Source: an uncultured virus (IMG/VR IMGVR_UViG_3300037307_000895) | Taxonomy: Duplodnaviria > Heunggongvirae > Uroviricota > Caudoviricetes | Reading direction: 5' to 3' (one strand) | DNA: 64,000 nucleotides | Virus record (IMG/VR): IMGVR_UViG_3300037307_000895 | In this document: positions 1 to 64,000 of the stretch, one piece after another | How the letters are laid out: each line of letters begins with the position of its first letter | Numbering within the stretch: position 1 is the stretch's first letter | Program-made: the position numbers and the translations under genes | Notes under the pieces: model-generated | Seen by the model: the letters and a program-made list of their open reading frames with translations, nothing else | Told to the model about the DNA's origin: nothing | Database searches by the model: none

Positions 1-146
1 GTATGACTATTATTCCTTTGGAAATATTCGAATCCAACGGTAAATTTAAAATCAAAATAAGCTTAGCTAAAGGTAAAAAACTTCACGATAAACGAGAGTC
101 AGTCAAGAAGAAAGAAATGGATAGAGAAATTAAAAATTACACATAA
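1..146 (+). CDS. smpB: SsrA-binding protein SmpB, C-terminal part (partial)
   Basis: Frame from nt 3 reads [44 protein letters not shown], the typical SmpB C-terminal tail; not in the ORF track. Confidence 0.85.
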
Positions 147-147
147 T

Positions 148-510
148 ATGCACAGAGAAGACAATTCAAAATATCTACTTTTTATTGAGCCGAAAAAAGA
201 AGATAAATTAAAAGAACCCATTAATGACGAACTAACACAAATGATGGAAATGGCTCTTTCTAAAGCAGAAAGAGGAGTATCTATGTACTCTTCTAAATCC
301 GACAATGGAAATTTTAGAAAAGGTATAGGGTTTAAAGGATTCCACACAACAGATTGTGGTGAAAGGTCAGCATCAACAGATTTTTTATTAGAAAATGGAA
401 TGATAACTAATTCATTAGCTCCTTTCTATTTAAGATGGTATAGATATTCTATACCCGAATCCGAAATGATTAAAGTAAAAAAATTAAAAGAATACTATGA
501 AAATAATTAA
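148..510 (+). CDS. hypothetical protein
   Basis: 120-aa ORF directly after smpB. Confidence 0.6.
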   Translation: MHREDNSKYLLFIEPKKEDKLKEPINDELTQMMEMALSKAERGVSMYSSKSDNGNFRKGIGFKGFHTTDCGERSASTDFLLENGMITNSLAPFYLRWYRYSIPESEMIKVKKLKEYYENN

Positions 511-827
511 ATGGTTTGAATGGATTTTTGATTTTTACATCGCACACTTTCTATATAACGAAAGAAAACTATACAGATATGATCGTTATATGAAAGAAAA
601 ATGGGGTGATAAATATACTAAAATTAAAGACTAAACATAGACTTCAATTTAGTCCAAAAATTTTTTAATAAAGATACAGAAGCCTTTATTATTTGTTTAT
701 CATTAATCCAAATATCTGCAACTAAAATAACCGCAAATATAATACCTAGTAATTTAATCATAATTGTAATTTATTTTCGATATATATTAGATATAAAAAA
801 AGAATTTAGTCTAAATATGGAAAAATT

Positions 828-857
828 TTTGGTTTTTTAAACTTTTTTGTATCTTTG
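828..857 (+). promoter_or_regulatory. Bacteroidetes-type promoter (-33 TTTG / -7 TAnnTTTG)
   Basis: TTTG 828-831, TATCTTTG 850-857. Confidence 0.55.
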
Positions 858-1177
858 TGTTATAAATAACAACTCGACACTTGATTTATTAGAAAATAAA
901 TTAAGATAATAAAGGTAGAGTGTCAGAGCTTTATGATGGTAAGTAGTGACGAAATAGGCTTCTACTTCTCCAAGTCGAAAATTCACGAACCATCAAAATG
1001 TAAATTTAATAATTATATTAAATGAAACGGAGAAGGGGTTTAAGTAATATTAGTGGCATCGTTACTTATTATACCTATTAAGATGGATGTCACATTTTAG
1101 AAAAAATTCCCCCTAATTGAAAAATTAGGGGGAAATTTACTAAAAGAGAGAATAAAAAGTTAATATATAAAAAAAGA

Positions 1178-1209
1178 TTTGGTGGATTCAAAAAGTCACC
1201 GTATCTTTG
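1178..1209 (+). promoter_or_regulatory. Bacteroidetes-type promoter of the His/Phe/Trp tRNA operon
   Basis: TTTG-N20-TATCTTTG; near-identical copies at 21323 and 23753. Confidence 0.75.
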
Positions 1210-1242
1210 TGAAACAAATAAACAAATAAAAATATAATAGTC

Positions 1243-1341
1243 ATGTCATACGTTAGCAAACATAAACATTTTAGTAAGTTCCATTTTTGGTTTATCACCA
1301 AGAGTTCAGGAGCTATTGCTGATTTGTTTTATGACGAATAA
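1243..1341 (+). CDS. attenuator leader peptide (His/Phe/Trp-rich)
   Basis: MSYVSKHKHFSKFHFWFITKSSGAIADLFYDE; contains GAGTTCAGG complementary to the terminator 5' arm. Confidence 0.8.
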   Translation: MSYVSKHKHFSKFHFWFITKSSGAIADLFYDE

Positions 1342-1366
1342 CGTGATTTAACAAAAGTAATAGGTG

Positions 1367-1398
1367 AAACCCTGAACTCAAAAAGTTCAGGGTTTTTT
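1367..1398 (+). terminator. intrinsic terminator (attenuator)
   Basis: AAACCCTGAACT-caaaa-AGTTCAGGGTTT then T tract. Confidence 0.85.
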
Positions 1399-1409
1399 AT
1401 TGCTAAATT

Positions 1410-1592
1410 TTGATGATTATGAAAACAATAAAACTAATCGCGAAAGCGAAGTTGAATATAAAGTCTCTCAAGGAAAAAAATAATAAATCAGAACTTCTGA
1501 TTGAAGAAAGTTGGTTAAAGTATCTTGAGAACAAAAGAAGAGAAGAGATAAAAGATAGGTCACTTATCATAGATAAAATACCTGTCATGTAA
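1410..1592 (+). CDS. small hypothetical protein
   Basis: 60-aa ORF between the attenuator and the first tRNA. Confidence 0.4.
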   Translation: MMIMKTIKLIAKAKLNIKSLKEKNNKSELLIEESWLKYLENKRREEIKDRSLIIDKIPVM

Positions 1593-1595
1593 TAT

Positions 1596-1686
1596 GGTGT
1601 CGTTGGTCCGAGTGGTCGAAGGAATCTGGCTGTGAACCAGAATGAGTGAACAACAAACAACACGGGTTCGAACCCCGTACGACACC
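1596..1686 (+). tRNA. tRNA-His(GUG), encoded G-1, long variable region
   Basis: GTGTCGT/ACGACAC acceptor, TCTGG-CTGTGAA-CCAGA, TTCGAAC T-loop. Confidence 0.85.
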
Positions 1687-1692
1687 CAAAAT

Positions 1693-1764
1693 GGAGACGG
1701 TAGCTCAGAGGGTAGAGCAACGGCAGAAAACCGTGTGTCGTTGGTTCGATTCCAGCCCTCTCCA
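1693..1764 (+). tRNA. tRNA-Phe(GAA)-like, atypical
   Basis: 4-bp anticodon stem ACGG-CAGAAAA-CCGT, A33, bulge in acceptor stem. Confidence 0.6.
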
Positions 1765-1774
1765 CGAAACATAA

Positions 1775-1847
1775 GGTGCGGTATCTCAGTTGGTAGAGCG
1801 TGGGCCTGAAGAGCCCAGCGTCGGCGGTTCGAATCCGTCCCGCACCA
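1775..1847 (+). tRNA. tRNA-Phe(GAA)
   Basis: GGTGCGG/CCGCACC, TGGGC-CTGAAGA-GCCCA. Confidence 0.9.
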
Positions 1848-1857
1848 CTAAAAATAT

Positions 1858-1933
1858 GGTAAACAAGCTAACTTAGTAGAAGCGTTGGTCTGAAAAACCA
1901 AAGGATCCAGAGCGTAACTGGAGTTTACCACCA
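1858..1933 (+). tRNA. tRNA-Phe(GAA), non-canonical T-loop, encoded CCA
   Basis: GGTAAAC/GTTTACC, TTGGT-CTGAAAA-ACCAA, TCCAG-AGCGTAA-CTGGA. Confidence 0.75.
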
Positions 1934-1938
1934 AATAT

Positions 1939-2013
1939 GGAGTTTGTAGCTTAGTTGGTTAAAGCGTCAGTTTGTGGCACTGAAGAGCGTGGGTTCGAAT
2001 CCCATCAAACTCC
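1939..2013 (+). tRNA. tRNA-His(GUG), encoded G-1
   Basis: GAGTTTG/CAAACTC, TCAGT-TTGTGGC-ACTGA. Confidence 0.9.
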
Positions 2014-2021
2014 CAAAACAT

Positions 2022-2105
2022 ACGGGCACTCAAGTGGTGTGACACGCAGACTCCAAATCTGTCCTGATGGTTAAAGTGTTGTGGGTTCGACTCCTACTGT
2101 CCGTG
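2022..2105 (+). tRNA. tRNA-Trp(CCA), atypical D and variable regions
   Basis: ACGGGCA/TGTCCGT, GCAGA-CTCCAAA-TCTGT. Confidence 0.75.
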
Positions 2106-2111
2106 CTAAAT

Positions 2112-2182
2112 ACGGGTATGGTGTAACGGTAACATTACGGTCTCCAAAACCGCAGATCTAGGTTCGAATCCTGGTACCCGTA
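2112..2182 (+). tRNA. tRNA-Trp(CCA)
   Basis: ACGGGTA/TACCCGT, CGGT-CTCCAAA-ACCG. Confidence 0.9.
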
Positions 2183-2195
2183 CAAATAAATAATT

Positions 2196-2918
2196 ATGAG
2201 ATATTTAATAGGCATACAACCAACAGGTAAACTCACAATAGGCAACTATTTAGGTTGTTTAAAGAAGGGTTTGAGGCTTCAGGAAGAAGGTCATGATGTA
2301 ACCTTTTTAATAGCCAACTATCACTCTTTAACTACTGATAGTTACACTGATGTGACTGAACAAGAGTTGAGAAGACTTGGTTGTAAGAATATTAAAAGAC
2401 AGACTCCTGAATATACTGAGTTATTTTTCAAGTTATCTTGTAAATTAAACTTGGGAACATTGTTAAAAATGCCTCAGTATAAAGATAAAAAGGATGATGT
2501 AGAATTTGATTTAGGTTTATTATTATATCCTGTTTTAATGGCAGCTGATATCATAATAAATGACCCTGATGTAGTAATTGTAGGTAAAGATCAAGTGGCT
2601 CACTTAGATTTGTGTAATGACATTTCTAAGAGGTTCAATGGTAAATACTACAAATATGAAATGGGTGATGTTGATAAGATTATGTCTTTAATTGACCCAA
2701 CAAAAAAAATGTCAAAATCTTTGGGTGAAAGGCATGTTCTTTATATCTTTGATGAAAATTATGAGGCGAAGATAAAAAAGGCAAATATGAATGAGGAAGG
2801 AACAGAAAATATAAAAAAGATAGGATTAGGAATTGGAGTAGATGTAGAAAAATATACAATGAATGTAGACTTGAAAAAGGCTATATCAGAAAAAATGAAT
2901 GAATTGTTTAATATATAA
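2196..2918 (+). CDS. trpS: tryptophanyl-tRNA synthetase (compact, 240 aa)
   Basis: GIQPTGKLTIGNYLG (HIGH-like), YPVLMAADI, VGKDQ, KMSKS. Confidence 0.93.
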   Translation: MRYLIGIQPTGKLTIGNYLGCLKKGLRLQEEGHDVTFLIANYHSLTTDSYTDVTEQELRRLGCKNIKRQTPEYTELFFKLSCKLNLGTLLKMPQYKDKKDDVEFDLGLLLYPVLMAADIIINDPDVVIVGKDQVAHLDLCNDISKRFNGKYYKYEMGDVDKIMSLIDPTKKMSKSLGERHVLYIFDENYEAKIKKANMNEEGTENIKKIGLGIGVDVEKYTMNVDLKKAISEKMNELFNI

Positions 2919-2921
2919 TTC

Positions 2922-3275
2922 ATGAAAATTAGAAAGGTATTTGAGTTAGTAGATTATGAGGAAGTAGATTTATGGAGACCGATAGGACAATATTGGAAAA
3001 CTAATGAAATGGATTCCGTGGAAATAAAAAAATTGTGTAAAATTTTTCCACAATTAAGAAAGCCACATGAAAATGAAAAAGGGTTTACGGTTAAAACTAA
3101 ACTCATTTATGATAGTAAGGATGGTAGAGTGGATATAGATATATTAAAAAATGATGATGAATGGTTTTTTGTTAAGGTTATAAAAGGTGATGTGTTATAT
3201 GGTAAAACAAATTACTATAAATGTGACCAATTTGAAGGATTAATAAAATTAATAAAAGAAAAAATTATAAAATGA
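2922..3275 (+). CDS. hypothetical phage protein
   Basis: N-terminus MKIRKVFE; C-terminal YYKCDQFEGL; TAATATATA upstream. Confidence 0.6.
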   Translation: MKIRKVFELVDYEEVDLWRPIGQYWKTNEMDSVEIKKLCKIFPQLRKPHENEKGFTVKTKLIYDSKDGRVDIDILKNDDEWFFVKVIKGDVLYGKTNYYKCDQFEGLIKLIKEKIIK

Positions 3276-3331
3276 CAAACATTAAAAACATAAAGAAAAC
3301 TAAAAAACGAATACGAGTGGTTCGATGGTAA
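3272..3331 (+). CDS. attenuator leader peptide (Lys-rich)
   Basis: MTNIKNIKKTKKRIRVVRW; ATGA overlap with the upstream stop; GAGTGGTTCG pairs with the terminator arm. Confidence 0.75.
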   Translation: MTNIKNIKKTKKRIRVVRW

Positions 3332-3351
3332 GATATTGCCTAAACGGTAAT

Positions 3352-3389
3352 AACCCGAATCACTCTAAAAAGATGATTCGGGTTTTTTT
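3352..3389 (+). terminator. intrinsic terminator (attenuator)
   Basis: AACCCGAATCA...TGATTCGGGTT plus T tract. Confidence 0.85.
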
Positions 3390-3393
3390 ATTT

Positions 3394-3487
3394 GCTCTCG
3401 TTCGCTTAGTCAGATCCAAAGCAGCTGGCTTTTAACCAGCAGAGGTAACCAAGTCCTCGACCGTAGGTTTGAATCCTACCGGGAGCA
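3394..3487 (+). tRNA. tRNA-Lys(UUU) with long variable arm
   Basis: GCTCTCG/CGGGAGC, GCTGG-CTTTTAA-CCAGC, GAGG/CCTC variable stem. Confidence 0.8.
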
Positions 3488-3497
3488 CAAAACATAT

Positions 3498-3571
3498 TCC
3501 CCCGTAGCAAACAGGTTGTATTGCAACGGTCTTTTAAACCGTAGGGTCTGGTTCAATTCCAGACGGGGGAA
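3498..3571 (+). tRNA. tRNA-Lys(UUU)
   Basis: TCCCCCG/CGGGGGA, ACGGT-CTTTTAA-ACCGT. Confidence 0.9.
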
Positions 3572-3572
3572 C

Positions 3573-3660
3573 TAATCTAGGAGTTGTGGGTTCGAGTCCC
3601 ACCAGGCCCACAAATTTTTTAAAATGGGCTTGTAACTCAACTGGCAGAGTACTAGACTTT
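3573..3660 (+). tRNA. circularly permuted tRNA, probably Lys(UUU): 3' half 3573-3610, 5' half 3626-3660
   Basis: Joined halves give GGGCTTG/CAGGCCC, ACTC/GAGT, CTAGA-CTTT|TAA-TCTAG and GTGGG-TTCGAGT-CCCAC. Confidence 0.75.
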
Positions 3661-3732
3661 GGATTCATATGATAATGGTTAGTCAATTCGGCTCTTACCC
3701 GAAGAGTCTCGGTTCGAATCCGAGTGGATCCA
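3661..3732 (+). tRNA. tRNA-Lys(CUU)
   Basis: GGATTCA/TGGATCC, TTCGG-CTCTTAC-CCGAA. Confidence 0.88.
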
Positions 3733-3771
3733 CTGTTGTATAGGTAGAGTGCCTTTCTTAATATATAGTAT

Positions 3772-4644
3772 ATGAGAAGGCACTATAGTGATATATTTTT
3801 AAGTAAAATAGATTGGGTTGAGATTCAATCATTTTATGATGAAGGAAATTTTTATAACGATATAATAAAAAAATTTAATGTTAAAAGTAATGTATTAAAT
3901 GAGGCGATAAAACTTGGACTCATAAAAATGAGAACATTATCAGAATCAATAAGGATGTCCAAAAGAAGAAAAACATATAAACATACACAAGAAACAAAAG
4001 ATAAAATATCAAAAATAAGAAAAGAATATTTAGAAAAAAATCCAAATAAAGTTCCATATTTACTCAACCACAGTAGTAAAGAATCGTATCCAGAAAAATA
4101 TTTTACAGAAGTATTTGAAAAAGAGAAAATAGAAGTTGTTAAAAAACATAGAGTTAAATTATATGAATTAGATTTTTGTATTTTAGATAAAAAAATTGAT
4201 ATAGAAATAGATGGGACACAGCATTATTATGATAAAAAAATTGTAGAAAGTGATAAAAAAAGAACAAAATTTTTAGAAGATAATGGTTGGGATGTTATAA
4301 GAATAGATTGGAGAAAATATCAAAAACTAGATAAGCTTAATAAAGAACTATTCATCAAAAATTTAAAAAATTATATTAATGAGTTATCAATTAATAAACC
4401 AATAATTACTATAATGCAAAAAAAATCAAATGTGGTTGAATCATTATGTATATGCGGAAAACCTAAAAAGTTAAAGTCAAAAAATTGTAATAAATGTAGG
4501 GGTATTAACGATAGAAAAGTTAATAGACCGTCACATGAACAACTATTACAAGAAATAAAAGAATTGGGATATTGTGGTACTGGTAAAAAATATGGAGTGA
4601 GTGATAACGCAATTAGAAAATGGATAAAAAGTTATAATAATTAA
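3772..4644 (+). CDS. DUF559/Vsr-like (PD-(D/E)XK) putative homing endonuclease with C-terminal HTH
   Basis: YELDF..IDIEIDGTQH..D.KR..FL...GW.VIRI; NUMOD-like HTQETKDKISK; KYGVSDNAIRKW. Confidence 0.75.
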   Translation: MRRHYSDIFLSKIDWVEIQSFYDEGNFYNDIIKKFNVKSNVLNEAIKLGLIKMRTLSESIRMSKRRKTYKHTQETKDKISKIRKEYLEKNPNKVPYLLNHSSKESYPEKYFTEVFEKEKIEVVKKHRVKLYELDFCILDKKIDIEIDGTQHYYDKKIVESDKKRTKFLEDNGWDVIRIDWRKYQKLDKLNKELFIKNLKNYINELSINKPIITIMQKKSNVVESLCICGKPKKLKSKNCNKCRGINDRKVNRPSHEQLLQEIKELGYCGTGKKYGVSDNAIRKWIKSYNN

Positions 4645-4657
4645 TTATATTTGTATT

Positions 4658-4894
4658 ATGGAAAACTTAGAATTAATAAGAGAACAAATAATGTCACATC
4701 TTTCAGATGATTACAGAACTATATGGATACAAAGACATGCTCGTTCAGGACAAAGAGATATTTTGATAACTTTATTTCCACATGGTTTTGGTCAATATAG
4801 AATAGTTACACTTCGTAACCTTTCTGAAATAACATTTGAAGAAATCTTTTCAAGACTTCAAAGAGAACTTTCTGTTGTAGATATTAATATATAA
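4658..4894 (+). CDS. hypothetical protein
   Basis: ORF track; TATATTTG upstream. Confidence 0.5.
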   Translation: MENLELIREQIMSHLSDDYRTIWIQRHARSGQRDILITLFPHGFGQYRIVTLRNLSEITFEEIFSRLQRELSVVDINI

Positions 4895-4897
4895 TTA

Positions 4898-5338
4898 ATG
4901 AAATATCTACAACACATAAAGTCATTTTTCACTAAAAATAAGATGGATGATAATAAATTTGAAAGGATTCTTATCGAGTTAAAGAAATATATTGATGAAA
5001 AATGTCCAAGTGAATTAGTAATAGGCGCATCAAAACTGCGAAAGGAAAGATTCACAACTCAATTGAATTTTAATGTTAATGAAATTAAAGTAACGAATAA
5101 TCGAACAGAAGGTAAAATCGAAATCAATTTAATACAGGATGATAATAATTTTATAACAATAGAAATTCAATATTCAAACTATAAATTTGATATGATTACA
5201 TGGAAAGATTTTATAGTAATAAATAAAGAGAAAATGTTTTTTTATTCTCTTAAAATACAACACGGTCAAGAAGACTCTTTATTTGAAGATATTAGAAACT
5301 TTTTTGATGAACGAAACTTATTTGGTAAAATTATATGA
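4898..5338 (+). CDS. hypothetical protein
   Basis: ORF track; TAATATATA upstream. Confidence 0.55.
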   Translation: MKYLQHIKSFFTKNKMDDNKFERILIELKKYIDEKCPSELVIGASKLRKERFTTQLNFNVNEIKVTNNRTEGKIEINLIQDDNNFITIEIQYSNYKFDMITWKDFIVINKEKMFFYSLKIQHGQEDSLFEDIRNFFDERNLFGKII

Positions 5339-5586
5339 AAGTAATTTGTATAAATCCAGTTTATGTTGATGAACAACTTATAAACCTTTATGAAGTTGGT
5401 AAAATTTATGATGCTAAATATTTATTTGATAGAGTTTTAATATCAGATAATGAGGTTATAGAATTTGAATGGTCTGTCTATTGTGCTCCTCATAATCATT
5501 ATCAATTTACTGATAAAGAATTTAATCAATATTTTAAAGATATTACAAAGTGTAGAGATGAAAAAATTAATATTATACTCAATTAA
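5335..5586 (+). CDS. hypothetical protein with C-terminal RDEKI..IL tag
   Basis: ends RDEKINIILN. Confidence 0.6.
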   Translation: MKVICINPVYVDEQLINLYEVGKIYDAKYLFDRVLISDNEVIEFEWSVYCAPHNHYQFTDKEFNQYFKDITKCRDEKINIILN

Positions 5587-6725
5587 TATATTTTGTAAAT
5601 TTTTCTATCCCTTTCTTCTCCAACACAAATGAAATTTTCCTTTTTTGTATTTTCCATAATAAATTTAGCAAATTCTTGATGGTTATAATTTACATAGGCG
5701 CCCACCATTTGTGGTTCATTGATGTCATGAAATTGAATAAACATCTCTTTAAATGTTAGTGATTGCAAAAAATCTATCAATTTATTAAATTCCTCTTCAG
5801 TTTTGAGAAAGTGATGAAAGATATTTAAGGCGACAATAATATCATAATTTCTATTATCTAAATTAAAAACATTATCATCAAATACTCTAAATTTCATATC
5901 ATAAGAACTTTTAAGATGTTTCATAACACCTAAGAATGTTTTATCATTTTCGACAGCAGTAGCATCCATACCATCTAATTCACTTCTGTAACAAATATGT
6001 CCGAATAAACTTCCTATATCAACAATTGACTTACTATCTTCAAATTTATTTGATTTTATTATTTTATATCTTTCGTCAGACCACATAGGGACCAATTCGT
6101 CAAAGTCTGGATGTGGTAAGGGTTGATATGTCTTTCCTTTCCAGAAATTATTACACATAGTAAAAATATAATCTCGATAGTCTTCCCATAGTTTATGTCT
6201 AACATAAACCTTAACCGGCACACTTTTCAATCCGAGTATTTTAGCAATTGATAATCTATGTGTTCCATTATTACAAAATATAAACTCTCCATTTCTATCT
6301 ATAGCAACATATATATCATCGGTTATCATATCTTCTGTCAAAAACCTATCTAACCTATTTGAGTCCAAATCAATTTGGGGTTTAATTCCCTCATCTTTAA
6401 TAATGCTATATAATTCGATTATTTCTTGTTCCCTTTTTATTAAATCTGATTCTGTCTTACAATACCACTGAGGAATGCCATTATTTATATTCTTGATCAT
6501 GTGGAAGTATAATTCTGTATCCTTCCATTTTACATTATTAACTATCAAATCATTAATCGATTTAAATATTATAGAATCATCAAAATTAAAATAATTTCTA
6601 TCCCAATCTCCATCTAAGACATATGGGTGTGATTTAATATCAAAATTAATTCTTGATATTTTTTTTATCTTAGATGGATCAACATATAATATTTTATCCC
6701 AGTTTACTTGTCCCATTTTTAACAT
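5583..6725 (-). CDS. ParB-like domain plus class I SAM methyltransferase fusion
   Basis: NGTHRLSIAKILGLKSVPV; SIVDIGSLFG; YDIIVALNIFHH. Confidence 0.7.
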   Translation of the reverse strand: MLKMGQVNWDKILYVDPSKIKKISRINFDIKSHPYVLDGDWDRNYFNFDDSIIFKSINDLIVNNVKWKDTELYFHMIKNINNGIPQWYCKTESDLIKREQEIIELYSIIKDEGIKPQIDLDSNRLDRFLTEDMITDDIYVAIDRNGEFIFCNNGTHRLSIAKILGLKSVPVKVYVRHKLWEDYRDYIFTMCNNFWKGKTYQPLPHPDFDELVPMWSDERYKIIKSNKFEDSKSIVDIGSLFGHICYRSELDGMDATAVENDKTFLGVMKHLKSSYDMKFRVFDDNVFNLDNRNYDIIVALNIFHHFLKTEEEFNKLIDFLQSLTFKEMFIQFHDINEPQMVGAYVNYNHQEFAKFIMENTKKENFICVGEERDRKIYKIY

Positions 6726-8847
6726 ATTCTTTTTTTAGTATTTGAGGTTTATCGATCACCTCATCACTTTTTATAAAGTTGAATTTTTCTATAGATAATA
6801 ATTGTTGTGTCTTTTCGAAATTTTCATCTTTTATCATAAAATTCTTTTCTCTTTTTCTAATTAAATTATTGGATGATATACTACTAAAAGCACCCATAAG
6901 TGCATATAAGTTAATGTCAATTGGATTATTTCTAAAAATTTGTAAAAGCTTAGACGGCAATTCGCTAAGCCAATCATATTTGAAAACTTTCCATTTTTCC
7001 ATTAAATCAAAATATCTCTCAAATATTAATTCATTTGTCCATTTGGGACTATGTTGCCCAACAACTTCTCCAAAGAGAAGTGTTTCGTATCCATCGTTTT
7101 GTAATCTCATCATCTGATCCACCTCACAGGATATAATTTCCAAATTATATGGGTAATTCCTTAATATATTATGCTTATACCCTTTAATTCCATATATATT
7201 GAAATCTAAATGTATATCTCTTAATTTAAAAGCTACATTACAGATATTATCATCACTACTTTTTATAGATTCATAAATTGTTTCAATAGAATTTTCCTCT
7301 AATATCATATCCTCATCAACTTGTATATAATATTCGGTTTCACAGGTATCTATCATCTCTTGGAATGCCTTTGACATTGGAGCTACATTAACAACTTCTT
7401 TAATATTAAAAATACAATTTTGATTTTTTAAAGCATTTAAACAATCTGAATAGTTAGGATTTTCACCAGATCTAATAATAAAAACAGTTAAATCTTTTTT
7501 CAAATCTCTTTTATTTAATCCTAAAAAGAAATCAGCAAATTTCATTGCAGTTTTCTTATAAGTAAAATCTTTTAAAATAACTTCTCTAGCCTTTTTGCCA
7601 ACTTCTTTACATTTAGATCTATTCTTTTTTAATTTTTTTAAGATTTTAACAAAGTCATTTTTATTTTTACCCGTAAAACAAGGTATTAACTTAGACAATT
7701 CATTATTATTTCTTATTAACATAGGAACTTCACACAATCCAGCTTCTAAAAATGTTTGCGGACCTCCTTCAAAATCGCTAAAATTTATACAAACGTCCGC
7801 TTTATTATATTCATTAACAAGTTCCGAATTTGGCATATTAGTACAAGTAATTAATTTAACTCCTGCTTCCTTACATATCCACTGAATATCTTTATAATTT
7901 TTTACTTTTCTGTTTTTATTACCAACAAATATGGCAGTAAATTCAACATTTTTGACATTTTTTATAGGATAAAACAATTCTTCATTGGTGGCATCAGTAA
8001 TAACTTCATATCTAAAATCATCATTTTTTACCTCACTAAGTATTGAATTTTTAAGATAGTCATTAGCGAATATTCCTCCCCTACAATCAGAAAACATACT
8101 TCCCAATTTTGCCACATTATAGTATTCGTTTTCTAACCAAAATGCAGAATAACATCCTCTTATTACATTTTTTCTGTTCAAAACTTTTTCTTCTGCTTCA
8201 AAAAAAACATAAATATAGTCCCATTCATCATAGTTAATTATATAACTTCCTCTTGAAATGTCAATTATATATGCTATTTCATATTTTATTTTATCGGGAT
8301 ATGGATTATAATTTATAATAGCATTTGCTATATTATCAAAAGCCCATCCCTTAGTATCAGGAATAAGTAATATTTTTAATCTATCATCTTTCTCTTCAAC
8401 TACCATTTGAATATTATCTATATTCTTTGGTTTTTCAACTTTCTTTGATTTTATTTTACGAATAACATATTCAATGAATTTAATATTTGACTCAAATGGA
8501 TTAATAATTCTTTTAAAGAAATAAAAATTATTTTCAGATCTTATTACATCGTTTTTATATGTTTTTTTACATTCGTATAAAATAATGTCATTTATTTCAT
8601 AATCGGGTCTAATATAAATAAAATAATCTTCCCTATGTAATTTCTTTAAATAATTTACAAATTCGATATTAGAATAATTTTTATTGAATACTTTAATTTT
8701 GTTAATATTAGATAACTTATTATCATTAAAGTCAGAACAGACGGATATTCCAGTAACTAGCTTACTTTCTGAGATTTTTCTTAAATTATTTAGAATTTTA
8801 TCGTAATCTTCAATATCGCTACGAACAATTTTAGTTATTACTACCAT
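6694..8847 (-). CDS. glycosyltransferase (GT4-like plus GT-A-like domains)
   Basis: SDFEGGPQTFLEAG (GT-B) and YIQVDEDMIL (DxD). Confidence 0.75.
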   Translation of the reverse strand: MVVITKIVRSDIEDYDKILNNLRKISESKLVTGISVCSDFNDNKLSNINKIKVFNKNYSNIEFVNYLKKLHREDYFIYIRPDYEINDIILYECKKTYKNDVIRSENNFYFFKRIINPFESNIKFIEYVIRKIKSKKVEKPKNIDNIQMVVEEKDDRLKILLIPDTKGWAFDNIANAIINYNPYPDKIKYEIAYIIDISRGSYIINYDEWDYIYVFFEAEEKVLNRKNVIRGCYSAFWLENEYYNVAKLGSMFSDCRGGIFANDYLKNSILSEVKNDDFRYEVITDATNEELFYPIKNVKNVEFTAIFVGNKNRKVKNYKDIQWICKEAGVKLITCTNMPNSELVNEYNKADVCINFSDFEGGPQTFLEAGLCEVPMLIRNNNELSKLIPCFTGKNKNDFVKILKKLKKNRSKCKEVGKKAREVILKDFTYKKTAMKFADFFLGLNKRDLKKDLTVFIIRSGENPNYSDCLNALKNQNCIFNIKEVVNVAPMSKAFQEMIDTCETEYYIQVDEDMILEENSIETIYESIKSSDDNICNVAFKLRDIHLDFNIYGIKGYKHNILRNYPYNLEIISCEVDQMMRLQNDGYETLLFGEVVGQHSPKWTNELIFERYFDLMEKWKVFKYDWLSELPSKLLQIFRNNPIDINLYALMGAFSSISSNNLIRKREKNFMIKDENFEKTQQLLSIEKFNFIKSDEVIDKPQILKKEYVKNGTSKLG

Positions 8848-8887
8848 CAGTATTATATATAATTTTTTATACTTTTCTTAAAATTTT

Positions 8888-8918
8888 TTTGGTATAATTA
8901 AAAAAAGTCGTATCTTTG
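8888..8918 (+). promoter_or_regulatory. Bacteroidetes-type promoter of the Ser/Arg tRNA operon
   Basis: TTTG-N19-TATCTTTG; TAATATATA also at 8941. Confidence 0.75.
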
Positions 8919-8953
8919 TGAAAACAAGAGAATAAAAATATAATATATAAGTT

Positions 8954-9019
8954 ATGAAAATTAGAAATACAAATACAAGTTCGTCACGTAGTTCAAACAG
9001 CTCGAAGATTCGAAGTTGA
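8954..9019 (+). CDS. attenuator leader peptide (Ser/Arg-rich)
   Basis: MKIRNTNTSSSRSSNSSKIRS; AGATTCGA complementary to the terminator arm. Confidence 0.8.
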   Translation: MKIRNTNTSSSRSSNSSKIRS

Positions 9020-9046
9020 TTGTATTTTCATTGCCTATACAATATT

Positions 9047-9079
9047 AAAACCTCGAATCTAAAAAATTCGAGGTTTTTT
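9047..9079 (+). terminator. intrinsic terminator (attenuator)
   Basis: AAAACCTCGAAT...ATTCGAGGTTTT plus T tract. Confidence 0.85.
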
Positions 9080-9090
9080 GTTTTTTATAC

Positions 9091-9163
9091 GGTTCCATCG
9101 TTCAACTGGATAGGACTTCGGACTACGAATCCGATAATGAGAGTTCAAATCTCTCTGGAACTT
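9091..9163 (+). tRNA. tRNA-Arg(ACG)
   Basis: GGTTCCA/TGGAACT, TCGGA-CTACGAA-TCCGA. Confidence 0.9.
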
Positions 9164-9168
9164 CAAAT

Positions 9169-9256
9169 GGAGGGACGCAGTAGACAGAGCTACCCCGTCT
9201 TGAAAACGGCTAGGACGTAATCATCCGTCGTAAGGGTTGGACTCCCTTTCCCTCCG
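9169..9256 (+). tRNA. tRNA-Ser(UGA), atypical D/T loops
   Basis: GGAGGGA/TCCCTCC, CCGT-CTTGAAA-ACGG, long variable arm. Confidence 0.7.
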
Positions 9257-9302
9257 CACTTTGGGTTGTAGGTGACTTCGGGCCATAAGGAACCTTCAAT
9301 AA

Positions 9303-9391
9303 GGAGAGGTGGCAGAGTTAGGTTTATTGCACCGGTCTTGAAAACCGGAGGCCCTTAGCGGGGCCCGTGGGTTCGAATCCCACCCTCTCCT
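9303..9391 (+). tRNA. tRNA-Ser(UGA)
   Basis: GGAGAGG/CCTCTCC, CCGGT-CTTGAAA-ACCGG. Confidence 0.92.
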
Positions 9392-9398
9392 CAAAAAT

Positions 9399-9474
9399 GT
9401 TCCCGTATCAGCCTAGTCTTCGAAACTAGAAACTGTAATGGATGAAAATGTGGGTTCGACCCCCACCGGGAATT
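9399..9474 (+). tRNA. tRNA-Arg(UCG)-like, rearranged D-arm
   Basis: GTTCCCG/CGGGAAT, CTAGT-CTTCGAA-ACTAG; D-loop-like TAATGG lies after the anticodon arm. Confidence 0.65.
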
Positions 9475-9480
9475 CAAAAT

Positions 9481-9715
9481 ATTCAGGTAGTTTAACGGAT
9501 AAAACAGTCCTAAAACGTACGGATAGTCTTGAAGAAAGACGGGTTTTAACTTGCTACCGGAGGCATTCAATTTATGGTTGTGTATCAACTGTTGTAAGTC
9601 CAAAGGGTGTGAGGTTCGATCTGAATGGTTTACGGATGCACTGAGAAACACTCAGGAAGCGCGTTTCCAAGGACGATTTGTAAAACTTTTGTGGGTTCGA
9701 TTTCCATCCTGAATA
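9481..9715 (+). ncRNA. tRNA scaffold with ~158-nt insert in the anticodon loop
   Basis: ATTCAGG/CCTGAAT, D-arm GTTT/AAAC, GTCCT..insert..AGGAC, T-arm GTGGG-TTCGATT-TCCAT. Confidence 0.6.
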
Positions 9716-9721
9716 CAAATT

Positions 9722-9806
9722 GGAAGATTGTCAGAGTGGTCTATTGTACTTCTTTGCTAAAGAAGCGGGTGTAACAGCCCCACAGGTTCGAATCCTGTAT
9801 CTTCCG
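9722..9806 (+). tRNA. tRNA-Ser(GCU)
   Basis: GGAAGAT/ATCTTCC, CTTCT-TTGCTAA-AGAAG. Confidence 0.9.
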
Positions 9807-9815
9807 CATAAAATT

Positions 9816-9906
9816 GGAAGTGTACCCAATGTTGGCAAAGGGGACGGTTTGCTAAACCGTTAGGTCGGTTAATCCCGGCGAGTGGGGTCGGCACCCACCA
9901 CTTCCG
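9816..9906 (+). tRNA. tRNA-Ser(GCU)
   Basis: GGAAGTG/CACTTCC, ACGGT-TTGCTAA-ACCGT, variant T-loop. Confidence 0.8.
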
Positions 9907-9911
9907 CAAAT

Positions 9912-10000
9912 GGTGGGATACCCAAGTGGTTATAAGGGGCTTGCTTGGAAAGCAAGTAGGTCGTTAATTCGGCGCATGGGTTCGAATCCCATTCTCACCG
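9912..10000 (+). tRNA. tRNA-Ser(GGA)
   Basis: GGTGGGA/TCTCACC, CTTGC-TTGGAAA-GCAAG. Confidence 0.9.
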
Positions 10001-10015
10001 CTAAAAAATAAAATT

Positions 10016-10213
10016 ATGATTTTAGAAGAAAAAATAGATGAATTGATTTTTGTTGAACAAAGGACATTTTATATCTATAATTCAGAAGAAGATAGAAAAG
10101 CCGGAAAATATTTATTTGTAACTTCCGACGAGAGTGCCTTTTTAAAACAAAAAGAAAAACTAAAAAGTAAATTATCAATCATCAGAGACGAAAAAATAAA
10201 TAAGATTTTATGA
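10016..10213 (+). CDS. hypothetical protein with C-terminal tag
   Basis: ends IRDEKINKIL. Confidence 0.6.
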   Translation: MILEEKIDELIFVEQRTFYIYNSEEDRKAGKYLFVTSDESAFLKQKEKLKSKLSIIRDEKINKIL

Positions 10214-10500
10214 TAATTGGTAAGTGCCCCATATGTGATAGAGATATGATTGAAGATGTTTATGTAGATCGTCATCACTTCTACCCAAAATGTAAAGGAG
10301 GACGTGAAACTGAATGGGTGCATAAAATATGCCATCGTAAAATTCATTCTGTTTTTACCGAAACTGAATTAGCTAAACATTATAATAATGCAGAATCGGT
10401 AAGAGAACATCCCGAAATGATCAAATTTATAAAATGGGTATCTAAAAAAGATCCTGATTTTTATGATAAAAATATAACACATAATAGAAAAAGAAAATGA
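10210..10500 (+). CDS. small HNH endonuclease-family protein
   Basis: CPICDR..HHFYPKCKGG..CHRKIH. Confidence 0.8.
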   Translation: MIIGKCPICDRDMIEDVYVDRHHFYPKCKGGRETEWVHKICHRKIHSVFTETELAKHYNNAESVREHPEMIKFIKWVSKKDPDFYDKNITHNRKRK

Positions 10501-10949
10501 AAACTTTAAAAGAATATCAAGAACACATTCAGAAAATGAAAGAGGATCCTGAATATAAAAGGCAATATCTTTTAGGAGTCAAACAAAAGCAGAAGGAAGA
10601 TTTTGCTAAGATAAAACCATTTGAAAAAGCAGAAGATGTTCCTCAATTGCCAAGAGCTGATAATTTAGAAGAATGGAAAGAATTTTATGTTCCGATAATA
10701 ATCAATAAAGGAGGAATACCAAAAGAAAAATTAGTTGATGAGGAATGGTATTACGGTGACCACAGAAGATGTCATTTTGCTAAATGGAATGAAAAGGAAA
10801 ACAAATTCGAATATGTAAGATATAAATTTGGTTACTATTGGGATGAATGTAATCACTTTGAAGATGATGATGGATTCGCTCTATTTGTTCCTTTAAGAAT
10901 CGCAACTGAAGAAGAAAAAGAAGAACAACTAAAAAATATAAATAAATAA
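10497..10949 (+). CDS. hypothetical protein
   Basis: ORF track, operonic overlap. Confidence 0.6.
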   Translation: MKTLKEYQEHIQKMKEDPEYKRQYLLGVKQKQKEDFAKIKPFEKAEDVPQLPRADNLEEWKEFYVPIIINKGGIPKEKLVDEEWYYGDHRRCHFAKWNEKENKFEYVRYKFGYYWDECNHFEDDDGFALFVPLRIATEEEKEEQLKNINK

Positions 10950-10950
10950 T

Positions 10951-11409
10951 ATGAAATACTATCAAACAGACCAATTGCAAAAGATGATAAATTGGGAAAA
11001 GATAATGGATTTACCAAGATATGCGGGTGGTCATGACGACCAAATGATATCTCTTTTTAAAGATTCTGTTTTGGTAGGACACTGGAATGAAGGTGATTAT
11101 CAAGGAGAAGTGGCTACTTGTGTTTGTTTATCAGATGGTAAGTATGCTATTTATAATGATTATTATGGATCTTGTTCAGGATGTGATGCTTGGGAAGGAG
11201 CTACAGATGATGAAGTTAGAGCAATGTGTATAGGCCTTTCTAATGATGCATATGTATTTGAATCTCTAACTGATGTAGTTGATTATTTAACTACAAAGGA
11301 CAAAGATAAATATTCATGGAATGGAAAATGTTCTGAAGGACTATTGAAATCTATTCAGGATAATATATCAGCTATGAGAGATTTGAAAATAAGTAAGATT
11401 ACAAAATAA
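10951..11409 (+). CDS. conserved phage protein (YGSCSGCDAW motif)
   Basis: ORF track; C-terminal MRDLKISKITK. Confidence 0.6.
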   Translation: MKYYQTDQLQKMINWEKIMDLPRYAGGHDDQMISLFKDSVLVGHWNEGDYQGEVATCVCLSDGKYAIYNDYYGSCSGCDAWEGATDDEVRAMCIGLSNDAYVFESLTDVVDYLTTKDKDKYSWNGKCSEGLLKSIQDNISAMRDLKISKITK

Positions 11410-11527
11410 TATATAATTAAATATTTTTTATTTAAAAATAAATTCGTATATTTGTATAATGAGAAGAAATTATAAACATAAGTAATTGTAAGTCAAAGCC
11501 TGATATTTCAGCGATAATGCTGTATTG

Positions 11528-11552
11528 AACCCGGTCTTTGGCCGGGTTTTTT
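11528..11552 (+). terminator. intrinsic terminator downstream of a promoter and micro-ORF
   Basis: AACCCGGTC-ttt-GGCCGGGTT plus T tract. Confidence 0.75.
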
Positions 11553-11573
11553 ATTTAAAAAAAATTAAATATC

Positions 11574-12949
11574 ATGAAAAGTATTAATAAAGGTGATAAA
11601 GTAAAAATGACAGAAAAGTTGAAAATATCTTTGATGTCGAATGGTTGTGAAGATCATGTAATTGAATTTGGAAATTGTATAGGTATTGTCGAAGATAGGT
11701 GTTATCCAAATATTAATGAAGCTACAGAAGTTAATGTCAGGTGGCAGCCATCAGGTCTTAGATATGGATACTTTCCAGATGAATTAGAAAAAATTAAAGA
11801 CTAAATGTTATGAAAAACAAAGATATAAATTGGCTCAACGATAAGATTCAAGATATCAAAAAGAGAAAAAGAAGTCTTGAAATGCTTATAGATCCTGAAT
11901 TGAAAAAGAAAATTAGGAAAGATTTAAAGCGTGAATATCGTTCTGTCAAAAGATCAGAAAAGCAGAATGTGGATAAACACATTAAAGAAGAAATTAACAA
12001 ATACAACAATTAATTATGAAATTAACTCAAAAAGATTTCCAAGAAGGACAAGTTTTAACTTGTGTAAAATTAAATTGTGATGGTTATAATGGGGGTGATG
12101 TAGATGATGAAAGATTGATACTCGGCGAAAAATATACAATCACAGATTTGGACTTTCATTTTCCCGACAGAGTTTGTGTTAAATTGAAAGGTCCTTATTA
12201 TTTTCACGAAGAATTTGTTCCAATTGAATGTTTTTGTGATACGGCTTATATTCGTAATGAAAAGATTAAAGAAATTTTAAAATGAAAGATATAGAAAAAT
12301 ATAAAATTGAAACTAAAGTAGAACCAATAGCAGCATATTTCACCCTGTTGATGGGTATGTTAAAAGAGCCTTTTATGTCGTCAGACCTTAAATATCTGAT
12401 TATACAAGGCTCTTACACAAAACTGATGGATATGGGTTATTCTAGAGAAGAAGTTGCTGATTTTGCTGATAAGGTTTCTGTATTTGTTAAAGAGAATATT
12501 GAAATAAACTCTTTTATGGGATAAAAAATTATTATAAAAATGAAAAGCGAAGTTTGTAATCATGATAGTGTGAAAAATGTGTCTTCTCATAGACTAAATG
12601 ATCATATTGTTTTTATACAAGTGACTTGTATATTATGTGGAATGATTAGATATGAAACAAAAGATTTAAAAACGGGTTCAGTAACAACATCTATATGGTC
12701 AAAAAAATGAAAATAGTAAGAGGTAAAACTCCTTATCTTATGGACGCTATTAGCGTCTTGAGTGTTAGAAAATTATTTGATGATAATGCGGAATGCAAAT
12801 TTGATTTTAATTGTGTGTCCAAAAAATTAACAATTTTAGATAATTACAAAACACAACAAGACTATATGTACGGAAAGGAATACCGAGTAGAATACTTACC
12901 AGACTTACAATATATCAGAGAAGAAAAAATTAAAGAAATATTAGAATGA
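11574..12949 (+). CDS. cluster of short hypothetical proteins (11574-11804, 11810-12013, 12016-12285, 12282-12524, 12695-12949)
   Basis: Tightly packed co-oriented ORFs; two end in the R.EKIKEIL tag. Confidence 0.55.
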
Positions 12950-13605
12950 AATCATATCCGAAAATAGAACATTATAATAAGGCTCCCTTTGGAGAACATT
13001 GCTATGCCTTCTACAAACATGATGGTTCTAACTTCCGTGCTGAGTGGGGTAGAAAAAGAGGTTGGTATAAATGGGGTACAAGAAATGTAATGATTGATAA
13101 AAATACTCCTTTTTATGGAGAAGCTATTGATATCTTTTTGAATAAATATGGTCAAAATTTAGATGATGTATTCAGAATTGAATATCCTAAAGTTGATAGT
13201 TTTGTTGTCTTTGGTGAATTTTTAGGTCCGAATTCTTTCGCTGGCAAACACGTTGAAACTGATAATATGGATGTAATTATATTTGATGTTAATCAACACA
13301 AAAGAGGTTTCTTACCACCTAAAGAATTCATTGAAAATTTTGGTCATCTTGATATTCCTAAAATTATCTATCAAGGAGAATACAACCACGAATTAATCAA
13401 AAAGGTAAAAGCCAACCAATTTGGATTAGAAGAAGGTGTAGTCTGTAAAGGTGTGATTAAAACGAAAAAAGAAGGTGAAGTTGTTTGGATGAATAAAATA
13501 AAAACCAATCAATGGATCGAAAAAGTAAAAATATTGTATGGTGAGAAGGCACTGATTGAAGAATTCAATAGTGACTCTAAAATATTAAAAGAATATGAAT
13601 ACTAA
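12946..13605 (+). CDS. ATP-dependent RNA ligase-like nucleotidyltransferase
   Basis: Motif I KHDGSN, FGEF, IFDV, EEGVVCK, KIK. Confidence 0.75.
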   Translation: MKSYPKIEHYNKAPFGEHCYAFYKHDGSNFRAEWGRKRGWYKWGTRNVMIDKNTPFYGEAIDIFLNKYGQNLDDVFRIEYPKVDSFVVFGEFLGPNSFAGKHVETDNMDVIIFDVNQHKRGFLPPKEFIENFGHLDIPKIIYQGEYNHELIKKVKANQFGLEEGVVCKGVIKTKKEGEVVWMNKIKTNQWIEKVKILYGEKALIEEFNSDSKILKEYEY

Positions 13606-14320
13606 AAAGAGAATATTCAGTTTAAGGGGTATATCACCTGATTATCCAAGAATACCACATTTAGATAAAAAAATATCTAATATGACACACGATGATATTC
13701 TTTCTGATAATTCTATTGTCTATCCCATAGACGGATATGTTCAAGAAAAAATAGATGGTGCTAACTTGGGTGTTTCATGGTATAAAAATGGACCGATTGT
13801 TAGAAATAGAAATAATATCTTAAAGAAAGGTTATTCTAAAATACACACACCTGCAAAAGAGCAATTCAAATCTACATGGAATTGGGTTCATGATAATAGA
13901 AAAGATATTCAAATAATATCTGAAAAATTAATGTCTGAGATAACAATTTACGGCGAGTGGATGATTGCACAACATTCTATTGAATATAATAAACTCCCTG
14001 ATTGGTTTATCGCTTATGATATATGGGTAGTAGAAGATAATAAATTTTTGTCTCCAAAGAAAGTGGAAGAACTACTTTCTAAGACAAACATATCTTATAT
14101 TAAACCACATAAGACAGTATTAAATGATACTAATGATGTGATTAGGTGGTCAGAAATGCCATCTGATTATAGAAATGGTGTTCGTGAGGGAATTGTTATT
14201 AAAACTGTGGAAGGTGATTATATTAAAGATACTTATAAGGTAGTTAATAAGCACTTTGTTCGTAGAGAAGATTTTAATGAAAAATTAATTAGAAATAAAT
14301 TAATAATTAATGATTATTAA
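13595..14320 (+). CDS. ATP-dependent RNA ligase (Rnl2-like)
   Basis: QEKIDGAN, YGEW, AYDI, REGIVIK, YKVVN. Confidence 0.85.
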   Translation: MNTKKRIFSLRGISPDYPRIPHLDKKISNMTHDDILSDNSIVYPIDGYVQEKIDGANLGVSWYKNGPIVRNRNNILKKGYSKIHTPAKEQFKSTWNWVHDNRKDIQIISEKLMSEITIYGEWMIAQHSIEYNKLPDWFIAYDIWVVEDNKFLSPKKVEELLSKTNISYIKPHKTVLNDTNDVIRWSEMPSDYRNGVREGIVIKTVEGDYIKDTYKVVNKHFVRREDFNEKLIRNKLIINDY

Positions 14321-14371
14321 GTCATTTGAAGATTGGCTAAATGAAGGTGTTGATTTTAAGGATAATTTCAC

Positions 14372-14404
14372 AAAAAGAGAGTCTGTAATTGACTCTCTTT
14401 TTTT
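14372..14404. terminator. bidirectional terminator
   Basis: AAAAAGAGAGTC-tgtaatt-GACTCTCTTTTT between convergent genes. Confidence 0.75.
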
Positions 14405-14405
14405 A

Positions 14406-15638
14406 TTAGTTTCCTTTTGATGGGAATCTTGTCCAATCTTTTAGCCAATCTACTGAACCAACAGCTCCTTGTGAAATTCCAATAGGCGAGACCCCATTTA
14501 ATGGCCAAGTATCTAAGATTACATTTCCATCTGATAAAGCTTTATTTTTAACATCAGATGATGATATCACACTTGATTTTGATATAAAATTTTGAGTGGG
14601 ATCGAATGATTTAACAACATTATTTTTAAATTGACTAACTCCATCTTTATATGATTGAGCAGTAGCATCACTTTCTAAACTAAAGCTACCTTTCATCCAA
14701 CCAACTACAATTGAATTTTCCATAGTAAATCTAGTTGATCTTCTCCATCTTAATCCTAAATTATGATTTGATAATGATGAAGCATCATTAGGTCCAATTA
14801 AAGTCATATTAATCATCTTTGGATGTGTAATAGGAGTAGCAGAAGATCCTGTTCCGTCATTATCACATTCTACACCATTACCAGCATCTCCATTATCTAC
14901 AAATAATGGATCTCTTTTAGATATAGAATAGGATACGGTCCCAGTATATCCAAAGTCAAAGTCAAAATCATCATCAGCAGTGGCATAAGCAACTAAATTT
15001 TTTACATTAACAGTGCCCCCGAAGAATTCAAAAGCATCATCATTAGCATAAACACTTTGAACATATTCAATTTTGGTTCCTCTACCAACTCCACCTAATG
15101 TTAGAGCGTTTATTTCACTATTTGGAAACGCAGCCACACCAGCATATTCTATTCTAACATATCTCATAATTCCACTATTATCATCATCATCGTTTCCACC
15201 ATATTGTCTACCAACACCACCTTCAATAGTTGGGGTAGTAGTTCTATTGGTTTTTGCCTTTCCTAAAATAATTATCCCACCCCAATCACCAGGACTTCTC
15301 TGACCGACTGGCTTTCCTGAAGTAAAAACGATTGGATTTGATGAAGTTCCTTGTGCATCTATCTTTCCGCCTCTTTCTACACATAAAGCTCCCTTTTCAA
15401 CAACATCACTTTTAATTGTTGTTCCTGGTAATATTACTATTTTACCACCCTCCACTACATAAACATAACCTTTTATTATCCATTCTTTATCAGGAGTAAG
15501 TGTAATAGTATTTGTAATGTTTCCTGTTATAACATTATTAGTAGGAACATTAATTAGTAAGTCATCATTCCCACCCAGTTCTTTTTTACATCCGAAAAGG
15601 AATAAAGTAGATAAAGCTAATAGCGATATTTTTTTCAT
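14406..15638 (-). CDS. Bacteroidetes-type beta-helical lipoprotein paired with a TBDR
   Basis: Lipobox LFGC; GDWGGIIILG, DDAFEFFGG, DDDFDFD motifs. Confidence 0.75.
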   Translation of the reverse strand: MKKISLLALSTLFLFGCKKELGGNDDLLINVPTNNVITGNITNTITLTPDKEWIIKGYVYVVEGGKIVILPGTTIKSDVVEKGALCVERGGKIDAQGTSSNPIVFTSGKPVGQRSPGDWGGIIILGKAKTNRTTTPTIEGGVGRQYGGNDDDDNSGIMRYVRIEYAGVAAFPNSEINALTLGGVGRGTKIEYVQSVYANDDAFEFFGGTVNVKNLVAYATADDDFDFDFGYTGTVSYSISKRDPLFVDNGDAGNGVECDNDGTGSSATPITHPKMINMTLIGPNDASSLSNHNLGLRWRRSTRFTMENSIVVGWMKGSFSLESDATAQSYKDGVSQFKNNVVKSFDPTQNFISKSSVISSSDVKNKALSDGNVILDTWPLNGVSPIGISQGAVGSVDWLKDWTRFPSKGN

Positions 15639-15646
15639 TTTTATTT

Positions 15647-18118
15647 TTATTTTATTTTCACATTAAGTGATAGGTTTATAGTTCTTTCTTGGCGATTATT
15701 CATCAAAGGTAATTCTCTATCTTTTTGATAGAACTTCATATTTTGACCTAATATATTTCCAAGTGATAACTTAAATTCAAAATTATTATTTAATTTATAA
15801 ATTGTTGTTATATCAATTATATCTCTTGAATTTTCATAAATATCTGAATATCCCTGAAATCCAACTAATGATATTCTTTCTCCGGTTCTATTATAAGAAA
15901 TGGTTGAAGATAATTTTCTATAATTAAAAGAAGATGCGATATTAATATTATAAGGAGATTGTCCTTGTAAAGGTCTATTTCCAGTTTCGGTTTTAACATT
16001 TGAATAAATTAAAGAAACATTTGAATATAGTGTCATCCATTTAAAAACATTCTTTCTAAAATCTAATTCTCCACCAAATAAAATAGCACTCTTTGAATTT
16101 TTATAACTTAATAATAAATTAGAAGGAACAGATCCAGCATCTACAATCATTTCTATTGGATTGTCGAATTGTTTACCAAATAATCCAAATGAAAATGTTT
16201 CAGAATTACTAATATTCTTCTCCCACTTCATATCAACATTTGAAATATTTGCGATGGTTAAATTAGGATTGCCTATAATTTGTGCATTTCTAACGAAGTC
16301 ATAATAAGTGAAATTAGATATTTCTCTTAATTCTGGTCTAGAAACGCTTCTACTAGCTGAAAATCTTATTTTATTCTTTTCAGTTATCATATATGATAAG
16401 TTAATAGAAGGTAATAATGACGGATAATTATTTTTTACAATAACATCACTACCACCAAAGTCAGAAGTTTCTACTCCGAAAGAATTATATTCAAATCTTA
16501 ACCCACCATTAAACTTCCACTTATTTAAGCTTTTATCATACATTACATAAGAAGACATAGTATAAAAATTAGCAGAATATCTATCGGTATTATTTGTTAT
16601 CTCTTCTAATAAATCTTTAGATTGATATCTAAATACTCTTGCTTGAAAATATCTATTCTTATTTAAATAAGAAACACCTGTTTTAAATCCACGATTTTCA
16701 TAATTTAATGTGCCATTAAATCCACTTTCATACATTGTGCTCCAAAATCTATAACTATCTCTCCAAACAGTACTAAATGTGTCCGTTGTTCCTATAGATC
16801 TCTGTAAAGGATTTATTCTGTAATCTGGTTGATCTCTGGTAATAACATTATATCCTATTGTACCATTGATATTATCTTTTTTGAAATCGATTAGTGAGTT
16901 AAATAATAGTTTATTAACTGTATTAGAAGATTGTAATCTAACATCTTGTAAATTATCATAGTTTTCTCCAGTTCTATTGATAAAGGAATTTTCTGAATTA
17001 TAATTGAATATATTTTTCCAATTTAACTTAATTCCTTTATTATAAGATAAATTTAATAATCCATTAATAGAATAAGATTGAACATAACCAGTGTCATTAT
17101 AATTATATGCCAATTCATTAGGTGAGAAATATTCTAATCTATTGGAATAAATTACAGAATTATTCCTAGAAGAGGATACACTAAATATTGAAGAAACATC
17201 TCCTATTCTTTGTGATCCATTTAAATTCAAATTTAAATTTGGATATGTATTTAAAGAATATGAATTTGGATTTGATATTAAAGTTGTATAAGTCTTTCTA
17301 TCAGAAATGTCAGAAGATTTAAATTTTTGAGTAGAGGGAAAATTATTAGGAAAATTTACTGATTTAACTGATTCAAAATTTTCATTAAATAGTAGATTAT
17401 TAGTCCCTATTAAAGCACTTAAGTTTAAAGAATTTACATATGTTGATTTTGTAGTTAATTGTACTAAACCACCAGAAAAATCTCCCGGCAAATTAGCTGA
17501 TGGTGATTTTATAACAATAACATTATCGATTATTGAATTCGGTATAATGTCATATGAAAAAGTTCTTCTATCTGGCTCAGTTGATGGTAATAATCCCCCA
17601 TCCATCATTGATAAATTATATCTGTCTGCCAATCCTCTAACGACAATAAACTTATCATCTTGAACTGTGATTCCACTAATTCTTCTTAAAGATTCTCCCA
17701 TATTTCTATCCGGAGTCTTTTTTATAGTCTCAATAGAAATACCATCGGATACTGAAGATGAATTTCTAATGGTTGATATAACCGATGTTACTGTTTCTTT
17801 TTTGTATGTACCCTTTACTTCTACAGCATTTAAAGTAGAAACCTTTTTATCCAAATTAAAGATGATTGTAGTATCTGATTTTATGTTTAACACCTGTTTA
17901 AAATCAAAAGTTGAAATGTGTGTTATTGAAATTGTATTTGTTCCTTTTACTAAATTTATTTGGAATTTTCCATTGGAATCTGATAATACATACGATTTAT
18001 TTAAAATAATAGCTGCCCCTTCTAGTGGCTTTCCCTCCGACTCAACTACACCATTCAATACTTGACCTTGTACCAAAAATGAAGTAATTAAAAGCCACAA
18101 TGTTAATAATATTCTCAT
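15647..18118 (-). CDS. TonB-dependent receptor
   Basis: Signal peptide, carboxypeptidase-like N domain, plug (VRGLADRYN), GNPNL, beta-barrel. Confidence 0.9.
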   Translation of the reverse strand: MRILLTLWLLITSFLVQGQVLNGVVESEGKPLEGAAIILNKSYVLSDSNGKFQINLVKGTNTISITHISTFDFKQVLNIKSDTTIIFNLDKKVSTLNAVEVKGTYKKETVTSVISTIRNSSSVSDGISIETIKKTPDRNMGESLRRISGITVQDDKFIVVRGLADRYNLSMMDGGLLPSTEPDRRTFSYDIIPNSIIDNVIVIKSPSANLPGDFSGGLVQLTTKSTYVNSLNLSALIGTNNLLFNENFESVKSVNFPNNFPSTQKFKSSDISDRKTYTTLISNPNSYSLNTYPNLNLNLNGSQRIGDVSSIFSVSSSRNNSVIYSNRLEYFSPNELAYNYNDTGYVQSYSINGLLNLSYNKGIKLNWKNIFNYNSENSFINRTGENYDNLQDVRLQSSNTVNKLLFNSLIDFKKDNINGTIGYNVITRDQPDYRINPLQRSIGTTDTFSTVWRDSYRFWSTMYESGFNGTLNYENRGFKTGVSYLNKNRYFQARVFRYQSKDLLEEITNNTDRYSANFYTMSSYVMYDKSLNKWKFNGGLRFEYNSFGVETSDFGGSDVIVKNNYPSLLPSINLSYMITEKNKIRFSASRSVSRPELREISNFTYYDFVRNAQIIGNPNLTIANISNVDMKWEKNISNSETFSFGLFGKQFDNPIEMIVDAGSVPSNLLLSYKNSKSAILFGGELDFRKNVFKWMTLYSNVSLIYSNVKTETGNRPLQGQSPYNINIASSFNYRKLSSTISYNRTGERISLVGFQGYSDIYENSRDIIDITTIYKLNNNFEFKLSLGNILGQNMKFYQKDRELPLMNNRQERTINLSLNVKIK

Positions 18119-18249
18119 TCGTTTTTTTATTTTTATATATTTTTGTATTTTAAAATTTTAAAGTGTGATTTCAATATTGTTCTTACATAATCCTTGATAA
18201 TAAAGTGTTTCCGAGTAATGTTATCTTATTGCTAAGTAATTTGGATTAA

Positions 18250-18660
18250 ATGATATCTATTTTGTATCTTTGTAAAAACTATCAAATGGACATTAAGAAT
18301 TTAAAAGGAAAAGATTTTGAAGATTTTAAAAAAAATTTCAAAGTTGAAAGTTATTGGGCACCGACTACTTATACCTCAATGATTGATGGTCAAAAATATG
18401 CTATCGCTATTGGAAATCCTTGGATTCCTATTCCTGATTTAATGACGCAGAAGGAAGTTCATAATAGTTGGGTTAAAAAAGAGTTTACTAAACCATCCAA
18501 CTCTACAATCTCAAAAAAGATAAAATCAAGTAGAGGAAAAGGTGAATACACAGTGACCTTCAATGGATCATGGAAATGCACTTGTTCGGGATTCAATTAC
18601 AGAAAAAATTGTTCACATATTGATACGGTAAAAAAAGAATTAAAAGACAAATTAAAATAA
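18250..18660 (+). CDS. SWIM zinc-finger protein (start probably 18286)
   Basis: CTCSGFNYRKNCSH. Confidence 0.7.
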   Translation: MISILYLCKNYQMDIKNLKGKDFEDFKKNFKVESYWAPTTYTSMIDGQKYAIAIGNPWIPIPDLMTQKEVHNSWVKKEFTKPSNSTISKKIKSSRGKGEYTVTFNGSWKCTCSGFNYRKNCSHIDTVKKELKDKLK

Positions 18661-18661
18661 T

Positions 18662-19072
18662 ATGCACGCAATAAATACAATTATAATTAAAGAATCAGAA
18701 TTAAGAGATAAGAAAATTTCTGATATTTTATCAGATACAAAATCTAAGAAAATAAAATCTGTAAATCTTGGGCATGGTATGGTGGCTTTTCCCACTCTAA
18801 GTAAAGGAGATATATCTAAGATTTTTGGAGAGAATATCTACTTTGTAGAAGTGAGAACCAATTACTTTGGTGGATCTGGCGACCAATCTGCGGGTCTTTA
18901 CAAAACTGAAGTAAAGGGGTTCAAGAAAATTAAATTTCTTGACAGTGAGTTTGATTGGACAATACAGCCAATTAACAATATACTTAGGGAATATGGTTTG
19001 GTAAAAAATTCGGGTGAAGATGAATTTGACACCATTAATTTGGGTAGATACAGAAGTAATGAGGATTTTTAA
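18662..19072 (+). CDS. hypothetical protein
   Basis: ORF track. Confidence 0.6.
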   Translation: MHAINTIIIKESELRDKKISDILSDTKSKKIKSVNLGHGMVAFPTLSKGDISKIFGENIYFVEVRTNYFGGSGDQSAGLYKTEVKGFKKIKFLDSEFDWTIQPINNILREYGLVKNSGEDEFDTINLGRYRSNEDF

Positions 19073-19082
19073 TAAAAAAAAA

Positions 19083-19310
19083 ATGGCGGGAAGTTATAGA
19101 CATATTACAGACGAAAACAACAATTTTAAAGGCATCGAATTAATTGGAGATTTAGGTGATGCATATGAGGCGTTAGAAGAATGTTGGTATATAATAAATA
19201 TTTTGTCAGGCGGCGATAAGCAAAAGATTGCTGATGCACATTTAGAATACATAAGAAGAACTGGTGGTAATGTTGAATATATAAAGAGTAAAGATTATTG
19301 GGAACGGTGA
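19083..19310 (+). CDS. hypothetical protein
   Basis: Probable start at MAGSYRHIT within the tracked ORF. Confidence 0.5.
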   Translation: MAGSYRHITDENNNFKGIELIGDLGDAYEALEECWYIINILSGGDKQKIADAHLEYIRRTGGNVEYIKSKDYWER

Positions 19311-19627
19311 TCTTCTGGTACTTTAAGGTCTTCTTTATTTGGAAGTAAAACATTAATACCCATAGCTTTTAATAGTAGTAATATTTCAATATAAGGTATC
19401 GGTGTTGGAAACATAACAATCATCAGAATTATCTTAACTAAGTCTTTTGAGTGTTCTCTTAAAAAATAAATTTCTTCTTTAGTTGGTTTTCTCTTTGATA
19501 ATCCGACATAATTTTTTAATATTTTAACGAAAATTCTGCTGGCAATTTTAGTCTCTCTCGCTTCTCGTTTACTAAAATTCTTAATATTATCTACTAACTT
19601 AGAGACATTTTTTTGTAGGTCATTCAT
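19295..19627 (-). CDS. hypothetical membrane-associated protein
   Basis: ORF track, hydrophobic segment. Confidence 0.55.
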   Translation of the reverse strand: MNDLQKNVSKLVDNIKNFSKREARETKIASRIFVKILKNYVGLSKRKPTKEEIYFLREHSKDLVKIILMIVMFPTPIPYIEILLLLKAMGINVLLPNKEDLKVPEDHRSQ

Positions 19628-19658
19628 AAGATATGGTATTCTTTATAAGTAAAGAAGT

Positions 19659-20276
19659 TTATTGTAGATACTTTCGGATGTTATATCCAATTTTTTGTTC
19701 AAGTGTAGTAATAGTTTCATCAGTTACCCAAGCATCATTTTGATCATTTTTAAAAAATAACGCATAAATAACAACCTTCTTCGATAGTGAATAAACAACT
19801 TTCCAGCAATATTCAGGAACATAAACACTGCCTATTTTCTTCCTATAATCAGATCCACCGGTGATTATCAATAAAGAATCGTTTTGTGATACTTGTCGTA
19901 TAATATGTTCATACATTTTCCAAACACCTCTGTTTAAATCTGGAGTCTGCGGAACTGCATTATAATATCTAAATGTTGATTCTGCTTTTATACAATCATA
20001 AGCATAGTCCTCAAAACTTACTAAATGTCCCTGATCATAACCACTTTTAGAATAATCTTTGAATGTGGGTGAAAATTTAACACCACCGCTCTTAAATGTC
20101 ATGCCTCTTCTATCACAATTTCCGCCACCTTTATATAATTTATAAATCACATAATGTGGTTGTTTTAGAGTATAACTATAATAAGAGGTATAATGTCCAT
20201 TATTTATAATGGTGTCTATTCTTTGACCAAAAATTGTCAAAGGAATTAAAAATAAAAATATCAATAAGTATTTCAT
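19659..20276 (-). CDS. secreted DNA/RNA non-specific endonuclease (NucA/EndA family)
   Basis: Signal peptide; SGYDQGHL, NAVPQTPDLNRGVWKMYE, VPEYCWKV. Confidence 0.88.
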   Translation of the reverse strand: MKYLLIFLFLIPLTIFGQRIDTIINNGHYTSYYSYTLKQPHYVIYKLYKGGGNCDRRGMTFKSGGVKFSPTFKDYSKSGYDQGHLVSFEDYAYDCIKAESTFRYYNAVPQTPDLNRGVWKMYEHIIRQVSQNDSLLIITGGSDYRKKIGSVYVPEYCWKVVYSLSKKVVIYALFFKNDQNDAWVTDETITTLEQKIGYNIRKYLQ

Positions 20277-20280
20277 AAAT

Positions 20281-20960
20281 TTAAAATTTCATGTCAGTTA
20301 CAATTTGAACTTGTATACCGATATTTGTGTCCTCAATACTAGACCACTTAGTCTCGGCATATTTAACCTGACCACCATCGAAAGTTATTGGATTTGGACC
20401 ATTCATCCTTCTTAATCTTTCTTCTTCTATCCTTTTTACTTTTTCTTCCTCCATTCTTGCCATTTCTTCAAATGTTAAATTATTCTTAGGAGGTTCTTGT
20501 ATATAGTTATTAGATTGATAAGGTTGTTTATAACCATATTTAGCCAATAAAGCGTCTGCCTCTGATTGAGTAATTGTGGGTTCAGAGGTGGTAATTACTT
20601 GATTATCTAAAACTCTTACTTCTGGTCTTATCATTTTTTATCTTTAATTATATCTGTAATTTTGGATTTTATTTTGCCTAATTCACTATATTCAAATTCA
20701 TCTACGAATTTATTTCCTTTTTTCTTAACACCAACATATTCGTCTCTAAACATTAATTGCATTAAAACATCACCATCACAAGAAACTTCTAAGTCGTTTC
20801 CTACTTGTTTAGTTTTGCAACCTAATGATTTAACATGAGATTTTAATTTATCTCTAAAATCAGCTTTCTTATCAGGATCCCAAGCTTTCTTAGCGTATGG
20901 TTTTTTAGTATCCTTAAAAGCTACCCCTTCAAATACATCAAAGTTTTTAATATGTTTCAT
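20281..20960 (-). CDS. two hypothetical proteins (20281-20634, 20631-20960)
   Basis: ORF track; the upstream one begins MKHIKNFDVFE. Confidence 0.55.
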
Positions 20961-21015
20961 AGTAATTATTTATTTTATACTTTATATATTAAAATTAAAT
21001 TTCTATATTTGCATT

Positions 21016-21207
21016 ATGTATGTCATCTGTATAAATGATTCTAAAGCCTTAAAGAAAGGCGAAAGATATAAAGTTGTTAACATTCACGATAGGGCTTATT
21101 ACATAGAATACCAAGGATGGTATAACAAAAGAAATTTTATACTAATAGAAGATAATAGAGAAAAAATAATTGAAGAAATTTTAAAAAAAGACAAAACAAA
21201 GGAATAA
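21016..21207 (+). CDS. hypothetical protein with C-terminal tag
   Basis: NREKIIEEIL; TATATTTG upstream. Confidence 0.55.
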   Translation: MYVICINDSKALKKGERYKVVNIHDRAYYIEYQGWYNKRNFILIEDNREKIIEEILKKDKTKE

Positions 21208-21230
21208 TTTTTTTATATATACATTTACAT

Positions 21231-21302
21231 TGCGGGGTAGAGAAGCGACATCTCGCCAGGCTCATAACCTGGAGATCAGTGGTTTGAATCCACTCCCCGC
21301 TA
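21231..21302 (+). tRNA. tRNA-Met(CAU), initiator-like
   Basis: 1:72 mismatch, GCGGGG/CCCCGC, CCAGG-CTCATAA-CCTGG. Confidence 0.8.
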
Positions 21303-21322
21303 CAAAAAATTGTCAAAAAAGA

Positions 21323-21354
21323 TTTGGTGGTTTAAAAAAGTCATCGTATCTTTG
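21323..21354 (+). promoter_or_regulatory. Bacteroidetes-type promoter of the Tyr/Glu tRNA operon
   Basis: TTTG-N20-TATCTTTG. Confidence 0.75.
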
Positions 21355-21372
21355 TGAAACAAAGGAATAAAA

Positions 21373-21468
21373 ATGAACAACAGAATAGAAATATCAGTTA
21401 ACGGAGCTTCTTATGAAGCTTATTATTATGAGGAGGAAACTCGCTCAGTTGAACTGGCATTTCTATAA
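21373..21468 (+). CDS. attenuator leader peptide (Tyr/Glu-rich)
   Basis: MNNRIEISVNGASYEAYYYEEETRSVELAFL; AGTTGAACTGG pairs with the terminator arm. Confidence 0.85.
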   Translation: MNNRIEISVNGASYEAYYYEEETRSVELAFL

Positions 21469-21490
21469 TGTAACAGATAGAAATTCTTAT

Positions 21491-21521
21491 AACCCGGTTC
21501 AACTAATGAACCGGGTTTTTT
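21491..21521 (+). terminator. intrinsic terminator (attenuator)
   Basis: AACCCGGTTCA-actaa-TGAACCGGGTT plus T tract. Confidence 0.88.
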
Positions 21522-21525
21522 ATTT

Positions 21526-21607
21526 GGGTCAATCGCATAGCGGCAATTGCTGGGGACTGTAAATCCCCTCTCTTCGGAGTTCGTAGGTTCGAGTCCTACT
21601 TGGCCCA
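21526..21607 (+). tRNA. tRNA-Tyr(GUA)
   Basis: GGGGA-CTGTAAA-TCCCC, canonical. Confidence 0.92.
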
Positions 21608-21615
21608 CACAATTT

Positions 21616-21688
21616 GGTCCTGTCGTCTAATGGTTTAGGACGCGTCCCTTTCACGGATGAAATGCGGGTTCGATTCCCGTCAGGACTA
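21616..21688 (+). tRNA. tRNA-Glu(UUC)
   Basis: CGTCC-CTTTCAC-GGATG. Confidence 0.92.
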
Positions 21689-21697
21689 CAATTATAT

Positions 21698-21779
21698 GGA
21701 TTGTTAGCAAAGCGGCAAAGTCGGGTGGTTGTAACCCACCTCCCTTCGGGGTCCGTAGGTTCGAGTCCTACACAATCCA
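21698..21779 (+). tRNA. tRNA-Tyr(GUA)
   Basis: GGTGG-TTGTAAC-CCACC. Confidence 0.88.
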
Positions 21780-21787
21780 CAACAAAT

Positions 21788-21859
21788 GGTCCTGTCGGCT
21801 AATGGCTAGGCTATCTGATTTTCACTCAGAAGATGCGGGTTCGATCCCCGTCGGGACTA
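21788..21859 (+). tRNA. tRNA-Glu(UUC)
   Basis: TCTGA-TTTTCAC-TCAGA. Confidence 0.88.
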
Positions 21860-21867
21860 CAAAATAT

Positions 21868-21953
21868 GGGAGTATAACGCCAGCGGCACGTAAGCCGCCC
21901 CTAATCAAACAGGCGTACGGAAGGTAAGTATGGTTCAAATCCTGCTACTCCCA
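21868..21953 (+). tRNA. tRNA-like RNA, rearranged D-arm, 6-nt loop containing GTA
   Basis: GGGAGTA/TACTCCC; ACGCC/GGCGT helix enclosing GCGGC-ACGTAA-GCCGC. Confidence 0.55.
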
Positions 21954-21959
21954 CAAAAT

Positions 21960-22044
21960 GTCACGGTATGCAAATTGGTTAAGCGACCAGACTTTCAATC
22001 TGGGAACCGAATGGTTCGTGCGGGTTCGAACCCCGTCCGTGATA
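21960..22044 (+). tRNA. tRNA-Glu(UUC) with long variable arm
   Basis: CCAGA-CTTTCAA-TCTGG; GAACC/GGTTC variable stem. Confidence 0.85.
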
Positions 22045-22051
22045 CTAAAAC

Positions 22052-22145
22052 GGGAGGCGTCTACACAACGGGTCTGTAAAACCCGTCTGCATTATCAAAA
22101 TAGTGTATGGATTGCAGTTTAAAGGTTCGATTCCTTCGTCTCCCA
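22052..22145 (+). tRNA. tRNA-Tyr(GUA)-like, rearranged D-arm
   Basis: GGGAGGC/GTCTCCC, CGGGT-CTGTAAA-ACCCG, TACAC/GTGTA followed by TGG. Confidence 0.6.
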
Positions 22146-22148
22146 CAA

Positions 22149-22382
22149 TTAATTCAATGATAGGGAAGCAAATAATAAACCAGCAACTAATCCAAAAATG
22201 GGAACTAATTTAGATCCATCAACATTAAATAATTTTGCATAAAGAAAACTCAAAGCTGACGAAACTACTCCAGATAATACAACAAACCATAATGAAGGTA
22301 AATTAAGATATTCATTTCCCAACATTCCTATGGCTGCAGCCGATAAAAATGATAACAATAGTGCTAAAAAAAGTTTAAACAT
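22149..22382 (-). CDS. small membrane protein
   Basis: Three hydrophobic segments. Confidence 0.55.
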   Translation of the reverse strand: MFKLFLALLLSFLSAAAIGMLGNEYLNLPSLWFVVLSGVVSSALSFLYAKLFNVDGSKLVPIFGLVAGLLFASLSLN

Positions 22383-22759
22383 AGATTTTTATTTTTATAT
22401 ATTCATTTTTTGTCTATTTTAATTCAATGATAAAGGTGATAATTTATTAAAAATTAAATAGACTTAATTATTAATTGAATAATCTATAAAAAATAAAACA
22501 ATCATTGAATAATAATCATAAAAATTGGATAAAAAATAAATAATTTTTTTATTATAAATAGGAATTTATTTTTTAATATATACTTATTATGAATAAAGTA
22601 TTAGCAATAGGTGGTGTATTATTTGTGTTATTTGATGTACTATTTGTGTTATTAAATAAAAATGTAGGTATTATAGAATGGGTAGTTTTAATCATTATAA
22701 ATCTCTTTTTTTTTGGATTAACTATCTATAATACTAGAAGAAAAAAATAATAATTTTTT

Positions 22760-23233
22760 ATGTTAGAAATATTATTAATTGTTGTAATAATTGGATTAAC
22801 TATTTTCTTTGCTCTAAGAAATAGAGACAGGAAATCACCAACTTCAATAACTACGACAACTACTACGACAGTAGAAACATCTACTACAACAACTACCACA
22901 ACAAAATCAGAAAATTTAGAAGATGTTTATTTATCTTGTTGTTATAAACAAGTAGCGGGTGGTGTTGCAGAAGTTTCTGTCTATAGTAGTCATCCAATAG
23001 ACACTAATTTGTTGATAGATGTTAGAGTTATAGATGATTTTGGAAATACGTTTAATTCGCAAATTTCTATGTTTAATGGAAATATAAGTGTATATTCGAA
23101 TGGTATAAATTTAACTAATGGTGGTGCTGGTGTATCAGGATGTGAGATATTAAATGTAACACCCTCTTCATCTTCAACACAGAACTATGTTATAGATTAT
23201 AATAATCCTGGTTATGGATTATCATGTAATTAA
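22760..23233 (+). CDS. membrane-anchored protein with Thr-rich linker
   Basis: N-terminal TM segment, poly-Thr. Confidence 0.6.
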   Translation: MLEILLIVVIIGLTIFFALRNRDRKSPTSITTTTTTTVETSTTTTTTTKSENLEDVYLSCCYKQVAGGVAEVSVYSSHPIDTNLLIDVRVIDDFGNTFNSQISMFNGNISVYSNGINLTNGGAGVSGCEILNVTPSSSSTQNYVIDYNNPGYGLSCN

Positions 23234-23249
23234 AAAATAATAAATAAAA

Positions 23250-23447
23250 ATGGAAGTAGTAATAATTATCCTTATGTCATCTGTATTTTTATATGTATTA
23301 TATAATATAATCAAAAGCTTTAAAAAAACTAAGCCTGTAAATACCAACGGAACATCTGGGGGTTCAGGTGGTGGAACAACGATTATAGATACAGAAAAAG
23401 ATGTAGATTCAGATGATGCTGAGTCTGTTGAAACATTTAAAAATTAA
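23250..23447 (+). CDS. small membrane protein
   Basis: N-terminal TM segment. Confidence 0.5.
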   Translation: MEVVIIILMSSVFLYVLYNIIKSFKKTKPVNTNGTSGGSGGGTTIIDTEKDVDSDDAESVETFKN

Positions 23448-23454
23448 TATAATT

Positions 23455-23706
23455 ATGAAACATATTAAAAAATTTAATGAATCTAAATCAGAAAAAGACC
23501 AGTGGTGGGATAATAACTGGGAAAGGTTAATAAAAATTACTGATGAAATTCCATATGAAGACTGGAAAGTATTAATAAAACATAGAAATGATTTTGATGG
23601 AGTTTATAATTCGACCGGAAAACATCAAGCTTTATATTTATTAGATACTTATACTATTGATGAATTAGAGCAAATGATTAATGATTACACTTTTGAAGAT
23701 GATTAA
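23455..23706 (+). CDS. hypothetical protein (MKHIKKFNE start)
   Basis: Internal Met of the tracked ORF matches the shared N-terminal motif. Confidence 0.55.
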   Translation: MKHIKKFNESKSEKDQWWDNNWERLIKITDEIPYEDWKVLIKHRNDFDGVYNSTGKHQALYLLDTYTIDELEQMINDYTFEDD

Positions 23707-23752
23707 AAAATAAACAAAAAGGGAGAATAAAAATATAATATATAGATTTAAA

Positions 23753-23784
23753 TTTGGTGGTTTAAAAAAGTCATCATATCTTTG
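23753..23784 (+). promoter_or_regulatory. Bacteroidetes-type promoter of the Ile/Gly/Ala tRNA operon
   Basis: TTTG-N20-TATCTTTG. Confidence 0.75.
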
Positions 23785-23801
23785 TAAAACAAACATTTAA
23801 A

Positions 23802-23873
23802 ATGAAACAAATTAATAACATATCAGCGATAGCACAAATAGGGGGAGGCGCCGGCGCGTCGTCTTGTGGCTGA
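23802..23873 (+). CDS. attenuator leader peptide (Ile(ATA)/Ala/Gly-rich)
   Basis: MKQINNISAIAQIGGGAGASSCG; TGTGGCTG pairs with CAGTCACA. Confidence 0.8.
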   Translation: MKQINNISAIAQIGGGAGASSCG

Positions 23874-23897
23874 GGTATGTTATTATAAAAGATATAC

Positions 23898-23958
23898 AAA
23901 ACCCAGTCACATCGACTGGGTTTTTAGTTTGAACCCAGTCACGAATGACTGGGTTTTT
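23898..23958 (+). terminator. tandem intrinsic terminators (attenuator)
   Basis: Two copies of AACCCAGTC..GACTGGGTTTTT. Confidence 0.85.
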
Positions 23959-23964
23959 CGATTT

Positions 23965-24047
23965 CGGTAGGTACCGGTGGTGTCTTATACACACTATAAC
24001 CGTAACTGGTATGTTGAAATATGTGGGTTCGAATCCCATCCTACCGA
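23965..24047 (+). tRNA. tRNA-Ile(UAU)-like, rearranged D-arm
   Basis: CGGTAGG/CCTACCG, GGTGT-CTTATAC-ACACT, CGGT/ACCG followed by TAACTGG. Confidence 0.65.
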
Positions 24048-24054
24048 CAAATAA

Positions 24055-24137
24055 GCGGGTATCGTATAATGGAGGCATATGCCAGATTATAGGAGCCTTC
24101 CAAGCTTCGGATGTCGGTTCGATTCCGACTACCCGCT
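24055..24137 (+). tRNA. tRNA-Gly(UCC), enlarged D-loop
   Basis: GCGGGTA/TACCCGC, GAGC-CTTCCAA-GCTT. Confidence 0.8.
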
Positions 24138-24145
24138 CATAATAT

Positions 24146-24222
24146 GGGGGTTGGGACTGCAATGGGGTGGTCACCTGACTTGCAATTAGGAAAACAGACG
24201 GTATCGTTCACCGTAACCTCCA
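24146..24222 (+). tRNA. tRNA-Ala(UGC), variant T-loop
   Basis: G3.U70, CCTGA-CTTGCAA-TTAGG. Confidence 0.75.
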
Positions 24223-24266
24223 CAACATGCCGGATGATCCACCGTTGAATCGCGGTGCCGGCTCCA

Positions 24267-24339
24267 GCGGAAGTAGCTCATTTGGTAGAGCGCGACCTTG
24301 CCAAGGTTGAGGCGGCCGGTTCAAGCCCGGTCTTCCGCT
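24267..24339 (+). tRNA. tRNA-Gly(GCC)
   Basis: CGACC-TTGCCAA-GGTTG. Confidence 0.92.
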
Positions 24340-24425
24340 CAAAAACCAGGAGAGTAAAACCTATACTGAGAATGTTCTGGGTGTGGTTACCTAGTTCAAT
24401 GGTGTAAGTGTAGGGTTCTCCACCT

Positions 24426-24496
24426 GCGAGAGTCGTATAATGGTATTACAGTGGCTTGCCATGTCACAGACGAGGGTTCGATTCCCTTCTCTCGCT
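24426..24496 (+). tRNA. tRNA-Gly(GCC)
   Basis: GTGGC-TTGCCAT-GTCAC. Confidence 0.9.
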
Positions 24497-24556
24497 CTAA
24501 GTTTAGATGAATCCATAAATCGATCAACAGAGGGCGTTGCCTATTCTAAGCTTTAT

Positions 24557-24630
24557 GGGGGTGTAGCTCAGCTGGCTAGAGCACCTGCTTTGCAAGCAGG
24601 GGGTCATCGGTTCGACTCCGTTCACCTCCA
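24557..24630 (+). tRNA. tRNA-Ala(UGC)
   Basis: Canonical, G3.U70. Confidence 0.93.
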
Positions 24631-24741
24631 CTAAACTTTGAAGTAAAGGTGAATGCTTCGGAGGAATCTATTAGAAGGAAACTATATACCACTTCCTTTT
24701 GAGAAATTCAAATTTTTTGATAAAAATTAAAATTTTAAAAA

Positions 24742-25260
24742 ATGAGAAAACTACAAAAAATTTGTATAAATTACGGAGTAAATGGTATTTTAGATAAAAA
24801 TCTAATAGACATATCAATGAATGAGTTGAAATTGATAACTAATCAAACCCCAACAATAACAAGGAGCAAAAAAGACATATCTAATTTCAAACTAAGAAAA
24901 GGAATGGAATTGGGTGTAAAAGTAACTCTGAGAGGTAGGAAAATGTATCAATTTTTAGATCATCTAATAGATTGTTTATTAAATTCATACGAATTTAAAG
25001 GATTAAATGCTAATTCATTTGATAAGCATGGAAATTACTCAATGGGTATTAAAGACCAAAGAATATTTACTGAAATTAATATAGATAATATCAAAAATGT
25101 TAATGGAATGGACATTACATTTGTAACAAACTGTAATAAAAGTGATTCTTTAATTTTACTAAATAAATTAAACCTACCATTTACAGTCGATAGAGAATTC
25201 AATATTACTAAAAGTGATAGAATAATAAAGTTTAATAAAAAATATAAATCAAGTGAGTAA
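24742..25260 (+). CDS. rplE: 50S ribosomal protein uL5 homolog
   Basis: KLQKICINYGV, SKKDISNFKLRKGMELGVKVTLRG, SFDKHGNYSMGIKDQRIFTEI, GMDITFVT. Confidence 0.9.
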   Translation: MRKLQKICINYGVNGILDKNLIDISMNELKLITNQTPTITRSKKDISNFKLRKGMELGVKVTLRGRKMYQFLDHLIDCLLNSYEFKGLNANSFDKHGNYSMGIKDQRIFTEINIDNIKNVNGMDITFVTNCNKSDSLILLNKLNLPFTVDREFNITKSDRIIKFNKKYKSSE

Positions 25261-25466
25261 TCTTAAAGGGGGATATTGAATATCCCCCTTTTTAAAAAAA
25301 TTATAAGGAGGACCCAGGCTGTGGACGCAAAAAACAAATAACTCAGAGTCAACACGGAACAAGACATCAGAGAAAATTAAAAAAATATTCCGAAGGATTT
25401 AATGAAAAATTCTCTTTCTTCTTAAAGTGCTATCGAGCAGGATTACTAACATTTTGTGGTAGTGAT

Positions 25467-25763
25467 GTGGAAGTTGGATATCATCCATATTGGAGTGGAA
25501 AAGAATCATTTAGAATGTTTGATGACGGACAATTTAAAAATAAAATACCTGTATCGAAACATCCAAACATTTTAAAATGTGTAATTATAGGTAAAAAAAG
25601 TTGGGGATTATGGGTGAAAGAATGGAGTGATGGGATAAGTGAAGGAACATTTACTGTAAATGAAATTCTAAATGAATTTACACTTAGAGGAATAAAAATA
25701 CCAGATTCTTTTTTAAAAGATTTTTATAATGTAATAGAGAAAAAGGTATTAAAAACAAATTAA
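25467..25763 (+). CDS. hypothetical protein
   Basis: ORF track. Confidence 0.45.
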   Translation: MEVGYHPYWSGKESFRMFDDGQFKNKIPVSKHPNILKCVIIGKKSWGLWVKEWSDGISEGTFTVNEILNEFTLRGIKIPDSFLKDFYNVIEKKVLKTN

Positions 25764-26419
25764 TATTCTTGTCCAGCACCGCCGCCACCAAAATTACCAC
25801 CACCTAGTGATCCCAGTGATATCAAATAACACTCATCATAAATTCTTTTATATATGTATTGATGATTTAATTTATAATCCGATAAACTAAAATGCGCAAA
25901 TTTTTTAGATGTTACATCTACATCTTTATGTAATATAACATAATCAAATGGGTGTAACATTTTTCCATGATATAAAATATATTCATCAGTTTCTTTTATT
26001 TTCCTTAATTCTGATAATTTCACATTTTTAGAATCTTTAAATTTTGAATAATTCACATAAACTTTACTAGACAAAAGATTATTTTTATACCAAAATTCAT
26101 TAGTTCCGTTTTTTAAATTTATAGTATTGTAAGTTACTGTTTTTTCATCATCTCCAGATCCCTCTGTAACATCATGACTACTGACAATCAAACCTTCATT
26201 TGAAACGATAAGTGTAAACATTGGAACTGTATAAGTTGAATATTTTTTAAATACGTCACTTCCTATAGAAATTTCCTTATCCAATTTAGCAGTACCAGCA
26301 TTTTTCATAAAATGATATCCAGCACCTAAAGTAGATGCTACAAAAGCTGTGCCTATAGCTATATCTTTTAATTTACCCTCATTCAGATTATATTCATCAT
26401 ATTTTATTAAATAATTCAT
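25760..26419 (-). CDS. hypothetical protein
   Basis: N-terminus MNYLIKYDEYNLNEG, Gly-rich tail. Confidence 0.6.
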   Translation of the reverse strand: MNYLIKYDEYNLNEGKLKDIAIGTAFVASTLGAGYHFMKNAGTAKLDKEISIGSDVFKKYSTYTVPMFTLIVSNEGLIVSSHDVTEGSGDDEKTVTYNTINLKNGTNEFWYKNNLLSSKVYVNYSKFKDSKNVKLSELRKIKETDEYILYHGKMLHPFDYVILHKDVDVTSKKFAHFSLSDYKLNHQYIYKRIYDECYLISLGSLGGGNFGGGGAGQEY

Positions 26420-26472
26420 ATAACTATATATAAAATTAAAAAATTATTATTATATTTGTAAAAATTTTAAAT

Positions 26473-27063
26473 ATGTATATAAAATTATTTCTTTTTTATT
26501 TCTACTACTTAATAATTAAAAATCCTGTCAAAATTTTCTATCTTATTATATCCTTAATAACTTATAATTATGCGGGCACATTTGAAAATATAAAAAGGGA
26601 AGTAGAAGTAGTAAATTATTTTACTTCAGATAATACGCATCTATATGTTTATAAAAAAGCAGAAGAAAATCAAATCAAATATGAAGTTTTTAGTAGTAAC
26701 GAAAAGCAAAATCTAATAAATGGAATGTTAATATACTATGAATATAATGGCACAAATATACTATTATGGTTATTATGGGGGTCATCAATTATACTTTTTA
26801 TAGTATCTATTCTAATGGGTCGAAGTGATGAAAGTACAGGATGGAATTCTGACAGATGTTTTAATGATTCATTAAAATGGTTCATTAAATGTGATAGTGT
26901 TAATGGAAAATATTATTATCACGCGTTTAATAAATTAATACGAGTGGATAGCTATACACACTCAAGTTTTAGAGTAGATTCCTTCTCAGATTTAAGATTA
27001 TTACCAACATATCATAGTAAAGAAGAAATTAGGGACAAACTGCTAAAAAAAATAGGAATATAA
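26473..27063 (+). CDS. membrane protein with C-terminal tag
   Basis: TM segments; ends IRDKLLKKIGI. Confidence 0.55.
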   Translation: MYIKLFLFYFYYLIIKNPVKIFYLIISLITYNYAGTFENIKREVEVVNYFTSDNTHLYVYKKAEENQIKYEVFSSNEKQNLINGMLIYYEYNGTNILLWLLWGSSIILFIVSILMGRSDESTGWNSDRCFNDSLKWFIKCDSVNGKYYYHAFNKLIRVDSYTHSSFRVDSFSDLRLLPTYHSKEEIRDKLLKKIGI

Positions 27064-27084
27064 TATATAAAATAAAAAATTAAA

Positions 27085-27520
27085 ATGACGGTATATGAAT
27101 ATTACAATAGAGCCAAATGTCTAAGTTGTGAAACCATCATGTGGAATAATACTAAAGAAACATCAATTATTTGTCAATGCACCCAATCATCATTAATGGT
27201 AAATGATGAATATAATAATTGTGTTGATATTTCTGATGAAGAATTTAAAAATGCAATTAGAAATGAATTAGGACTTGACCTAAATGAAGAATTGGTTTTA
27301 ATAAAAAATAATTAATTATATGGAAAAAAACGAAATCAAAAAATTGTTATACACACATAAACCTATAGCTACCTTTTCTTATATAAGAAAAGGGGTTGCT
27401 TATTATAAAACTAAAATAAATGATGTTGAGGTAATATTTAACATACCAGTAATAGATATGGGAGATGCTGACTTTTTACCAGAAATGGAAGCAAAATTAT
27501 TAGCTAGATGGATAATGTAA
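27085..27520 (+). CDS. two small hypothetical proteins (27085-27315, 27320-27520)
   Basis: ORF track. Confidence 0.5.
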
Positions 27521-28518
27521 AAAGAAAAGAAAAAATTTGGTTTCTATCACCACCTGTTAGTGTACCGACAGGTGGTATAAATAATTTTTATAGACTGTGT
27601 GATTTAGCAAATGAATTAGGAATTGAATCCTATGTTTTAAGTGTTGGTCCATACTCACATCCAGATCCTTCTAACCTTTCTAAATACTGGAGAAAAGTTG
27701 AAGAAATTGGATTTAGATATGATATGTTTAATAGTCCTCTTATTAGTGATGGTGATATTGTTGTTCAACCAGAAATTTATAATTGGAAACCATTTTTTTC
27801 TGTTCCCGTTAGAAGAGTTACTTACATTCAGAATTGGGCATTAGTTAGTAACCATTCATTTGAAAACCACTATTGGGTCTATAACAACATGACACATCTT
27901 ACTTATTGTATCGAAGCAGTAAGGTGTTCATTTTTAACAGATGATTTTTTGCTGAAAGGAGGAAATATGGAATTAGAAGAAACACGAGGATTTATAGAAT
28001 CTAAAAAAATAAAATGGTCAACAGTTTCACCCTATTTTAATAAAGAAGATTTCAAAATATCTACTAAGGATATCGATATAGTAATGTTTCCGAGAAAATC
28101 GCCACAGTTAGCTGAAATGGCTAAAAGTCATTTTGGTGATAAATTGATGTTGGTTGATGGTGTATCTCCGGAAGAAGTAAAAGAGATTATAAGTCGTGCA
28201 AAGATTGTAATTTTACCATCAGCAGCAGAAGGATTGTGTTTCCCAGCAATAGAGGCTATATTATCAGGCACCGTTGTTGCAACATGGAATTGTGGAGCTC
28301 CTGAAGATTATATCATTGATGGTTATACAGGAATATTATCAGAATATGGTAATATGAATCAATTGATTAATAAAGTAGAAAATGTTTTGAATGGTGGAGT
28401 AGAAAATATAACCAAAAATGCTTATGAACTAATAACAGGATGGTACAATAAAGAAAATGCTAAAAGAGAATTATTGGTAAGTTATTTCTCTACTTTATCA
28501 ACAAAACCAGAATATTAA
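27508..28518 (+). CDS. glycosyltransferase family 4
   Basis: PTGGINNFY; LPSAAEGLCFPAIEA; IIDGYTG. Confidence 0.8.
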   Translation: MDNVKRKEKIWFLSPPVSVPTGGINNFYRLCDLANELGIESYVLSVGPYSHPDPSNLSKYWRKVEEIGFRYDMFNSPLISDGDIVVQPEIYNWKPFFSVPVRRVTYIQNWALVSNHSFENHYWVYNNMTHLTYCIEAVRCSFLTDDFLLKGGNMELEETRGFIESKKIKWSTVSPYFNKEDFKISTKDIDIVMFPRKSPQLAEMAKSHFGDKLMLVDGVSPEEVKEIISRAKIVILPSAAEGLCFPAIEAILSGTVVATWNCGAPEDYIIDGYTGILSEYGNMNQLINKVENVLNGGVENITKNAYELITGWYNKENAKRELLVSYFSTLSTKPEY

Positions 28519-29895
28519 TTAGATAATTTAATATTTATAATATGTGTGAGTATTTCAAATCTATCATATTGGTGTATTATGCTATAAGGATTTTTATTAT
28601 CATTTACTATTAATCCTGATCTATCTATAGTAAAAAAATTACTGTGTCCAGCTGTTAATATCTTACTATCTTTAGAAGAGTGTAATTTTATTTTTTCTTT
28701 AAATGTTAAGCAATATTTTATTGGTACTGACTGTTCCATTATTAATAGGTTATTACCATTATCAAGGTGTGAATTTTCTGATATAGAATTGGTTACAAAA
28801 TCTAAAAAATGTTTCAAATTATTAGAATTTCCTTTTATAATACCACCATTTATTATCGTTTGATTTTTTATTTTTTGTAAATAATCTTCACCATAAAGTG
28901 CTCTTATCCAATGTGAGTTTATCCAACATTCTTCGATTGTCTTATCTTCTAATCCAAAATGTATAAATTCTTCTTCAATAAAAACATCAAAGGGATTAGA
29001 CTGAAAAAAAAACATCTCTTATATCCATGAAAATAATATTAGAATATTCTAATTCTTCAATAACTTTTTTATATATAAATGGTCTTAGATTATTGATACT
29101 ATTAAATTTTATATCAATAAAATCATAATCTATCAATTTGTTTGTTATTTCAAAATTTGTTTCTAAATTAATATTTATTTTTTCATATGATATAATTATT
29201 AATTCACCCATAAATGTTGTTTTTGATAAACTTTTTATAAAAGGTAATATTATATCCGCATCATATCCCGCAGCCAGTGTTATTATGACATCTTTATTTT
29301 TTTTGATAAAAAGTGCATCGATATGATGTAGGTTTAAATTTGGATTTATATGTTCTTCTAAAATGCAAACTTTACTAAATCCTATTTCATTCATATATCC
29401 AACCACTTCATCGTGCAATGGAGCCCCTTGATTATATTCTGATAGAGATAATTCTAATATAACACCTTTGGCTTTCTTAAATGTATTTATACCACCCCTT
29501 ATAATATCGAGCTCTGAACCTTGTGTATCTACTTTAATTAAATCAAAATTTTCTTGATTTATTATATCATCTAATTTATTTCCCCTTTTTGTAACTATTT
29601 TTAATTCATGTTCTGAATAAAAAGGTGTTAACTCTTTATATACAGAATCTCCGGTTGATATAGGGTTTGAATTTTTATAAAAATTATAAAGATTATTATC
29701 TTTCGTAATAAGTCCAATAAAATAATTATTTGTTAAAGATTTCAAATATGGTTCACATTCTTCTGATGCTTCTATTAAAAAAATATAACTATCTGGAAAT
29801 TCTGATATACATTCTCTGTAAAATTGACCAATATTAGCTCCTATATCTAATACTTTATTTGGAATAAAATATTCTCTTATTTTTTTCAAATTCAT
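28515..29895 (-). pseudogene. FkbM methyltransferase plus GT-A-like fusion, frameshifted in a T9 run
   Basis: VLDIGANIG, IKVDTQGSEL; DIRDVFF|QSNPF split across frames at 29004-29012. Confidence 0.7.
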
Positions 29896-29967
29896 ATTAA
29901 TTATATTTTTTTATTATATGAAATTTTTTATACAAGGATTAAAACAATCATAAAATATAATATATAA

Positions 29968-29999
29968 TTTGGTAAATAAAAATAACTTATTTATCTTTG
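29968..29999 (+). promoter_or_regulatory. Bacteroidetes-type promoter
   Basis: TTTG-N20-TATCTTTG directly before tRNA-Gly; no leader or terminator. Confidence 0.7.
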
Positions 30000-30010
30000 T
30001 TTAAAATCAA

Positions 30011-30083
30011 GCGGAAGTAGCTCATTTGGTAGAGCACCGTCCTTCCAAGTCGGGGGTGGCCGGTTCGAGCCCGGTCTTCCGCT
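30011..30083 (+). tRNA. tRNA-Gly(UCC)
   Basis: GCGGAAG/CTTCCGC, CTTCCAA loop. Confidence 0.9.
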
Positions 30084-30182
30084 CAAAAATGGATTTGCAA
30101 CCCATTTATTTTTAATAACATATCATTTTTCTTTGTCAAAAGGAGGATAAAAAATTTCAAAGAAATTTGAAAAAAAAGAAAA

Positions 30183-30995
30183 ATGTATATGAAACAGAAA
30201 GACTCACTTGGCGATCGTATGAAATTTTACGAATCGCAAACCTGTGTGGAAAGATTACTTCCACTAATTCCAATTGTTGCCAGACTTGATGGTAAAGGAT
30301 TTTCTAAATTCACTAAAGGTTTGAAAAGACCTTATGATGAAAGACTGTCTAATCTGATGGTTGAAACCACTAAATACTTGGTTAAAGAAACCAACGCAAA
30401 CTGTGGTTATACTCAATCTGATGAAATTACTCTTGTTTGGTATTCTGAAGATCTCGAATCTCAAGTTTACTTCGATGGTAGAATTATGAAGATGGTTTCA
30501 GACCTAGCATCTATGTGCTCTGTCTTTTTCAACTCTAAACTGCCAGAATATCTTCCTGAAAAGTCAGATAAACTTCCAAGATTCGATTGTAGAGTATTCA
30601 GTGTTCCAACTCTAACTGAAGCAGTTAATGCTTTTTATTGGAGAGAAAAAGATGCTACCAAGAACTCTATTTCCATGTCTGCTCAATCTTTTTATTCTCA
30701 CAAGGAATTGATGAATAAAAACAGTGGTGAAAAACAAGAAATGCTTTTTCAAAAAGGTGTTAATTGGAATGATTATCCTTCTTTCTTCAAAAGAGGAACT
30801 TATGTTCAACGAAAGAGAGTGTTGACTAAATTTAGCGACGAAGAACTATCTAAACTTCCACCTAAACACAATGCTAGAAAAGATCCTGATTTTGTTGTTG
30901 AAAGATGGGTTATTGATAGAGTAAATCTACCACCACTATCAAAAATTAAGAATCAAGTAGATGTAATCATCTATGGAAAAGATCCGATTGAATAG
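30183..30995 (+). CDS. thg1: tRNA-His guanylyltransferase / Thg1-like protein
   Basis: ARLDGKGFSKFT, YTQSDEITL, FDGR..K, FDCR, WREKDA.KNS. Confidence 0.92.
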   Translation: MYMKQKDSLGDRMKFYESQTCVERLLPLIPIVARLDGKGFSKFTKGLKRPYDERLSNLMVETTKYLVKETNANCGYTQSDEITLVWYSEDLESQVYFDGRIMKMVSDLASMCSVFFNSKLPEYLPEKSDKLPRFDCRVFSVPTLTEAVNAFYWREKDATKNSISMSAQSFYSHKELMNKNSGEKQEMLFQKGVNWNDYPSFFKRGTYVQRKRVLTKFSDEELSKLPPKHNARKDPDFVVERWVIDRVNLPPLSKIKNQVDVIIYGKDPIE

Positions 30996-31047
30996 ATAAA
31001 ACAAATTAATCATTTTTATATAATAAATAGAAATAGAAATTAATAAT

Positions 31048-32531
31048 ATGAAAATTTATGATTGCTTTATGTTTTCTCATGAAGTAGAATTACTTGAAAT
31101 GAGGATAAATCATATGTGGGAGTGGGTAGACTATTTTGTAATAGTAGAAGCGGACGTTACTCACAGAAATGAAAAAAAAGATTACTTATTGCCGTCCATT
31201 TTAAACACCGATTTAAAATGGGCTAAAGACAAAATAATATATTTACAATTTTCACCAAATGTGACCGACGATGTTTTTATTGAAAATCAACATTATATAG
31301 ATAATGAGCAAAGGAACTATATAATGATGGGTCTTCATAATAGCGATCCAAATGATATAATAATGATTAGTGATTTAGATGAGTTTCCAAATTATACTTG
31401 TTTAAAATTACTTAAAGATGAAAATTTTCATGTCTGTATTGATCATTATATATGCTCATTTAAAATGCTTAAATTCCGAAGGATTTTTGAATGTTAAAAT
31501 TAAAAATTCATCATGGGAGTGGTGTGGTACAGTTGTTGGTAGAAGATCTTCTTTAAGATATCCTCAGATATGGAGAACAATGAGGTGGAGTATACCATTT
31601 AGAAATGGCGGATTTCATTTTAGTTGGATTGGTTATAAAAACAATTTAAATAAAATTAAAAGAACATCACATTTTGAAGAAGAATCAAATGTCAATAGGG
31701 TAAATAGATCTATTAATAATTTTGGTATAATTGATTTTAATGAACATGAAATATACGATACAACCGAAGAAGATTTTCCAAAAGCAATTATTAATCTAAA
31801 AAATAAATATGAATATCTTTTCTATAAGGAAAATATAGTAAAATACTGTCTAAATGAAAAAGATTATTTTATAACCAGTGAACAACAAATACCAGTTTTT
31901 GAAATATTTAAAAATGAATATTATGATGAGATTCATTCTTTTATGAGTGAATGTAAAGATAAAAAAACATTTTTTGATATTGGATCCCTATACGGAATAT
32001 ATTCAATTATGTTTAAATTGGTGAATAATGACTCTTGTGTTGTAAGCTTTGATCCTTCACCGATTGCATTTGATAGATTAAAGTTTAATAACATAAATAA
32101 TAATTTTAAAGACTGGATAATAGAAAACATAGCAGTTGGTGAAAAAGACGATAATATAAATATGCATTATGAATGGGATAAATAATGATTATAATATTGG
32201 TAATTCGACAAATTATGTAAATTCTATAATGAAAAAAATAGATAGTTATGTTTTAGAAAATTCTATATATCCAGATATTATAAAAATAGACGTAGAAGGA
32301 TATGAATATCAAGTTATAATTGGAGCATACAATACTATAAAAGAACATTCTCCTGTAATTTTTATGGAATTACACGGGGAATGGATAAAAAATAATGGTT
32401 ATTCACATATTGATATATATAATTTATTATCAAATATTGGATATAAATTTTATAACCTAGATATGTCCCCTATTATTAATATTGACGAAGAATTATCAAT
32501 ATTTGCGAAAAGGGTTATTGCAAAAAAATAA
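31048..32531 (+). pseudogene. GT17-like glycosyltransferase plus FkbM methyltransferase, split into three frames
   Basis: KIYDCFMFSHEVELLE, ISDLDE, GGFHFSW; FFDIGSLYG; IKIDVEGYE. Confidence 0.65.
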
Positions 32532-32568
32532 AAATGAAAAATTAAATTAAAAATACTATCTTTGTTAG

Positions 32569-33333
32569 ATGACTATCTTTTTGGGAGACATACATGGAAA
32601 TTTTAAATACGTCAAATGGGCTATTCAAAATAGAAAATTGACGAATTGTAATATTGTGCAAGTTGGTGACTTTGGAATTGGAACTTTACCAGAGTACGAT
32701 GAGGATATTTTAGTGAGGTTTAATGAATTTCTCACAGAACATAATGTCACTATGTATGTAATTCGTGGAAATCACGATGACCCCAAATTCTTCAAGGGAA
32801 ATCATATATTCAGTCATTTAAAATTATTACCGGATTACACACAATTAGAGATTGATGGATATAATTTTCTATTCGTTGGAGGCGCCGTTTCTATTGACAG
32901 AAATTTTAGTTTAGAAAAAATGCAAATATCTGCTAGCTACGGTCAAAATAGACCTCTCTATTGGTTTGATGAAGTCTTTGTATTAGATGAAGAAAAAATC
33001 AAAAATATCAAGGGTGTAGATATCATTGTTACACACACTGCGCCTGAATGGTGTCATCCTGATAATAGAAATGGTCTCGGTGATTTTGTGATGGAGTTTG
33101 TGTATAACGACAGACAACTAGAAACAGATTTATTAGAAGAAAGAAAATTGGTTAGTAAAATGTTTAATATGTTAAAGGAAAATGGAAACCAAATTAAAAA
33201 ACATTATTATGGACATTTTCATAGAAGTGAAGTTACACTAAATGGAATGACTGAACACATTTTACTTGGAATCAATGAAATGAGAACTCTTGAAGATAGA
33301 AATGATGATTATTATGAAAAACTATTTAACTAA
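32569..33333 (+). CDS. calcineurin-like metallophosphoesterase
   Basis: GDIHG, GDFG, RGNHD, THTAP, GHFH. Confidence 0.9.
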   Translation: MTIFLGDIHGNFKYVKWAIQNRKLTNCNIVQVGDFGIGTLPEYDEDILVRFNEFLTEHNVTMYVIRGNHDDPKFFKGNHIFSHLKLLPDYTQLEIDGYNFLFVGGAVSIDRNFSLEKMQISASYGQNRPLYWFDEVFVLDEEKIKNIKGVDIIVTHTAPEWCHPDNRNGLGDFVMEFVYNDRQLETDLLEERKLVSKMFNMLKENGNQIKKHYYGHFHRSEVTLNGMTEHILLGINEMRTLEDRNDDYYEKLFN

Positions 33334-33338
33334 ATAAT

Positions 33339-33545
33339 ATGAATACAGATTTTAAACAAGACCAAAAAGTGTCTTATGACTATGGTATTATCAAAGGTAC
33401 CGGAAAGGTTGTTGGTATAGCATCAAACGGAGTTCCGTTAGTTGGAAAAACCTATATCATTGAACCTGATGTTGCATTTAATAATGAAGTGTATCCTTAC
33501 ACACATTTTGTTTGTCCCGAATTATACTTAACTACTATTAATTGA
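33339..33545 (+). CDS. hypothetical protein
   Basis: ORF track. Confidence 0.5.
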   Translation: MNTDFKQDQKVSYDYGIIKGTGKVVGIASNGVPLVGKTYIIEPDVAFNNEVYPYTHFVCPELYLTTIN

Positions 33546-33551
33546 TAAATT

Positions 33552-35483
33552 ATGAGGAAAATTATTTTATCTATTTTCACATTAATTTCTATCAGTACAT
33601 ACTCACAAACAGATACATCTAAAGTTGTTCAACTTGAAAATGTATCTGTTATGGGTATTAGAAGTGATAGAAAAACTCCAATATCTCAAAAAATAGTAAC
33701 CAAAAAACAAATTGAAAGAACCTATCAAGGTCAAGAAGTACCTATTCTTATAATGGAAAAAACTCCATCTGTTACATCATATATGGATGGTGGTCACCCA
33801 CAAGGATATACATACTTTAGGCTACGTGGTATTGACCAAACAAGGATTAATATGACACTTGATGGGGTTCCATTAAATGAACCCGAAGATCAAGGTGTTT
33901 ATACATCTAATTATCCAGGATTCACAAACTTTATTCAATCAATGCAAGTTCAAAGGGGAGTTGGTACTTCTACTAATGGTGTTGCGTCATATGGGGGTTC
34001 AATAAATTTTGTTACTAAATCAGGTTTTGAAAAAGAATCTGAAATTGCATTAGGATATGGATCTTTTAATACTATGAGATTCAATTTCTCAAATGGAACA
34101 GGTTTAAGTAAAAAGAATTTTGCTCTTTACACCAATTTATCTCTATATCAAACTGATGGGTATAGGTATAATTCTGGTGGAGATGGTGGATCTATATTTA
34201 TTAGTGGAGGTAAATATGGTGACAAAGATATCATTAAATTTTCTGCATTTAGTGGCATATCAAGAAACGGAATGGCTTGGCTTGGTGTATCTGAGGAAGA
34301 TATAAAAATAGATAAAAAAACAAATTATAATCAAAATGATGCTTGGGATGATTTTAGACAAACATTTACTCAAGGGAAATGGATAAGGAAAATAAATAGT
34401 AAAAGTAAATTCTCTACTGGATTATTTTATAATCGTTTAGACGGTTCTTATGACTATTTCATGAGTGGAAATCGATCTTTGTTTTTAGGATCCAACTTCT
34501 TTGGTTTAATCAATAATTATCAGTATAAAAGTAAAAACTTTAAATTTGATGCGGGGTTAAATATAAATACATATAATCGTGATCACAAAAATATTGAAGC
34601 CGACTATAAAAATAAAGGATTTAGAAATGAATTAAGCATTTTTTCTAAATTAAGTTATGATATTAGTAAATTTACTCTATTTACGGATCTTCAATATAGA
34701 TATAGTGATTTTTCATATGAAGGTGATGTCTCAATGGACAAACTAAAGTGGAATTTCTTTAATCCTAAATTCGGCATAGTTTATAATAAAAATAGTTATA
34801 TGAACTATTATTTTTCTATTGGAAAAACAGGTAGAGAACCAACCAGAACAAACTTATTTGGTGGATCAGATAATTTAACAACTTTAGAAAATGTATCACC
34901 CGAATCAGTAATCGATTATGAATTGGGCTTTAATAGGCGTCTGGAAAAATCGAATATACAAGCCAACTTATATTATATGGATTTCGAAAATGAAATAACT
35001 TTATTAGGTGCTATAGGAACTAATTCGCTACCTTTGATGACAAATGTTAGTAAAAGTTTTAGAAGTGGGATTGAACTGGATTATACAAGAACATCTGCTT
35101 TTGATATCATGTCAACCACTACAACTATAAACTACTCATTTAATAGAATTATAGATGGTGATACTAAATTTCAACCTCTATATACACCCGATTTAATAAT
35201 TAGTCAATCACTTGGTTTTAATTTTCATAAAATATTTCTTGAGGGAAACTTTAGATATAATAGCAAATCATATATCAGTTTAGATAATAAATATTCTATT
35301 CCTGACTTTGTAGTATTTGGAGCAAATGTGAGATATGATTATAAAAAATGGTCAGTATTAGGCCAATTAAATAATATTTTTAGTAATAATTACTACACAA
35401 TGGGATATGTAGTTGATAATGTAAAGTACTTATACACCAATGCTCCTGTTAGTTTTTACATAACAATAAAAAGGAAAATATGA
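33552..35483 (+). CDS. TonB-dependent receptor (vitamin/nucleoside uptake type)
   Basis: RLRGIDQTRINMTLDGVPLNEPE, QVQRGVGTSTNG plug; adjacent to pnuC. Confidence 0.9.
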   Translation: MRKIILSIFTLISISTYSQTDTSKVVQLENVSVMGIRSDRKTPISQKIVTKKQIERTYQGQEVPILIMEKTPSVTSYMDGGHPQGYTYFRLRGIDQTRINMTLDGVPLNEPEDQGVYTSNYPGFTNFIQSMQVQRGVGTSTNGVASYGGSINFVTKSGFEKESEIALGYGSFNTMRFNFSNGTGLSKKNFALYTNLSLYQTDGYRYNSGGDGGSIFISGGKYGDKDIIKFSAFSGISRNGMAWLGVSEEDIKIDKKTNYNQNDAWDDFRQTFTQGKWIRKINSKSKFSTGLFYNRLDGSYDYFMSGNRSLFLGSNFFGLINNYQYKSKNFKFDAGLNINTYNRDHKNIEADYKNKGFRNELSIFSKLSYDISKFTLFTDLQYRYSDFSYEGDVSMDKLKWNFFNPKFGIVYNKNSYMNYYFSIGKTGREPTRTNLFGGSDNLTTLENVSPESVIDYELGFNRRLEKSNIQANLYYMDFENEITLLGAIGTNSLPLMTNVSKSFRSGIELDYTRTSAFDIMSTTTTINYSFNRIIDGDTKFQPLYTPDLIISQSLGFNFHKIFLEGNFRYNSKSYISLDNKYSIPDFVVFGANVRYDYKKWSVLGQLNNIFSNNYYTMGYVVDNVKYLYTNAPVSFYITIKRKI

Positions 35484-36022
35484 GTTTAATAGAAATAGGA
35501 GCAGTTGTGTTTAGTTTTCTATCAGTCATAATGGCTGTTAAGAGAAGTTTGTCAACATGGATATTTGGAATATTAGGTATAGTATTTTATGGAATATTAT
35601 TCTTTCAAAGAGAGATATTCTCAAATATGTTATTACAAATGATTTTTTTAGTTCAATCATTTGTTGGTTTATATGAGTGGAAAACAAATAGAAATCAGGG
35701 CGAACTTATAGTTACTAAAATGTCAATGAAAGAATGGGTAAGTTATCTTGCTACTCTTAATATACTAATCATAGTTATGTGTCTAATGTTTGAAAAATTA
35801 GATGCCATTACAACATCAGTTAGTCTGATGGCTAATGTTTTATTAATGAATAGAAAATTAGAAAATTGGTTTTTTTGGATAATAGCGGATGTTGTCTATA
35901 TTATAATGTTCATTGAACAAAAATTATATTTGTCATCTGGTTTATATTTTGTATTTTTAATTACTTGTATTTTAGGATATTTCAAATGGAAAAACAAATT
36001 CAATGACAAAAATCTATCATAA
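35480..36022 (+). CDS. pnuC: nicotinamide riboside transporter PnuC
   Basis: Multi-TM; GLYEW, RKLENWFFWIIAD. Confidence 0.88.
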   Translation: MSLIEIGAVVFSFLSVIMAVKRSLSTWIFGILGIVFYGILFFQREIFSNMLLQMIFLVQSFVGLYEWKTNRNQGELIVTKMSMKEWVSYLATLNILIIVMCLMFEKLDAITTSVSLMANVLLMNRKLENWFFWIIADVVYIIMFIEQKLYLSSGLYFVFLITCILGYFKWKNKFNDKNLS

Positions 36023-36281
36023 AGGAAATGTTTGGGAGGTTAAATATTGTAATGAAGAACTAAAAAGTAAAAAAAGTACTTTTCATGCTCTTGTTTATGC
36101 TAAAATGGAAGACTTTGACTTGGAAGAATCAATAGTTTTAGAATATAAGTCTAGATTCTATATATGCTCATCTTTTGGAATAAGAGAATCTATAAGTAAT
36201 GCAGTTGAGTTATATCTAAGTTATTTAGTAGATGAAACAAGGGACATTAAAATTAAATTAATAAATGGTGAAAAAATATAA
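36003..36281 (+). CDS. hypothetical protein with C-terminal tag
   Basis: TRDIKIKLIN. Confidence 0.5.
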   Translation: MTKIYHKGNVWEVKYCNEELKSKKSTFHALVYAKMEDFDLEESIVLEYKSRFYICSSFGIRESISNAVELYLSYLVDETRDIKIKLINGEKI

Positions 36282-37272
36282 ATCAGGGTATGTATTAGGG
36301 AAATTTCTACCCTTTCATTTGGGTCATAAATATCTTATTGATACTGCGGTAGAAAATTGTGATAAAGTTACCGTTTTGGTAGGAACTCTTCCAAAAGAAC
36401 CGATTCCTGGTGCTCTTAGATATCAATGGGTTAAAGATACTTATAAAAATAATGACAATGTTACTGTTAAATGGTGTAATGAAATATTACCCCAACAACC
36501 AGAAGAGCACCCAGATTTTTGGAATATTTGGGTCGATGTGGTAAAAAGGTATTGTCCTGATGATATTGACGTTATATTTACCTCGGAAAGTTATGGTGAC
36601 CCGTATGCCAAGCATTTAGGAATAAAACATCATTTGGTAGATATTGAGAGAAAGAAATATCCTATATCAGGAACCCTGTGTAGAAATGAAACTTTTAAAC
36701 ATTGGGATTTGTTAACAGACGAAGCAAAGCCTTATTTTGTTAAAAAAGTTGCTATTATGGGGCCTGAGTCAACAGGCAAATCCGAGTTAACAAAAAAATT
36801 AGCTCATCATTTTGAAACAGAATTTGTTGAAGAATATGGCAGGACTGTTTATGAAGAAAATGGTAATAGTGTAAGTATATCAGATTTTATCAAAATATCT
36901 GTCGGAAGACAAAAGATAGAAGATGAGAAAATTAAAAAGGCGAATAAAATTTTATTCTGTGATACAGAAGATATAACAACCTATTATCTTTTGAAAGAAT
37001 ATTATCCAAAAAACTGGGTAGAAGTTAAACATTGGTTTTATCATAGAATGAATGATTATAGAAATTATGACTTGTATATTTTATTAAAGCCCGATTGTAA
37101 TTGGGTTCAAGATGGAACAAGAACTTTTGAAAATAATAGATGGGAACAATATGAAATAATTAAATCATTTTTGCTACAAAAAAATTGTAACTTTGTAGAG
37201 ATTGGGGGAGATTGGAATAATAGATTTAAAGAATCAATAAAAATAATTAATAAATTATGGATATCGAATTAA
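36265..37272 (+). CDS. nadR: NadR-like NMN adenylyltransferase / nicotinamide riboside kinase (no HTH)
   Basis: GKFLPFHLGH (HxGH), ISGT, GPESTGKS, EYGR, WVQDGTR. Confidence 0.92.
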   Translation: MVKKYKSGYVLGKFLPFHLGHKYLIDTAVENCDKVTVLVGTLPKEPIPGALRYQWVKDTYKNNDNVTVKWCNEILPQQPEEHPDFWNIWVDVVKRYCPDDIDVIFTSESYGDPYAKHLGIKHHLVDIERKKYPISGTLCRNETFKHWDLLTDEAKPYFVKKVAIMGPESTGKSELTKKLAHHFETEFVEEYGRTVYEENGNSVSISDFIKISVGRQKIEDEKIKKANKILFCDTEDITTYYLLKEYYPKNWVEVKHWFYHRMNDYRNYDLYILLKPDCNWVQDGTRTFENNRWEQYEIIKSFLLQKNCNFVEIGGDWNNRFKESIKIINKLWISN

Positions 37273-38248
37273 AATTAAAAGAAGTTTTGGGTGAGAAAGG
37301 ATTTAAAAGGGCCCAAATGATAGCAGAGAATAAATTTGGACACAAAACTAATTTAATAGAGAAGTATTATAACTCTTTAATAAATGGATATTTAGACATT
37401 AATGAAGAATGGTCTAATGACTTTGTGATTGAAATGATTAAAAATAAATATAATAAAGTAGAAGACAAAAGGAAGTTTATTGAAGATATTTTGAGTACCT
37501 ATGATACTAAAGATGATAGAACACGAAATCTTCTTGAAAAGTATTTGAGAGCTTTACGAAATAATAAAATATAAAAAACATGAGAGTTATTCAAGTAAGA
37601 TTTGACACAGTAATGATAACTTTGTTAATGGATAGATTGGATTTAAATGAAATCGTTAAACTAATAAATTCAGAATCAAGGTTTGGATTATATGTTGAAA
37701 ATGATAAAATTTTGATGAAGTGGAATGAAAATAATATTGAAGAGTGTTATATTGAAGATGTAACCGACCAGAGAGGAATCATACAATTTGAACAACATTA
37801 AAAAAATGATAATATGAAAATTTGGAACTTTGAAGGAAACGATGAAAACTACATCTCAGATGTCTTCAAAATACTAAAGAAGTATTCTGATGGATTCAAC
37901 GAATCACAAAAAGTATTGACTGCTCGAATCGATCCAAGAATTAACAATAATTCAGAGGCGGTATTCTCAATGAATCTTGATAATGGTTTTAATTTAATGA
38001 CTTGTACAGTTAAGTTTGACGGTTATGTGAAATTAGAAATTAACTATTACAGAGATAAAATAAAAGAAACCTTAAAAATCGGTAAAATAGAAACTCTATT
38101 AGATGAAGTTATTAAAAGTGATAAGATGGCTTCACTTATATCTCATTTAATTTTTATAAAAAAATCTGCGGATAGGATTGCCGCACAAGCGGTCCACCTT
38201 GAGGATTCAAATACTATTCGTACAAATGATCGTAATTATTGGATTTAA
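37257..38248 (+). CDS. three hypothetical proteins (37257-37574, 37580-37801, 37814-38248)
   Basis: ORF track. Confidence 0.5.
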
Positions 38249-38725
38249 ATGAAAATATTATTTTTAGATATTGATTCAGTGATGATTGTCCATGATTGGA
38301 ACAAGGCAGATCCTCCATGTGATAAGTTTGGTATGCTTCCATTTACCAAAGAATGTGTAGAAGCTCTAAATGAGATTATTCTAAGGACTGATTGTAAAAT
38401 TGTCCTTAGTTCTGACCACAAACATAATCATGATTTAGAAACTCTGAATCAAATTTTCGTTTCTAACGGTTGTAATGAAGGTCCGATTGATATAACTCCC
38501 ACATCACCACTATACAGAGGTGATAACCTTGATGACGGCAGAGCTCATGAAATTATCATGTGGATAGAAAGAGCCAACTTCAATTTTAAGTGGGTGGCGG
38601 TTGATGATTTATTTTTAGATAAAGGAGAATTTAGAGAAAAAATGAAAAATAATTTTGTTGAAACTCAAAATGGTATCCATCTTGTTAAGGATAAAATAAT
38701 AAAAATATTAAATGATTTACTTTAA
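38249..38725 (+). CDS. HAD-superfamily phosphatase (Swiss-army-knife RNA-repair type)
   Basis: ILFLDIDSV, KIVLSS, WVAVDD. Confidence 0.75.
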   Translation: MKILFLDIDSVMIVHDWNKADPPCDKFGMLPFTKECVEALNEIILRTDCKIVLSSDHKHNHDLETLNQIFVSNGCNEGPIDITPTSPLYRGDNLDDGRAHEIIMWIERANFNFKWVAVDDLFLDKGEFREKMKNNFVETQNGIHLVKDKIIKILNDLL

Positions 38726-40459
38726 AGAATATATCATAAAAGTAGAAAGTGAAAAATATCCATTTTTTGACATTAAAAATATAGACATTAGAGATATTAA
38801 AGAAATAGGTAATGGAAGCTTTGAAGTTAATTATGATTTTAGTGTTGTCTCACGAATGGACTCAAAATGGTCTTTAAATAGAAGGGAAAAGAGGGTTTTA
38901 AATCTTATGCAAATAAGAGAGGAAAGAATAAACCAAATTTTAGATGTTTGAATTTTTTAAAAAGAAGGAAAAAGAATATAAAGAAGCCGAATTTCGTATT
39001 TTTAGATATCGAACCCCAAAACTACATCTTGGAAATAACATCATTGGAAATCAAAATAAAATAATAAGATTAAAAGATATCATAGTTCAAGAAATTGGAG
39101 GGATGTGTGAATTAAATGACGATGGGCTAATTGGACATTCACCGATGTTTGTAGATTCTATTTTAGATAAACCACTAACTTGTGAATATGCCTATGCCAT
39201 TAATTGTGATGGTTCAGTTAAATTTTTTAATACAATTGAAGAATGTTTAGAATTTTATTTCTATTCATTTTCTATTTACTCAAATCCTTATAAAAACTTT
39301 TCTCCCGATGATCGTGTATCAACACTTAAATATATTGATATTCCTATAATATTAGAATTTATGATGGATAAATGTATTCCAGTTTTTATAAATGACAATT
39401 ATGAAATATTTAAAGACAGAACAAATGCTTTAATAGGATATCACAGTATTGAAATGAATAGTTTTATGAATGCACTTCCAAAAATATTTTATGGATCTTT
39501 TTATATGGATTCAAATAGTAGAATAGTACACTCAATATCAGAGGAACTTTTAACCATGGATATAATTGAAACCAAGTCAGCACCATATAAACCATATGCT
39601 AATATACCTGGTAATTGTTTTGATTCAAACGGATTTGTTTTTTATAAAAGTGATGTAATAGAATATTCTAACTACAAAGAATACTTAAGACTTAATAAAT
39701 CATTCTTGAGAGATAGGAAAATTGAATCTATTCTAAACTAATAAAAATAGTAATTATATAAAAAGGGTGCAGGATATTAATGAGAAAAAAATATTTAAAA
39801 AATTACCTGATTATTTTCATATAAATGAAAATTTGACTAATTTTCAAAGGAAATCTATATCATATTCGTTGACTAGTGAAATGATTCAAGAAATAGGAAT
39901 AGACCCAGAGCCTTATATTAATGATATAATTTCAAATGAAATATTATCATATATACAAAAAACTTGCTTTAAAAAAGATCAATATTCTAATCCTTACTTT
40001 TTAGACGAAAGGGATAAAGATGAACAAAGAATTGTTGATGACTTATCTTATTTAACTTATTGTGAGTGTAAAAAATATTTCATTTCATCACCTAGAATAG
40101 TGACCTTACTATCAAATCATCCAATGTTTTCTGTATATTTTTCACACGCAGCTGGTATTGGAAGTTTATATAGTTTAATAGGAAAATATGATAAAACAGA
40201 AATATTAATTAATAACCTATTAAAACATGATGATAATTTTATACTACTATTTGATAGTGTTGAAATATCATTGAAAATAATTGATTCGAAAATTGTTGAC
40301 GAGGCAACATTTTCCCCAAGGACTATAATAGAATTTTTATTCGATTATAGAGTAATAAATCCCAAACCGGTTTATTTTATTGAAAATAAAGATTCGGAAT
40401 TCTATAGTGAATTTCTATTAAAGATTAGAGATGAAAAGATTAATAAAATTATAAATTAA
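38712..40459 (+). CDS. three hypothetical proteins with C-terminal tag (38712-38951, 38944-39741, 39767-40459)
   Basis: End IREERINQIL, LRDRKIESILN, IRDEKINKIIN. Confidence 0.55.
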
Positions 40460-40886
40460 TCTTTTGTACTATATCATCAAGAAATTCTTTAGATTCTTCT
40501 TCTGATAAATCATTTAAATCCTTACCATGTTCAACTGAAAAAGCATAATCACCAAGCTTTATTAGCTTTTTACCAGGTCCATCATTATCATATATTACAA
40601 TTTTCTTTTGTGGTAAGGTTTTTAACCAACCTACTAATTGTGGGCTTGGGTCATTACATAAAACTGCAATTCCAGGATATCCCGCCTGATGGACTCTCGC
40701 GATATCAAATATTCCTTCAGTTATAAATAAAAACTTATCTGTAAAATTATAAGATTCTAATCCCCATACAGCAATTTTCTTACCATATTGTTCATCTCCG
40801 ACCCAGTTATAATATTTTGTATCCTTAACATTATCTCTTTGACCTTTCTTTGGAAATTTTGGATTATACTTTTGATATCCAACCAT
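40449..40886 (-). CDS. TOPRIM-domain primase-like protein (N-terminus possibly truncated or frameshifted)
   Basis: FITEGIFD, YDNDGPG, KDLND. Confidence 0.75.
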   Translation of the reverse strand: MVGYQKYNPKFPKKGQRDNVKDTKYYNWVGDEQYGKKIAVWGLESYNFTDKFLFITEGIFDIARVHQAGYPGIAVLCNDPSPQLVGWLKTLPQKKIVIYDNDGPGKKLIKLGDYAFSVEHGKDLNDLSEEESKEFLDDIVQKINL

Positions 40887-41006
40887 TTGGTAATATCAAA
40901 ATATTGGCTTATCTTTGTATTAATAGTTGTTAATCTATTCAAAATTAACTGGTGGCGTTAAAGAAGTTCACGATAGTAACTTCCTAACAAATAAAATTAG
41001 GAAGAA

Positions 41007-41234
41007 ATGAAAAAGTTACTAGAGTTAATTGAACAACTCAAAATGGCCGAAAAAGAACAAAAAGAATTCTCTCAAATTGTTCGTAGAAAAATAAAAGGTA
41101 AATATGACCACAATAAACACCAAGCTTATATGGCGATTTACAATCACTATGGAATGAGAGAGAGATATGAAAAAATCAGAAATCTTAAACAAAAAATAAA
41201 TCAACTTCGTTTAAGATACTGGTATTGGGAATAA
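41007..41234 (+). CDS. hypothetical protein
   Basis: ORF track. Confidence 0.5.
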   Translation: MKKLLELIEQLKMAEKEQKEFSQIVRRKIKGKYDHNKHQAYMAIYNHYGMRERYEKIRNLKQKINQLRLRYWYWE

Positions 41235-41240
41235 AAAATA

Positions 41241-41272
41241 TTTGGTAGAAATAAAAAAAGTTTCTATCTTTG
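41241..41272 (+). promoter_or_regulatory. Bacteroidetes-type promoter of the large tRNA operon
   Basis: TTTG-N20-TATCTTTG; TAATATATA at ~41316. Confidence 0.75.
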
Positions 41273-41344
41273 TGTAACAAATCTCAAAAAAGATAAAAAG
41301 AGAGATTAAACTTTTAATATATAACAATATATAATAAACTAATT

Positions 41345-41458
41345 ATGAAACTGAATAACAGAAATATGACGATTATGAACCTCAATATGGTGGTGATTAC
41401 ATTATGTAATAGAACCTCATATCCGGGTTTTGCTCATATTCCTGATATTATTGTATAA
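41345..41458 (+). CDS. attenuator leader peptide (Leu/Asn/Arg/Met/Thr/Ile/Val/Cys)
   Basis: MKLNNRNMTIMNLNMVVITLCNRTSYPGFAHIPDIIV; TCCGGGTTT pairs with AGACCCGGA. Confidence 0.8.
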   Translation: MKLNNRNMTIMNLNMVVITLCNRTSYPGFAHIPDIIV

Positions 41459-41479
41459 TAGTTGTTGGAAGTAGTAGTA

Positions 41480-41510
41480 AAGACCCGGAACCAAAAGTTT
41501 CGGGTTTTTT
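41480..41510 (+). terminator. intrinsic terminator (attenuator)
   Basis: AAGACCCGGAAC..GTTTCGGGTTTT plus T tract. Confidence 0.85.
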
Positions 41511-41516
41511 ATTTAT

Positions 41517-41600
41517 GGCTCTGTGGCGAAATTGGTACGCGTCAGACTTAAAATCTGATGGACTGAAAAGTCCGTGTCGGTTCGACCCCGACCAGAGCCA
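41517..41600 (+). tRNA. tRNA-Leu(UAA)
   Basis: TCAGA-CTTAAAA-TCTGA. Confidence 0.92.
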
Positions 41601-41609
41601 CAACAAATT

Positions 41610-41697
41610 GGCTGAGTGGTGGAAGTAAACATGGTAGACACACTAGTCTTAGAAACTAGTACCGAAAGGTGTGAGGGTTCGAGTCCCTCCTTGGTCA
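41610..41697 (+). tRNA. tRNA-Leu(UAG)
   Basis: CTAGT-CTTAGAA-ACTAG. Confidence 0.88.
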
Positions 41698-41709
41698 CAA
41701 CAAAAATAA

Positions 41710-41788
41710 GCCTCCGTAGTCGAGTGTGCCTTCTAAGCATTTAATCGTAACGGAACTGAAAATGTGGGTTCGAATCCCACCGGAGGTT
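41710..41788 (+). tRNA. tRNA-Arg(UCU)-like, rearranged D-arm
   Basis: GCCTCCG/CGGAGGT, GTGC-CTTCTAA-GCAT, CGA/TCG followed by TAACGG. Confidence 0.65.
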
Positions 41789-41793
41789 CAAAT

Positions 41794-41878
41794 GGATGGG
41801 TTGCTTTAGAGGCCGAAAAGTCTGGGCTGTTAACCCAGTGTCGCAAGACCGCCGTGGGTTCGAATCCCACCCCATCCT
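41794..41878 (+). tRNA. tRNA-Asn(GUU), long variable arm
   Basis: CTGGG-CTGTTAA-CCCAG. Confidence 0.85.
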
Positions 41879-41883
41879 CACAT

Positions 41884-41957
41884 TGGAATGTAGCTCAAAT
41901 GGTTAGAGCGCGAAGCTGATACCTTCGAGGTAGTGGGATCGTTACCCGCCATTCCAA
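41884..41957 (+). tRNA. tRNA-Ile(GAU)
   Basis: CGAAG-CTGATAC-CTTCG; variant T-loop. Confidence 0.82.
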
Positions 41958-41959
41958 CA

Positions 41960-42050
41960 AGGGAAAAAATAAAAGAAGAGATAGAAAAATGTGTCTTAGT
42001 GTGTTCTAATTGTCATAGAGAGATACATTACGGTATAATTGATATAGAAA
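41960..42050 (+). pseudogene. HNH endonuclease C-terminal remnant
   Basis: Spacer translates REKIKEEIEKCVLVCSNCHREIH. Confidence 0.6.
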
Positions 42051-42131
42051 CGGCGTGTAACCCTCAATCCTGATAAGATTGCTACGGGTAATTGGTAAGT
42101 GAAAATGCAGGTTCGATTCCTGTCACGCCGA
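42051..42131 (+). tRNA. tRNA-Ile(GAU)-like, rearranged D-arm
   Basis: CGGCGTG/CACGCCG, CAATC-CTGATAA-GATTG, ACCC/GGGT followed by AATTGGTA. Confidence 0.68.
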
Positions 42132-42137
42132 CAAAAT

Positions 42138-42223
42138 TGATCGGTGGCCCGAGTGGCGAAGGGTCCGGCCTGTTAAGCCGACGTAGTAAAATACCACCGT
42201 GGGTTCGAGTCCCACCCGATCAG
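42138..42223 (+). tRNA. tRNA-Asn(GUU), long variable arm
   Basis: CGGC-CTGTTAA-GCCG. Confidence 0.85.
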
Positions 42224-42229
42224 CAATAA

Positions 42230-42314
42230 GCGCGGATGGTTCGAGTGGTCGAAGACGACAGTCTGCAAAACTGTATCCGAAAGGTCATCGTGAGTTCAAA
42301 TCTCACTCCGCGCT
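42230..42314 (+). tRNA. tRNA-Cys(GCA), long variable arm
   Basis: ACAGT-CTGCAAA-ACTGT, U73. Confidence 0.87.
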
Positions 42315-42320
42315 CAACAA

Positions 42321-42397
42321 GCCTTTGTAGCTTTAACTGGTAGAGCACCTGACTTGTAATCAGGGGGTTGCAGGTTCGAGTCCTGTTGAAGGCTCCA
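42321..42397 (+). tRNA. tRNA-Thr(UGU)
   Basis: CCTGA-CTTGTAA-TCAGG, encoded CCA. Confidence 0.92.
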
Positions 42398-42403
42398 ATA
42401 ATT

Positions 42404-42491
42404 GGGTCTATGGTGTAATGGCTAAACATCCTTCCCTTACAAGGAAGAGACGAGAAGTATGATCTTGGTTCGAATCCAAGTAGACCCACCA
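42404..42491 (+). tRNA. tRNA-Val(UAC), long variable region
   Basis: CTTCC-CTTACAA-GGAAG, encoded CCA. Confidence 0.85.
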
Positions 42492-42496
42492 AAAAT

Positions 42497-42579
42497 GCCG
42501 ATGTGGCTCAGTGGCGACAGCAATGGTTTTGTAAACCATCACCGTAAGGTCATCGGGGGTTCGAGTCCCTCCATCGGCT
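42497..42579 (+). tRNA. tRNA-Thr(UGU), long variable arm
   Basis: ATGGT-TTTGTAA-ACCAT. Confidence 0.85.
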
Positions 42580-42588
42580 CAGAAATAG

Positions 42589-42662
42589 AGTCTCATAGCT
42601 CAGTTTGGGAGAGCGCTTCTGTGACATGGAAGAGGCCACCGGTTCGACCCCGGTTGAGACTA
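42589..42662 (+). tRNA. tRNA-Val(GAC)
   Basis: CTTCT-GTGACAT-GGAAG. Confidence 0.85.
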
Positions 42663-42710
42663 CAAATAGTGATGGTGATGATGTAACCCCATCATCCGGG
42701 TTCATCACTA

Positions 42711-42782
42711 TGGAGAGTAGCTCAGTTGGTAGAGCACCGGACTGATTTCCGGTGGTCGATGGTTCGAGTCCATCCTCTCCAA
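42711..42782 (+). tRNA. tRNA-Ile(GAU)-like with 6-nt anticodon loop
   Basis: CCGGA-CTGATT-TCCGG, otherwise canonical. Confidence 0.6.
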
Positions 42783-42788
42783 CAAATT

Positions 42789-43050
42789 AGGGAAGTAACT
42801 CAGTGGCAGAGTATCCCCAGACATGGGGGGAAAGTCGTTAGGTTCGATTCCAGCCTTCCCTACAAATCAACGGTCTGATCAACTGTTGACTGAATGGTTC
42901 GAAACATTCGATTGATTATGGTGTAAAGGGCACACCCGTTTCGTAGGGAGGTTTAAGGTTCGATTCCTTATTAATCAACAAAGTGGGAGATTAAGGGACA
43001 CACTCTGGGTTAAACCCCAGAAATAGATAGGTTCAACTCCTATCCCCACA
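42789..43050 (+). ncRNA. three tRNA-like elements with undetermined anticodons (42789-42862, 42912-42979, 42983-43050)
   Basis: Acceptor stems and TTC T-loops present; anticodon arms aberrant. Confidence 0.5.
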
Positions 43051-43054
43051 AAAT

Positions 43055-43127
43055 GCCGTAGTCGTATAATGGTTGATTACACGCCGTTGGTATCGGTGAG
43101 ATGGCAGTTCGAATCTGCTCTATGGCT
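43055..43127 (+). tRNA. tRNA-Thr(GGU)
   Basis: CGCCG-TTGGTAT-CGGTG. Confidence 0.88.
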
Positions 43128-43239
43128 CTGTAAGCATGGTAGTTGCCCTTGTTTGACTGAAATAGTTTAACCCGCAGATAAGCTAGAAGTAAGGAAAAAA
43201 CAAAAAATCTACTCGTCACTGCGGGAAGTGACGTTTTAT

Positions 43240-43320
43240 GTCCAGATGATGAAATTGGTAAACATACCGGCATGAGAGGCCGGCGCCAAAAGCTTGTAGG
43301 TTCGAATCCTGCTCTGGGCA
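43240..43320 (+). tRNA. tRNA-Leu(GAG)
   Basis: CCGGC-ATGAGAG-GCCGG. Confidence 0.85.
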
Positions 43321-43321
43321 C

Positions 43322-43476
43322 TGATGTTGTGGCGGAATTAGGTATACGCGGGGGTCTGGTTCGATATGATTGATGTTGGGTAAACTCCAATGTCTTCCAC
43401 TCAAGAACGAAAACCGCCGTCTGATGGATAAGTGGATAATGAAGTCAGATTGTGGGTTCGAGTCCCACCAACACAA
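43322..43476 (+). ncRNA. Leu-like tRNA scaffold with an insert replacing the anticodon loop
   Basis: TGTTG/CAACA, GCG..CGC D-arm, ~55-nt insert, GTCTGA/TCAGAT variable stem, canonical T-arm. Confidence 0.5.
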
Positions 43477-43478
43477 AT

Positions 43479-43561
43479 GGATTTGTGGCGAAATTGGTAG
43501 CACGCGCTAGTCTTAGGAACTAGTACCGAAAGGTGTGAGGGTTCGACCCCCTCCAAATCCA
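43479..43561 (+). tRNA. tRNA-Leu(UAG)
   Basis: CTAGT-CTTAGGA-ACTAG. Confidence 0.92.
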
Positions 43562-43569
43562 CTAAAAAT

Positions 43570-43655
43570 GCCGCTGTGAACCGATGTGGTAATGGTGCCT
43601 CCCTCATAAGGAGGTTGGTTTTATCCTATTGCTGGTTCGAGTCCAGCCAGCGGTA
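43570..43655 (+). tRNA. tRNA-Met/Ile2(CAU), long variable region
   Basis: CCTCC-CTCATAA-GGAGG. Confidence 0.82.
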
Positions 43656-43656
43656 C

Positions 43657-43821
43657 ATGAATATAGACTTAGATAAACAAATTGAACTAACAAAGATTGA
43701 GTTAGATTCTTACAAATCAAATAAGTATTCTGCTAAAGAAATTGTTGATTGGTTAGAATCTGTTTATAAATCTTTATTAGAATTAAAAAGGCTCAATGGC
43801 GAAATTGGGAGTACGCGATAG
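43657..43821 (+). CDS. small hypothetical protein inside the tRNA array
   Basis: MNIDLDKQIELTK...; 3' end overlaps tRNA-Leu. Confidence 0.4.
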   Translation: MNIDLDKQIELTKIELDSYKSNKYSAKEIVDWLESVYKSLLELKRLNGEIGSTR

Positions 43822-43874
43822 ACTCAAAATCTATTGGTAGAAATACCGTGTGGGTTCGATGCCCACTTGAGCCA
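43790..43874 (+). tRNA. tRNA-Leu(CAA)
   Basis: ATAGA-CTCAAAA-TCTAT. Confidence 0.9.
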
Positions 43875-43876
43875 CT

Positions 43877-44098
43877 ATGGTTTATGGTGTTAATAAATGT
43901 TTGTATAAAATAATTGGACTAAATGGTGATAAAAAGGTGGGTACTATAAAAGTAGTAGCACACACCAAATTAGAAGCTTATTATTATTGCAAAGACTTAT
44001 TACCAAAACATAATAAATTCGACTATCATCATATAAAATTTGTTGATTGTGAATGTGGTCCGATTTTAGAAAAAAATGATTTAAAAAGAAAGAAATGA
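43877..44098 (+). CDS. hypothetical protein
   Basis: ORF track; its stop overlaps the asn leader ATG. Confidence 0.5.
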   Translation: MVYGVNKCLYKIIGLNGDKKVGTIKVVAHTKLEAYYYCKDLLPKHNKFDYHHIKFVDCECGPILEKNDLKRKK

Positions 44099-44142
44099 AA
44101 ATGATTGTAAATAACAGGAATAATTTAACAGATTCGGTCTGA
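44095..44142 (+). CDS. attenuator leader peptide (Asn/Arg-AGG)
   Basis: MKMIVNNRNNLTDSV; GTCTGAT pairs with ATCAGAT of the terminator. Confidence 0.78.
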   Translation: MKMIVNNRNNLTDSV

Positions 44143-44172
44143 TTGGATATTCCTTGCTAAAAAATACAAGAT

Positions 44173-44200
44173 AACCCATCAGATTTCTGATGGGTTTTTT
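44173..44200 (+). terminator. intrinsic terminator (attenuator of asnS)
   Basis: AACCCATCAGA-tt-TCTGATGGGTT plus T tract. Confidence 0.85.
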
Positions 44201-44228
44201 ATTTAAAAAAAAATTAAAAATTAAAATT

Positions 44229-45407
44229 ATGAAAGGGTGGATTAAATCAATACGTCAATCAAAAAGCTTGATGTTTATTTCAGTAACAGATGGTGTTAAA
44301 GATCATCAATTAACCTTGAAAGAAGGTGAATATGAACTTGAAGGTGAATTAAAAGTAGGTGCTTCATTTACTGCAGAAGGTTATGACTCTATAACACCGA
44401 AAGGGTTCGAAGAATTTGTAGTATCTAAAATGATAATAATTGGAGAATCAGATGATGAATATCCAATACAACCAAAAAGGCACTCATTTGACTTCCTAAG
44501 AACTATACCTGAATTGAGAGGAAGAACAAAAGGATTTCAATCAACTTGGAAGATAAGACATTACTTATCTCAACTAATTCACCAATTTATGTCTGAAAAG
44601 GGATTTTTTCAATATTGGACACCAATTATAACTCAAGCGGATTGTGAAGGAGCTGGTGAAACATTTACTGTTAAGTCTGATTGGTTAGAAGAAAAATTAA
44701 CAGTTTCAGGCCAACTACATGGTGAAGTAGGAATGATGTCTCTTGGAAAAATCTATACTTTTGGACCTTGTTTTAGAGCGGAAAAGTCTGCTACTAAAAA
44801 ACATTTGTCTGAATTTTGGATGTTAGAGCCTGAAATGGCATTCTATTCTTTAGAAGATACTATTTCTTTTTCCGAGGAAATGTTGAAGTATGTATTAACT
44901 CAAATAGTTAAACATGAAGAAGATTTCAAAAGACTTGAGATTGATACTTCTCATATAACATCTATCATAGATAAAGATTGGGTTAAAATTAGATATGAAG
45001 ATGTTTGTAAAGAATTTAAATTAGATTTTGGAGAAGATGTTTCTTCAGAGATTGAGAAGATGATGATAGATAAATATAAATTGCCTATTTATATTACACA
45101 TTGGCCAAAAGATTTGAAACCATTCTATATGAAAAAGTTTGAAGAATATGCTTATTGTTTTGACTTAATTTTTCCAGAAGTTGGTGAATTGATAGGTGGT
45201 TCTGAAAGAGAAGACTCTTATCAAATTCTGAAAGATGAAATGGAGAAAAGTGGATTAGATATGAGTAAGATGGATTGGTATTTAAAAACAAGAAAGTGGG
45301 GCTCGGTTCCACACTCTGGATTTGGACTTGGTTTTGATAGATTAGTAACATTTGTTTGTAAACTACAAAAGATTCATGATTCGATACCCTTCCCAATAGG
45401 GTATTGA
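44229..45407 (+). CDS. asnS: asparaginyl-tRNA synthetase
   Basis: DCEGAGETF, LTVSGQLHGE, FGPCFRAEKS, HLSEFWMLEPEMAF, GELIGGSERE, PHSGFGLGFDR. Confidence 0.95.
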   Translation: MKGWIKSIRQSKSLMFISVTDGVKDHQLTLKEGEYELEGELKVGASFTAEGYDSITPKGFEEFVVSKMIIIGESDDEYPIQPKRHSFDFLRTIPELRGRTKGFQSTWKIRHYLSQLIHQFMSEKGFFQYWTPIITQADCEGAGETFTVKSDWLEEKLTVSGQLHGEVGMMSLGKIYTFGPCFRAEKSATKKHLSEFWMLEPEMAFYSLEDTISFSEEMLKYVLTQIVKHEEDFKRLEIDTSHITSIIDKDWVKIRYEDVCKEFKLDFGEDVSSEIEKMMIDKYKLPIYITHWPKDLKPFYMKKFEEYAYCFDLIFPEVGELIGGSEREDSYQILKDEMEKSGLDMSKMDWYLKTRKWGSVPHSGFGLGFDRLVTFVCKLQKIHDSIPFPIGY

Positions 45408-45412
45408 TATAA

Positions 45413-45484
45413 GGTCCCGTAACTTAACGGAAAAGTCACATCCTCCTAAGATGTTGTATATGGGTTCGAATCCCATCGGGACTT
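45413..45484 (+). tRNA. tRNA-Arg(CCU)
   Basis: GGTCCCG/CGGGACT, ACATC-CTCCTAA-GATGT. Confidence 0.9.
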
Positions 45485-45596
45485 CATTTTTAAAATTTTT
45501 TAAAAATGAATAGCTGAAAAGTTAAATATTATATATATATGTAATATTCTCACGTCATTCTTACCCACACTATAGTTAAAAAATCACATAATAAAT

Positions 45597-47669
45597 ATGG
45601 GTAAAGTTACAATTACAGTCGATTGTGAGGATGGTTCAATATATGGACTACAAGGTCCTCAAGGATTACAAGGATCACAAGATGGGGCGGGAAATCAGGG
45701 AAATCAGGGATTACAAGGTCCAGGAGGAAGCACATCAACAGGAGTTCAAGGAAATCAGGGATTACAAGGAAGTGGTTCCTCAGGAAGTCAAGGACCTCAA
45801 GGGAATAATGGATTACAAGGTCCATCCGGAAGCGGTCAAGGAACACAAGGATTACAAGGTCCTATTGGTCCAGCTAGAAATGGATCAGGAAATGGGATTT
45901 TTGAAGTCGGATGGATAAATGTGGCTGATTATGGAGCAATTGGTGGTGCTGATTCGACATTAGCATTTAAACAAGCTGTCCAGGCTGCCATAGATAATGG
46001 TTATCATAAAATTTGGATTCCTGCTTCTACAGATCCCTATATTATTAAAGAAACTATAAAGTTTCCAGGTAATTTCAGAGCATGGGTTGTTAAAGGAGCT
46101 GGTAATGCAGATGGTGGTGCTGTAGAAAAAAGAACTAAACTTTTATGGCAAGCTAAGCAAGGAGCCTGTTTGAATTTCGTAGCTACTAGACTTGGTTATA
46201 TCGCAGACTTTGAAATAGAGGGAGAAAATGATAAACCATATGATGTAGTTGAGAAATATAGAAATAAAGCAGAAGTTTGGAATCCTCAATTCTGGGTTAA
46301 AGATGGATATTCCATAGATAGAAATGCTGCATATTCAGGTATAGCCTTTGATGAAAATCAAACCTCCCCTCCATGGGCTGCTCAAACTCAAATAGAAAGA
46401 GTAAAAATTACAAAATGTGTAGTAGGTTTTAACATTAGTTCGACTCAAGGGAGTCAACAAGCAGATACAATATGGTTAAAAGATACAAAGGTTGAAAACT
46501 GTGTATACGGATATGCTATAAACCAAGACCAGTGTAGAGCTATTACAATTGAAAATGCATGGGTTAATAATTGTTACTCTGCCTTTACAAATAATAAGTT
46601 TGGAGATGGTCAAGGTTCAGCATTTAATGTATTTGGAGGTCAATTTACTACTTGTTTTAAATTATTTGAATGTACAGAAGCTTATGCAGGACAATGTTCT
46701 ATTAATGGTATATTTGCAGAAGCTTGCGGAATATTAGGGGCATGGCAACCATTTGGTATAAATGAAAACCCTGTTGTATTTACAGCTTGTGAATTTGGAC
46801 TAGATAATAACGCATGGGAAGATGATTCTAGTCTACACTGGGTTACTCCTCTCGTAACTTATGAAGGAAGTGGTATTAACGATACATTCATAGGATGTAA
46901 GTTCCGTTCACAAAAAGATATTTTAGGTTTTGCTGGTGGTACATTTATTAATACTCAATTTACGGAGCTAAATAATTTATTTTTCTCTGTTCCTTTAGAT
47001 GTATCAATACAGGGAAGATCTAGATTTAAAAATACAAAATTGAGATTTGAAGACCATATCGATTTACATGAATCTCATAAATGGTATGTTCGACCTGAAA
47101 TAAGAAATATAAGAGAGTATACTAATAATGAGAATGTTTACCCAAAATATAAAATCTACAATACAGAATCTCATTTAGGAACTTGGTATAATGTAACTTA
47201 TAGAATGTTACCAGATACAAATCCTGATACATTCACTTGGGACCTTCCACAAAATGAGGCTGAACAATTCCAATTGGGTGACTATATGAACGGATATGTA
47301 GGAAGTACTATGAAGATATCAGGAATGGGACTAAAATTTGGAGAAGCGTGGGTTCCAGCTTGGAAAGTAATTTCTAAAAATGGAAACTCTGTAACATTTA
47401 AGAAATCTGCGCCTGAAATAGAATCTAATGTTTCTGGAAAAGATAATCATTCTGGACAAGTATTTTCCGGAAACAAAGGATGGGTATGTGGTGTTCCCAT
47501 AGAGGTGATGGAAAGTGGTAAAGAAGTGTTTGTTAAAAACGGAAATAGGTTAGAAGTTGGAGATATATGTAATATCAATGGTCAATTAACGAGAGTAGTT
47601 TCTGTTGATGATAAAGTTAAGTTTGCTCATAATATAACAGAAGGATTTGTTAAAAGTGTGTCTTATTAA
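45597..47669 (+). CDS. collagen-like repeat plus pectate-lyase-like beta-helix protein (tail fibre/spike candidate)
   Basis: GxQ triplets; INVADYGAIGGADSTLAFKQA. Confidence 0.7.
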   Translation: MGKVTITVDCEDGSIYGLQGPQGLQGSQDGAGNQGNQGLQGPGGSTSTGVQGNQGLQGSGSSGSQGPQGNNGLQGPSGSGQGTQGLQGPIGPARNGSGNGIFEVGWINVADYGAIGGADSTLAFKQAVQAAIDNGYHKIWIPASTDPYIIKETIKFPGNFRAWVVKGAGNADGGAVEKRTKLLWQAKQGACLNFVATRLGYIADFEIEGENDKPYDVVEKYRNKAEVWNPQFWVKDGYSIDRNAAYSGIAFDENQTSPPWAAQTQIERVKITKCVVGFNISSTQGSQQADTIWLKDTKVENCVYGYAINQDQCRAITIENAWVNNCYSAFTNNKFGDGQGSAFNVFGGQFTTCFKLFECTEAYAGQCSINGIFAEACGILGAWQPFGINENPVVFTACEFGLDNNAWEDDSSLHWVTPLVTYEGSGINDTFIGCKFRSQKDILGFAGGTFINTQFTELNNLFFSVPLDVSIQGRSRFKNTKLRFEDHIDLHESHKWYVRPEIRNIREYTNNENVYPKYKIYNTESHLGTWYNVTYRMLPDTNPDTFTWDLPQNEAEQFQLGDYMNGYVGSTMKISGMGLKFGEAWVPAWKVISKNGNSVTFKKSAPEIESNVSGKDNHSGQVFSGNKGWVCGVPIEVMESGKEVFVKNGNRLEVGDICNINGQLTRVVSVDDKVKFAHNITEGFVKSVSY

Positions 47670-47704
47670 AAAAGGGGGTCATCAAAAAGATGACCCCCTT
47701 TTTT
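47668..47704. terminator. intrinsic terminator
   Basis: AAAAAGGGGGTCATC-aaaaa-GATGACCCCCTTTTTT. Confidence 0.8.
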
Positions 47705-47750
47705 AATTTACTTTTATTATATTTGAAAATTATTATTAATATATAAATAC

Positions 47751-48659
47751 ATGAATCATTTAATGAAGTTTGAGGAAATTAAATGGAATAAAATTAAAAC
47801 AAAAGTTTCTAATTTATTTTCACCTGAAATAGATAAAAAATTTAGAGAAGTTGTATCTAAATTAAATATCAATGGCGTTAAATTTGAACAACAAGAACAA
47901 AATAATAGAGATTATATCAATTATAAATCCATTATAAATATTGATGTTCCAATAGATGGGTATGAAAAATCGATATTATGGATAACAAAAAGATTAAATA
48001 TTATATCAATTTCATTAAATACCGAATTTAAAGAATCTAGTATAGTAGGCAAAATTTTACACGGACCGCGTGTAAAAAATATTTATTCTCATAATATAAA
48101 ATATAATCATAATACAAAGCGACCTTATATATCTTTTAAAACAGATTTTGTAAATATAAATAATGATATTAAAGTAGATGAACTAAAGAAAATTATAGTA
48201 AATAATATAAATACCATTATTAACCAAAATTGGAATGAAGTTAAAAAAGATTTAAATAAAGCATCAGTCTTAATAGATGAACATAATAGAAATTTAGAAG
48301 AAAAGAATAGAAAAGGTAAAGAATTAGTTAGTAAATCAAATGAAATATCAGACTTATTAATATCTTTAGAGGATATTAGTAAATCAGTTAAAAAGGAATC
48401 TAAAGATGGATTCCTATCTTTTACTTATGAGATACCTGGAATAATAGTAGAGCCAACCGAATATAGCAAATCTTCACTTTATAGATATTCAACTGCTAGG
48501 TTTACGAATGATGTATCTAAATTTATATTAACGGATGAACTATTTGATGTTATGGATGCTATAAAATCCTTTAAAAATAAAGTTAGGGATGAAATACTTG
48601 ATTCTAAAATTAAGATTCATTTTAAAAATAATTTTGTTACTATAATTTTTATTCTATAA
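47751..48659 (+). CDS. hypothetical protein (MNHLMKFEE start)
   Basis: ORF track; TAATATATA upstream. Confidence 0.6.
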   Translation: MNHLMKFEEIKWNKIKTKVSNLFSPEIDKKFREVVSKLNINGVKFEQQEQNNRDYINYKSIINIDVPIDGYEKSILWITKRLNIISISLNTEFKESSIVGKILHGPRVKNIYSHNIKYNHNTKRPYISFKTDFVNINNDIKVDELKKIIVNNINTIINQNWNEVKKDLNKASVLIDEHNRNLEEKNRKGKELVSKSNEISDLLISLEDISKSVKKESKDGFLSFTYEIPGIIVEPTEYSKSSLYRYSTARFTNDVSKFILTDELFDVMDAIKSFKNKVRDEILDSKIKIHFKNNFVTIIFIL

Positions 48660-48669
48660 CTTTATTATT

Positions 48670-49235
48670 ATGTTAAAGATATTTAAAGTTACATTTAATG
48701 ATGGAGGATGGCATTCAGGATCTCTCCCAAGTTTTTTTCAAGTTGCAGAAACCAAAGAGGATGCTATAGAAATAGTAAAGTCGGTGGAAACTCATTACAA
48801 AGGTTGGGATTGTTGGGCAACTGAATTCAAGATAGAGGGATATATAATAAAAGTGTATGATGAAAAGTCATTTGAACGTAATGAAAAGATTGATAAAATA
48901 CTCTAATCAATAGTATGAAGTGTATACGTTGCAACTATGAAATAAAACTTTTACATGAGGAAGAAAAAACTCATGAAGAATGTGTTTTTGAAAATCCTGA
49001 CAAAAGAATGTGGTTAAATGGGGTTGTTGGAACTATATCAGCGGGTTATGGATCAAATTGTGATGGAGATATTTTTACAATAGCTATATGTGATGACTGT
49101 ATTAGAAATTGTAAAGAACAAGGTATAATAGCATATACGGGAAATTATATGTTCAAAGGTGACGATATAAAAGAAGAAATTGATAAATATCGAAAATTAT
49201 GGAGACGCAATAATAATTTAGATGAATTATTATAA
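48670..49235 (+). CDS. two hypothetical proteins with C-terminal tag (48670-48906, 48915-49235)
   Basis: ERNEKIDKIL; RRNNNLDELL; the second has CxxC pairs. Confidence 0.55.
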
Positions 49236-51491
49236 CGGTTCTTTATTTATTTCTGTTCTAATGTAATTTGGATTAATTTGACTAAATGAATAATTTGGTA
49301 ATATCATTCTTGTATTAGCATTATCTGCAAATATTAAGTTTCTATAATCTTCACCTATAATATATTGGTTCAGTAACTTATTATGTTCAGATTCAGGAAT
49401 AACATCATTAAACAATCTGATGTTTGTCATCTTCATATCGCTTCCTAAGATAGACATATCGCCGTTTTCAATTTCAAATTCGACCGGGGTCATATCATTA
49501 ACTTGATATTTAACTAATTTTAATACAGTGCTATTTAATGTATTAGCATCTTCTTCGACATCGACATTCCTCTTGTATAACCATTGGTGTAACTTCCTTT
49601 GTCTCTGGTCAAAGTTAACAATATAAGAATACCATGTTTCTTCTATTAATGCATCGGCATTTCCTGAAACTCCTATTTCAAATCTATAGATGTCTTGATT
49701 AAGTGTTATAACGACATTATCTGCCTCTATGTTAATTTTAAATCCAATTGAATTAACATCATCATAGTATTGTATCAAATTATAAACATCATTAACCGTA
49801 TAATTATTGATATTAAACCATGAAAAATAACTAAAATTATCGGATACTGTGAAATACTTTCTGAAGTTTCTATAAATAACAGCTGGTTGTCCAAAATCAA
49901 CCATAGTTAAGTCATAGTTAGTTTTACTTATAATAGTAGTTGAGTTTTCTATTAGCTCCTTATTTATATCTACATTTATCTCTTGTCTTAGTACGTCTTG
50001 TGTTAGAGGCTTAAATTGCTCTTGATTCGCCACATCTTTCTTATCTAATTTGTTATCTATTCCAAACAATTCATCAATTGTAGAATTCTTAGTAAGTTCC
50101 TTAACTTTATCAGTAATAGTTTGGTTAACTCCAATAATATTGGATTTTTGAACATATTTTTTCAACATAACTTTCCAATATAATGAAGAATTATTAAAGC
50201 TTCTAAATTGTTGTGCGTGTTCAACTTGGAACATCCTATTTAATTCACAAAACCATAAGAAATCTTCTTTACTTGGTCTTTTTTCAACGCCAAATATTTG
50301 TTTAAATGTATCTTTAGGTATATGAACCTCAAAACTATCAAATAGAGATAAGTCAAATTGATTCATTACGATTTGATTGTCAGGAAAATTATTACCATCA
50401 ACAGATATCTTAATTAAATCACTACATACGTAATTATAAAGTTGATATTCGTGAAAAGTATAATCGATTCCTTTTTTATCTGGATCGGTTATAAAATAAA
50501 CAACCTCATGTCCAAACATTTGGTTAGCATCATTACTTAATTTATTTAAAAGTTCAACAGCTTGTGTTTGCTGATACGGCTTATATAAATTAGCTATTTC
50601 TTCTTGTGTTAGAGGAGCATTGTTATTATTACAGGTTGAAGAGGTAAGCATAGTTGAGTTACCAAGATTGCTCAGATTATTTATCTGATCTTGTGTAAGA
50701 GTAGAGGTATCACTAACAAAAGATAGTTTTAAACAATTACAATTTTCTCTTATTCCATGTAAATTTGTTTTTTGACCATCTAAAGTTACATTTTGGAAAT
50801 CTCCAATTAAATTTATATCGTTTATAGTTACTGATGAAGACCCATTATATTCTATTAGATATTCGATTTGGAAAAAACGAATTGGATTTATTTTAACTGT
50901 AGTTATATTTTCCTTAGTTAATGGTTCCCATTGTGTAACAGTTCTACCATAATCTTGAGAAAATCTATATTTAAATGAAGTATTATCAATATCACCATTT
51001 GAAAGAATTTCTAAATCTTCTATATTAAAAACCTTATAAATATATGGTGGTTTTATAATAGCTGAATTGTTTGAAGGTGATAATACTGAAGTGCCTGAAG
51101 AAATATTCCTTTCTAAATATCCTTCTAATATATAATCAGTCAATTTTATTGTACCAATATTCGATGTTCCAGATCTTACCCATTTAATATCTATATACAT
51201 TTTATCTTTTGGATCAAATGGTGGAAAATTATTTATTTCTGATTCTAAACTTAACCATTCTGTCCATGCATTTGAATCTCTAGAAACTCTATAATATGTT
51301 TCTAAATATCTACTATTATTTGAACCATAACTATTATAATCAAATTTTTTGAATTTTTCTACTGATTCTAGATCAATAAAAGACATAACATACTCATTAC
51401 CAATATCATTAAATTCTGGAGCAGTCTCTAATGGGTAACTATCTGATATTTTAATTGTTCCATTTACTTTGTTTGCCTCTATAGTGTACAT
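49230..51491 (-). CDS. virion structural protein with T4 gp14-like neck domain
   Basis: QMFGHEVVYF..FEVHIPKDTF..RPSKEDFLWF..RMFQVEH resembles the gp14 neck fold; C-terminal LamG-like region. Confidence 0.55.
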   Translation of the reverse strand: MYTIEANKVNGTIKISDSYPLETAPEFNDIGNEYVMSFIDLESVEKFKKFDYNSYGSNNSRYLETYYRVSRDSNAWTEWLSLESEINNFPPFDPKDKMYIDIKWVRSGTSNIGTIKLTDYILEGYLERNISSGTSVLSPSNNSAIIKPPYIYKVFNIEDLEILSNGDIDNTSFKYRFSQDYGRTVTQWEPLTKENITTVKINPIRFFQIEYLIEYNGSSSVTINDINLIGDFQNVTLDGQKTNLHGIRENCNCLKLSFVSDTSTLTQDQINNLSNLGNSTMLTSSTCNNNNAPLTQEEIANLYKPYQQTQAVELLNKLSNDANQMFGHEVVYFITDPDKKGIDYTFHEYQLYNYVCSDLIKISVDGNNFPDNQIVMNQFDLSLFDSFEVHIPKDTFKQIFGVEKRPSKEDFLWFCELNRMFQVEHAQQFRSFNNSSLYWKVMLKKYVQKSNIIGVNQTITDKVKELTKNSTIDELFGIDNKLDKKDVANQEQFKPLTQDVLRQEINVDINKELIENSTTIISKTNYDLTMVDFGQPAVIYRNFRKYFTVSDNFSYFSWFNINNYTVNDVYNLIQYYDDVNSIGFKINIEADNVVITLNQDIYRFEIGVSGNADALIEETWYSYIVNFDQRQRKLHQWLYKRNVDVEEDANTLNSTVLKLVKYQVNDMTPVEFEIENGDMSILGSDMKMTNIRLFNDVIPESEHNKLLNQYIIGEDYRNLIFADNANTRMILPNYSFSQINPNYIRTEINKEPL

Positions 51492-51543
51492 ATAAATCTA
51501 TATATTAAAAAACATTATCGTTACATTTTCGTATATTTGTAGT

Positions 51544-51783
51544 ATGAAACTATATCCAAAAAAAGACTATAAAAATATGTTTGGTCAAATTATTTGGCAC
51601 AAAGAAAAAATATATGAGTGTTCATTACTATCAGAAAATGAAGATCCACTCAAATCTGATTATGTAGTAACTTGTGAACTCATTGGAAATGAGTATCCTA
51701 TAATGGAAATGTGTGAAATTTTAGAAAAATTTTACCTAGAAAGTGAAATAAGGGATAAAAAAATAAATAATTTTTTGGAATAA
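51544..51783 (+). CDS. hypothetical protein with C-terminal tag
   Basis: IRDKKINNFLE. Confidence 0.5.
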   Translation: MKLYPKKDYKNMFGQIIWHKEKIYECSLLSENEDPLKSDYVVTCELIGNEYPIMEMCEILEKFYLESEIRDKKINNFLE

Positions 51784-51814
51784 TTCTAAAAAGATAGTAT
51801 ATTTGTTAAAATAA

Positions 51815-53056
51815 TTGTGTATAATGGACATAAAAGAAACATTTTTAAAACTAACTAGTAGAACATACCCACACGGAACAGAAAAGGATTTAGATAATCT
51901 TTTGCCTGATTTTCTTGATATAGATGAGTTTGGCAACCGATTTATTAAAATTGGTGACTCCCCCACTTGTATGTTCACATCACATCTTGATACTGCCACA
52001 TCTACTAATGCTGATATCAACCATGTTTTTGATGGAAATATAGTTAAAACAGATGGAACTACTATATTAGGCGCAGATGATAAGGCAGGTGTAACTATTA
52101 TGCTTTATATGATTCAGAATGAAATTCCTGGTCTGTATTACTTTTTTCTTGGAGAAGAAGTTGGTTGTGTTGGATCAAGGGCTCTTTCCGCCAAAATAAA
52201 AAATAATAAAATCGAAGGCATTCAAAAAGTTATTTCTTTTGATAGAAGAGGTACTGATTCTGTCATTACATTCCAATCTAGTTCAAGATGTTGTTCAGAT
52301 AAATTTGGAGAAGCCTTGGCTAAAGAATTAAATAAAAATGTGTCTTTCAATTATAAAATTGACCCCACAGGTATATATACAGACTCAGCACAATTTACAA
52401 GAATTTATCCAGAGTGTACTAATATATCAGTAGGATATCGTTCGGAACATACATTTGCAGAAAGTCAGGATTTAGATCATCTTGAACAACTCGCAAGAAC
52501 TTGTTTAATTGTCGATTGGGAAAATCTCCCTGTTGAGAGAGATCCTAGTGTCTATGAAAGTAGATATAGTGGATATGGATATGGTGGTTATTGGGATAGT
52601 GAATGGGAAGAATATTATGGATGGAACTCACTTTCTAACGATAGGAGACAATCTTATGGTAGCTCTTATACTCCTGGTAGAGTATACAAACCAGAACCGC
52701 CTAAAGATGAATCATTTTATTTCATGGATGATGAATTTGATAATTATATTTCTTCAGTAAAAATTAATTCATTAACTAAAAAATTAATTGCGGTTGATTT
52801 TTCTAATGAACGCCTTGAAGAAGAAAAAACCACAATTATTGATTTCTTAGACTCATTAGAAGTTGATTATAAAGAAGTAAAATGGGATGGATATAAATTA
52901 GTCGTTCTACATGATGTTCATCAAGGTGGACATAAAACAGAAGCTGATAGAGAAGAACTAGCTGAATTCCTTCACTCACTAGATTTCTGGAGAAAAGAAA
53001 TTGAAAGTGATTATAAAGGAAATCATTGGTCCTACGAAGGAGAAAAAATATTCTAA
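51815..53056 (+). CDS. M20/M28-family zinc peptidase-like protein
   Basis: SHLDT, LGADDKAG, GEEVGCVGS, SFDRRG, GY.SEHT..E. Confidence 0.82.
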   Translation: MCIMDIKETFLKLTSRTYPHGTEKDLDNLLPDFLDIDEFGNRFIKIGDSPTCMFTSHLDTATSTNADINHVFDGNIVKTDGTTILGADDKAGVTIMLYMIQNEIPGLYYFFLGEEVGCVGSRALSAKIKNNKIEGIQKVISFDRRGTDSVITFQSSSRCCSDKFGEALAKELNKNVSFNYKIDPTGIYTDSAQFTRIYPECTNISVGYRSEHTFAESQDLDHLEQLARTCLIVDWENLPVERDPSVYESRYSGYGYGGYWDSEWEEYYGWNSLSNDRRQSYGSSYTPGRVYKPEPPKDESFYFMDDEFDNYISSVKINSLTKKLIAVDFSNERLEEEKTTIIDFLDSLEVDYKEVKWDGYKLVVLHDVHQGGHKTEADREELAEFLHSLDFWRKEIESDYKGNHWSYEGEKIF

Positions 53057-53129
53057 TCTAACCCCCCTTTGATAAGGGGGTTTTATTTAAAGTTTAATTT
53101 TAATATATACATTAAAATTAAACTTTCAC

Positions 53130-54269
53130 ATGGCATCTTGTTCATCTTCAATATTTGGATCTTCTTCTCAAGGAACTATTAAAATAGTAGGTTCAGATGT
53201 TATTGCAGTAATGGGTTCTGAAACTATGGAAAAATTAGGACTAGGTGACCTAAGAATACCATATAAACAAATATTAAAAAGTAGAATTCTATTAAAAGAA
53301 GGTCAAACAAATTATCTACTCAATCATCTTGGATTGGGTGATAATGCGACATTACTTATCATTAAAGCTATATATAATTCAAAATCGGTTAATGAACCAG
53401 ATAATTATATTCAATACTCATATTATGATGATTTAACCAAATCATATTATATGGGTCAATTATTAATTTTAAGTGGAAATTCAACACACAGAATTCCTCA
53501 ATTATATTTAACAAATCCTAATACTAAATATCCTGTTAGTTTAGAAGTTATGGTGGCTGTCATTGATGATACTTATACTTATTTCAATGATACAGTTAAT
53601 CAATCAGGAACATCCTTTGTCAACTTAGAATATACTGACATAAAAACACATATCGTTGATGAAACAATAATGATAGTGGATTCTAATTCCAATCCTCTAA
53701 TTTATTTAACACTATCAGATATACAATCAATTGAAAAATCAGGAACAATATTAATTTTAGATGACTCATCTTTAGGAACAATATTTTTACAATTCAAAAC
53801 TGAATATGATGCAGATCAAGCTAATTCTTTATTGAATTATGTTCTAAACAATAGTAATGTTAACTTAAACACACTATCCCCTCTTGAAGATGATGTTGTT
53901 CCGATTATATACTTTAATAGTGATGTTAGTGGAAATTGGATTTCATTTAATGGTTCTACAGCTGGGGTTCCTTATAACACAAGTAATGGTTTAACATTCT
54001 CAGTTGACATACCATATTCAATATTTGGAACTGCATCAATTAGTATAAATTCATTACAATTATTGGATGTATTAGTAGACTATAGTGAAGATAATAGAGA
54101 TGGTATAATTGTAATGACTAGTTCAAATGTTTATTTAACTTCAACATCATCGGGTACTGTTTCGGTTATATCAGCAACAGGTTCTTATCAATACAAATTT
54201 AACTTATCTGATATAGCGGGTAATGTTGTTGATGCTAATACTGTAGTTAATATAAACATTATAGATTAA
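53130..54269 (+). CDS. putative virion structural protein
   Basis: Ser/Thr-rich, TAATATATA upstream, C-terminal SDIAGN. Confidence 0.5.
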   Translation: MASCSSSIFGSSSQGTIKIVGSDVIAVMGSETMEKLGLGDLRIPYKQILKSRILLKEGQTNYLLNHLGLGDNATLLIIKAIYNSKSVNEPDNYIQYSYYDDLTKSYYMGQLLILSGNSTHRIPQLYLTNPNTKYPVSLEVMVAVIDDTYTYFNDTVNQSGTSFVNLEYTDIKTHIVDETIMIVDSNSNPLIYLTLSDIQSIEKSGTILILDDSSLGTIFLQFKTEYDADQANSLLNYVLNNSNVNLNTLSPLEDDVVPIIYFNSDVSGNWISFNGSTAGVPYNTSNGLTFSVDIPYSIFGTASISINSLQLLDVLVDYSEDNRDGIIVMTSSNVYLTSTSSGTVSVISATGSYQYKFNLSDIAGNVVDANTVVNINIID

Positions 54270-54284
54270 AAATAAACAATTAAA

Positions 54285-55097
54285 ATGGCATATACATGGA
54301 ATACATTTTTAAAACCATTATCAGTTGACGATAGAGTAATTCAAATATTAGACAAAACAGGTAAAATAAAATTTACCATAGATCCATTTTCAATAATTAA
54401 TGTTTCTATTTCGAATAATTTGATAAAAATAAACTTTAAAAATGATTCCATTTCGATTGCTTTTTCTTCAACAAATGAGTCAAAATCTGCACTTCCATTA
54501 TTACAAGAACAGATAATATCATTAAAAGAAAAAAATCCATTATATGTAGATAAAAAAATGGAGAATTATGTAGATTCACAAAATTTACAAGGGCCTCAAG
54601 GATTTCAAGGTAACCAAGGATTAGAAGGATTTCAAGGTAACCAAGGATTAGAAGGATTTCAAGGCAATCAAGGTAAAGATGGTTTACAAGGTAATCAAGG
54701 ATGGCAAGGCAATGCTGGTACTGGTACACAAGGTAATCAAGGTATTGGTTCTAATAATATTGTTAAATATTTTCCATCATTTTATGATGGAGGTGTAAAT
54801 AGTTTCACTATACCAGATACACAAAATGATTTTGTTTATGTATTTTTATCATGGGATGATATGTCAGGTTCCGTACCTACACAAATTCAAATAATTGTTC
54901 CTTCTTATAATCAGGTAAAGGAAAACCAAATTATTTATATAATTAATAAATCAATTGATCTTTCAGGTTGTAGTTTAGAAATAATAGTTAGTCTAAGTTT
55001 TGGTGTCTCCACTACAAATGATTTTGTAATGAATAGCACTAAAATTATATATGCAACATTAATGAATGCTGATGGATGGACTTACATAACAAATTAA
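54285..55097 (+). CDS. collagen-like repeat protein
   Basis: (GxQ/E)n with 27-nt tandem repeats at ~54600-54670. Confidence 0.65.
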   Translation: MAYTWNTFLKPLSVDDRVIQILDKTGKIKFTIDPFSIINVSISNNLIKINFKNDSISIAFSSTNESKSALPLLQEQIISLKEKNPLYVDKKMENYVDSQNLQGPQGFQGNQGLEGFQGNQGLEGFQGNQGKDGLQGNQGWQGNAGTGTQGNQGIGSNNIVKYFPSFYDGGVNSFTIPDTQNDFVYVFLSWDDMSGSVPTQIQIIVPSYNQVKENQIIYIINKSIDLSGCSLEIIVSLSFGVSTTNDFVMNSTKIIYATLMNADGWTYITN

Positions 55098-56826
55098 AAA
55101 TTATGTTTCATAAAAAGAAATATTATTATACTAACCAGAAAATAATAATAAGAAAAAACCTATTATTGGGCCAAATAGTTAAATTATTGCCTAATAATAG
55201 GTTTCTTGTTTCATACTATGAAAACAATAAATTCAAATATGACGTAATTGATAAAAATGGTATTGTTGATGATGATGAATATGAAATCATAAAAAACCGA
55301 ATCAACACCATAAATAAGATAATAAATTAGTAAAAAATGTAACATCATGATATACATTACTATATAATTATTACTTAAATTTTTTGGTTATAACTTTAAT
55401 TTAATTTATATTTGTTATAAATCTATGTTATTATGACTATACGATTGAACAAATCTACTAAGCTTAACTTAAAAAGGCATATAATATTCAAAATAAATTA
55501 TTATATTTATATCTATAAAAATAAATATGATATTCAATCTATATACTTTAATAGTCCTATTGATGGAATAGAATATTTTAATTCTAGACCTTATAATACG
55601 AATACCGAAAAATATTTAATCGATTGGGAACAGGCACAAGGATCTACTTTAGTTAAGATATTAAATTGTTTAAAATCAAAAGATTTTTACGGATATTGTA
55701 AAACAACTGAAGGAAAATTAGTAAAAATTATACCTAAAAAAGATAAAAATGAACTTAAAAACTAATTATATTTATTCAATTGAGTATGAAACTCAAGGTA
55801 CTTATGATTGTGAAAATCATGGATGTCGTGATGAAGGTATTTGTCGTTGCTACAAAATTTACAATGTTGAAATCTCAAAAATAGATGTTTTGTCTATTAC
55901 AATGGATATCTATTCACAAATTTATAACACTAAATCAAAACAATATAAAAGGGATAATAAATTAAATAAAATATTATTTGGGTTCGATTCGGATATCGAA
56001 ATATATTGTATTGATAGAGTTTTAAGAAATCATAAAATTTATAATACAGACCTTTGGGAAGGTAATTGGAGTAGTGGATATTATGGTGATGAATTGGATT
56101 CTATTACATTAAATAGTGGTGTTTTTAATAAAATAATAGAATCCTTGTCTACTCTTACTACTTTAGGAACATTAAAAGAAAAAATTGAATATGTTTTAAA
56201 TGGTGAATATGGATATTTATTAGATGTTTTAAAAAATAAAAAATATCGTGTAGAAAAAGTTAAAACAAGTGATATTGTTTTTGCACAAACCGAATATCAT
56301 AAAAAAATTGATAAAAATTTAAATTTTTACGATGATTCGAAATATGATTTAATAAGAGGAGTTTGCCTACTTAATGATGATAAATATAAAGTAGTAGATG
56401 GATACCACAGATTGACTAATACCAAAAAAAATGATGTTAAAATAATAGTAGCTTATGATTAATATAAACTCTATAACTGAATCGAATGAATATTTAGATT
56501 ATTTTATTAATCTAAATGAAAAAGAAAAATCCGAATTGATTGATGTTTGGATAGAAAAAATGAACAGTAATAATCATAATAATTATGAACTACTAACATT
56601 TTTTAGAATCACTGAACATCTTGGAGTAGATACAACTGATAATGTTTTAGAGACTATAAATTTTTTAGACGATTCTATTGATGAACTAGATTCACTTATT
56701 GATTGGATACTAGATAAATATATACCAGGTAATGGTAGACAAGAAAATTTATTACAGGAAATATCATCTAAAATTGAAGAATGTAAATATCTATCCAACT
56801 TTTATAAAGAAAAGGTAATAAACTAA
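55076..56826 (+). CDS. hypothetical proteins (55076-55330, 55433-55765, 55749-56462 with ParB-like VVDGYHRL, 56455-56826)
   Basis: ORF track. Confidence 0.5.
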
Positions 56827-56851
56827 TAATCAAAAATTAAATAAAAATAAA

Positions 56852-57421
56852 ATGGTATCAAATAGAGAAACAAAATATAAAGGTCATTTTAAAGTTGATG
56901 AATTAACCGTAAAAACCAGAAATGGTAAAGAAGTAAAAAGGGAAGTCATGGTAAGAAAAGATGCAGTGGCTTCGGTTGTTTACGACACCGATAAAAATAA
57001 ATTCATATTTGTCAGCCAATGGAGACCAGGTTCAAATACAGAAATTATTGAATTAGTTGCTGGAACATTAGATGTTCCTGGTGAAGACCCAAGGGATGCA
57101 ATGAAAAGAGAGATTGATGAAGAAATTGGATATAAGACAGATCATATTCATTTAATTGATGAATGTTATATGTCGCCAGGTGGAACTACAGAAATTATTA
57201 GTATCTATTATTCTGAAGTTTCCGAAAAATTACATGATGGTGGTGGATTAGAAAATGAGGATATTGATATAATCGAAATGTCCTTACAAGAACTCTTGAC
57301 AACCAGGTTTAAAGATGCCAAAACTATAATTGGGGTCAATTACATTAGAGAAAATAAAGGAAAATTTTTAGTACGAATGGGTGACCAAAAATATGGATTT
57401 GGTAATAAAAAAATAGATTAA
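56852..57421 (+). CDS. Nudix hydrolase, ADP-ribose pyrophosphatase-like
   Basis: ELVAGTLD.PGEDPRDAMKREIDEEIGY; SPGG.TE; DAKT. Confidence 0.88.
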   Translation: MVSNRETKYKGHFKVDELTVKTRNGKEVKREVMVRKDAVASVVYDTDKNKFIFVSQWRPGSNTEIIELVAGTLDVPGEDPRDAMKREIDEEIGYKTDHIHLIDECYMSPGGTTEIISIYYSEVSEKLHDGGGLENEDIDIIEMSLQELLTTRFKDAKTIIGVNYIRENKGKFLVRMGDQKYGFGNKKID

Positions 57422-57425
57422 TTAT

Positions 57426-58130
57426 ATGTTAAATGAATATGCGGAATTTAAATCAATTAGTATTGATGAATTAAACACTAGAATATCTAATTCTGGTAGT
57501 TTACTATTAAATGATATAAAAAAATATAGAGAAGTAGGTGAGAATAAAATGGATTATTTGTTTTATAATTCATTGAATTTACCGCTAGAGATAATAAAAT
57601 TACCTTTCAGTATAGATTTGAATTCGATGATTAATAAATATTCTCTTTTTTCACCATATTTATTACAATTATTAAATTCATCTGAGTATAATAAAGTTCT
57701 AGAATTTATGGGAGGAACTTCCTTATTTTCTGAATTTGTTTCTGGGATGGGTAAAGAGGTTACTTATGCATCTCCTGAATCAGAAATGTTTAATTTTGTT
57801 AAATGGAGGGTATCTAATAGAAATCTGAATATTAAAATTAAAGAAGTTGCCAGAGATTTTAAGTTATATGAAACATATGATTTTATCATGTCTGATGGTG
57901 TTTTACAATTATTTAATGACGAAGAACAATATAATATTTTAGAATCAATGACTAATTCTTTAAATAAAGGTGGTGTATTGGCTTTATTAGTAGATTGGTC
58001 TGGTAGTGAAGAAAATCCACTTAATTATGATATTGATGTATCAAAATTACATGATTACCTAGATAGAAAAGATTTAGTTTGTATCTATGGTAAAAATACA
58101 TTTTCATCTTTGTGGAAAAAGATGTTTTAA
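57426..58130 (+). CDS. class I SAM methyltransferase-like protein
   Basis: KVLEFMGG, YDFIMSDGVL, LNKGG. Confidence 0.6.
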   Translation: MLNEYAEFKSISIDELNTRISNSGSLLLNDIKKYREVGENKMDYLFYNSLNLPLEIIKLPFSIDLNSMINKYSLFSPYLLQLLNSSEYNKVLEFMGGTSLFSEFVSGMGKEVTYASPESEMFNFVKWRVSNRNLNIKIKEVARDFKLYETYDFIMSDGVLQLFNDEEQYNILESMTNSLNKGGVLALLVDWSGSEENPLNYDIDVSKLHDYLDRKDLVCIYGKNTFSSLWKKMF

Positions 58131-58636
58131 GAATAATATATAATTCAATGAAAAATAAATTTAAAGAGCCTTTTGTTTTATTATTGATAGGTCCACCTTT
58201 AAGTGGTAAATCTACTTGGATCAAAAATAATTTTGAACCAGATACTGTGACTATTATCAGTCGTGATGATTTAGTTATTGAGGTCTGGGGTGAAAATAAT
58301 TATGATGAAGCATTTAGAAATGTAGACCAAAAAAAAGTTAATTATCTTTTGGATAGTAAAATGAAAGAAGCTGCTGAAAGTGGAGATAATGTGATTGTTG
58401 ATATGACCAATATGACTTCTAAAAGAAGAAGAACCACTTTAGAATATTTTAGTGATGATTATCAAAAGGTTGCGGTTATATTTCCGATTTTAGATTGGGA
58501 TGAATATTGGAGGAGAAATGATAAGAGAAAATCTGAAGAGAATAAGAGTATTCCAGACCATGTTATCAAAAATATGATAGCATCTTACCAGCCTATTAAA
58601 AAAGAAGAAGGATTTGATAAGGTAATTTCAATTTAA
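58112..58636 (+). CDS. P-loop polynucleotide kinase-like (AAA_33)
   Basis: IGPPLSGKSTW, ISRDD, VIVDMTN, R..KR, IPDHVI..M. Confidence 0.82.
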   Translation: MEKDVLRIIYNSMKNKFKEPFVLLLIGPPLSGKSTWIKNNFEPDTVTIISRDDLVIEVWGENNYDEAFRNVDQKKVNYLLDSKMKEAAESGDNVIVDMTNMTSKRRRTTLEYFSDDYQKVAVIFPILDWDEYWRRNDKRKSEENKSIPDHVIKNMIASYQPIKKEEGFDKVISI

Positions 58637-58693
58637 TTTTTCTTTGTTTTTTCAGTATTTTTTCGTATATTTGTAGTACAAAATAGTCTATAT

Positions 58694-59311
58694 ATGAACA
58701 AATACGAAAAACTCAAGATTTCTCTCCGTTATTGGTTATTAGGAATGGCTCAGTCTAACCCTGAATACCTAAAATGTGTAGAAGCTCTCGAATTCGCTTC
58801 TAAATTTCACACAGGAGTGAGAAAAGATGGTATTACTCCTGAGTTTGAACATCAATTAGTGATTACTCACTACATCAGAAGTCTGATTAACAACCTAATG
58901 TATCCTGTTGAGACTATTTGTACTTCCCTTTTACATGATGTTCCCGAAGATTATGCTGTTTCTTTTGAAGAACTTACCGATAAATTCGGAAACAGAGTTT
59001 CTAATTCTGTTGAAAAATTGACCAAGTTTCATCGTGGACACAAAAAGACTAATGAAGTTTACTTTGATGGAATTTCGAAAGACCCAATCGCTTCAGTTTG
59101 TAAAGGTGGTGACAGAATACATAATCTTCAATCAATGGTTGGTGTATTCACAGTTACTAAACAAAAAGATTATATCTTAGAAGCTGAAGATTGGATCCTT
59201 CCAGCACTTAAAGAAGCTCGTCGTCTTTTCCCTCAACAAGAATTAGCATATGAAAACATCAAATTGATGATGAAGTCTCAAATTGAATTAATTAAATTTA
59301 CTCACAATTAA
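58694..59311 (+). CDS. HD-domain hydrolase, RelA/SpoT (Mesh1/SAH)-like
   Basis: H.G.RKDG.TP...H, LLHDVPED, K..DRIHNL. Confidence 0.82.
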   Translation: MNKYEKLKISLRYWLLGMAQSNPEYLKCVEALEFASKFHTGVRKDGITPEFEHQLVITHYIRSLINNLMYPVETICTSLLHDVPEDYAVSFEELTDKFGNRVSNSVEKLTKFHRGHKKTNEVYFDGISKDPIASVCKGGDRIHNLQSMVGVFTVTKQKDYILEAEDWILPALKEARRLFPQQELAYENIKLMMKSQIELIKFTHN

Positions 59312-59320
59312 AAAATATTT

Positions 59321-59707
59321 ATGAAAATAGCATTAGTGGCTCATGATAATAAAAAAGCAGAAATGGTTTCATTTGTAATGAAACGTATGGATTTTTTCAA
59401 TATGAATAATATTGAAATTTTTGCTACAGGAACAACAGGAAAGCATATATATGATGCTGGAGTTAAAAAGGTTAACAGAGTTCTTTCAGGACCAATGGGT
59501 GGAGATGCTCAAATAGCATCAATGATAGTTGATAAAAAAATAGACGGATTGATTTTTTTCGTTGACCCACTTGATGTACATCCTCACCAAGTAGACGTTA
59601 GTATGTTATTAAGAATATGTAATGTACATAATATTCCGGTAGCGACTAATTATTCAACCGCAAAATGTCTAGTTTCATATTGGAAAACAAAATTAGAAAA
59701 TGCATAA
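59321..59707 (+). CDS. mgsA: methylglyoxal synthase
   Basis: IALVAHDNKK, ATGTTG, SGPMGGDAQI, DPLDVHPHQVDV. Confidence 0.93.
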   Translation: MKIALVAHDNKKAEMVSFVMKRMDFFNMNNIEIFATGTTGKHIYDAGVKKVNRVLSGPMGGDAQIASMIVDKKIDGLIFFVDPLDVHPHQVDVSMLLRICNVHNIPVATNYSTAKCLVSYWKTKLENA

Positions 59708-60930
59708 ATTCAAAAAAGGTGATAGGGTCATATGTAATTGTAAATTGAAGAGGAAAAGGGGAAATGGTAAGTGGGAAGAATTTACAAAAACTAAATGTCG
59801 TATCATAAAAATAAATAGAGAGGATATCCCAAACTATAGAGTTTATATTGAGGATTTAGATAGATACGATATTATAGGAGAAATATATCTTAAAAAGGAT
59901 ACTGAATATTATAGAGATACTAAAATACAAGAAATTTTAAAATAATTTTATATGCCAAACTATGTGAAAAACCAAATTGAAGTTATCGGTGATAGAAAAC
60001 AGATTGATGAACTTTTGAAAAATGTTTCCTCAAAAGATAGATGTTTTGATTTTGAAAAAATATCACCAATGCCTGAATCATTGAGAATAGATTCTGGTTC
60101 TACAAATGATAGAAACTATGCGATATTTCTTTATGAAGAAAAAATAGATGATAGTCCATTAAAAGGATATCTTTCATACCCATGGGTCAAAAAAGAAGGA
60201 ATTACTACACTTGAAGAAGTATATGAATACTTCAAAACCAAGGCACCAGATGGCCAAATATATAACAGGAATATAGCTAAACAAATGCATGAAAACATTC
60301 AAAAATATGGTGCTAAAGATTGGTATGATTGGTCCTGTAATAATTGGGGCACAAAATGGAACGCTAGTGACTCAACAATTGATGAAAATATAATTACATT
60401 TGAGACAGCTTGGGCTACACCTGTTCCTATTATTGAGAAACTTTCAATTGATTACCCTAATTTAGAATTTGTTGTTAGTTATGCAGATGAAGATATTGGT
60501 TCAAATTGTGGGATATATAAGATGAAAAATGGTAATATCATATCTGATGAAAAGGGTGATATAGTTTTTGCTTGTGAAATGTGGGGATATGATCCTGCTG
60601 ATTATGATGATTCATATCGTAGAGATAAAACAATTGATACAATTCTTGATAAAAAGGAAATCAATGAGTGATTTTAAGAAAGCAATCAGTAAAGCGATAG
60701 CTGAATCTCGGAGCAAAAAAATGCGTATAATAAAAACAAGAGCCATATGTACAAATTGTTATAAAGAATTTGTGGCTGAGGAATATGTAGGTGATAAATC
60801 GGATGTTCAAAAATTAATAATAATGTTGGAGCGAAATGTTGGATCACAACTTTTCCATCATATGAAAGATGATTCAGAATGTAAAATGATTAGGGATAGG
60901 GATTTTAAATTAAAAAATATTTTAAAGTAA
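59700..60930 (+). CDS. hypothetical proteins with C-terminal tag (59700-59945; 59952-60671 DUF1281/YubB-like; ~60664-60930)
   Basis: MPNYVKN..WYDWSCNNWGTKWNA..FETAW; tags RDTKIQEIL, RDKTIDTIL, RDFKLKNIL. Confidence 0.6.
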
Positions 60931-61416
60931 ATGATAACTATAATAGCAGCTTCTTCTAAAAATGGAGTTATAGGTAAAGAGAATACTCTACCATGGAGAT
61001 TACCCGAAGACCTCAAGAGATTTAAATCATTAACTACAGGTAAAAATGTATTAATGGGTAGAAAAACCTATGAATCAATTGGTAAGCCACTACCTAATCG
61101 AACTAATATTGTGGTGACCAGAGATACTGCTTTTAAAGCAGATGGTGTTTTAGTTTATAATAGCTTAGAACAAGTTCTTCCAATATTTAGGGATATAGTG
61201 GTAATTGGTGGTGGTGAAATATACAATCAATTTATTAATAAAGCTGATGTTATTGAATTAACTTTAATTGATAAAGAATTTGAAGGAGATGCTTTCTTTC
61301 CGACTATAGACAAAAATTGGAAAGAAATTAATCGTGAAACACAAAAAAACACCGAATTTGAATACCATTTCATAACATATATCAACACAAAAAATTCCAT
61401 TAAAAATGCCACATAA
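60931..61416 (+). CDS. folA: dihydrofolate reductase
   Basis: NGVIG..LPWRLPEDLKRFK, MGRKTYESIG.PLPNR, IGGG, GDAFFP. Confidence 0.95.
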   Translation: MITIIAASSKNGVIGKENTLPWRLPEDLKRFKSLTTGKNVLMGRKTYESIGKPLPNRTNIVVTRDTAFKADGVLVYNSLEQVLPIFRDIVVIGGGEIYNQFINKADVIELTLIDKEFEGDAFFPTIDKNWKEINRETQKNTEFEYHFITYINTKNSIKNAT

Positions 61417-61780
61417 AATGAAAATATTAAATACAGTTGAACCCAAAGACTATACTAAGAAAATTGGAAATAAAAACCATCAGGTATATTTAAATGTCGT
61501 TGGAATATTTGATTCTGTAAGTATGAATTGGAAATATTATGTAATATCAACCGTTGACAATTATAAGATTATGACAAATGATATAAAAGATTTCCAAAAT
61601 GGAAGTACTTATTGTGAAACGGATATTTATCATATATCATCAAAAGGTAGATTTTTTTCTACACAAGAAGAAGCAGAACAATATATTAATGAATTTAAAA
61701 TGAGGTGGGAATATGCCACCAACGATACATTACAAGAAATTAGGGATCAAAAATTAAAATCATTAACAGATGAAAAGTAG
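61406..61780 (+). CDS. hypothetical protein with C-terminal tag
   Basis: IRDQKLKSL. Confidence 0.5.
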   Translation: MPHKMKILNTVEPKDYTKKIGNKNHQVYLNVVGIFDSVSMNWKYYVISTVDNYKIMTNDIKDFQNGSTYCETDIYHISSKGRFFSTQEEAEQYINEFKMRWEYATNDTLQEIRDQKLKSLTDEK

Positions 61781-62489
61781 AGAATATTTAATGGATATTT
61801 TTGAGGATACTATTAATAAGGTAGAATCTGGTAAATATAGAAATTACTTAAAATCAGAAAAAGTAAAATTTGACACCATAACTGTAGAATCTGAATATAA
61901 TCGTTTCAATGTTTCGGTAGTAAATGAAGATTGTATTGAGACAGCGAGAATTCTTTCAAAAGAAGGAAAAACTTGTATGTTAAACATGGCATCACACCGG
62001 AAACCTGGTGGTGGTGTGAAAACTGGCGCCATGGCTCAAGAAGAGGAATTAGCAAGGAGGTCAAATTTAATGTGGGGATTAAATTCAGAATATTACCCAC
62101 TTTCTGAAAACGAATTCATATATACATATGATGTTGACTTTTTTAAAGATTCTGATTATAATGAAATAGACCCATTCATTTGTGATGTTATTACTATGCC
62201 AGCTGTTAATATAAATGTGGGTAAACCATCTAATTATAAATATTTGATGTTAGAAAAAATAGAAAACATACTATCATATCCATATACAAAAGGTTGTAAG
62301 AATTTGGTATTAAGTGCTTTTGGATGTGGAGTATTTAAAAATGATCCTAAGTATGTATCTGGCTTATTTAAAGAATTGATATATAATAAGTATGGTGGTT
62401 TATATGATAATATAATTTTCTCTATAATTAATGATAGAAATTCTGTTGGTAGTAATTATTCAGTTTTTAAGGAAGTGATAATAAATTAA
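61770..62489 (+). CDS. bacterial PARG-like macrodomain protein (TIGR02452)
   Basis: LNMAS..KPGGG...GAMAQEEELARRS; LSAFGCGVFKNDP. Confidence 0.88.
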   Translation: MKSREYLMDIFEDTINKVESGKYRNYLKSEKVKFDTITVESEYNRFNVSVVNEDCIETARILSKEGKTCMLNMASHRKPGGGVKTGAMAQEEELARRSNLMWGLNSEYYPLSENEFIYTYDVDFFKDSDYNEIDPFICDVITMPAVNINVGKPSNYKYLMLEKIENILSYPYTKGCKNLVLSAFGCGVFKNDPKYVSGLFKELIYNKYGGLYDNIIFSIINDRNSVGSNYSVFKEVIIN

Positions 62490-62524
62490 TCTTTCATAAT
62501 CAATATATAGAAATAAAAATTGAC

Positions 62525-63076
62525 ATGAAAGATTTTATATCGTCTCTAATTTCTAATAAATGGTTCAAAATTATAAGCCTTGTTTCAGTTCTTATAATAG
62601 TTATTTTTGTTATAGGTAAATTTGATACCGAAGATAACCCCTTTAATAAAATTCAGCTATCTGAAAATAACTTAGTTTTATCAACAGACGGCACTTGTGA
62701 TACGATACTGAGAGTGGGATTAGATGTCGCAAATTTAAGTGGATTAATAGTCAATATTTTACCTCTTTCAGAATCAGCTAAATCCTCTTTTAATGGGGAT
62801 TTGAATGCACATTTAAGACTACATGATGGAACATATTATCTATTTATAAATCATAATAATTCTAGAGAAGAACTCATTAGAATAATATCACACGAAATCA
62901 TACACATACAACAATATCATTCAAAAAGGCTTATTTATGAGAATGGATCTGTTATGTGGGAAGGTGCTGAATATGATTTAAATTCAATATCATATGAAAA
63001 TCGCCCATGGGAAAATGAAGCATTTTCGGGACAGAATGAAATATATCAAAAAATTTATAATATTTTATATAAATAG
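62525..63076 (+). CDS. membrane-anchored zincin-like metallopeptidase
   Basis: HEIIHIQQ; RPWENEA. Confidence 0.7.
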   Translation: MKDFISSLISNKWFKIISLVSVLIIVIFVIGKFDTEDNPFNKIQLSENNLVLSTDGTCDTILRVGLDVANLSGLIVNILPLSESAKSSFNGDLNAHLRLHDGTYYLFINHNNSREELIRIISHEIIHIQQYHSKRLIYENGSVMWEGAEYDLNSISYENRPWENEAFSGQNEIYQKIYNILYK

Positions 63077-63199
63077 TTGATTATCAATTATATTTTTTAA
63101 AATCCTTGTCCTGCTTGAAAAAAATTTAATAAAATTTTAAAACCTTTGGTTTTCTAAGGAATATAATATCTATAATTTAAACAATTAAAAATTAAAACT

Positions 63200-63475
63200 A
63201 TGAACAAAGCAGATTTAATCAATGAGGTTTCTACCACTACCGGTCTTACTAAGACAAAATCAGGTGAAGTTATTGACGCCGTAACAGAATCAATGAAAAA
63301 CGCCCTATCTAAGGGTGATAAGGTAACTTTGGTTGGTTTTGGATCTTTTACTCCTTCTAAGAGAAAGTCTCGTAAAGGTCGTAATCCTAAAACTGGACAG
63401 GTAATTTCAATTCCTGAAAAGGTGGTTGTTAAGTTTAAGTCAGGATCATACCTTTCTGATTCTGTTAATTCTTAA
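63200..63475 (+). CDS. hup: HU family DNA-binding protein
   Basis: MNKADLI..GFGSF..RKGRNPKTG. Confidence 0.93.
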   Translation: MNKADLINEVSTTTGLTKTKSGEVIDAVTESMKNALSKGDKVTLVGFGSFTPSKRKSRKGRNPKTGQVISIPEKVVVKFKSGSYLSDSVNS

Positions 63476-63491
63476 TCTTAATTGACGGTAA

Positions 63492-63525
63492 TAAAAAAAG
63501 TCGGGTTTATTCCGACTTTTTTTTT
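63492..63525. terminator. intrinsic terminator
   Basis: AAAAAAAGTCGG-gtttatt-CCGACTTTTTTT. Confidence 0.8.
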
Positions 63526-63571
63526 GTTTTTGTATATAAATTTAATATATTTGTAATTAAATTCTATTGTA

Positions 63572-64000
63572 ATGCATTTAGAAATCGAAAGGAAATTTTT
63601 ATTAAAAGCAATACCATCAAAGGAACCTGATGAAGTAATTAATATAGATCAATATTATTGGAAAAATAGTAAAGGAATATGGGAGAGAGTTAGAAAGTAT
63701 GAATCAATCAAAGAAAAAAGATACATACATACAATTAAAAAGGCTGTTGCTAAAGGAATTAATATAGAAGATGAAAAAGATATTAATTCAAGTGATTTTG
63801 AGAAATTTTTAGAAAAATGTTTTAAAGATGGATCACAATCTAAATTTATATCAAAGGATAGAATCATATACAAGGTATCGGATGAAATAAAGTGGGAAGT
63901 AGATGTATTTGATAGTGGATATAAATTAATAATAGCAGAAGTCGAGATACCTAAGAAAAATTATAAATTAGATATACCTGATTTTATCAAAGATGTACTT
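63572..64000 (+). CDS. CYTH-domain protein (partial)
   Basis: MHLEIERKFLLK..KWEVDVF..IAEVE; runs off the window; not in the ORF track. Confidence 0.8.
   Translation, partial: MHLEIERKFLLKAIPSKEPDEVINIDQYYWKNSKGIWERVRKYESIKEKRYIHTIKKAVAKGINIEDEKDINSSDFEKFLEKCFKDGSQSKFISKDRIIYKVSDEIKWEVDVFDSGYKLIIAEVEIPKKNYKLDIPDFIKDVL

What the first reader, a model, noticed from the sequence alone, without database searches (positions are those of the whole stretch)
9399..42131. Family of tRNAs with a strand-swapped D-arm (D-loop moved into the variable region)
Six genes lack a normal D hairpin: 9399 Arg-UCG, 21868 GTA-like, 22052 Tyr-GUA, 23965 Ile-UAU, 41710 Arg-UCU and 42051 Ile-GAU; 2022 Trp may be a seventh. 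A short strand before the anticodon stem pairs with a strand after it, with covariation: CAG/CTG, CGCC/GGCG, CAC/GTG, CGGT/ACCG, CGA/TCG, CCC/GGG. The second strand is always followed by TA(A)(Y)(T)GG, like a D-loop with G18G19, and in four cases by TGAAA(T)AT before the T-arm. The anticodons match their array's leader codons, and both Arg members share G1.U72/U73 with the two canonical Arg tRNAs, which argues for function. This may be an undescribed tRNA topology that still forms the L-shape (inference).
Basis: partly seen in the sequence, partly recalled or inferred. Interest (0 to 1): 0.85.

Follow-up and report, generated by a model that had tools for sequence, protein, structure and literature searches.

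The report
Phage tRNAs with a rewired D-arm
Four arginine and isoleucine tRNA genes in this giant-phage window belong to a widespread phage tRNA family that replaces the usual D hairpin with a helix closed across the anticodon arm, a design that gene finders miss and that we found described in no paper.

Summary
Four genes form one family: Arg-UCG 9399-9474, Ile-UAU 23965-24047, Arg-UCU 41710-41788 and Ile-GAU 42051-42131. Each has a normal acceptor stem, anticodon arm and T-arm but no D hairpin.

A motif scan of IMG/VR gave 98 unique tRNA-like relatives, 96 of them Arg or Ile. CCA follows the discriminator in 46 of 98. Ten cultured Pseudomonas phages (PA11, TC6 and others) carry an unannotated Arg-UCU copy.

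He missed a second helix: positions 10-11 pair with the two bases just before TGAAAAT (GC39/AU17 and CG34/UA16). The D-loop-like UAAYUGGA is therefore a bulge in a 5-7 bp helix that continues the anticodon stem. RNAalifold predicts the same fold independently.

The base after GG is A in 78 of 78 Arg members and U in 16 of 18 Ile members. The discriminator is A in 18 of 18 Ile members. These match bacterial ArgRS and IleRS identity sets.

The two Tyr-like genes are a different, poorly sampled subtype, and 21868 looks degenerate. Trp-2022 is unresolved. Charging, processing and the L-shape are untested. This scan did not record the fold on other DNA.

The parts
9399..9474 (+). Rewired tRNA-Arg(UCG), short form. 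Acceptor 9399-9405 with 9467-9473, and U73. U8 A9 at 9406-07. 5' strand 9408-9411 (U CAG). Anticodon arm 9413-9429. Partner strand CUG 9433-35. D-loop-like UAAUGGA 9436-42. UGAAAAU 9443-49. T-arm 9450-66.
   Evidence: sequence. (R1 72 bits). (short-form statistics). (no ARAGORN call).
23965..24047 (+). Rewired tRNA-Ile(UAU). 5' strand C CGGU 23974-78. Anticodon arm 23979-95. Partner ACCG 23999-24002. Bulge UAACUGG+UAU. G-U pairing C10/A9. UGAAAUAU 24015-22. T-arm 24023-39. A73.
   Evidence: 51 bits; the ortholog in LR756502 has CAG/CUG in place of CGG/CCG.
41710..41788 (+). Rewired tRNA-Arg(UCU), long form. G10 U11 (41719-20) pair with A C (41755-56). CGA (41721-23) pairs with UCG (41745-47). 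Anticodon arm 41725-41. Bulge UAACGGA 41748-54. UGAAAAU 41757-63. T-arm 41764-80. G1.U72, U73.
   Evidence: 90 bits; the ortholog in LR745206 has CCC/GGG.
42051..42131 (+). Rewired tRNA-Ile(GAU). ACCC 42060-63 pairs with GGGU 42086-89. Anticodon arm 42065-81. AAUUGG 42090-95. UAAG. UGAAAAU 42100-06. T-arm 42107-23. A73. A canonical Ile-GAU lies 93 nt upstream (41884-41958).
   Evidence: 55 bits; orthologs have CGA/UCG.
22052..22145 (+). Tyr(GUA) gene without a D hairpin, a different subtype. ACAC 22063-66 pairs with GUGU 22103-06, inside the loop of a variable-arm stem CUGCA 22087-91 / UGCAG 22113-17 (a pseudoknot if both form). AUGGA follows the second strand.
   Evidence: Only one outside homologue (L226) was found, with CGAA/UUCG and CUGCU/AGCAG.
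21868..21953 (+). Paralog of the Tyr-type gene (ACGCC/GGCGU, CCU/AGG). Its anticodon loop is 6 or 8 nt and its T-stem is largely unpaired. Probably a decayed copy.
   Evidence: No match.

Best explanation
The four Arg/Ile genes encode working elongator tRNAs of a phage-borne family with a rewired core.

Shown (secondary structure):
- The 5' strand of the D stem stays in place (U8 A9 then positions 10-14). The anticodon arm follows it directly.
- Its partner lies 3' of the anticodon arm in two pieces. Three bases pair with 12-14. Then comes a D-loop-like bulge, UAA(Y)(U)GG plus position 20. Then two bases pair with 10-11, and the invariant U and G could pair with A9 and U8.
- The result is one long arm: anticodon stem, small internal loop, then a 5-7 bp helix carrying the bulge. 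It meets the acceptor/T stack at a three-way junction through a purine-rich linker (GAAAAU).

Inferred (function):
- The bulge presents G18 G19 and position 20 as a D-loop does, so host ArgRS and IleRS charge these tRNAs.
- They are cut out of the tRNA arrays like their neighbours and then read AGA, CGN and AUH codons of the AT-rich phage.

Speculative (why rewired):
- Many phages carry a canonical and a rewired tRNA with the same anticodon. This window also encodes RNA-repair enzymes. The altered shape most plausibly protects Arg and Ile decoding from a host or rival factor that recognises the normal D-arm/anticodon-stem shape.
For: Family size. These gave 113 parsed hits, 102 unique and 98 that passed the checks. 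Anticodons: TCT 49, ACG 15, GAT 14, TCG 12, TAT 4, CCT 2, CTT 1, and 1 misparse.

Covariation in 59 long-form Arg members (MAFFT alignment):
- 96.1% of cells are paired, against 62.7% in shuffles (0 of 500 reach it) and 37-45% when partners are slid.
- 10:50 is GC39, AU17, UA1.
- 11:49 is CG34, UA16, AU2, UG2.
- 13:38 is GC42, CG9, AU7, GU1.
- 14:37 is paired in 41 of 59.
- These four pairs were not fixed by the search motif.
- RNAalifold predicts the same fold unprompted. Fixed-register counts with shifted controls agree.

Ortholog swaps between this window and LR745206/LR756502: CGA/UCG to CCC/GGG, CGG/CCG to CAG/CUG, and CCC/GGG to CGA/UCG.

Signs of real tRNA genes:
- CCA follows the discriminator in 46 of 98.
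- Spacing within arrays is like that of neighbouring tRNAs.
- T-loop is TTCRANY, with U33 and R37 in the anticodon loop.

Identity elements. The base after GG is A in 78 of 78 Arg and T in 16 of 18 Ile. The discriminator is A in 18 of 18 Ile and A, G or U in 77 of 78 Arg. Passages read from PMC9976931 give bacterial identity as Arg = A20, C35, U/G36, A/G/U73 and Ile = A73, U20, U21.

Restriction to Arg and Ile. 19 further members found by the model have only Arg or Ile anticodons. The motif-free scan gave 82 Arg/Ile of 84 hits, plus one Ile-like CAT and one false positive, with 0 in shuffles.

Context:
- Leader ORF codons match.
- 12 of 60 loci hold a canonical tRNA with the same anticodon within 3 kb.
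- RNA ligase, an RNA-repair HAD domain and Thg1 are in the window.
- In phage Boevelstad the gene lies 309 nt downstream of an RNA ligase gene, with one small ORF between.
Against: No RNA evidence: no expression, end-processing, CCA addition, modification or charging was seen.

The tertiary structure is unknown. Only one base separates G19 from the helix, so a canonical G19-C56 elbow may not form.

Sampling limits:
- The homologue set was collected with a motif that fixes G before TAA, GG, TGAAAAT and GGTTC, so their invariance is by construction.
- Related sequences share ancestry, so cell counts overstate independent events.

Weak spots in the fold:
- Pair 14:37 fails in 18 of 59 (AC 12, AA 5, UU 1).
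- In the short form, which includes three of the four window genes, only 2-3 bp are supported (12:partner 34 of 35; next pair 18 of 35), and the 10-partner pairing is weak.

Identity-element contrasts may reflect few evolutionary events.

The defence-evasion motive has no direct support. The Pseudomonas phages carry this as their only tRNA, which fits plain codon supply equally well (TC6 is 45% GC and its host 66%, PMC6209634).
Confidence: 0.75

Rival explanations
1. tRNA mimics that are not used in translation. They would act as decoys that soak up a host tRNA-targeting nuclease or toxin, or another tRNA-binding factor, or as regulators.
For: Canonical tRNAs with the same anticodon often sit nearby (12 of 60 loci; the window's Ile-GAU pair). 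RNA-repair genes are in the window. The unusual core might be rejected by EF-Tu or the ribosome.
Against: Synthetase identity elements outside the anticodon are kept (A20, U20, A73). CCA is encoded in 46 of 98. Several cultured phages carry it as their only tRNA-like gene, where a decoy for one Arg isoacceptor is less obvious than AGA supply. Leader codons match.
Confidence: 0.12
2. A plain D-armless tRNA, as in mitochondria. It would have a short extension of the anticodon stem and a floppy long variable region. The second helix and the D-loop mimicry would be over-reading.
For: In the short form the 10-partner pairing is weak. Single-sequence folds show only the first helix.
Against: In 59 long-form members 10:50 and 11:49 are paired in 57 and 54 sequences, with 18 double changes each. 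Slid registers give 2-21 of 59. The GG motif and position 20 are conserved by amino-acid class.
Confidence: 0.08
3. Decayed or chimeric tRNA pseudogenes left by recombination within tRNA arrays.
For: 21868 has a broken T-stem and an abnormal anticodon loop. The window holds other odd tRNA-like pieces.
Against: For the four Arg/Ile genes there are about 100 homologues on different contigs with compensatory changes in every helix. They also show encoded CCA and conservation in cultured phages at 91-100% identity.
Confidence: 0.03
4. Genes whose transcript is rearranged (spliced, permuted or trans-joined) into a normal cloverleaf.
For: RNA ligase genes are present. An apparent long insert splits another tRNA-like gene at 9478-9716.
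Against: No order of cutting and joining short of moving a whole segment restores a D hairpin. The covarying helices are those of the unrearranged RNA. No intron family matched.
Confidence: 0.02

Closest known systems
D-armless mitochondrial tRNAs of animals (mt-tRNA-Ser(GCU/UCU))
   Same: No D hairpin. A short 5' connector of 5-12 nt leads straight into the anticodon arm. They are functional despite a non-cloverleaf fold (passages of PMC4394434; PMC9976931).
   Different: The mitochondrial ones are small, have atypical T-loops, have lost the D/T-loop contact, and need co-adapted mitochondrial factors. The phage family is 76-83 nt and keeps a canonical T-loop. It has a covarying 5-7 bp helix and a conserved D-loop-like GG bulge. 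It must work with ordinary bacterial enzymes.
Canonical bacterial and phage tRNA-Arg and tRNA-Ile (Rfam RF00005)
   Same: 7/5 acceptor/T branch, anticodon arm, U8 A9 G10 Y11, the GG motif with A20 (Arg) or U20 (Ile), A73 in Ile, placement in tRNA arrays, and encoded CCA in about half.
   Different: The 3' strand of the D stem and the D-loop lie after the anticodon arm, and the strand is split by the loop. RF00005 scores are at most 33 bits. ARAGORN overlaps 4 of 60 members and gets the anticodon right in 2.
Class II tRNAs, and phage or allo-tRNAs with long variable arms (PMC5389517)
   Same: An enlarged variable region. Found in phage tRNA clusters and discovered in metagenomes.
   Different: Those keep a D-arm, and their variable arm pairs with itself. 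Allo-tRNAs have 8/4 or 9/3 branches. Here the branch is 7/5, there is no D hairpin, and the variable region pairs with positions 10-14.
Phage tRNAs that escape tRNA-targeting defences (PMC10264068; T5 tRNA-Lys versus PARIS, PMC11464382)
   Same: Phage-encoded copies that differ from host tRNAs, alongside tRNA-repair genes. This is a possible motive for an altered shape.
   Different: Those differ by point changes in the anticodon loop of a normal cloverleaf. No nuclease specific for Arg or Ile tRNA was linked to this family here. Only titles and abstract starts were seen.

Membership tests
tRNA (functional elongator, Rfam RF00005 cloverleaf) | 7-bp acceptor stem with discriminator, stacked on a 5-bp T-stem with a 7-nt TTCRANY loop | tested here: met
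   Acceptor 99.3% and T-stem 99.3% of cells paired in 59 members, with double changes in 7 of 7 and 4 of 5 pairs. All four core window genes meet it. 21868 fails the T-stem.
tRNA (functional elongator, Rfam RF00005 cloverleaf) | 5-bp anticodon stem and 7-nt loop with U33 and purine 37 | tested here: met
   93.2% of cells paired, with 5 of 5 pairs showing double changes. The loops read CTNNNAA or CTNNNAC. 21868 does not meet it.
tRNA (functional elongator, Rfam RF00005 cloverleaf) | D-arm hairpin (stem 10-13/22-25 closing an 8-11 nt loop) between acceptor and anticodon arms | tested here: not met
   Only 7-8 nt lie between the acceptor stem and the anticodon stem. The partner strand lies 3' of the anticodon arm.
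tRNA (functional elongator, Rfam RF00005 cloverleaf) | Score above the Rfam gathering threshold (29 bits) | tested here: inconclusive
   41710 scores 32.6 bits and 42051 scores 31.3 bits (permissive filters only). 9399, 23965 and 21868 have no match. 22052 matches only tRNA-Sec, at 24.2 bits.
tRNA (functional elongator, Rfam RF00005 cloverleaf) | Processed, CCA-tailed, aminoacylated and used on the ribosome | not testable with these tools
   Indirect only: encoded CCA in 46 of 98, and identity elements A20, U20 and A73.
D-armless mitochondrial tRNA | No D hairpin, with a short connector of 5-12 nt | tested here: met
   The connector is 7-8 nt. The definition comes from PMC4394434.
D-armless mitochondrial tRNA | Reduced size, atypical T-loop (6-7 nt), and loss of D-loop/T-loop elements | tested here: not met
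   76-83 nt. T-loop TTCGAAT with G53-C61 invariant. The GG motif is conserved.
Class II / long-variable-arm tRNA | A self-paired variable-arm hairpin together with a normal D-arm | tested here: not met
   The variable region pairs with positions 10-14, not with itself, in the Arg/Ile type. The Tyr-type may keep a variable-arm stem, but that rests on 3 sequences.
allo-tRNA / tRNA-Sec-like (8/4 or 9/3) | A 12-13 bp acceptor branch split 8/4 or 9/3, and a long D-stem with a tetraloop | tested here: not met
   The branch is 7/5 and there is no D hairpin. The definition comes from PMC5389517.

The most novel reading that the evidence does not exclude
Phages have evolved, and spread across hosts from several bacterial phyla, a second tRNA architecture that ordinary bacterial RNase P, ArgRS/IleRS, EF-Tu and ribosomes accept. 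It is kept beside canonical copies because its altered anticodon-branch shape makes Arg and Ile decoding immune to a tRNA-targeting defence or toxin. That would make it a structural, not sequence-level, counter-defence, and a natural orthogonal tRNA scaffold.
Probability: 0.3. Interest if true: 0.95.

Novelty: new variant of a known kind. Interest (0 to 1): 0.88.

Why it matters
Textbooks, and the start of a 2024 abstract (PMC11551756, seen in the listing), hold that all known bacterial tRNAs are cloverleaves. A conserved, covarying non-cloverleaf tRNA used by many phages would change several things.

- The bacterial translation apparatus would tolerate a rewired core.
- The D-loop could be studied as a movable module.
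- Engineers would gain a natural scaffold for orthogonal tRNAs.
- Part of phage tRNA content is invisible to ARAGORN, which missed 56 of 60 members. tRNAscan-SE reported no intact tRNA for phage TC6, which carries the gene.

Codon-usage, host-prediction and anti-defence analyses of phage genomes therefore undercount Arg and Ile tRNAs. Cultured Pseudomonas phages carry the gene, so every claim can be tested at the bench.

Tried and rejected
- The window's own genome is not held, so a phage-wide census and a search for a phage ArgRS/IleRS were not possible. The two closest relatives have no ArgRS; one has class Ia synthetases.
- Expression: no RNA holder was listed for the 41480-43900 array.
Only one true homologue emerged, the same contig twice (L226 = L354). 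A MAFFT alignment of the three sequences was too poor at the 5' end to build a model. An 8-bp variable hairpin in the single-sequence fold of 22052 is not conserved in L226 or 21868, and I set it aside.
- Trp-like gene at 2022: it does not fit the model (T-arm only). It has no homologue next to the Trp gene of LR745206.
My parser returned 13 of them; I read 11 as tRNA-like and 2 as chance matches. They include Brucella haematophila and MAGs of Hoeflea and Saprospiraceae, and are presumably prophages. The rest are chance matches.
- Literature: searches found no description. One search was badly framed and useless. The 2020 review of non-canonical tRNAs (PMC7609411) has no occurrence of 'phage'.
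- A reading in which the D stem keeps its canonical orientation was rejected. The anticodon arm is continuous with the 12-14 helix, so the long arm can only meet the acceptor/T stack at its 8-11 end.

Full report
**Setting.** The window carries 40 tRNA genes by ARAGORN and 40 Rfam tRNA matches, arranged in arrays between phage-like genes. Its closest DNA relatives are two uncultured phage genomes of 634 and 642 kb, LR745206.1 and LR756502.1. Pfam finds several translation and RNA-repair genes in the window:
- a TrpRS/TyrRS-like gene
- a class II Asp/Lys/Asn-type synthetase
- an RNA ligase
- a Thg1-like enzyme
- an RNA-repair HAD domain
- ribosomal protein L5
- TonB-dependent receptors

No whole genome is held for the window.

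Four genes share one plan: Arg-UCG 9399-9474, Ile-UAU 23965-24047, Arg-UCU 41710-41788 and Ile-GAU 42051-42131. The plan runs, 5' to 3':
1. a 7-bp acceptor stem
2. TA
3. 5-6 further bases
4. directly a normal anticodon arm
5. 3-4 bases
6. a strand complementary to the bases before the anticodon arm
7. TAA(Y)(T)GG
8. 1-5 bases
9. TGAAA(T)AT
10. a normal T-arm, the acceptor 3' strand and the discriminator

ARAGORN calls none of the four. RF00005 reaches 32.6 and 31.3 bits for two of them and nothing for the other two.

- All four Arg tRNAs of the window, two canonical and two rewired, have G1.U72 and U73.
- Short ORFs followed by terminator hairpins stand before the arrays at 8954-9019, 21373-21468, 23802-23873 and 41345-41458. 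They are enriched in the codons read by the tRNAs that follow, including CGA, ATA (3 times), AGA (2 times), ATT and TAT (4 times).

**A large family.**
- A parser required a T-stem, a 7-bp acceptor match and a 5-7-5 anticodon arm. It kept 113 hits, of which 102 were unique and 98 passed all checks. The rest were chance matches in coding DNA.
- Anticodons were TCT 49, ACG 15, GAT 14, TCG 12, TAT 4, CCT 2, CTT 1, and one misparse of a TCT loop.
- A covariance model (R1) built from 59 of them separates the four window genes (90, 72, 55 and 51 bits) from all canonical tRNAs (31 bits or less).
- R1 finds three members in each of the two related giant phages.
- It found 19 more members in the flanks of 69 IMG/VR loci. 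All have Arg (TCG, GCG, TCT, CCG, CCT, ACG) or Ile (TAT, GAT) anticodons.
- A descriptor scan used no sequence motif from the variable region. It asked only that the anticodon arm start 5-9 nt after the acceptor stem. It gave 84 unique hits in 614 kb of stored DNA: 82 Arg/Ile, one Ile-like CAT and one false positive. Shuffled sequence gave none.
- The several hundred other tRNAs in those same arrays, covering many other amino acids, gave no other hit in the scan.
- In species-representative bacterial genomes the same motif gave 120 loci. My parser returned 13; I read 11 as tRNA-like, and these are presumably prophages.

**The fold.**
- In the long-form Arg members, position 13 pairs with the base two before TAA in 59 of 59 (GC42, CG9, AU7, GU1).
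- Position 14 pairs in 41 of 59.
- C12-G is invariant, but the G was fixed by the motif.

He missed a second helix.
- Positions 10 and 11 pair with the two bases immediately before TGAAAAT: 57 of 59 (GC39, AU17, UA1) and 54 of 59 (CG34, UA16, AU2, UG2).
- Shifted registers give 2-21 of 59.
- On the same CGA/UCG backbone the dinucleotide occurs as GC, GU, AC, AU, UC and GA, each with its complement downstream. This indicates repeated compensatory change.

On a MAFFT alignment the whole structure has 96.1% paired cells. Shuffles give 62.7% (0 of 500 reach the observed value) and slid partners give 37-45%. RNAalifold, given no structure, returns the same helices and adds the invariant A9-U and U8.G.

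The D-loop-like UAAYUGGA is therefore an 8-9 nt bulge in the 3' strand of a 5-7 bp helix. That helix continues the anticodon stem across a 1x3 internal loop. The 5' strand reads U8 A9 G10 Y11 N12 N13, as in any tRNA.

In the short form (35 sequences, including three of the window's four) the support is thinner. 12:partner is paired in 34 of 35 (CG18, GC12, AU3). The next pair is paired in 18 of 35. The position-10 pair is clear only where the spacer is long (C-G 4, U-A 4, of 13).

- Arg-UCU has CGA/UCG here and CCC/GGG in LR745206.
- Ile-UAU has CGG/CCG here and CAG/CUG in LR756502.
- Ile-GAU has CCC/GGG here and CGA/UCG in both relatives.

**Signs of function.**
- CCA follows the discriminator in 46 of 98 genes.
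- The genes sit in arrays with the usual spacing.
- The base after GG is A in 78 of 78 Arg members and T in 16 of 18 Ile members.
- The discriminator is A in 18 of 18 Ile members and A, G or U in 77 of 78 Arg members.
- Passages read from PMC9976931 list the bacterial identity sets. Arg is A20, C35, U/G36 and A/G/U73. Ile is A73, U20, U21 and the anticodon.
- The bulge of the rewired Arg genes (AACGGA) resembles the D-loop of the window's own canonical Arg-ACG, AACTGGA.

This argues that the bulge is read as positions 14-20 and that host ArgRS and IleRS charge these RNAs. The two related giant phages encode no ArgRS. None of this is direct evidence.

**Cultured phages.** BLAST of family members against GenBank phages found the Arg-UCU gene in ten Pseudomonas phage records, covering nine phages because PA11 is held twice: PA11, TC6, IME180, PSA11, FBPa8, PP21, HHBS10_2, vB_PaeM_Ty and Boevelstad.
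- R1 scores are 95 bits for HHBS10_2 and 82 bits for Boevelstad, and ARAGORN finds nothing in those two loci.
- No record annotates a tRNA there. The gene lies in a gap or under a 'hypothetical protein' or homing-endonuclease call.
- On 60 IMG/VR loci ARAGORN overlapped the member in 4. In two the anticodon was right but the length was 88-90 nt. In two the anticodon was wrong.

**Why rewired?** This is open.
- 12 of 60 loci hold a canonical tRNA with the same anticodon within 3 kb (L027, L033, L036, L044, L045, L052, L064, L065, L066, L069, L073, L075). The window holds a canonical and a rewired Ile-GAU 93 nt apart.
- Together with RNA ligase and repair genes, this fits the idea that phage tRNAs counter tRNA-targeting defences. 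I saw titles and abstract starts of PMC10264068, PMC11464382, PMC12673091 and PMC13056530, and passages of PMC12803027.
- I link no specific nuclease to the family.
- Plain supply of AGA and AUA decoding explains the small Pseudomonas phages equally well.

**Geometry (inference only).**
- The long arm has 5 + about 1 + 3 + 2 (+2) stacked layers, close to the canonical anticodon stem + 26 + D stem + core layers. The anticodon-to-junction distance may therefore be kept.
- The arm meets the acceptor/T stack at its 8-11 end with almost no linker, and G19 is one base from the helix. Whether G18/G19 reach the T-loop cannot be judged here.

**The Tyr-like pair.** 22052-22145 and 21868-21953 also lack room for a D hairpin and are paralogs. 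Their second strand lies far downstream, inside the loop of a variable-arm stem. Only one outside homologue was found (L226). Across the three sequences both helices change in a compensatory way:
- ACAC/GUGU, ACGCC/GGCGU and CGAA/UUCG
- CUGCA/UGCAG, CCU/AGG and CUGCU/AGCAG

This suggests a pseudoknot, but three sequences are not a test. 21868 has an abnormal anticodon loop and an unpaired T-stem and is probably decayed. The Trp-like gene at 2022 is unresolved.

**Known or new.** Full-text searches found no description.
- The 2020 review of non-canonical tRNAs never mentions phages.
- The 2016 allo-tRNA paper reports 8/4 and 9/3 forms, not this one.
- The start of a 2024 abstract says all known bacterial tRNAs are cloverleaves (listing).
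- The closest known things are the D-armless mitochondrial tRNAs. The phage family differs from them in size, in its canonical T-loop, in the covarying helix with a D-loop-like bulge, and in having to work with unadapted bacterial machinery.

I class it as a new variant of a known kind (tRNA), with high interest. Some of those may be this family as mis-drawn by ARAGORN, which I did not test.

Noticed in passing
window 8954-9019, 21373-21468, 23802-23873, 41345-41458: Each tRNA array is preceded by a 21-37 codon ORF followed by a terminator hairpin. The ORF's codons mirror the tRNAs that follow. Examples: ...YEAYYYEEE... before the Tyr/Glu array, an S/R-rich ORF before the Arg/Ser array, and ATA x3 with GGN and GCN before the Ile/Gly/Ala array. 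This looks like leader-peptide attenuation controlling tRNA arrays.
   Followed up: partly
window 1597-1687, 3394-3488, 21960-22045, 41794-41879, 42138-42224, 42230-42315, 42404-42491, 42497-42580, 43570-43656: His, Lys, Glu, Asn, Cys, Val, Thr and Met tRNAs are 84-95 nt long by ARAGORN, usually beside a normal-length copy. The one read by eye (Glu, 21960) has an extra variable-arm hairpin.
   Followed up: no
window 9478-9716: Acceptor halves ATTCAGG and CCTGAAT, with a D-arm-like start and a T-arm, enclose about 170 extra bases. This may be a tRNA gene with a large insert or intron. No Rfam intron match was found.
   Followed up: no
window 9168-9260; 24054-24137; 24145-24265; 41615-41691; 42788-42863: Further tRNA-like genes missed by ARAGORN. 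They are a Ser(UGA)-like gene, a Gly(UCC)-like gene with about 12 extra bases between the D and anticodon arms (tRNA-Sec model 27.9 bits), a 120-nt element with a CTTGCAATT loop, a Leu(UAG) gene with an odd D region (RF00005 31.2 bits), and a gene with an AGACATG anticodon loop.
   Followed up: no
window 42711-42783: An otherwise canonical tRNA (RF00005 66 bits) has an anticodon loop of 6 or 8 nt (ACCGG-ACTGATTT-CCGGT). ARAGORN reports a 2-base anticodon.
   Followed up: no
window 2196-2918, 13595-14320, 24742-25260, 30183-30995, 38249-38725, 44190-45407, 58112-58636: Translation and RNA-repair genes lie among the arrays. They are a TrpRS/TyrRS-like protein (240 aa), an RNA ligase, ribosomal protein L5, a Thg1-like enzyme, an RNA-repair HAD domain, a class II Asp/Lys/Asn-type synthetase and a P-loop kinase.
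   Followed up: partly
NC_007808.1 47672-47751 (L504:1501-1580); PQ464592.1 (L502:1495-1574): In Pseudomonas phage PA11 the unannotated rewired Arg-UCU gene overlaps the 3' end of an HNH endonuclease gene likened to T5 TflI. In phage Boevelstad it lies 309 nt downstream of an RNA ligase gene, with one small ORF between.
   Followed up: partly
window 41960-42050; L001 4419-4624: Coding remnants lie between tRNA genes. The stretch in this window, translated by eye and not checked against a profile, reads ...CSNCHREIHYG..., like the end of an HNH endonuclease. This hints at homing-endonuclease traffic in the arrays.
   Followed up: no
L226:359-435: Beside the only outside Tyr-type homologue lies an Asp(GUC) tRNA with a 5-bp D-stem and tetraloop, which resembles tRNA-Sec or allo-tRNA.
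   Followed up: no

Follow-up and report, generated by a model that had tools for sequence, protein, structure and literature searches.

A candidate leader-peptide attenuator in front of a Tyr/Glu tRNA operon of an uncultured phage

The stretch of DNA analysed here (the window; 64,000 nt) comes from an uncultured virus of the class Caudoviricetes (IMG/VR record IMGVR_UViG_3300037307_000895), a very large phage. It carries, in this order, a tRNA-Met gene, a Bacteroidota-type promoter, a short ORF, an intrinsic terminator and a tRNA array (Table 1). The array comprises five canonical tRNA genes (two Tyr and three Glu) and two tRNA-like elements: the element after the fourth tRNA gives no Rfam tRNA match at E ≤ 1 and no ARAGORN tRNA, and is conserved at two homologous loci, L033 and G003 (20 predicted pairs, three of them compensatory); the sole match of the last element is to tRNA-Sec, below threshold (24.2 bits vs. 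47). The initial annotation described the array as holding only Tyr/GTA-type and Glu tRNAs, which fits the five canonical genes exactly and the two non-canonical elements approximately. Downstream of the candidate attenuator there are tRNA genes only, with no biosynthesis or synthetase genes among them. The tRNA-Met gene indeed precedes both promoter boxes; its “initiator-like” label can be kept in a qualified form, on the basis of the 1:72 mismatch, an 11:24 A-U pair and two of the three G-C pairs that an initiator usually has at the base of its anticodon stem, the latter two features being read off the ARAGORN drawing.

Table 1. Features of the Tyr/Glu locus (positions in the window)
Feature	Coordinates	Strand	Description
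tRNA-Met(CAT)	21231..21303	+	ARAGORN and Rfam (56.6 bits); 1:72 mismatch; precedes the putative attenuated unit and is not part of it
Promoter, Bacteroidota sigma-A type	21322..21354	+	−33 box 21322-21325; −7 box 21347-21354; spacer 21 nt
Leader ORF	21373..21468	+	ATG 21373; stop 21466-21468; 31 codons plus stop
Region 1 (predicted anti-antiterminator)	21385..21402	+	in the nascent fold without a ribosome, base-pairs with region 2 and the nucleotides that follow
Regulatory codon run (putative)	21412..21438	+	leader codons 14-22; 8/9 Tyr/Glu
Region 2, antiterminator 5′ strand	21447..21457	+	3′ end 8 nt ahead of the stop codon
Middle hairpin inside antiterminator	21459..21483	+	spans the leader stop codon
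Intrinsic terminator	21491..21523	+	hairpin 21491-21517 (11-bp stem, 5-nt loop), then T-run; −17.1 kcal/mol; hairpin 9 nt 5′ of tRNA-Tyr
Region 3, antiterminator 3′ strand	21494..21504	+	terminator 5′ arm plus 3 loop bases
tRNA-Tyr(GTA)	21526..21608	+	ARAGORN, Rfam
tRNA-Glu(TTC)	21616..21689	+	ARAGORN, Rfam
tRNA-Tyr(GTA)	21698..21780	+	ARAGORN, Rfam
tRNA-Glu(TTC)	21788..21860	+	ARAGORN, Rfam
tRNA-like element	21868..21955	+	acceptor stem and T-arm-like hairpin; no canonical anticodon arm
tRNA-Glu(TTC), long extra arm	21960..22045	+	86 nt; ARAGORN, Rfam
tRNA-like element	22053..22145	+	7-nt loop with GTA in the anticodon position; reduced D arm; long extra arm

The promoter was recognized by the Bacteroidota consensus and the −7 box position as given in PMC7366714 and PMC9723704. 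A 30-nt promoter pattern finds three sites where none is expected, and the boxes place the putative transcription start at ~21359, leaving an A-rich 5′ UTR of ~14 nt in front of the leader ORF. Ahead of the segment that can pair with the terminator, the ORF holds a run in which eight of nine codons specify Tyr or Glu, as the initial annotation had claimed, and all eight are readable by anticodons of the array. As the terminator sits between the promoter and its only genes, it must be conditional.

Folding of the nascent RNA predicts three mutually exclusive helices at this locus: with a ribosome parked in the codon run, region 2 pairs with region 3 over 11 bp, in agreement with the 11-nt complementarity originally noted; with the ribosome masked on the stop codon, the fold gives the terminator; and without a ribosome, region 1 pairs with 9 of the 11 bases of region 2. 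The energy obtained for the antiterminator fold is −24.5 kcal/mol with the ribosome on the first run codon and −17.6 kcal/mol on the middle one; because region 2 starts only 8 nt past the run, a stall on the last run codons would cover part of it, and the antiterminator is then reduced to 7 bp and −11.5 kcal/mol. The leader pairs with the 5′ arm of the terminator with a duplex energy of −14.3, which none of 500 dinucleotide shuffles reaches (mean −7.2, s.d. 1.8). Similar folds recur elsewhere: a terminator and an antiterminator are found in 19 of the 20 leader loci folded, and in all 19 loci that have a terminator, region 2 is either contained in the ORF or overlaps the ORF end. In a shuffle test over 18 loci, no more than 5 of 500 shuffles reached the observed complementarity at 11 loci and no more than 25 of 500 at 16; it was weak at the two others (39 and 74 of 500).

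Three divergent homologues of the Tyr/Glu locus were compared: L033, G003 (from a distant relative of 476 kb, in which only 2 of 28 window proteins tested have a match, at ~44% identity) and LR745206.1 (a public record of 634,780 bp). The upstream tRNA-Met, promoter, ORF, codon cluster, terminator and antiterminator are kept in all three. The locus of L033 has an ORF of 36 codons, a cluster of 6/9, a terminator of −19.8 kcal/mol and an antiterminator of 8 bp reached by 0/500 shuffles; that of G003 has 25 codons, 5 of 6 consecutive codons in the cluster, −18.7 kcal/mol, and 8 bp reached by 14/500 shuffles; and that of LR745206.1 has 28 codons, 6/9, −19.6 kcal/mol, and 7 bp reached by 6/500 shuffles. 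The paired bases differ between homologues, with compensatory changes in 4 of 11 terminator pairs when G003 is set against the window; L033 was judged by its own fold, since a MAFFT/RNAalifold alignment of the three terminators misplaced it and counted its pairs as broken. Folds of the window and of L033 contain a predicted 1:2 helix, those of G003 and LR745206.1 do not, and in the G003 leader the signal lies in the cluster only, the whole peptide being weakly enriched (5/24, P = 0.2). The relatives all belong to one phage clade, so these replicates are not fully independent. Close natural variants (one contig each from runs X15 and X5) have, among the leader differences listed, a synonymous Glu change at 21417, a change at the stem base (21491) that keeps a wobble pair, a change in the terminator loop (21506), and a 12-nt in-frame insertion in the leader ORF. 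A protein-based search for relatives with the L5-like and endonuclease ORFs as queries returned none in viral_contigs, and a back-translated pattern of the codon run used as query gave no match.

The organization is not peculiar to Tyr and Glu. All six tRNA arrays of the window are preceded by a leader, a terminator and an antiterminator, and cognate residues make up 9/31 of the leader of the His/Phe/Trp array, 5/18 for Lys, 11/20 for Arg/Ser, 10/30 for Tyr/Glu, 9/22 for Gly/Ala (where tandem terminators were evaluated hairpin by hairpin) and 24/36 for the large mixed array. The true pairing of leaders with arrays is the single best of 720 permutations in the window and, with seven leader/array pairs, the best of 5,040 in G003; taken together, arrays and leaders are sorted by amino acid in 13/13 pairs of two genomes. 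G003 also has an Asp/Pro/Gln array absent from the window, whose leader contains 8/31 Asp, Pro or Gln residues. Its arrays cover 19 of 20 amino acids; the Cys tRNA is dispersed in G003 and lies in the large array of the window. The hairpin after the Lys mini-leader of G003 and L045 lacks a T-run. By contrast, the tRNA-Met gene and a Gly(TCC) gene at 30011 appear unattenuated, each being immediately preceded by a promoter box and lacking a leader.

Some units also contain synthetase-like genes: a TrpRS-like ORF begins 13 nt past tRNA-Trp; an AsnRS gene comes after the array whose leader holds six Asn codons; and in a relative, a HisRS-like core separates the tRNAs of the His/Phe/Trp unit from the terminator. 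We considered a recoded stop splitting the TrpRS-like ORF, because the next ORF is in frame, but set it aside, as that stop is TAA and the 117-aa ORF beyond it has no family match. RNA-ligase and Thg1-like repair genes neighbour the system.

Sequence and computation provide the promoter boxes, the leader ORF with its codon run, three alternative predicted helices, the conservation of these parts and the agreement of leaders with arrays. We consider it likely that the Tyr/Glu locus is a ribosome-mediated (leader-peptide) transcription attenuator that gates the phage Tyr/Glu tRNA operon and provides demand-driven feedback on tRNA supply, and the attenuator reading first proposed for it is supported: the defining sequence-level features are present, the 1:2 helix as a prediction, and the arrangement recurs with the matching amino acids at five other arrays of the window and, with different paired bases, at the three divergent homologues. 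We infer that termination depends on the decoding of Tyr and Glu codons; the leader would be translated and ribosomes would stall on it, and the efficiency of termination and the physiological signal belong to the same inference. The phage probably makes Tyr/Glu tRNAs only when ribosomes slow on those codons.

In the proposed mechanism, transcription would start at the Bacteroidota-type promoter and a ribosome would load on the leader. If Tyr and Glu codons are decoded fast, the ribosome would reach the stop codon and cover region 2, leaving region 3 and region 4 to form the terminator, and RNAP would halt at the T-run before the first tRNA. If charged tRNA-Tyr or tRNA-Glu is short, the ribosome would stall in the run, region 2 would stay free and pair with region 3 as it emerges, and the blocked terminator would allow transcription of the array. 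If no ribosome loads, region 1 would sequester region 2 and termination would follow. Because the products of the array are the very tRNAs tested by the leader, the circuit would be a direct negative feedback, shut off once decoding is fast again. When a stall stems from amino-acid starvation, extra tRNA is no remedy, and this logic would therefore hold only if tRNA or charging capacity is limiting; the model also assumes close coupling of transcription and translation in the host.

Other readings of the same hairpins can be weighed against this proposal. Strong terminators are common in this AT-rich genome, and a simple terminator scan gave 2 sites vs. 1.7 expected in 3.5 kb; the hairpin could terminate constitutively but leakily, or serve RNA processing or stability, next to an ORF whose presence and composition are fortuitous. 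We regard this as very improbable: it does not account for a leader–array match that ranks first among 720 and among 5,040 permutations, for an antiterminator that beats shuffled sequences, for the retention of ORF, cluster and alternative helices in homologues despite different paired bases, or for the in-frame insertion of the natural variant. It is also conceivable that the switch is real but set by something other than a ribosome, i.e. by uncharged tRNA binding in a T-box-like manner or by an RNA-binding protein; the switch alone is silent on its trigger, and phage proteins without known function are plentiful, 12 of the 26 ORFs scanned having no match in PHROGs. Searches of 21200-22200 at E ≤ 1 and of the whole window at E ≤ 5 give no match to the T-box or any other riboswitch family, however, and direct tRNA binding fails to explain why many cognate codons cluster in an ORF that has its own start codon, why region 2 lies inside that ORF, or why the distance from stop codon to terminator is constant (19–32 nt at the other leader loci); moreover, leaders that list two to seven amino acids would each require several ligands. 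Such a trigger therefore seems highly doubtful to us.

A ribosome-read attenuator could instead have an opposite or more general meaning, reporting overall translation capacity or starvation, e.g. for early/late timing. Any slowing at the run, amino-acid starvation included, would open the switch, and the predicted termination in the no-ribosome state means that the element would also report whether translation runs at all; a general sensor, however, would not need the amino-acid-specific sorting seen in 13/13 pairs of two genomes, and we judge this meaning improbable. Nor does the geometry resemble pyrBI-type control, as the phage leader ORF does not reach the terminator hairpin: it ends 22 nt before it in the window and 20–24 nt before it in the three homologues, so that a ribosome cannot directly block the terminator.

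The amino-acid-specific leader-peptide attenuator that we favor has well-known counterparts in the enterobacterial attenuators of trp, his, leu and pheA and the multivalent ones of thr and ilvGMEDA. The phage units share with these a short leader with regulatory codons, exclusive 2:3 and 3:4 helices, a 1:2 helix predicted for the window and for L033, and a terminator before the genes, and the listing of several amino acids in one leader also has its parallel there; they differ in controlling tRNA genes, in some cases with synthetase-like genes, rather than biosynthetic enzymes, such that the output would be the sensed molecule itself, and in their setting, a phage with Bacteroidota-type promoters. 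No Rfam leader family reaches its gathering score anywhere in the window: Trp_leader (RF00513) scores 20.4 bits vs. 41 at 21444-21524, and Thr_leader (RF00506) scores 29.4 and 23.6 bits vs. 55 at two other leaders.

In E. coli pheST, the pheM leader peptide senses charged cognate tRNA and controls phenylalanyl-tRNA synthetase. As in that system, a decoding component would be controlled in the phage clade, where TrpRS-like, HisRS-like and AsnRS genes occur in putatively attenuated units; unlike it, the phage units would chiefly produce tRNAs, in arrays grouped by amino acid. T-boxes recognize tRNA by direct binding, with no ORF involved; they resemble the phage units in choosing between terminator and antiterminator according to the state of one particular tRNA and in acting on genes for the matching amino acid, whereas the signal in the phage would be a translated codon cluster. 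The E. coli tRNA-Phe genes might have an attenuator, and were considered as a precedent; the candidate was set aside, since the region upstream of K-12 pheV contains neither leader ORF nor terminator. In Flavobacterium psychrophilum, leader peptides in front of amino-acid operons have been inferred to act by attenuation (PMC9723704), a case that matches the phage units in mechanism class and in the host phylum to which their promoter type points; the leaders in question are cellular and serve amino-acid biosynthesis, and the available text of that paper makes no mention of tRNA genes. Huge phages reach genome sizes of hundreds of kb and can encode dozens of tRNAs, along with synthetases and ribosomal proteins (PMC7162821); the main text of that paper contains no word starting with “attenuat”, “leader” or “terminator”, and no regulation of tRNA genes is described there.

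Our literature search found no description of such leader-peptide control for tRNA genes. Why phages carry tRNA genes, and how these are controlled, is an open question. The rule read from this genome is that each tRNA block would be switched by a test peptide written in the block's own codons. Tentatively, and with slightly less confidence than an even chance would express, we read the units of this phage clade jointly as seven separately attenuated tRNA operons, some with cognate synthetase-like genes, that would form a complete closed-loop, amino-acid-resolved sensor of decoding speed; such a system would replace or top up host tRNAs only where ribosomes slow, and may answer host defences that cut or deplete particular tRNAs, alongside the RNA-ligase and Thg1-like genes.

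In conclusion, the Tyr/Glu locus, if it works as proposed, would be the first case known to us of leader-peptide attenuation acting on tRNA genes, with the product serving as its own sensor. The promoter, leader and terminator would constitute a compact natural part (~200 nt) that reports the supply of a chosen tRNA, and the arrangement would provide a simple sequence signature for similar units in other phage genomes. For the phage itself, it would mean that a virus monitors the speed of decoding amino acid by amino acid.

Our analysis suggests that the Tyr/Glu element is likely a leader-peptide attenuator controlling phage tRNA genes. Its leader ORF has Tyr or Glu at eight of nine positions in codons 14–22, bearing out the Tyr/Glu-rich leader described in the initial annotation, and all eight of these codons are readable by the GTA and TTC anticodons encoded downstream. 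Because the promoter boxes lie upstream of the leader and the terminator stem ends 9 nt before the start of tRNA-Tyr, the terminator sits between the promoter and the sole genes that it could serve.

Coordinates of the Tyr/Glu unit and of further features in the window and its relatives
Sequence	Feature	Position	Strand	Description
Window	tRNA-Met	21231–21303	+	1:72 mismatch
Window	Promoter boxes	21322–21325, 21347–21354	+	
Window	Leader ORF	21373–21468	+	31 residues encoded
Window	Region 1	21385–21402		
Window	Codons 14–22	21412–21438		
Window	Region 2	21447–21457		
Window	Middle hairpin	21459–21483		
Window	Terminator	21491–21517	+	11-bp stem, 5-nt loop, −17.1 kcal/mol, then T-run
Window	Region 3	21494–21504		terminator 5′ arm plus 3 loop bases
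Window	tRNA-like elements	21868–21955, 22053–22145		
L033	tRNA-like RNA	1731–1824		
L040	tRNA-like RNA	1454–1543		
Window	Long-arm tRNA sites	21960–22045, 1597–1687, 3394–3488, 42138–42315, 42404–42580, 43570–43656		
Window	Lys leader start/stop overlap	3272–3275		
Window	Tandem terminators	23899–23958		−14.8 and −16.0 kcal/mol
Window	tRNA-Gly(TCC)	30011		
Window	RNA-ligase, Thg1-like and metallophosphoesterase ORFs	12946–14320, 30183–30995, 32569–33333		
Window	TonB-dependent receptor ORFs	15647–18118	−	
		33552–35483	+	
G003	Lys leader	219722–219795		9 codons
L045	Lys leader	6980–7060		9 codons
G001 (L023)	Suppressor-type tRNAs	20356–20507, 31661–31756		two CTA, one TCA
G002	Homing-endonuclease-like ORFs	60560–60980, 65090–65660		
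L035	Promoter, then tRNA-Pro	1500–2370		

Nascent RNA was folded up to the terminator loop with ribosome-covered bases masked. With the ribosome in the run, region 2 is predicted to pair with region 3 over 11 bp around the middle hairpin, the same helix as the 11-nt pairing originally proposed; with the ribosome at the stop codon, the terminator is predicted to form; and in the ribosome-free fold, region 1 takes up region 2, so that the terminator arm stays unpaired. The duplex of the leader with the terminator 5′ arm has an energy of −14.3 kcal/mol vs. −7.2 (sd 1.8) for shuffles, none of 500 being as low. The proposed mechanism follows a three-state logic, as in a trp-type attenuator: a ribosome stalled in the run would leave region 2 free, allowing the antiterminator to form and the tRNAs to be transcribed; a ribosome reaching the stop codon would cover region 2 and the terminator would form; and absence of a ribosome would permit a 1:2 helix, again giving the terminator. 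At the level of sequence logic, the attenuator reading of the initial annotation is supported.

The canonical tRNAs of the array are, in order, Tyr, Glu, Tyr, Glu and Glu. The earlier statement that the array holds only GTA-type Tyr and Glu tRNAs is correct for these five and approximate for two further members, tRNA-like elements that fail tRNA models. The first of these is a conserved RNA, also present in the related contigs L033 and L040, whose acceptor stem and T-arm-like hairpin are not accompanied by a canonical anticodon arm; among the elements that follow the Tyr/Glu terminator it ranks fifth in the window and first in L033 and in the 476-kb relative G003. Many copies of normally short tRNAs (Glu, His, Lys, Asn, Cys, Val, Thr, Met) are 84–95 nt long with a long extra arm and adjoin normal-length copies of the same isotype, likewise in G003. 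The tRNA-Met does precede the promoter, as annotated; an initiator-like tRNA would not be sensible by elongation, and it lies outside the attenuated unit.

The design recurs in three other genomes, including LR745206.1, a GenBank record of an uncultured phage (634,780 bp). The middle hairpin lies inside the antiterminator in all four; the paired bases vary among the loci while pairing is retained, and 4 of 11 terminator pairs are changed on both sides between the window and G003. Pairing in L033, which is misaligned at the terminator, was judged from its own fold rather than from the alignment. Two further runs each contributed one contig with a close natural variant; the leader differences among those listed are a synonymous Glu codon, a wobble-keeping stem-base change, a substitution in the loop and an in-frame insertion of 12 nt.

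Tyr/Glu locus in four genomes
Property	Window	L033	G003	LR745206.1
Leader codons	31	36	25	28
Tyr/Glu in best 9-codon window	8	6	5 (within 6 consecutive)	6
Terminator, kcal/mol	−17.1	−19.8	−18.7	−19.6
Antiterminator, bp	11	8	8	7
Stop-to-terminator gap, nt	22	20	22	24
Shuffles reaching duplex energy, of 500	0	0	14	6

All six arrays of the window are preceded by a short ORF and a terminator whose 5′ arm is complementary to a segment inside the ORF or at its end. With cognate enrichment expressed as a binomial P against the protein composition of the window itself, none of the other 720 possible permutations scores as high as the true leader–array pairing (summed −log10 P of 20.8; runner-up, 16.5; median, 3.8). 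Two leaderless tRNAs, the initiator-like Met and Gly(TCC), have a promoter box immediately in front. No separate promoter serves the Lys leader, whose start codon overlaps the stop codon of the ORF ahead of it; this leader therefore looks like an attenuator nested within the His/Phe/Trp unit. After the Gly/Ala leader stand two near-identical tandem terminators, a single upstream segment being complementary to the 5′ arms of both.

Cognate residues in the six leaders of the window
Leader	Cognate residues	P
His/Phe/Trp	9/31	8e-4
Lys	5/18	1e-2
Arg/Ser	11/20	2e-6
Tyr/Glu	10/30	2e-3
Gly/Ala	9/22	5e-5
Leu/Asn/Ile/Cys/Thr/Val/Met	24/36	8e-4

A terminator and antiterminator were found in 19 of 20 folded leader loci, the exception being the 9-codon Lys mini-leader of G003. 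In this lineage (G003 and another contig, L045) the strong hairpin behind the Lys leader lacks a T-run, and the design or mechanism differs. Among 18 loci tested, no more than 5 of 500 shuffles attained the duplex energy at 11, and no more than 25 at 16; the two weak loci gave 39 and 74.

A promoter-pattern search retrieved the viral contigs G001 and G002, syntenic with the window over 1–11 kb at 70–82% identity, in which the His/Phe/Trp, Lys and Arg/Ser leaders are kept. Suppressor-type tRNAs in G001 hint at stop-codon reassignment somewhere in the clade. G002 carries homing-endonuclease-like ORFs, as read from the sequence, between the Lys terminator and Lys tRNAs and within the Arg/Ser array. 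A degenerate promoter pattern applied to metagenome contigs gave L033, with the Tyr/Glu homologue, and L034, with a His/Phe/Trp variant; in the contig L035, a promoter of this type precedes ~700 nt that lack a leader ORF and may be a structured RNA, with tRNA-Pro coming next. G003, a virus contig of 476,236 bp rated 97% complete, was found by the upstream tRNA-Met pattern. It is distant (2 of 28 tested window proteins match, at ~44% identity), and the 98 kb analysed keep the array order of the window. Its seven leader/array pairs include an Asp/Pro/Gln array absent from the window (8/31 Asp/Pro/Gln residues in the leader), and the true pairing is the single best of 5,040 permutations (17.6 vs. 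15.6). Scattered single tRNAs (Leu, Arg, Met, Cys) in G003 lack a leader; L045 repeats three of the leaders.

The window, present in two freshwater metagenome runs, has a G+C content of 29.6% and 40 tRNA genes by ARAGORN (likewise 40 Rfam tRNA-family matches), all on the + strand in amino-acid-sorted blocks. Its ORFs are mostly short, and 12 of 26 scanned had no PHROG match; matches include tail-fibre-like proteins, a Thg1-like tRNA-His guanylyltransferase, two RNA ligases and a NUDIX hydrolase, beside genes for asparaginyl-tRNA synthetase, a TrpRS-like fragment and ribosomal protein L5. We interpret the window as a segment of a huge phage. Judged from their boxes, its promoters are of the Bacteroidota σA type as set out in PMC7366714 and PMC9723704. 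The location of the two ligases, the Thg1-like enzyme and a metallophosphoesterase amid the tRNA arrays suggests that they form a set for tRNA repair. Two ORFs encode TonB-dependent receptor plug and barrel domains.

Enterobacterial leader-peptide attenuators belong to the same mechanism class as the phage unit, and leaders of a similar kind have been inferred for a flavobacterium (PMC9723704). By sequence the leader belongs to none of the Rfam leader families, and the Tyr/Glu unit conforms to neither the T-box model nor the pyrBI-type model. A full-text literature search, with subscription journals mostly outside its coverage, returned nothing that describes tRNA genes under attenuation, and the main text of PMC7162821, on huge phages, has no word beginning “attenuat”, “leader” or “terminator”.

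Some units also contain synthetase-like genes: the TrpRS-like ORF begins 13 nt past tRNA-Trp, the AsnRS gene is located after the array of the Asn-rich leader, and a HisRS-like core is present in G002. These fit a sensor of charged tRNA. Compared with known leader-peptide attenuation, the novelty would lie in the output, as the attenuated unit would produce the very tRNAs sensed. Since the unit would make the tRNAs whose shortage it detects, supply would follow demand and the unit would shut itself off.

Follow-up and report, generated by a model that had tools for sequence, protein, structure and literature searches.

The leader ORF at 23802..23873 and the tRNA array behind it (23965-24631) are likely to form a ribosome-mediated transcription attenuator of the leader-peptide (trp) style that gates tRNA genes. 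Positions refer to the window, the whole stretch of 64,000 nucleotides of viral DNA analysed here. An attenuator had been claimed in the preliminary description, and this claim is supported by the promoter upstream, frame-specific cognate codons, the presence of both a 1:2 and a 2:3 pairing, homologous leaders in five relatives and five sister units in the window. Anatomy, codon match, complementarity and conservation were established computationally.

Leader ORF and promoter

The features at the head of the unit are as follows.
23753..23784, + strand, promoter of Bacteroidetes type (TTTG, about 20 nt, TAnnTTTG), identified by pattern match
23802..23873, + strand, leader ORF of 23 codons followed by TGA, identified from the ORF listing, codon enrichment, frame specificity and homologues in five relatives

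The promoter motif is what we take to be the Bacteroidetes consensus. A near-identical copy was found at 21323-21354 and similar ones at 1178, 8888 and 41241, each ahead of another tRNA leader; an exact scan of viral_contigs for the promoter gave no match. A single ORF follows the promoter, then two canonical terminators and, 6 nt past the T-run, the first tRNA gene. There is no space for a second promoter, so that the array is expressible from here only by read-through.

The regulatory codons are clustered in this short ORF directly after the promoter. Codon by codon it contains three ATA (23820, 23829 and 23838), four Ala (GCG, GCA, GCC and GCG) and five Gly codons (GGG, GGA and three GGC), the same counts as first reported. 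Gly and Ala together account for 9/22 codons against a background of 0.087 (binomial P = 5e-5), and Ile, Gly and Ala together for 13/22 (binomial P = 2e-5); the enrichment exceeds chance. The codons used (GGC three times, GGG, GCG twice and GCC) represent 6-9% of the Gly or Ala codons in the long ORFs of the window. A contrast is also seen at codon level: this leader has three ATA codons and a UAU loop in its array, whereas the leader of the big array (41345..41458) has five Ile codons, all ATT, and Ile(gat) in its array. The Gly/Ala run is GC-rich and makes a small palindromic hairpin of its own.

Terminators and alternative pairings

Six regions capable of pairing were delineated in the transcript.
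23812..23830, + strand, region 1, 5' arm of the 1:2 hairpin in the minimum free energy (MFE) fold, spanning codons 4-9 including the first ATA
23864..23885, + strand, region 2, of which 23864-23877 pair with the 5' arm of T1 (antiterminator) and 23868-23885 with region 1
23898..23925, + strand, intrinsic terminator T1 (regions 3 and 4), stem 23898-23908/23914-23924 followed by a T-run
23931..23958, + strand, intrinsic terminator T2 (regions 5 and 6), near-identical tandem copy of T1, stem 23932-23941/23946-23955 followed by a T-run

Both T1 and T2 thus lie between the leader ORF and the first tRNA gene at 23965. Their arms are directly repeated, with 100% identity over 11 nt and 88% over 17 nt, which agrees with the two near-identical tandem terminators described earlier. 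One hairpin scan placed T1 on the minus strand, since the stem is flanked by an A-run and, on the opposite side, by a T-run; it is also a plus-strand hairpin. The tandem arrangement is common to the window unit and one relative.

The core of the 1:2 hairpin is a perfect 10 nt match between 23813-23822 and 23876-23885. The 2:3 duplex between region 2 and the 5' arm of T1 has an energy of -16.3 kcal/mol (RNAduplex), which was equalled in 1 of 300 shuffles, and the 3' arm of T1 (23914-23922) can form a 4:5 pairing with the 5' arm of T2 (23932-23940). Pairing 2:3 excludes the terminator and pairing 1:2 excludes 2:3; at full length, equilibrium still favours the terminators. It is plausible that the second terminator sharpens the switch. 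The 3' arms of T1 and T2 have the same sequence, so that the T2 arm can displace the 4:5 pairing and read-through of T2 is not assured.

The stop codon (23871-23873) falls within region 2 and the final regulatory codon ends 6 nt upstream of it; judged from these coordinates, region 2 may be partly covered by the ribosome itself when the stall is at the last Gly or Ala codons. The invariant AAC-ATA-TCA codons sit in region 1, and their conservation could serve pairing instead of decoding.

Folding of the leader transcript

Truncated transcripts were folded with a ribosome placed at defined positions. With the end at 23913 the 2:3 pairing was present unless the ribosome was on the stop codon. 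For a stall at 23838, the MFE fold retained 2:3 at end 23926, and 2:3 together with 4:5 at ends 23943 and 23948. In equilibrium folds with a complete terminator present, the antiterminator was never preferred.

When a ribosome mask was moved along the 23802..23873 leader, the terminators kept 20-21 of their 21 pairs with the A-site at codon 4 or beyond, and an alternative nested fold appeared for the first three codons only. Across the window the terminators were kept at each codon in 5/6 leaders; in the Lys leader the pairs that the script scored as terminator were gone near the stop codon (0/6). Folding of the downstream RNA only gave T1 at every codon, with the classing of T2 confounded by a nested T1/T2 fold. 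A thermodynamic switch model was dropped, since neither the masked nor the downstream-only folds show such a switch. Any switch would have to act kinetically, given that the terminators persist at equilibrium.

The tRNA array

The array contains the following genes, in this order.
23965..24047, + strand, tRNA-Ile(UAU)-like gene lacking a normal D-arm, match of 21.5 bits to the tRNA-Sec model
24055..24137, + strand, tRNA-Gly(UCC) whose D-loop contains a small inserted hairpin, 27.9 bits (homologue 28.3 bits)
24146..24222, + strand, tRNA-Ala(UGC)-like gene with a G3:U70 pair and an atypical T-loop, read from the sequence, no ARAGORN or Rfam call
24267..24340, + strand, tRNA-Gly(GCC), ARAGORN and Rfam, 61.6 bits
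24426..24497, + strand, tRNA-Gly(GCC), ARAGORN and Rfam, 60.6 bits
24557..24631, + strand, tRNA-Ala(UGC), ARAGORN and Rfam, 65.9 bits

Calls by ARAGORN and Rfam in this array were limited to the last three, Gly(gcc) twice and Ala(tgc). The composition given previously, one Ile(UAU), three Gly and two Ala, stands; 3/6 of the genes are non-canonical, and compensatory changes in their homologues back all three. Alignment with the copies in contig G001 revealed such changes in 24055-24137 and, for 24146-24222, in the anticodon and T stems.

The gene at 23965-24047 did not score as a canonical tRNA (RF00005 cloverleaf above 29 bits): ARAGORN made no call and the only match was to the tRNA-Sec model. 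It has an extra 20 nt between the anticodon arm and the T-arm; its homologue in G001 (41.3 bits) has the D-arm positions deleted and a 22-nt insertion. In five phages, compensatory changes were seen in 4/7 acceptor pairs and 5/5 anticodon-stem pairs, and covariation backs the acceptor, anticodon and T stems. The supported stem carries a 7-nt anticodon loop with U33 and UAU at 34-36, and this loop is kept in 5/5 odd copies. An extra segment of 18-20 nt follows the extended anticodon arm, whose 4-bp extension helix is paired in 90% of cells with covariation in 2/4 pairs. A pseudoknot-like helix joining the 5' linker to the extra segment was paired in 93% of cells; it was rejected, as it showed no double changes and is indistinguishable from the extension helix.

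The UAU tRNA had been called rare, which is apt for bacteria and does not hold among the relatives of the phage: ARAGORN finds canonical Ile(tat) genes in four of them (L001, L020, L021 and L030), at the same place in these more distant relatives. The UAU tRNA would be charged with Ile and would bypass TilS.

Sister units in the window

The unit is one of six in the window in which a leader precedes a tRNA array; the other five are listed below.
1178..1400, + strand, unit A1, promoter, leader 1243..1341 (His/Phe/Trp-rich), terminator at about 1366-1400, array of His, Phe (three), His and Trp at 1597-2183
3272..3393, + strand, unit A2, leader 3272..3331 (Lys-rich), terminator at about 3351-3393, array of three Lys
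8888..9082, + strand, unit A3, promoter, leader 8954..9019 (Ser/Arg-rich), terminator at about 9047-9082, array of Arg and four Ser
21323..21523, + strand, unit A4, promoter, leader 21373..21468 (Tyr/Glu-rich), terminator at 21491-21523, array of Tyr, Glu, Tyr, Glu and Glu
41241..41514, + strand, unit A6, promoter, leader 41345..41458 (Leu/Asn/Met/Thr/Ile/Val/Cys-rich), terminator at about 41479-41514, array of 17 genes at 41517-43875

No promoter motif of its own was found for unit A2. Not all tRNA genes follow this design: tRNA-Gly(tcc) at 30011 is preceded by a promoter but by no leader. A cognate synthetase gene lies behind two of the tRNA-gene blocks.

Each of the six leaders is enriched only for the amino acids of its own array, with own-array P values from 1.8e-6 to 1.5e-2 for leader ORFs and array sets picked by hand from listings. 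The true pairing of leaders with arrays is the single best of 720 permutations. In the 23802..23873 unit the anticodons of the array read the leader codons, and the regulatory codons thus match the regulated product, which here is a tRNA and not an amino acid. When the six leaders were pooled, cognate codons made up 72/157 in frame against 37/157 and 21/157 in the other frames. Every unit has a canonical intrinsic terminator 20-34 nt past the stop codon. In 6/6 leaders its 5' arm has a partner segment at the 3' end of the ORF, with duplex energies between -12.6 and -17.9 kcal/mol that were matched by 0-2 of 300 dinucleotide shuffles.

Relatives and other huge phages

Homologous leaders were found ahead of homologous arrays in LR745206.1, the IMG/VR contig G001 and six further IMG/VR contigs. 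The Ile/Gly/Ala leader has two or three ATA codons in 6/6 copies (the window and five relatives). Across the relatives, leader composition changes with the array behind it: the leader ahead of an array of Tyr, Glu, Glu and Gly in L021 is rich in Tyr, Glu, Gly and Ala, separate arrays of three Leu in L021 and L030 are preceded by Leu-rich leaders, and the Pro/Asp/Gln array of G001 has a Gln/Pro/Asp-rich leader. The true leader-array pairing was the best permutation in L001 (1/720), G001 (1/720), L017 (1/6) and L021 (1/6).

The antiterminator complementarity of the relatives' leaders was equalled in at most 10 of 200 shuffles in 16/23 cases and was no better than 5% of shuffles in the other 7/23; for 5 of the 23 leaders the terminator hairpin was set by hand. 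The weak cases include homologues of the 23802..23873 leader in G001 (17/200 shuffles) and L019 (11/200). The 9-codon Lys leader of L001 lacks an antiterminator (142/200) and adjoins a hairpin without a T-run. The 9-nt core of region 2 is identical in the window, G001 and L001 despite a differing reading frame: in the window and G001 the stop codon lies in it, and L001 reads it as sense codons. The terminator loop bases with which region 2 pairs in L018 differ from those of the window.

A pattern scan for region 2 with the terminator arm returned 12 loci, one of them in a true relative (L013); the remaining 11 were rejected as chance matches in unrelated, mostly GC-rich contigs. An L5-like protein had no relatives in viral_contigs. 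In the distant huge phage LR745208.1, matched leaders precede 6/12 arrays, without an obvious hairpin-plus-T-run terminator. No leader or terminator was found at the arrays examined in LR756501.1 (735 kb).

Proposed mechanism and alternatives

From the features above we infer that the leader is translated, that T1 and T2 terminate transcription, that the antiterminator is trapped kinetically and that the odd tRNAs are charged. Transcription would start a few bases past the promoter at 23753-23784, and the 23-codon leader would be translated immediately. With Ile-tRNA(AUA), Gly-tRNA and Ala-tRNA plentiful, the ribosome would reach the TGA at 23871; because this codon is inside region 2, a ribosome there would keep region 2 off the 5' arm of T1. 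T1 and then T2 would fold, ending transcription 6-40 nt upstream of the first tRNA gene. Without translation, region 1 would pair with region 2, which would also give termination.

Where a charged tRNA is scarce, the ribosome would stall on ATA, Gly or Ala codons at 23820-23858. The stall would melt the 1:2 hairpin, leaving region 2 free to pair with T1 as its 5' arm and loop emerge; the 3' arm of T1, now released, could then pair with the 5' arm of T2, so that both terminators would be prevented and the polymerase would enter the array. Since the product of the array would relieve the stall, the negative feedback loop on tRNA supply would be closed, and the phage probably produces these tRNAs only in response to a shortage of them at the ribosome. 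Amino-acid starvation would cause the same stall, and extra tRNA would then be no help.

One alternative dispenses with sensing: the terminators would be constitutive but leaky, insulating or damping a strong promoter, with the ORF untranslated or irrelevant and its codon content a coincidence or a by-product of RNA structure. The dominance of the terminators in all equilibrium folds, the palindromic hairpin of the GC-rich Gly/Ala run and the position of the conserved ATA codon inside region 1 would all fit. We nevertheless regard this as quite improbable, because in three genomes (the window, L001 and G001) no other of the 720 permutations matches leaders to arrays as well, because this match is frame-specific and shifts with the array, and because antiterminator complementarity is present in 6/6 leaders of the window and 16/23 of the relatives; an insulator would need none of these features. 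An unlikely reading, to which we give slightly more room, keeps a translated leader that senses the same tRNAs and changes its output to precursor processing or stability, Rho access or polymerase pausing instead of antitermination. It would accommodate the LR745208.1 arrays that have matched leaders and no obvious terminator, the Lys mini-leader of L001 with neither T-run nor antiterminator, and equilibrium folds that disfavour the antiterminator; against it, all units in the window have just what the classical mechanism needs, a canonical terminator and a segment complementary to its 5' arm.

Binding of uncharged tRNAs to the leader RNA by codon-anticodon pairing, ribosome-free as in a T-box, appears most improbable of all. 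Many T-box regulons likewise control tRNA-related genes, and the leader does list the codons of its array. Yet no T-box or other riboswitch family matched the region at E values up to 10 (the T-box covariance model gave no match in 23700-24700 at that limit, nor across the window at its gathering score), the cognate triplets are in frame with the ATG and the stop and far fewer in other frames, and up to seven amino acids per leader are beyond a single specifier loop.

Returning to ribosome-mediated attenuation, a wider proposal is put forward tentatively, as one that may well prove too broad: the attenuators together would be a genome-wide, codon-resolving homeostat of tRNA supply, with blocks switched on per isoacceptor group as ribosomes slow at the matching codons, by which a huge phage detects depletion or cleavage of host tRNA (by defence nucleases, shut-off or codon-usage mismatch) and answers with replacement tRNAs, many of them oddly shaped. 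The tandem terminators would then act as a domino that lowers leakage (1:2, 3:4 and 5:6 against 2:3 and 4:5).

Relation to known systems

Enterobacterial attenuators that respond to several amino acids are known from ilvGMEDA (Ile/Leu/Val) and thr (Thr/Ile), besides those of trp, his, leu and pheA. The phage unit resembles them in having a promoter, a short ORF in which codons for several amino acids are clustered, 1:2, 2:3 and 3:4 pairings and an intrinsic terminator, and in that the signal would be the speed of the ribosome on cognate codons. It differs in that it would regulate codon-reading tRNAs (possibly with a downstream synthetase) and not biosynthetic enzymes, is phage-borne, has a Bacteroidetes-type promoter, matches ATA or ATT to the anticodons and carries two tandem terminators. 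Because the regulated genes are the tRNAs that read the regulatory codons, the loop would close on tRNA supply.

As in the E. coli pheST attenuator and the synthetase T-boxes of Gram-positive bacteria, the translation apparatus would be controlled by the charging state of a tRNA; those systems, in contrast, regulate synthetase, transporter or biosynthesis genes, and T-boxes sense the tRNA directly. No Rfam leader family reached its gathering threshold anywhere in the window. The unit has some likeness to RF01692 (Bacteroidete tryptophan peptide leader), likewise an AT-rich leader-peptide attenuator of Bacteroidetes. The segment 23779-23908 aligns weakly with it, at 23.9 bits against a gathering score of 49 (E = 5.5), and is therefore not a member; the codons and regulated genes of the phage unit differ as well.

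An encoded UAU anticodon occurs in tRNA-Ile of phage T4 and Mycoplasma mobile, and D-armless mitochondrial tRNAs exist. By analogy with the former, the gene at 23965-24047, with its encoded UAU, would read AUA without lysidine, and like mitochondrial tRNA-Ser(AGY) it is without a normal D-arm; from both it is set apart by the extra 18-20 nt segment and the extended anticodon arm. The D-armless tRNA-Ile(UAU)-like gene and the tandem terminator are local peculiarities.

The targets of leader-peptide attenuation known so far are amino-acid biosynthesis, transport and a few synthetase genes. We know of no case with tRNA genes as the regulated product. Attenuator-like leaders may exist on the tRNA-Phe genes of E. 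coli; our literature search found no paper on these, nor any published account of leader-peptide attenuation of tRNA genes. The term 'tRNA operon' appears once, in another sense, in PMC3082878, PMC2965389 does not mention a tRNA gene or tRNA operon, and the main text of PMC7162821 does not contain 'attenuat' or 'leader'.

In the proposed attenuator the sensed molecule would be the regulated product, charged tRNA, so that feedback would act directly on decoding capacity. If true, on-demand expression would explain how large phages afford dozens of tRNA genes, and the leaders would give the phage a concrete means of sensing when host defences deplete tRNAs. Under the wider homeostat proposal, the occurrence of matched leaders in a huge phage that is GC-rich and has sigma-70-type promoters would imply an ancient strategy or more than one origin. 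The codon list of a leader also predicts which tRNAs are encoded by non-canonical genes overlooked by standard finders, in this case the genes with UAU, UCC and UGC at 23965-24222. The same 64 kb further encode an RNA ligase, a kinase resembling polynucleotide kinase, an HAD RNA-repair domain and Thg1.

Leader, promoter and tandem terminators

The Ile/Gly/Ala unit lies in an AT-rich window (24–45% GC per 2 kb). Its leader, promoter and terminators are as follows.

23753–23784, promoter motif TTTG, ~20 nt, TAnnTTTG (pattern match), ending 17 nt upstream of the ATG
23802..23873, plus strand, leader ORF of 23 codons and TGA (ORF listing)
23898–23908/23914–23924, stem of terminator T1, a hairpin with a T-run
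23932–23941/23946–23955, stem of terminator T2, a hairpin with a T-run

The composition given for the leader in the preliminary description (three ATA, four Ala and five Gly codons) was borne out by the codon listing, with ATA at 23820, 23829 and 23838, Ala codons GCG, GCA, GCC and GCG, and Gly codons GGG, GGA and GGC (three times). The two near-identical terminators described in tandem after it were likewise present, the arms of T1 being direct repeats of those of T2. The T-run of T2 is followed after 6 nt by the first tRNA-like gene, which begins at 23965. The promoter motif, which we take to be the Bacteroidetes consensus, has a near-identical copy at 21323–21354 and similar copies at 1178, 8888 and 41241, each upstream of another tRNA array. 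No curated Rfam leader family matched the unit.

Leader units of the window

ARAGORN predicted 40 tRNA genes in the window, all on the plus strand and clustered in arrays; Rfam tRNA matches also numbered 40. The design of leader and terminator was found upstream of every multi-tRNA array; tRNA-Gly(tcc) at 30011 is preceded by a promoter without a leader.

Leader units of the window. Values are leader; array; cognate codons; P. The background for enrichment was the amino-acid usage of the 43 window ORFs of at least 150 codons.
1243..1341; His, Phe x3, His, Trp; 9/31; 7.5e-4
3272..3331; Lys x3; 5/18; 1.5e-2
8954..9019; Arg, Ser x4; 11/20; 1.8e-6
21373..21468; Tyr, Glu, Tyr, Glu, Glu; 10/30; 1.9e-3
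23802..23873; Ile/Gly/Ala; 9/22 (Gly+Ala); 5e-5
41345..41458; 17 genes (Leu, Asn, Ile, Cys, Thr, Val, Met); 24/36; 7.9e-4

A terminator of canonical type follows each of the six leaders and ends at most about 10 nt from the first tRNA in five units; in the exception, the first unit, a 59-codon ORF (1413–1592, no Pfam match) separates the terminator from the His/Phe/Trp array. Each of the six leaders was enriched for the amino acids of its own array and none for those of the others, and the true assignment of leaders to arrays was the single best of 720 permutations. This enrichment is frame-specific: cognate codons made up 72/157 in frame versus 37/157 and 21/157 in the shifted frames.

The match between leader and array extends to the codon level. 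The Ile/Gly/Ala leader carries ATA three times and its array a UAU gene; all five Ile codons of the leader 41345..41458 are ATT and its array contains Ile(gat). Among the 1181 Ile codons of the long window ORFs, ATA accounts for 48% and ATT for 44%. The codons GGC, GGG, GCG and GCC of the Ile/Gly/Ala leader, rare in the genes of this phage (6–9% each), are those read by the array anticodons GCC, UCC and UGC.

Predicted alternative pairings of the leader RNA

In the minimum-free-energy (MFE) fold of each leader transcript, a long hairpin across the regulatory codons is followed by the terminator. In the Ile/Gly/Ala unit this hairpin (1:2) has a perfect core of 23813–23822 with 23876–23885. The segment 23864–23877, which overlaps the leader stop codon, pairs with the 5′ arm of T1 and three loop bases (2:3, the antiterminator) at −16.3 kcal/mol, a value equalled by 1/300 dinucleotide shuffles of the upstream RNA. 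Across all six window leaders the 2:3 duplexes range from −12.6 to −17.9 kcal/mol (0–2/300 shuffles as good), and in each the pairing segment lies at the 3′ end of the ORF.

In a transcript truncated at 23913, in which the 3′ arm of T1 is absent, 2:3 forms except with a ribosome on the stop codon. With the ribosome stalled at 23838, 2:3 is retained in the MFE structure of a transcript ending at 23926, and at ends 23943 and 23948 this structure consists of 2:3 plus a hairpin of the 3′ arm of T1 with the 5′ arm of T2 (4:5). This hairpin can form since the two terminators are copies of each other, 23914–23922 being perfectly complementary to 23932–23940. Owing to this complementarity, the tandem terminator fits a putative domino of alternative pairings, in which 1:2, 3:4 (T1) and 5:6 (T2) would stand against 2:3 and 4:5.

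A simple thermodynamic switch is disfavoured: the completed terminator was always the equilibrium structure, including at transcript end 23960, and the 3′ arm of T2 could displace 4:5. Since equilibrium favours the completed terminator, the choice between terminator and antiterminator would have to be made kinetically, as in classical attenuators.

As far as can be judged from sequence, the unit would work like an attenuator of the trp/ilv type, sharing every defining feature of that type that is visible at this level; the steps we infer are that the leader is translated, that transcription terminates, that the choice is kinetic and that the oddly shaped tRNAs are charged. No publication describing tRNA genes under leader-peptide attenuation turned up in full-text literature searches. 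What would be new is that the regulated products are the tRNAs that read the leader, together with the codon-level matching of leader and array and, in the window copy, the two terminators in tandem and the oddly shaped tRNA-Ile(UAU)-like gene.

tRNA genes of the Ile/Gly/Ala array

The array comprises the following genes.

23965–24047, UAU-loop gene without a normal D-arm and with 20 extra nt before the T-arm
24055–24137, UCC-loop gene with a small hairpin inserted in the D-loop
24146–24222, UGC-loop gene with a G3:U70 pair and an atypical T-loop
24267–24340, plus strand, tRNA-Gly(gcc) (ARAGORN, Rfam)
24426–24497, plus strand, tRNA-Gly(gcc) (ARAGORN, Rfam)
24557–24631, plus strand, tRNA-Ala(tgc) (ARAGORN, Rfam)

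The array had been read as Ile(UAU), three Gly and two Ala, which is right, half of it being canonical calls and half oddly shaped genes. The UAU gene matched only the tRNA-Sec model in the window (21.5 bits); its homologue in G001, a related 109-kb IMG/VR contig, reached 41.3 bits against the tRNA model, lacking the D-arm and carrying a 22-nt insertion. When five copies (from the window, G001 and the IMG/VR contigs L017, L018 and L019) were aligned, compensatory changes were found at 4/7 acceptor pairs and 5/5 anticodon-stem pairs, and 98% of cells pair overall versus 40–50% with the partners slid. The genes at 23965, 24055 and 24146 are real though non-canonical. The intra-array spacers 24340–24425 and 24497–24556 measure 86 and 60 nt, and the former resembles by eye the 5′ half of a decayed tRNA gene.

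Related genomes

The nearest phage-collection record was LR745206.1 (L001), an uncultured phage of 634,780 bp, with a Thg1 protein 74% identical to that of the window and a Thg1 gene region 78% identical in DNA. Its tRNA arrays are syntenic with those of the window, six having leaders of matching composition; its Ile/Gly leader precedes a canonical Ile(tat) gene and has a single terminator. G001 has six leader–array units, among them a Gln/Pro/Asp-rich leader before a Pro/Asp/Gln array. A Thg1 search yielded six more IMG/VR contigs, with matched leaders in five and none seen in L020.

The six copies of the Ile/Gly/Ala leader contain 3, 3, 3, 3, 2 and 3 ATA codons; two tandem terminators occur only in the window and G001, and one in L001, L017, L018 and L019. 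Leader composition changes along with the array: in L021, the leader before a joint array of Tyr, Glu and Gly(tcc) genes is Tyr-, Glu-, Gly- and Ala-rich, and the separate Leu x3 arrays of L021 and L030 each have a Leu-rich leader. With array sets entered by hand from the tRNA listings, the true pairing ranked first in L001 and G001 (1/720 each) and in L017 and L021 (1/6 each); L018, L019 and L030 were omitted because they have fewer than three leader–array pairs.

In the antiterminator test on 23 leaders of relatives, at most 10/200 shuffles did as well in 16 and 11–31/200 in six, including the Ile/Gly/Ala copies of G001 (17) and L019 (11); no antiterminator complementarity was found in L001 for its Lys leader of nine codons. 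That leader (Lys array, L001 3137–3197) has four Lys codons and abuts a 12-bp hairpin with neither T-run nor antiterminator partner. The stop-to-terminator distance was 20–34 nt in relatives' leaders with a correctly picked terminator. Region 2, the leader segment shared by 1:2 and 2:3, is conserved at the RNA level: the 9-nt core is the same in the window, G001 and L001, with differing reading frames across it. Between tRNA genes of homologous arrays lie ORFs of ~100–140 codons (L013, a piece of a relative, 1402–1830; L020 7940–8242 and 9369–9665), one of them judged by eye to be Cys-rich and HNH-like; possibly they encode homing endonucleases that split the arrays.

None of the seven arrays in a 50-kb stretch of LR756501.1 (735 kb) had the leader design. 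In LR745208.1 (485 kb, 56% GC), a short ORF with many codons for the amino acids of the array stands before 6/12 arrays (Thr x3; Pro/Ala; Leu x5; Tyr/Cys/His; Glu/Asp/Glu; Arg x3/Gly x2). The ORFs lie in two pieces of that genome.

L038: 33234–33290, 42271–42381
L039: 14498–14554, 28304–28399, 30509–30541, 39897–39986

A motif scan placed a sigma-70-like promoter at four of these six leaders, and no clear hairpin-plus-T-run terminator was seen at them. The same idea may exist here in a second lineage or work by a second mechanism; the case is given as a lead only.

Neighbouring genes, host and unusual tRNAs

Other genes of interest in the window are listed below.

2196–2915, TrpRS-like gene directly after tRNA-Trp (240 aa, below NCBIfam cut-offs)
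13595–14317, RNA ligase
15650–18118, minus strand, TonB-dependent receptor
24742–25257, ribosomal protein L5 homologue directly 3′ of the Ile/Gly/Ala array (Pfam L5 N/C domains, E 2e-14, 1e-28)
30183–30992, Thg1
33552–35480, TonB-dependent receptor
35480–36019, NMN transporter
36265–37269, AAA_28 protein
38249–38722, HAD RNA-repair domain
44190–45404, AsnRS gene after the 17-gene array (about at the NCBIfam cut-off)
58148–58633, polynucleotide-kinase-like small kinase

No relative of the L5 homologue was found in viral_contigs. The leader 41345..41458 contains seven Asn codons, and the proposed attenuators of the arrays that the TrpRS-like and AsnRS genes follow may control these two genes as well. 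The RNA ligase, the HAD domain (of the type in 'Swiss Army Knife' RNA repair proteins), the kinase (whose likeness to polynucleotide kinase is weak) and Thg1 look like a tRNA repair set beside the arrays. The TonB-dependent receptors (one with a CarboxypepD_reg domain), the NMN transporter and the AAA_28 protein (Pfam AAA_28 domain and a weak Citrate_ly_lig match) are probably auxiliary host-like genes. The promoter type and the TonB-dependent receptors point to a Bacteroidota host. Al-Shayeb et al. (2020; PMC7162821) count a genome of 634 kb among the phages for which they predict replication in Bacteroidetes.

Many window tRNAs of normally class I isotypes (Lys, His, Glu, Asn, Cys, Val, Thr, Met) are 83–95 nt long (for example 3394–3488, 1597–1687, 21960–22045, Asn 41794–41879, Cys 42230–42315, Val 42404–42491 and Met 43570–43656). 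The variable arm is long in the ARAGORN drawings of those for Lys, His and Glu; this is unusual, because arms of that kind are normally confined to Leu, Ser, Tyr and Sec tRNAs. A 6-nt anticodon loop occurs in tRNA genes at 42711–42783 of the window and at 33379–33452 and 46157–46230 of G001; ARAGORN gives these a two-base anticodon and no isotype, and their Rfam scores are strong (66.1 bits in the window).
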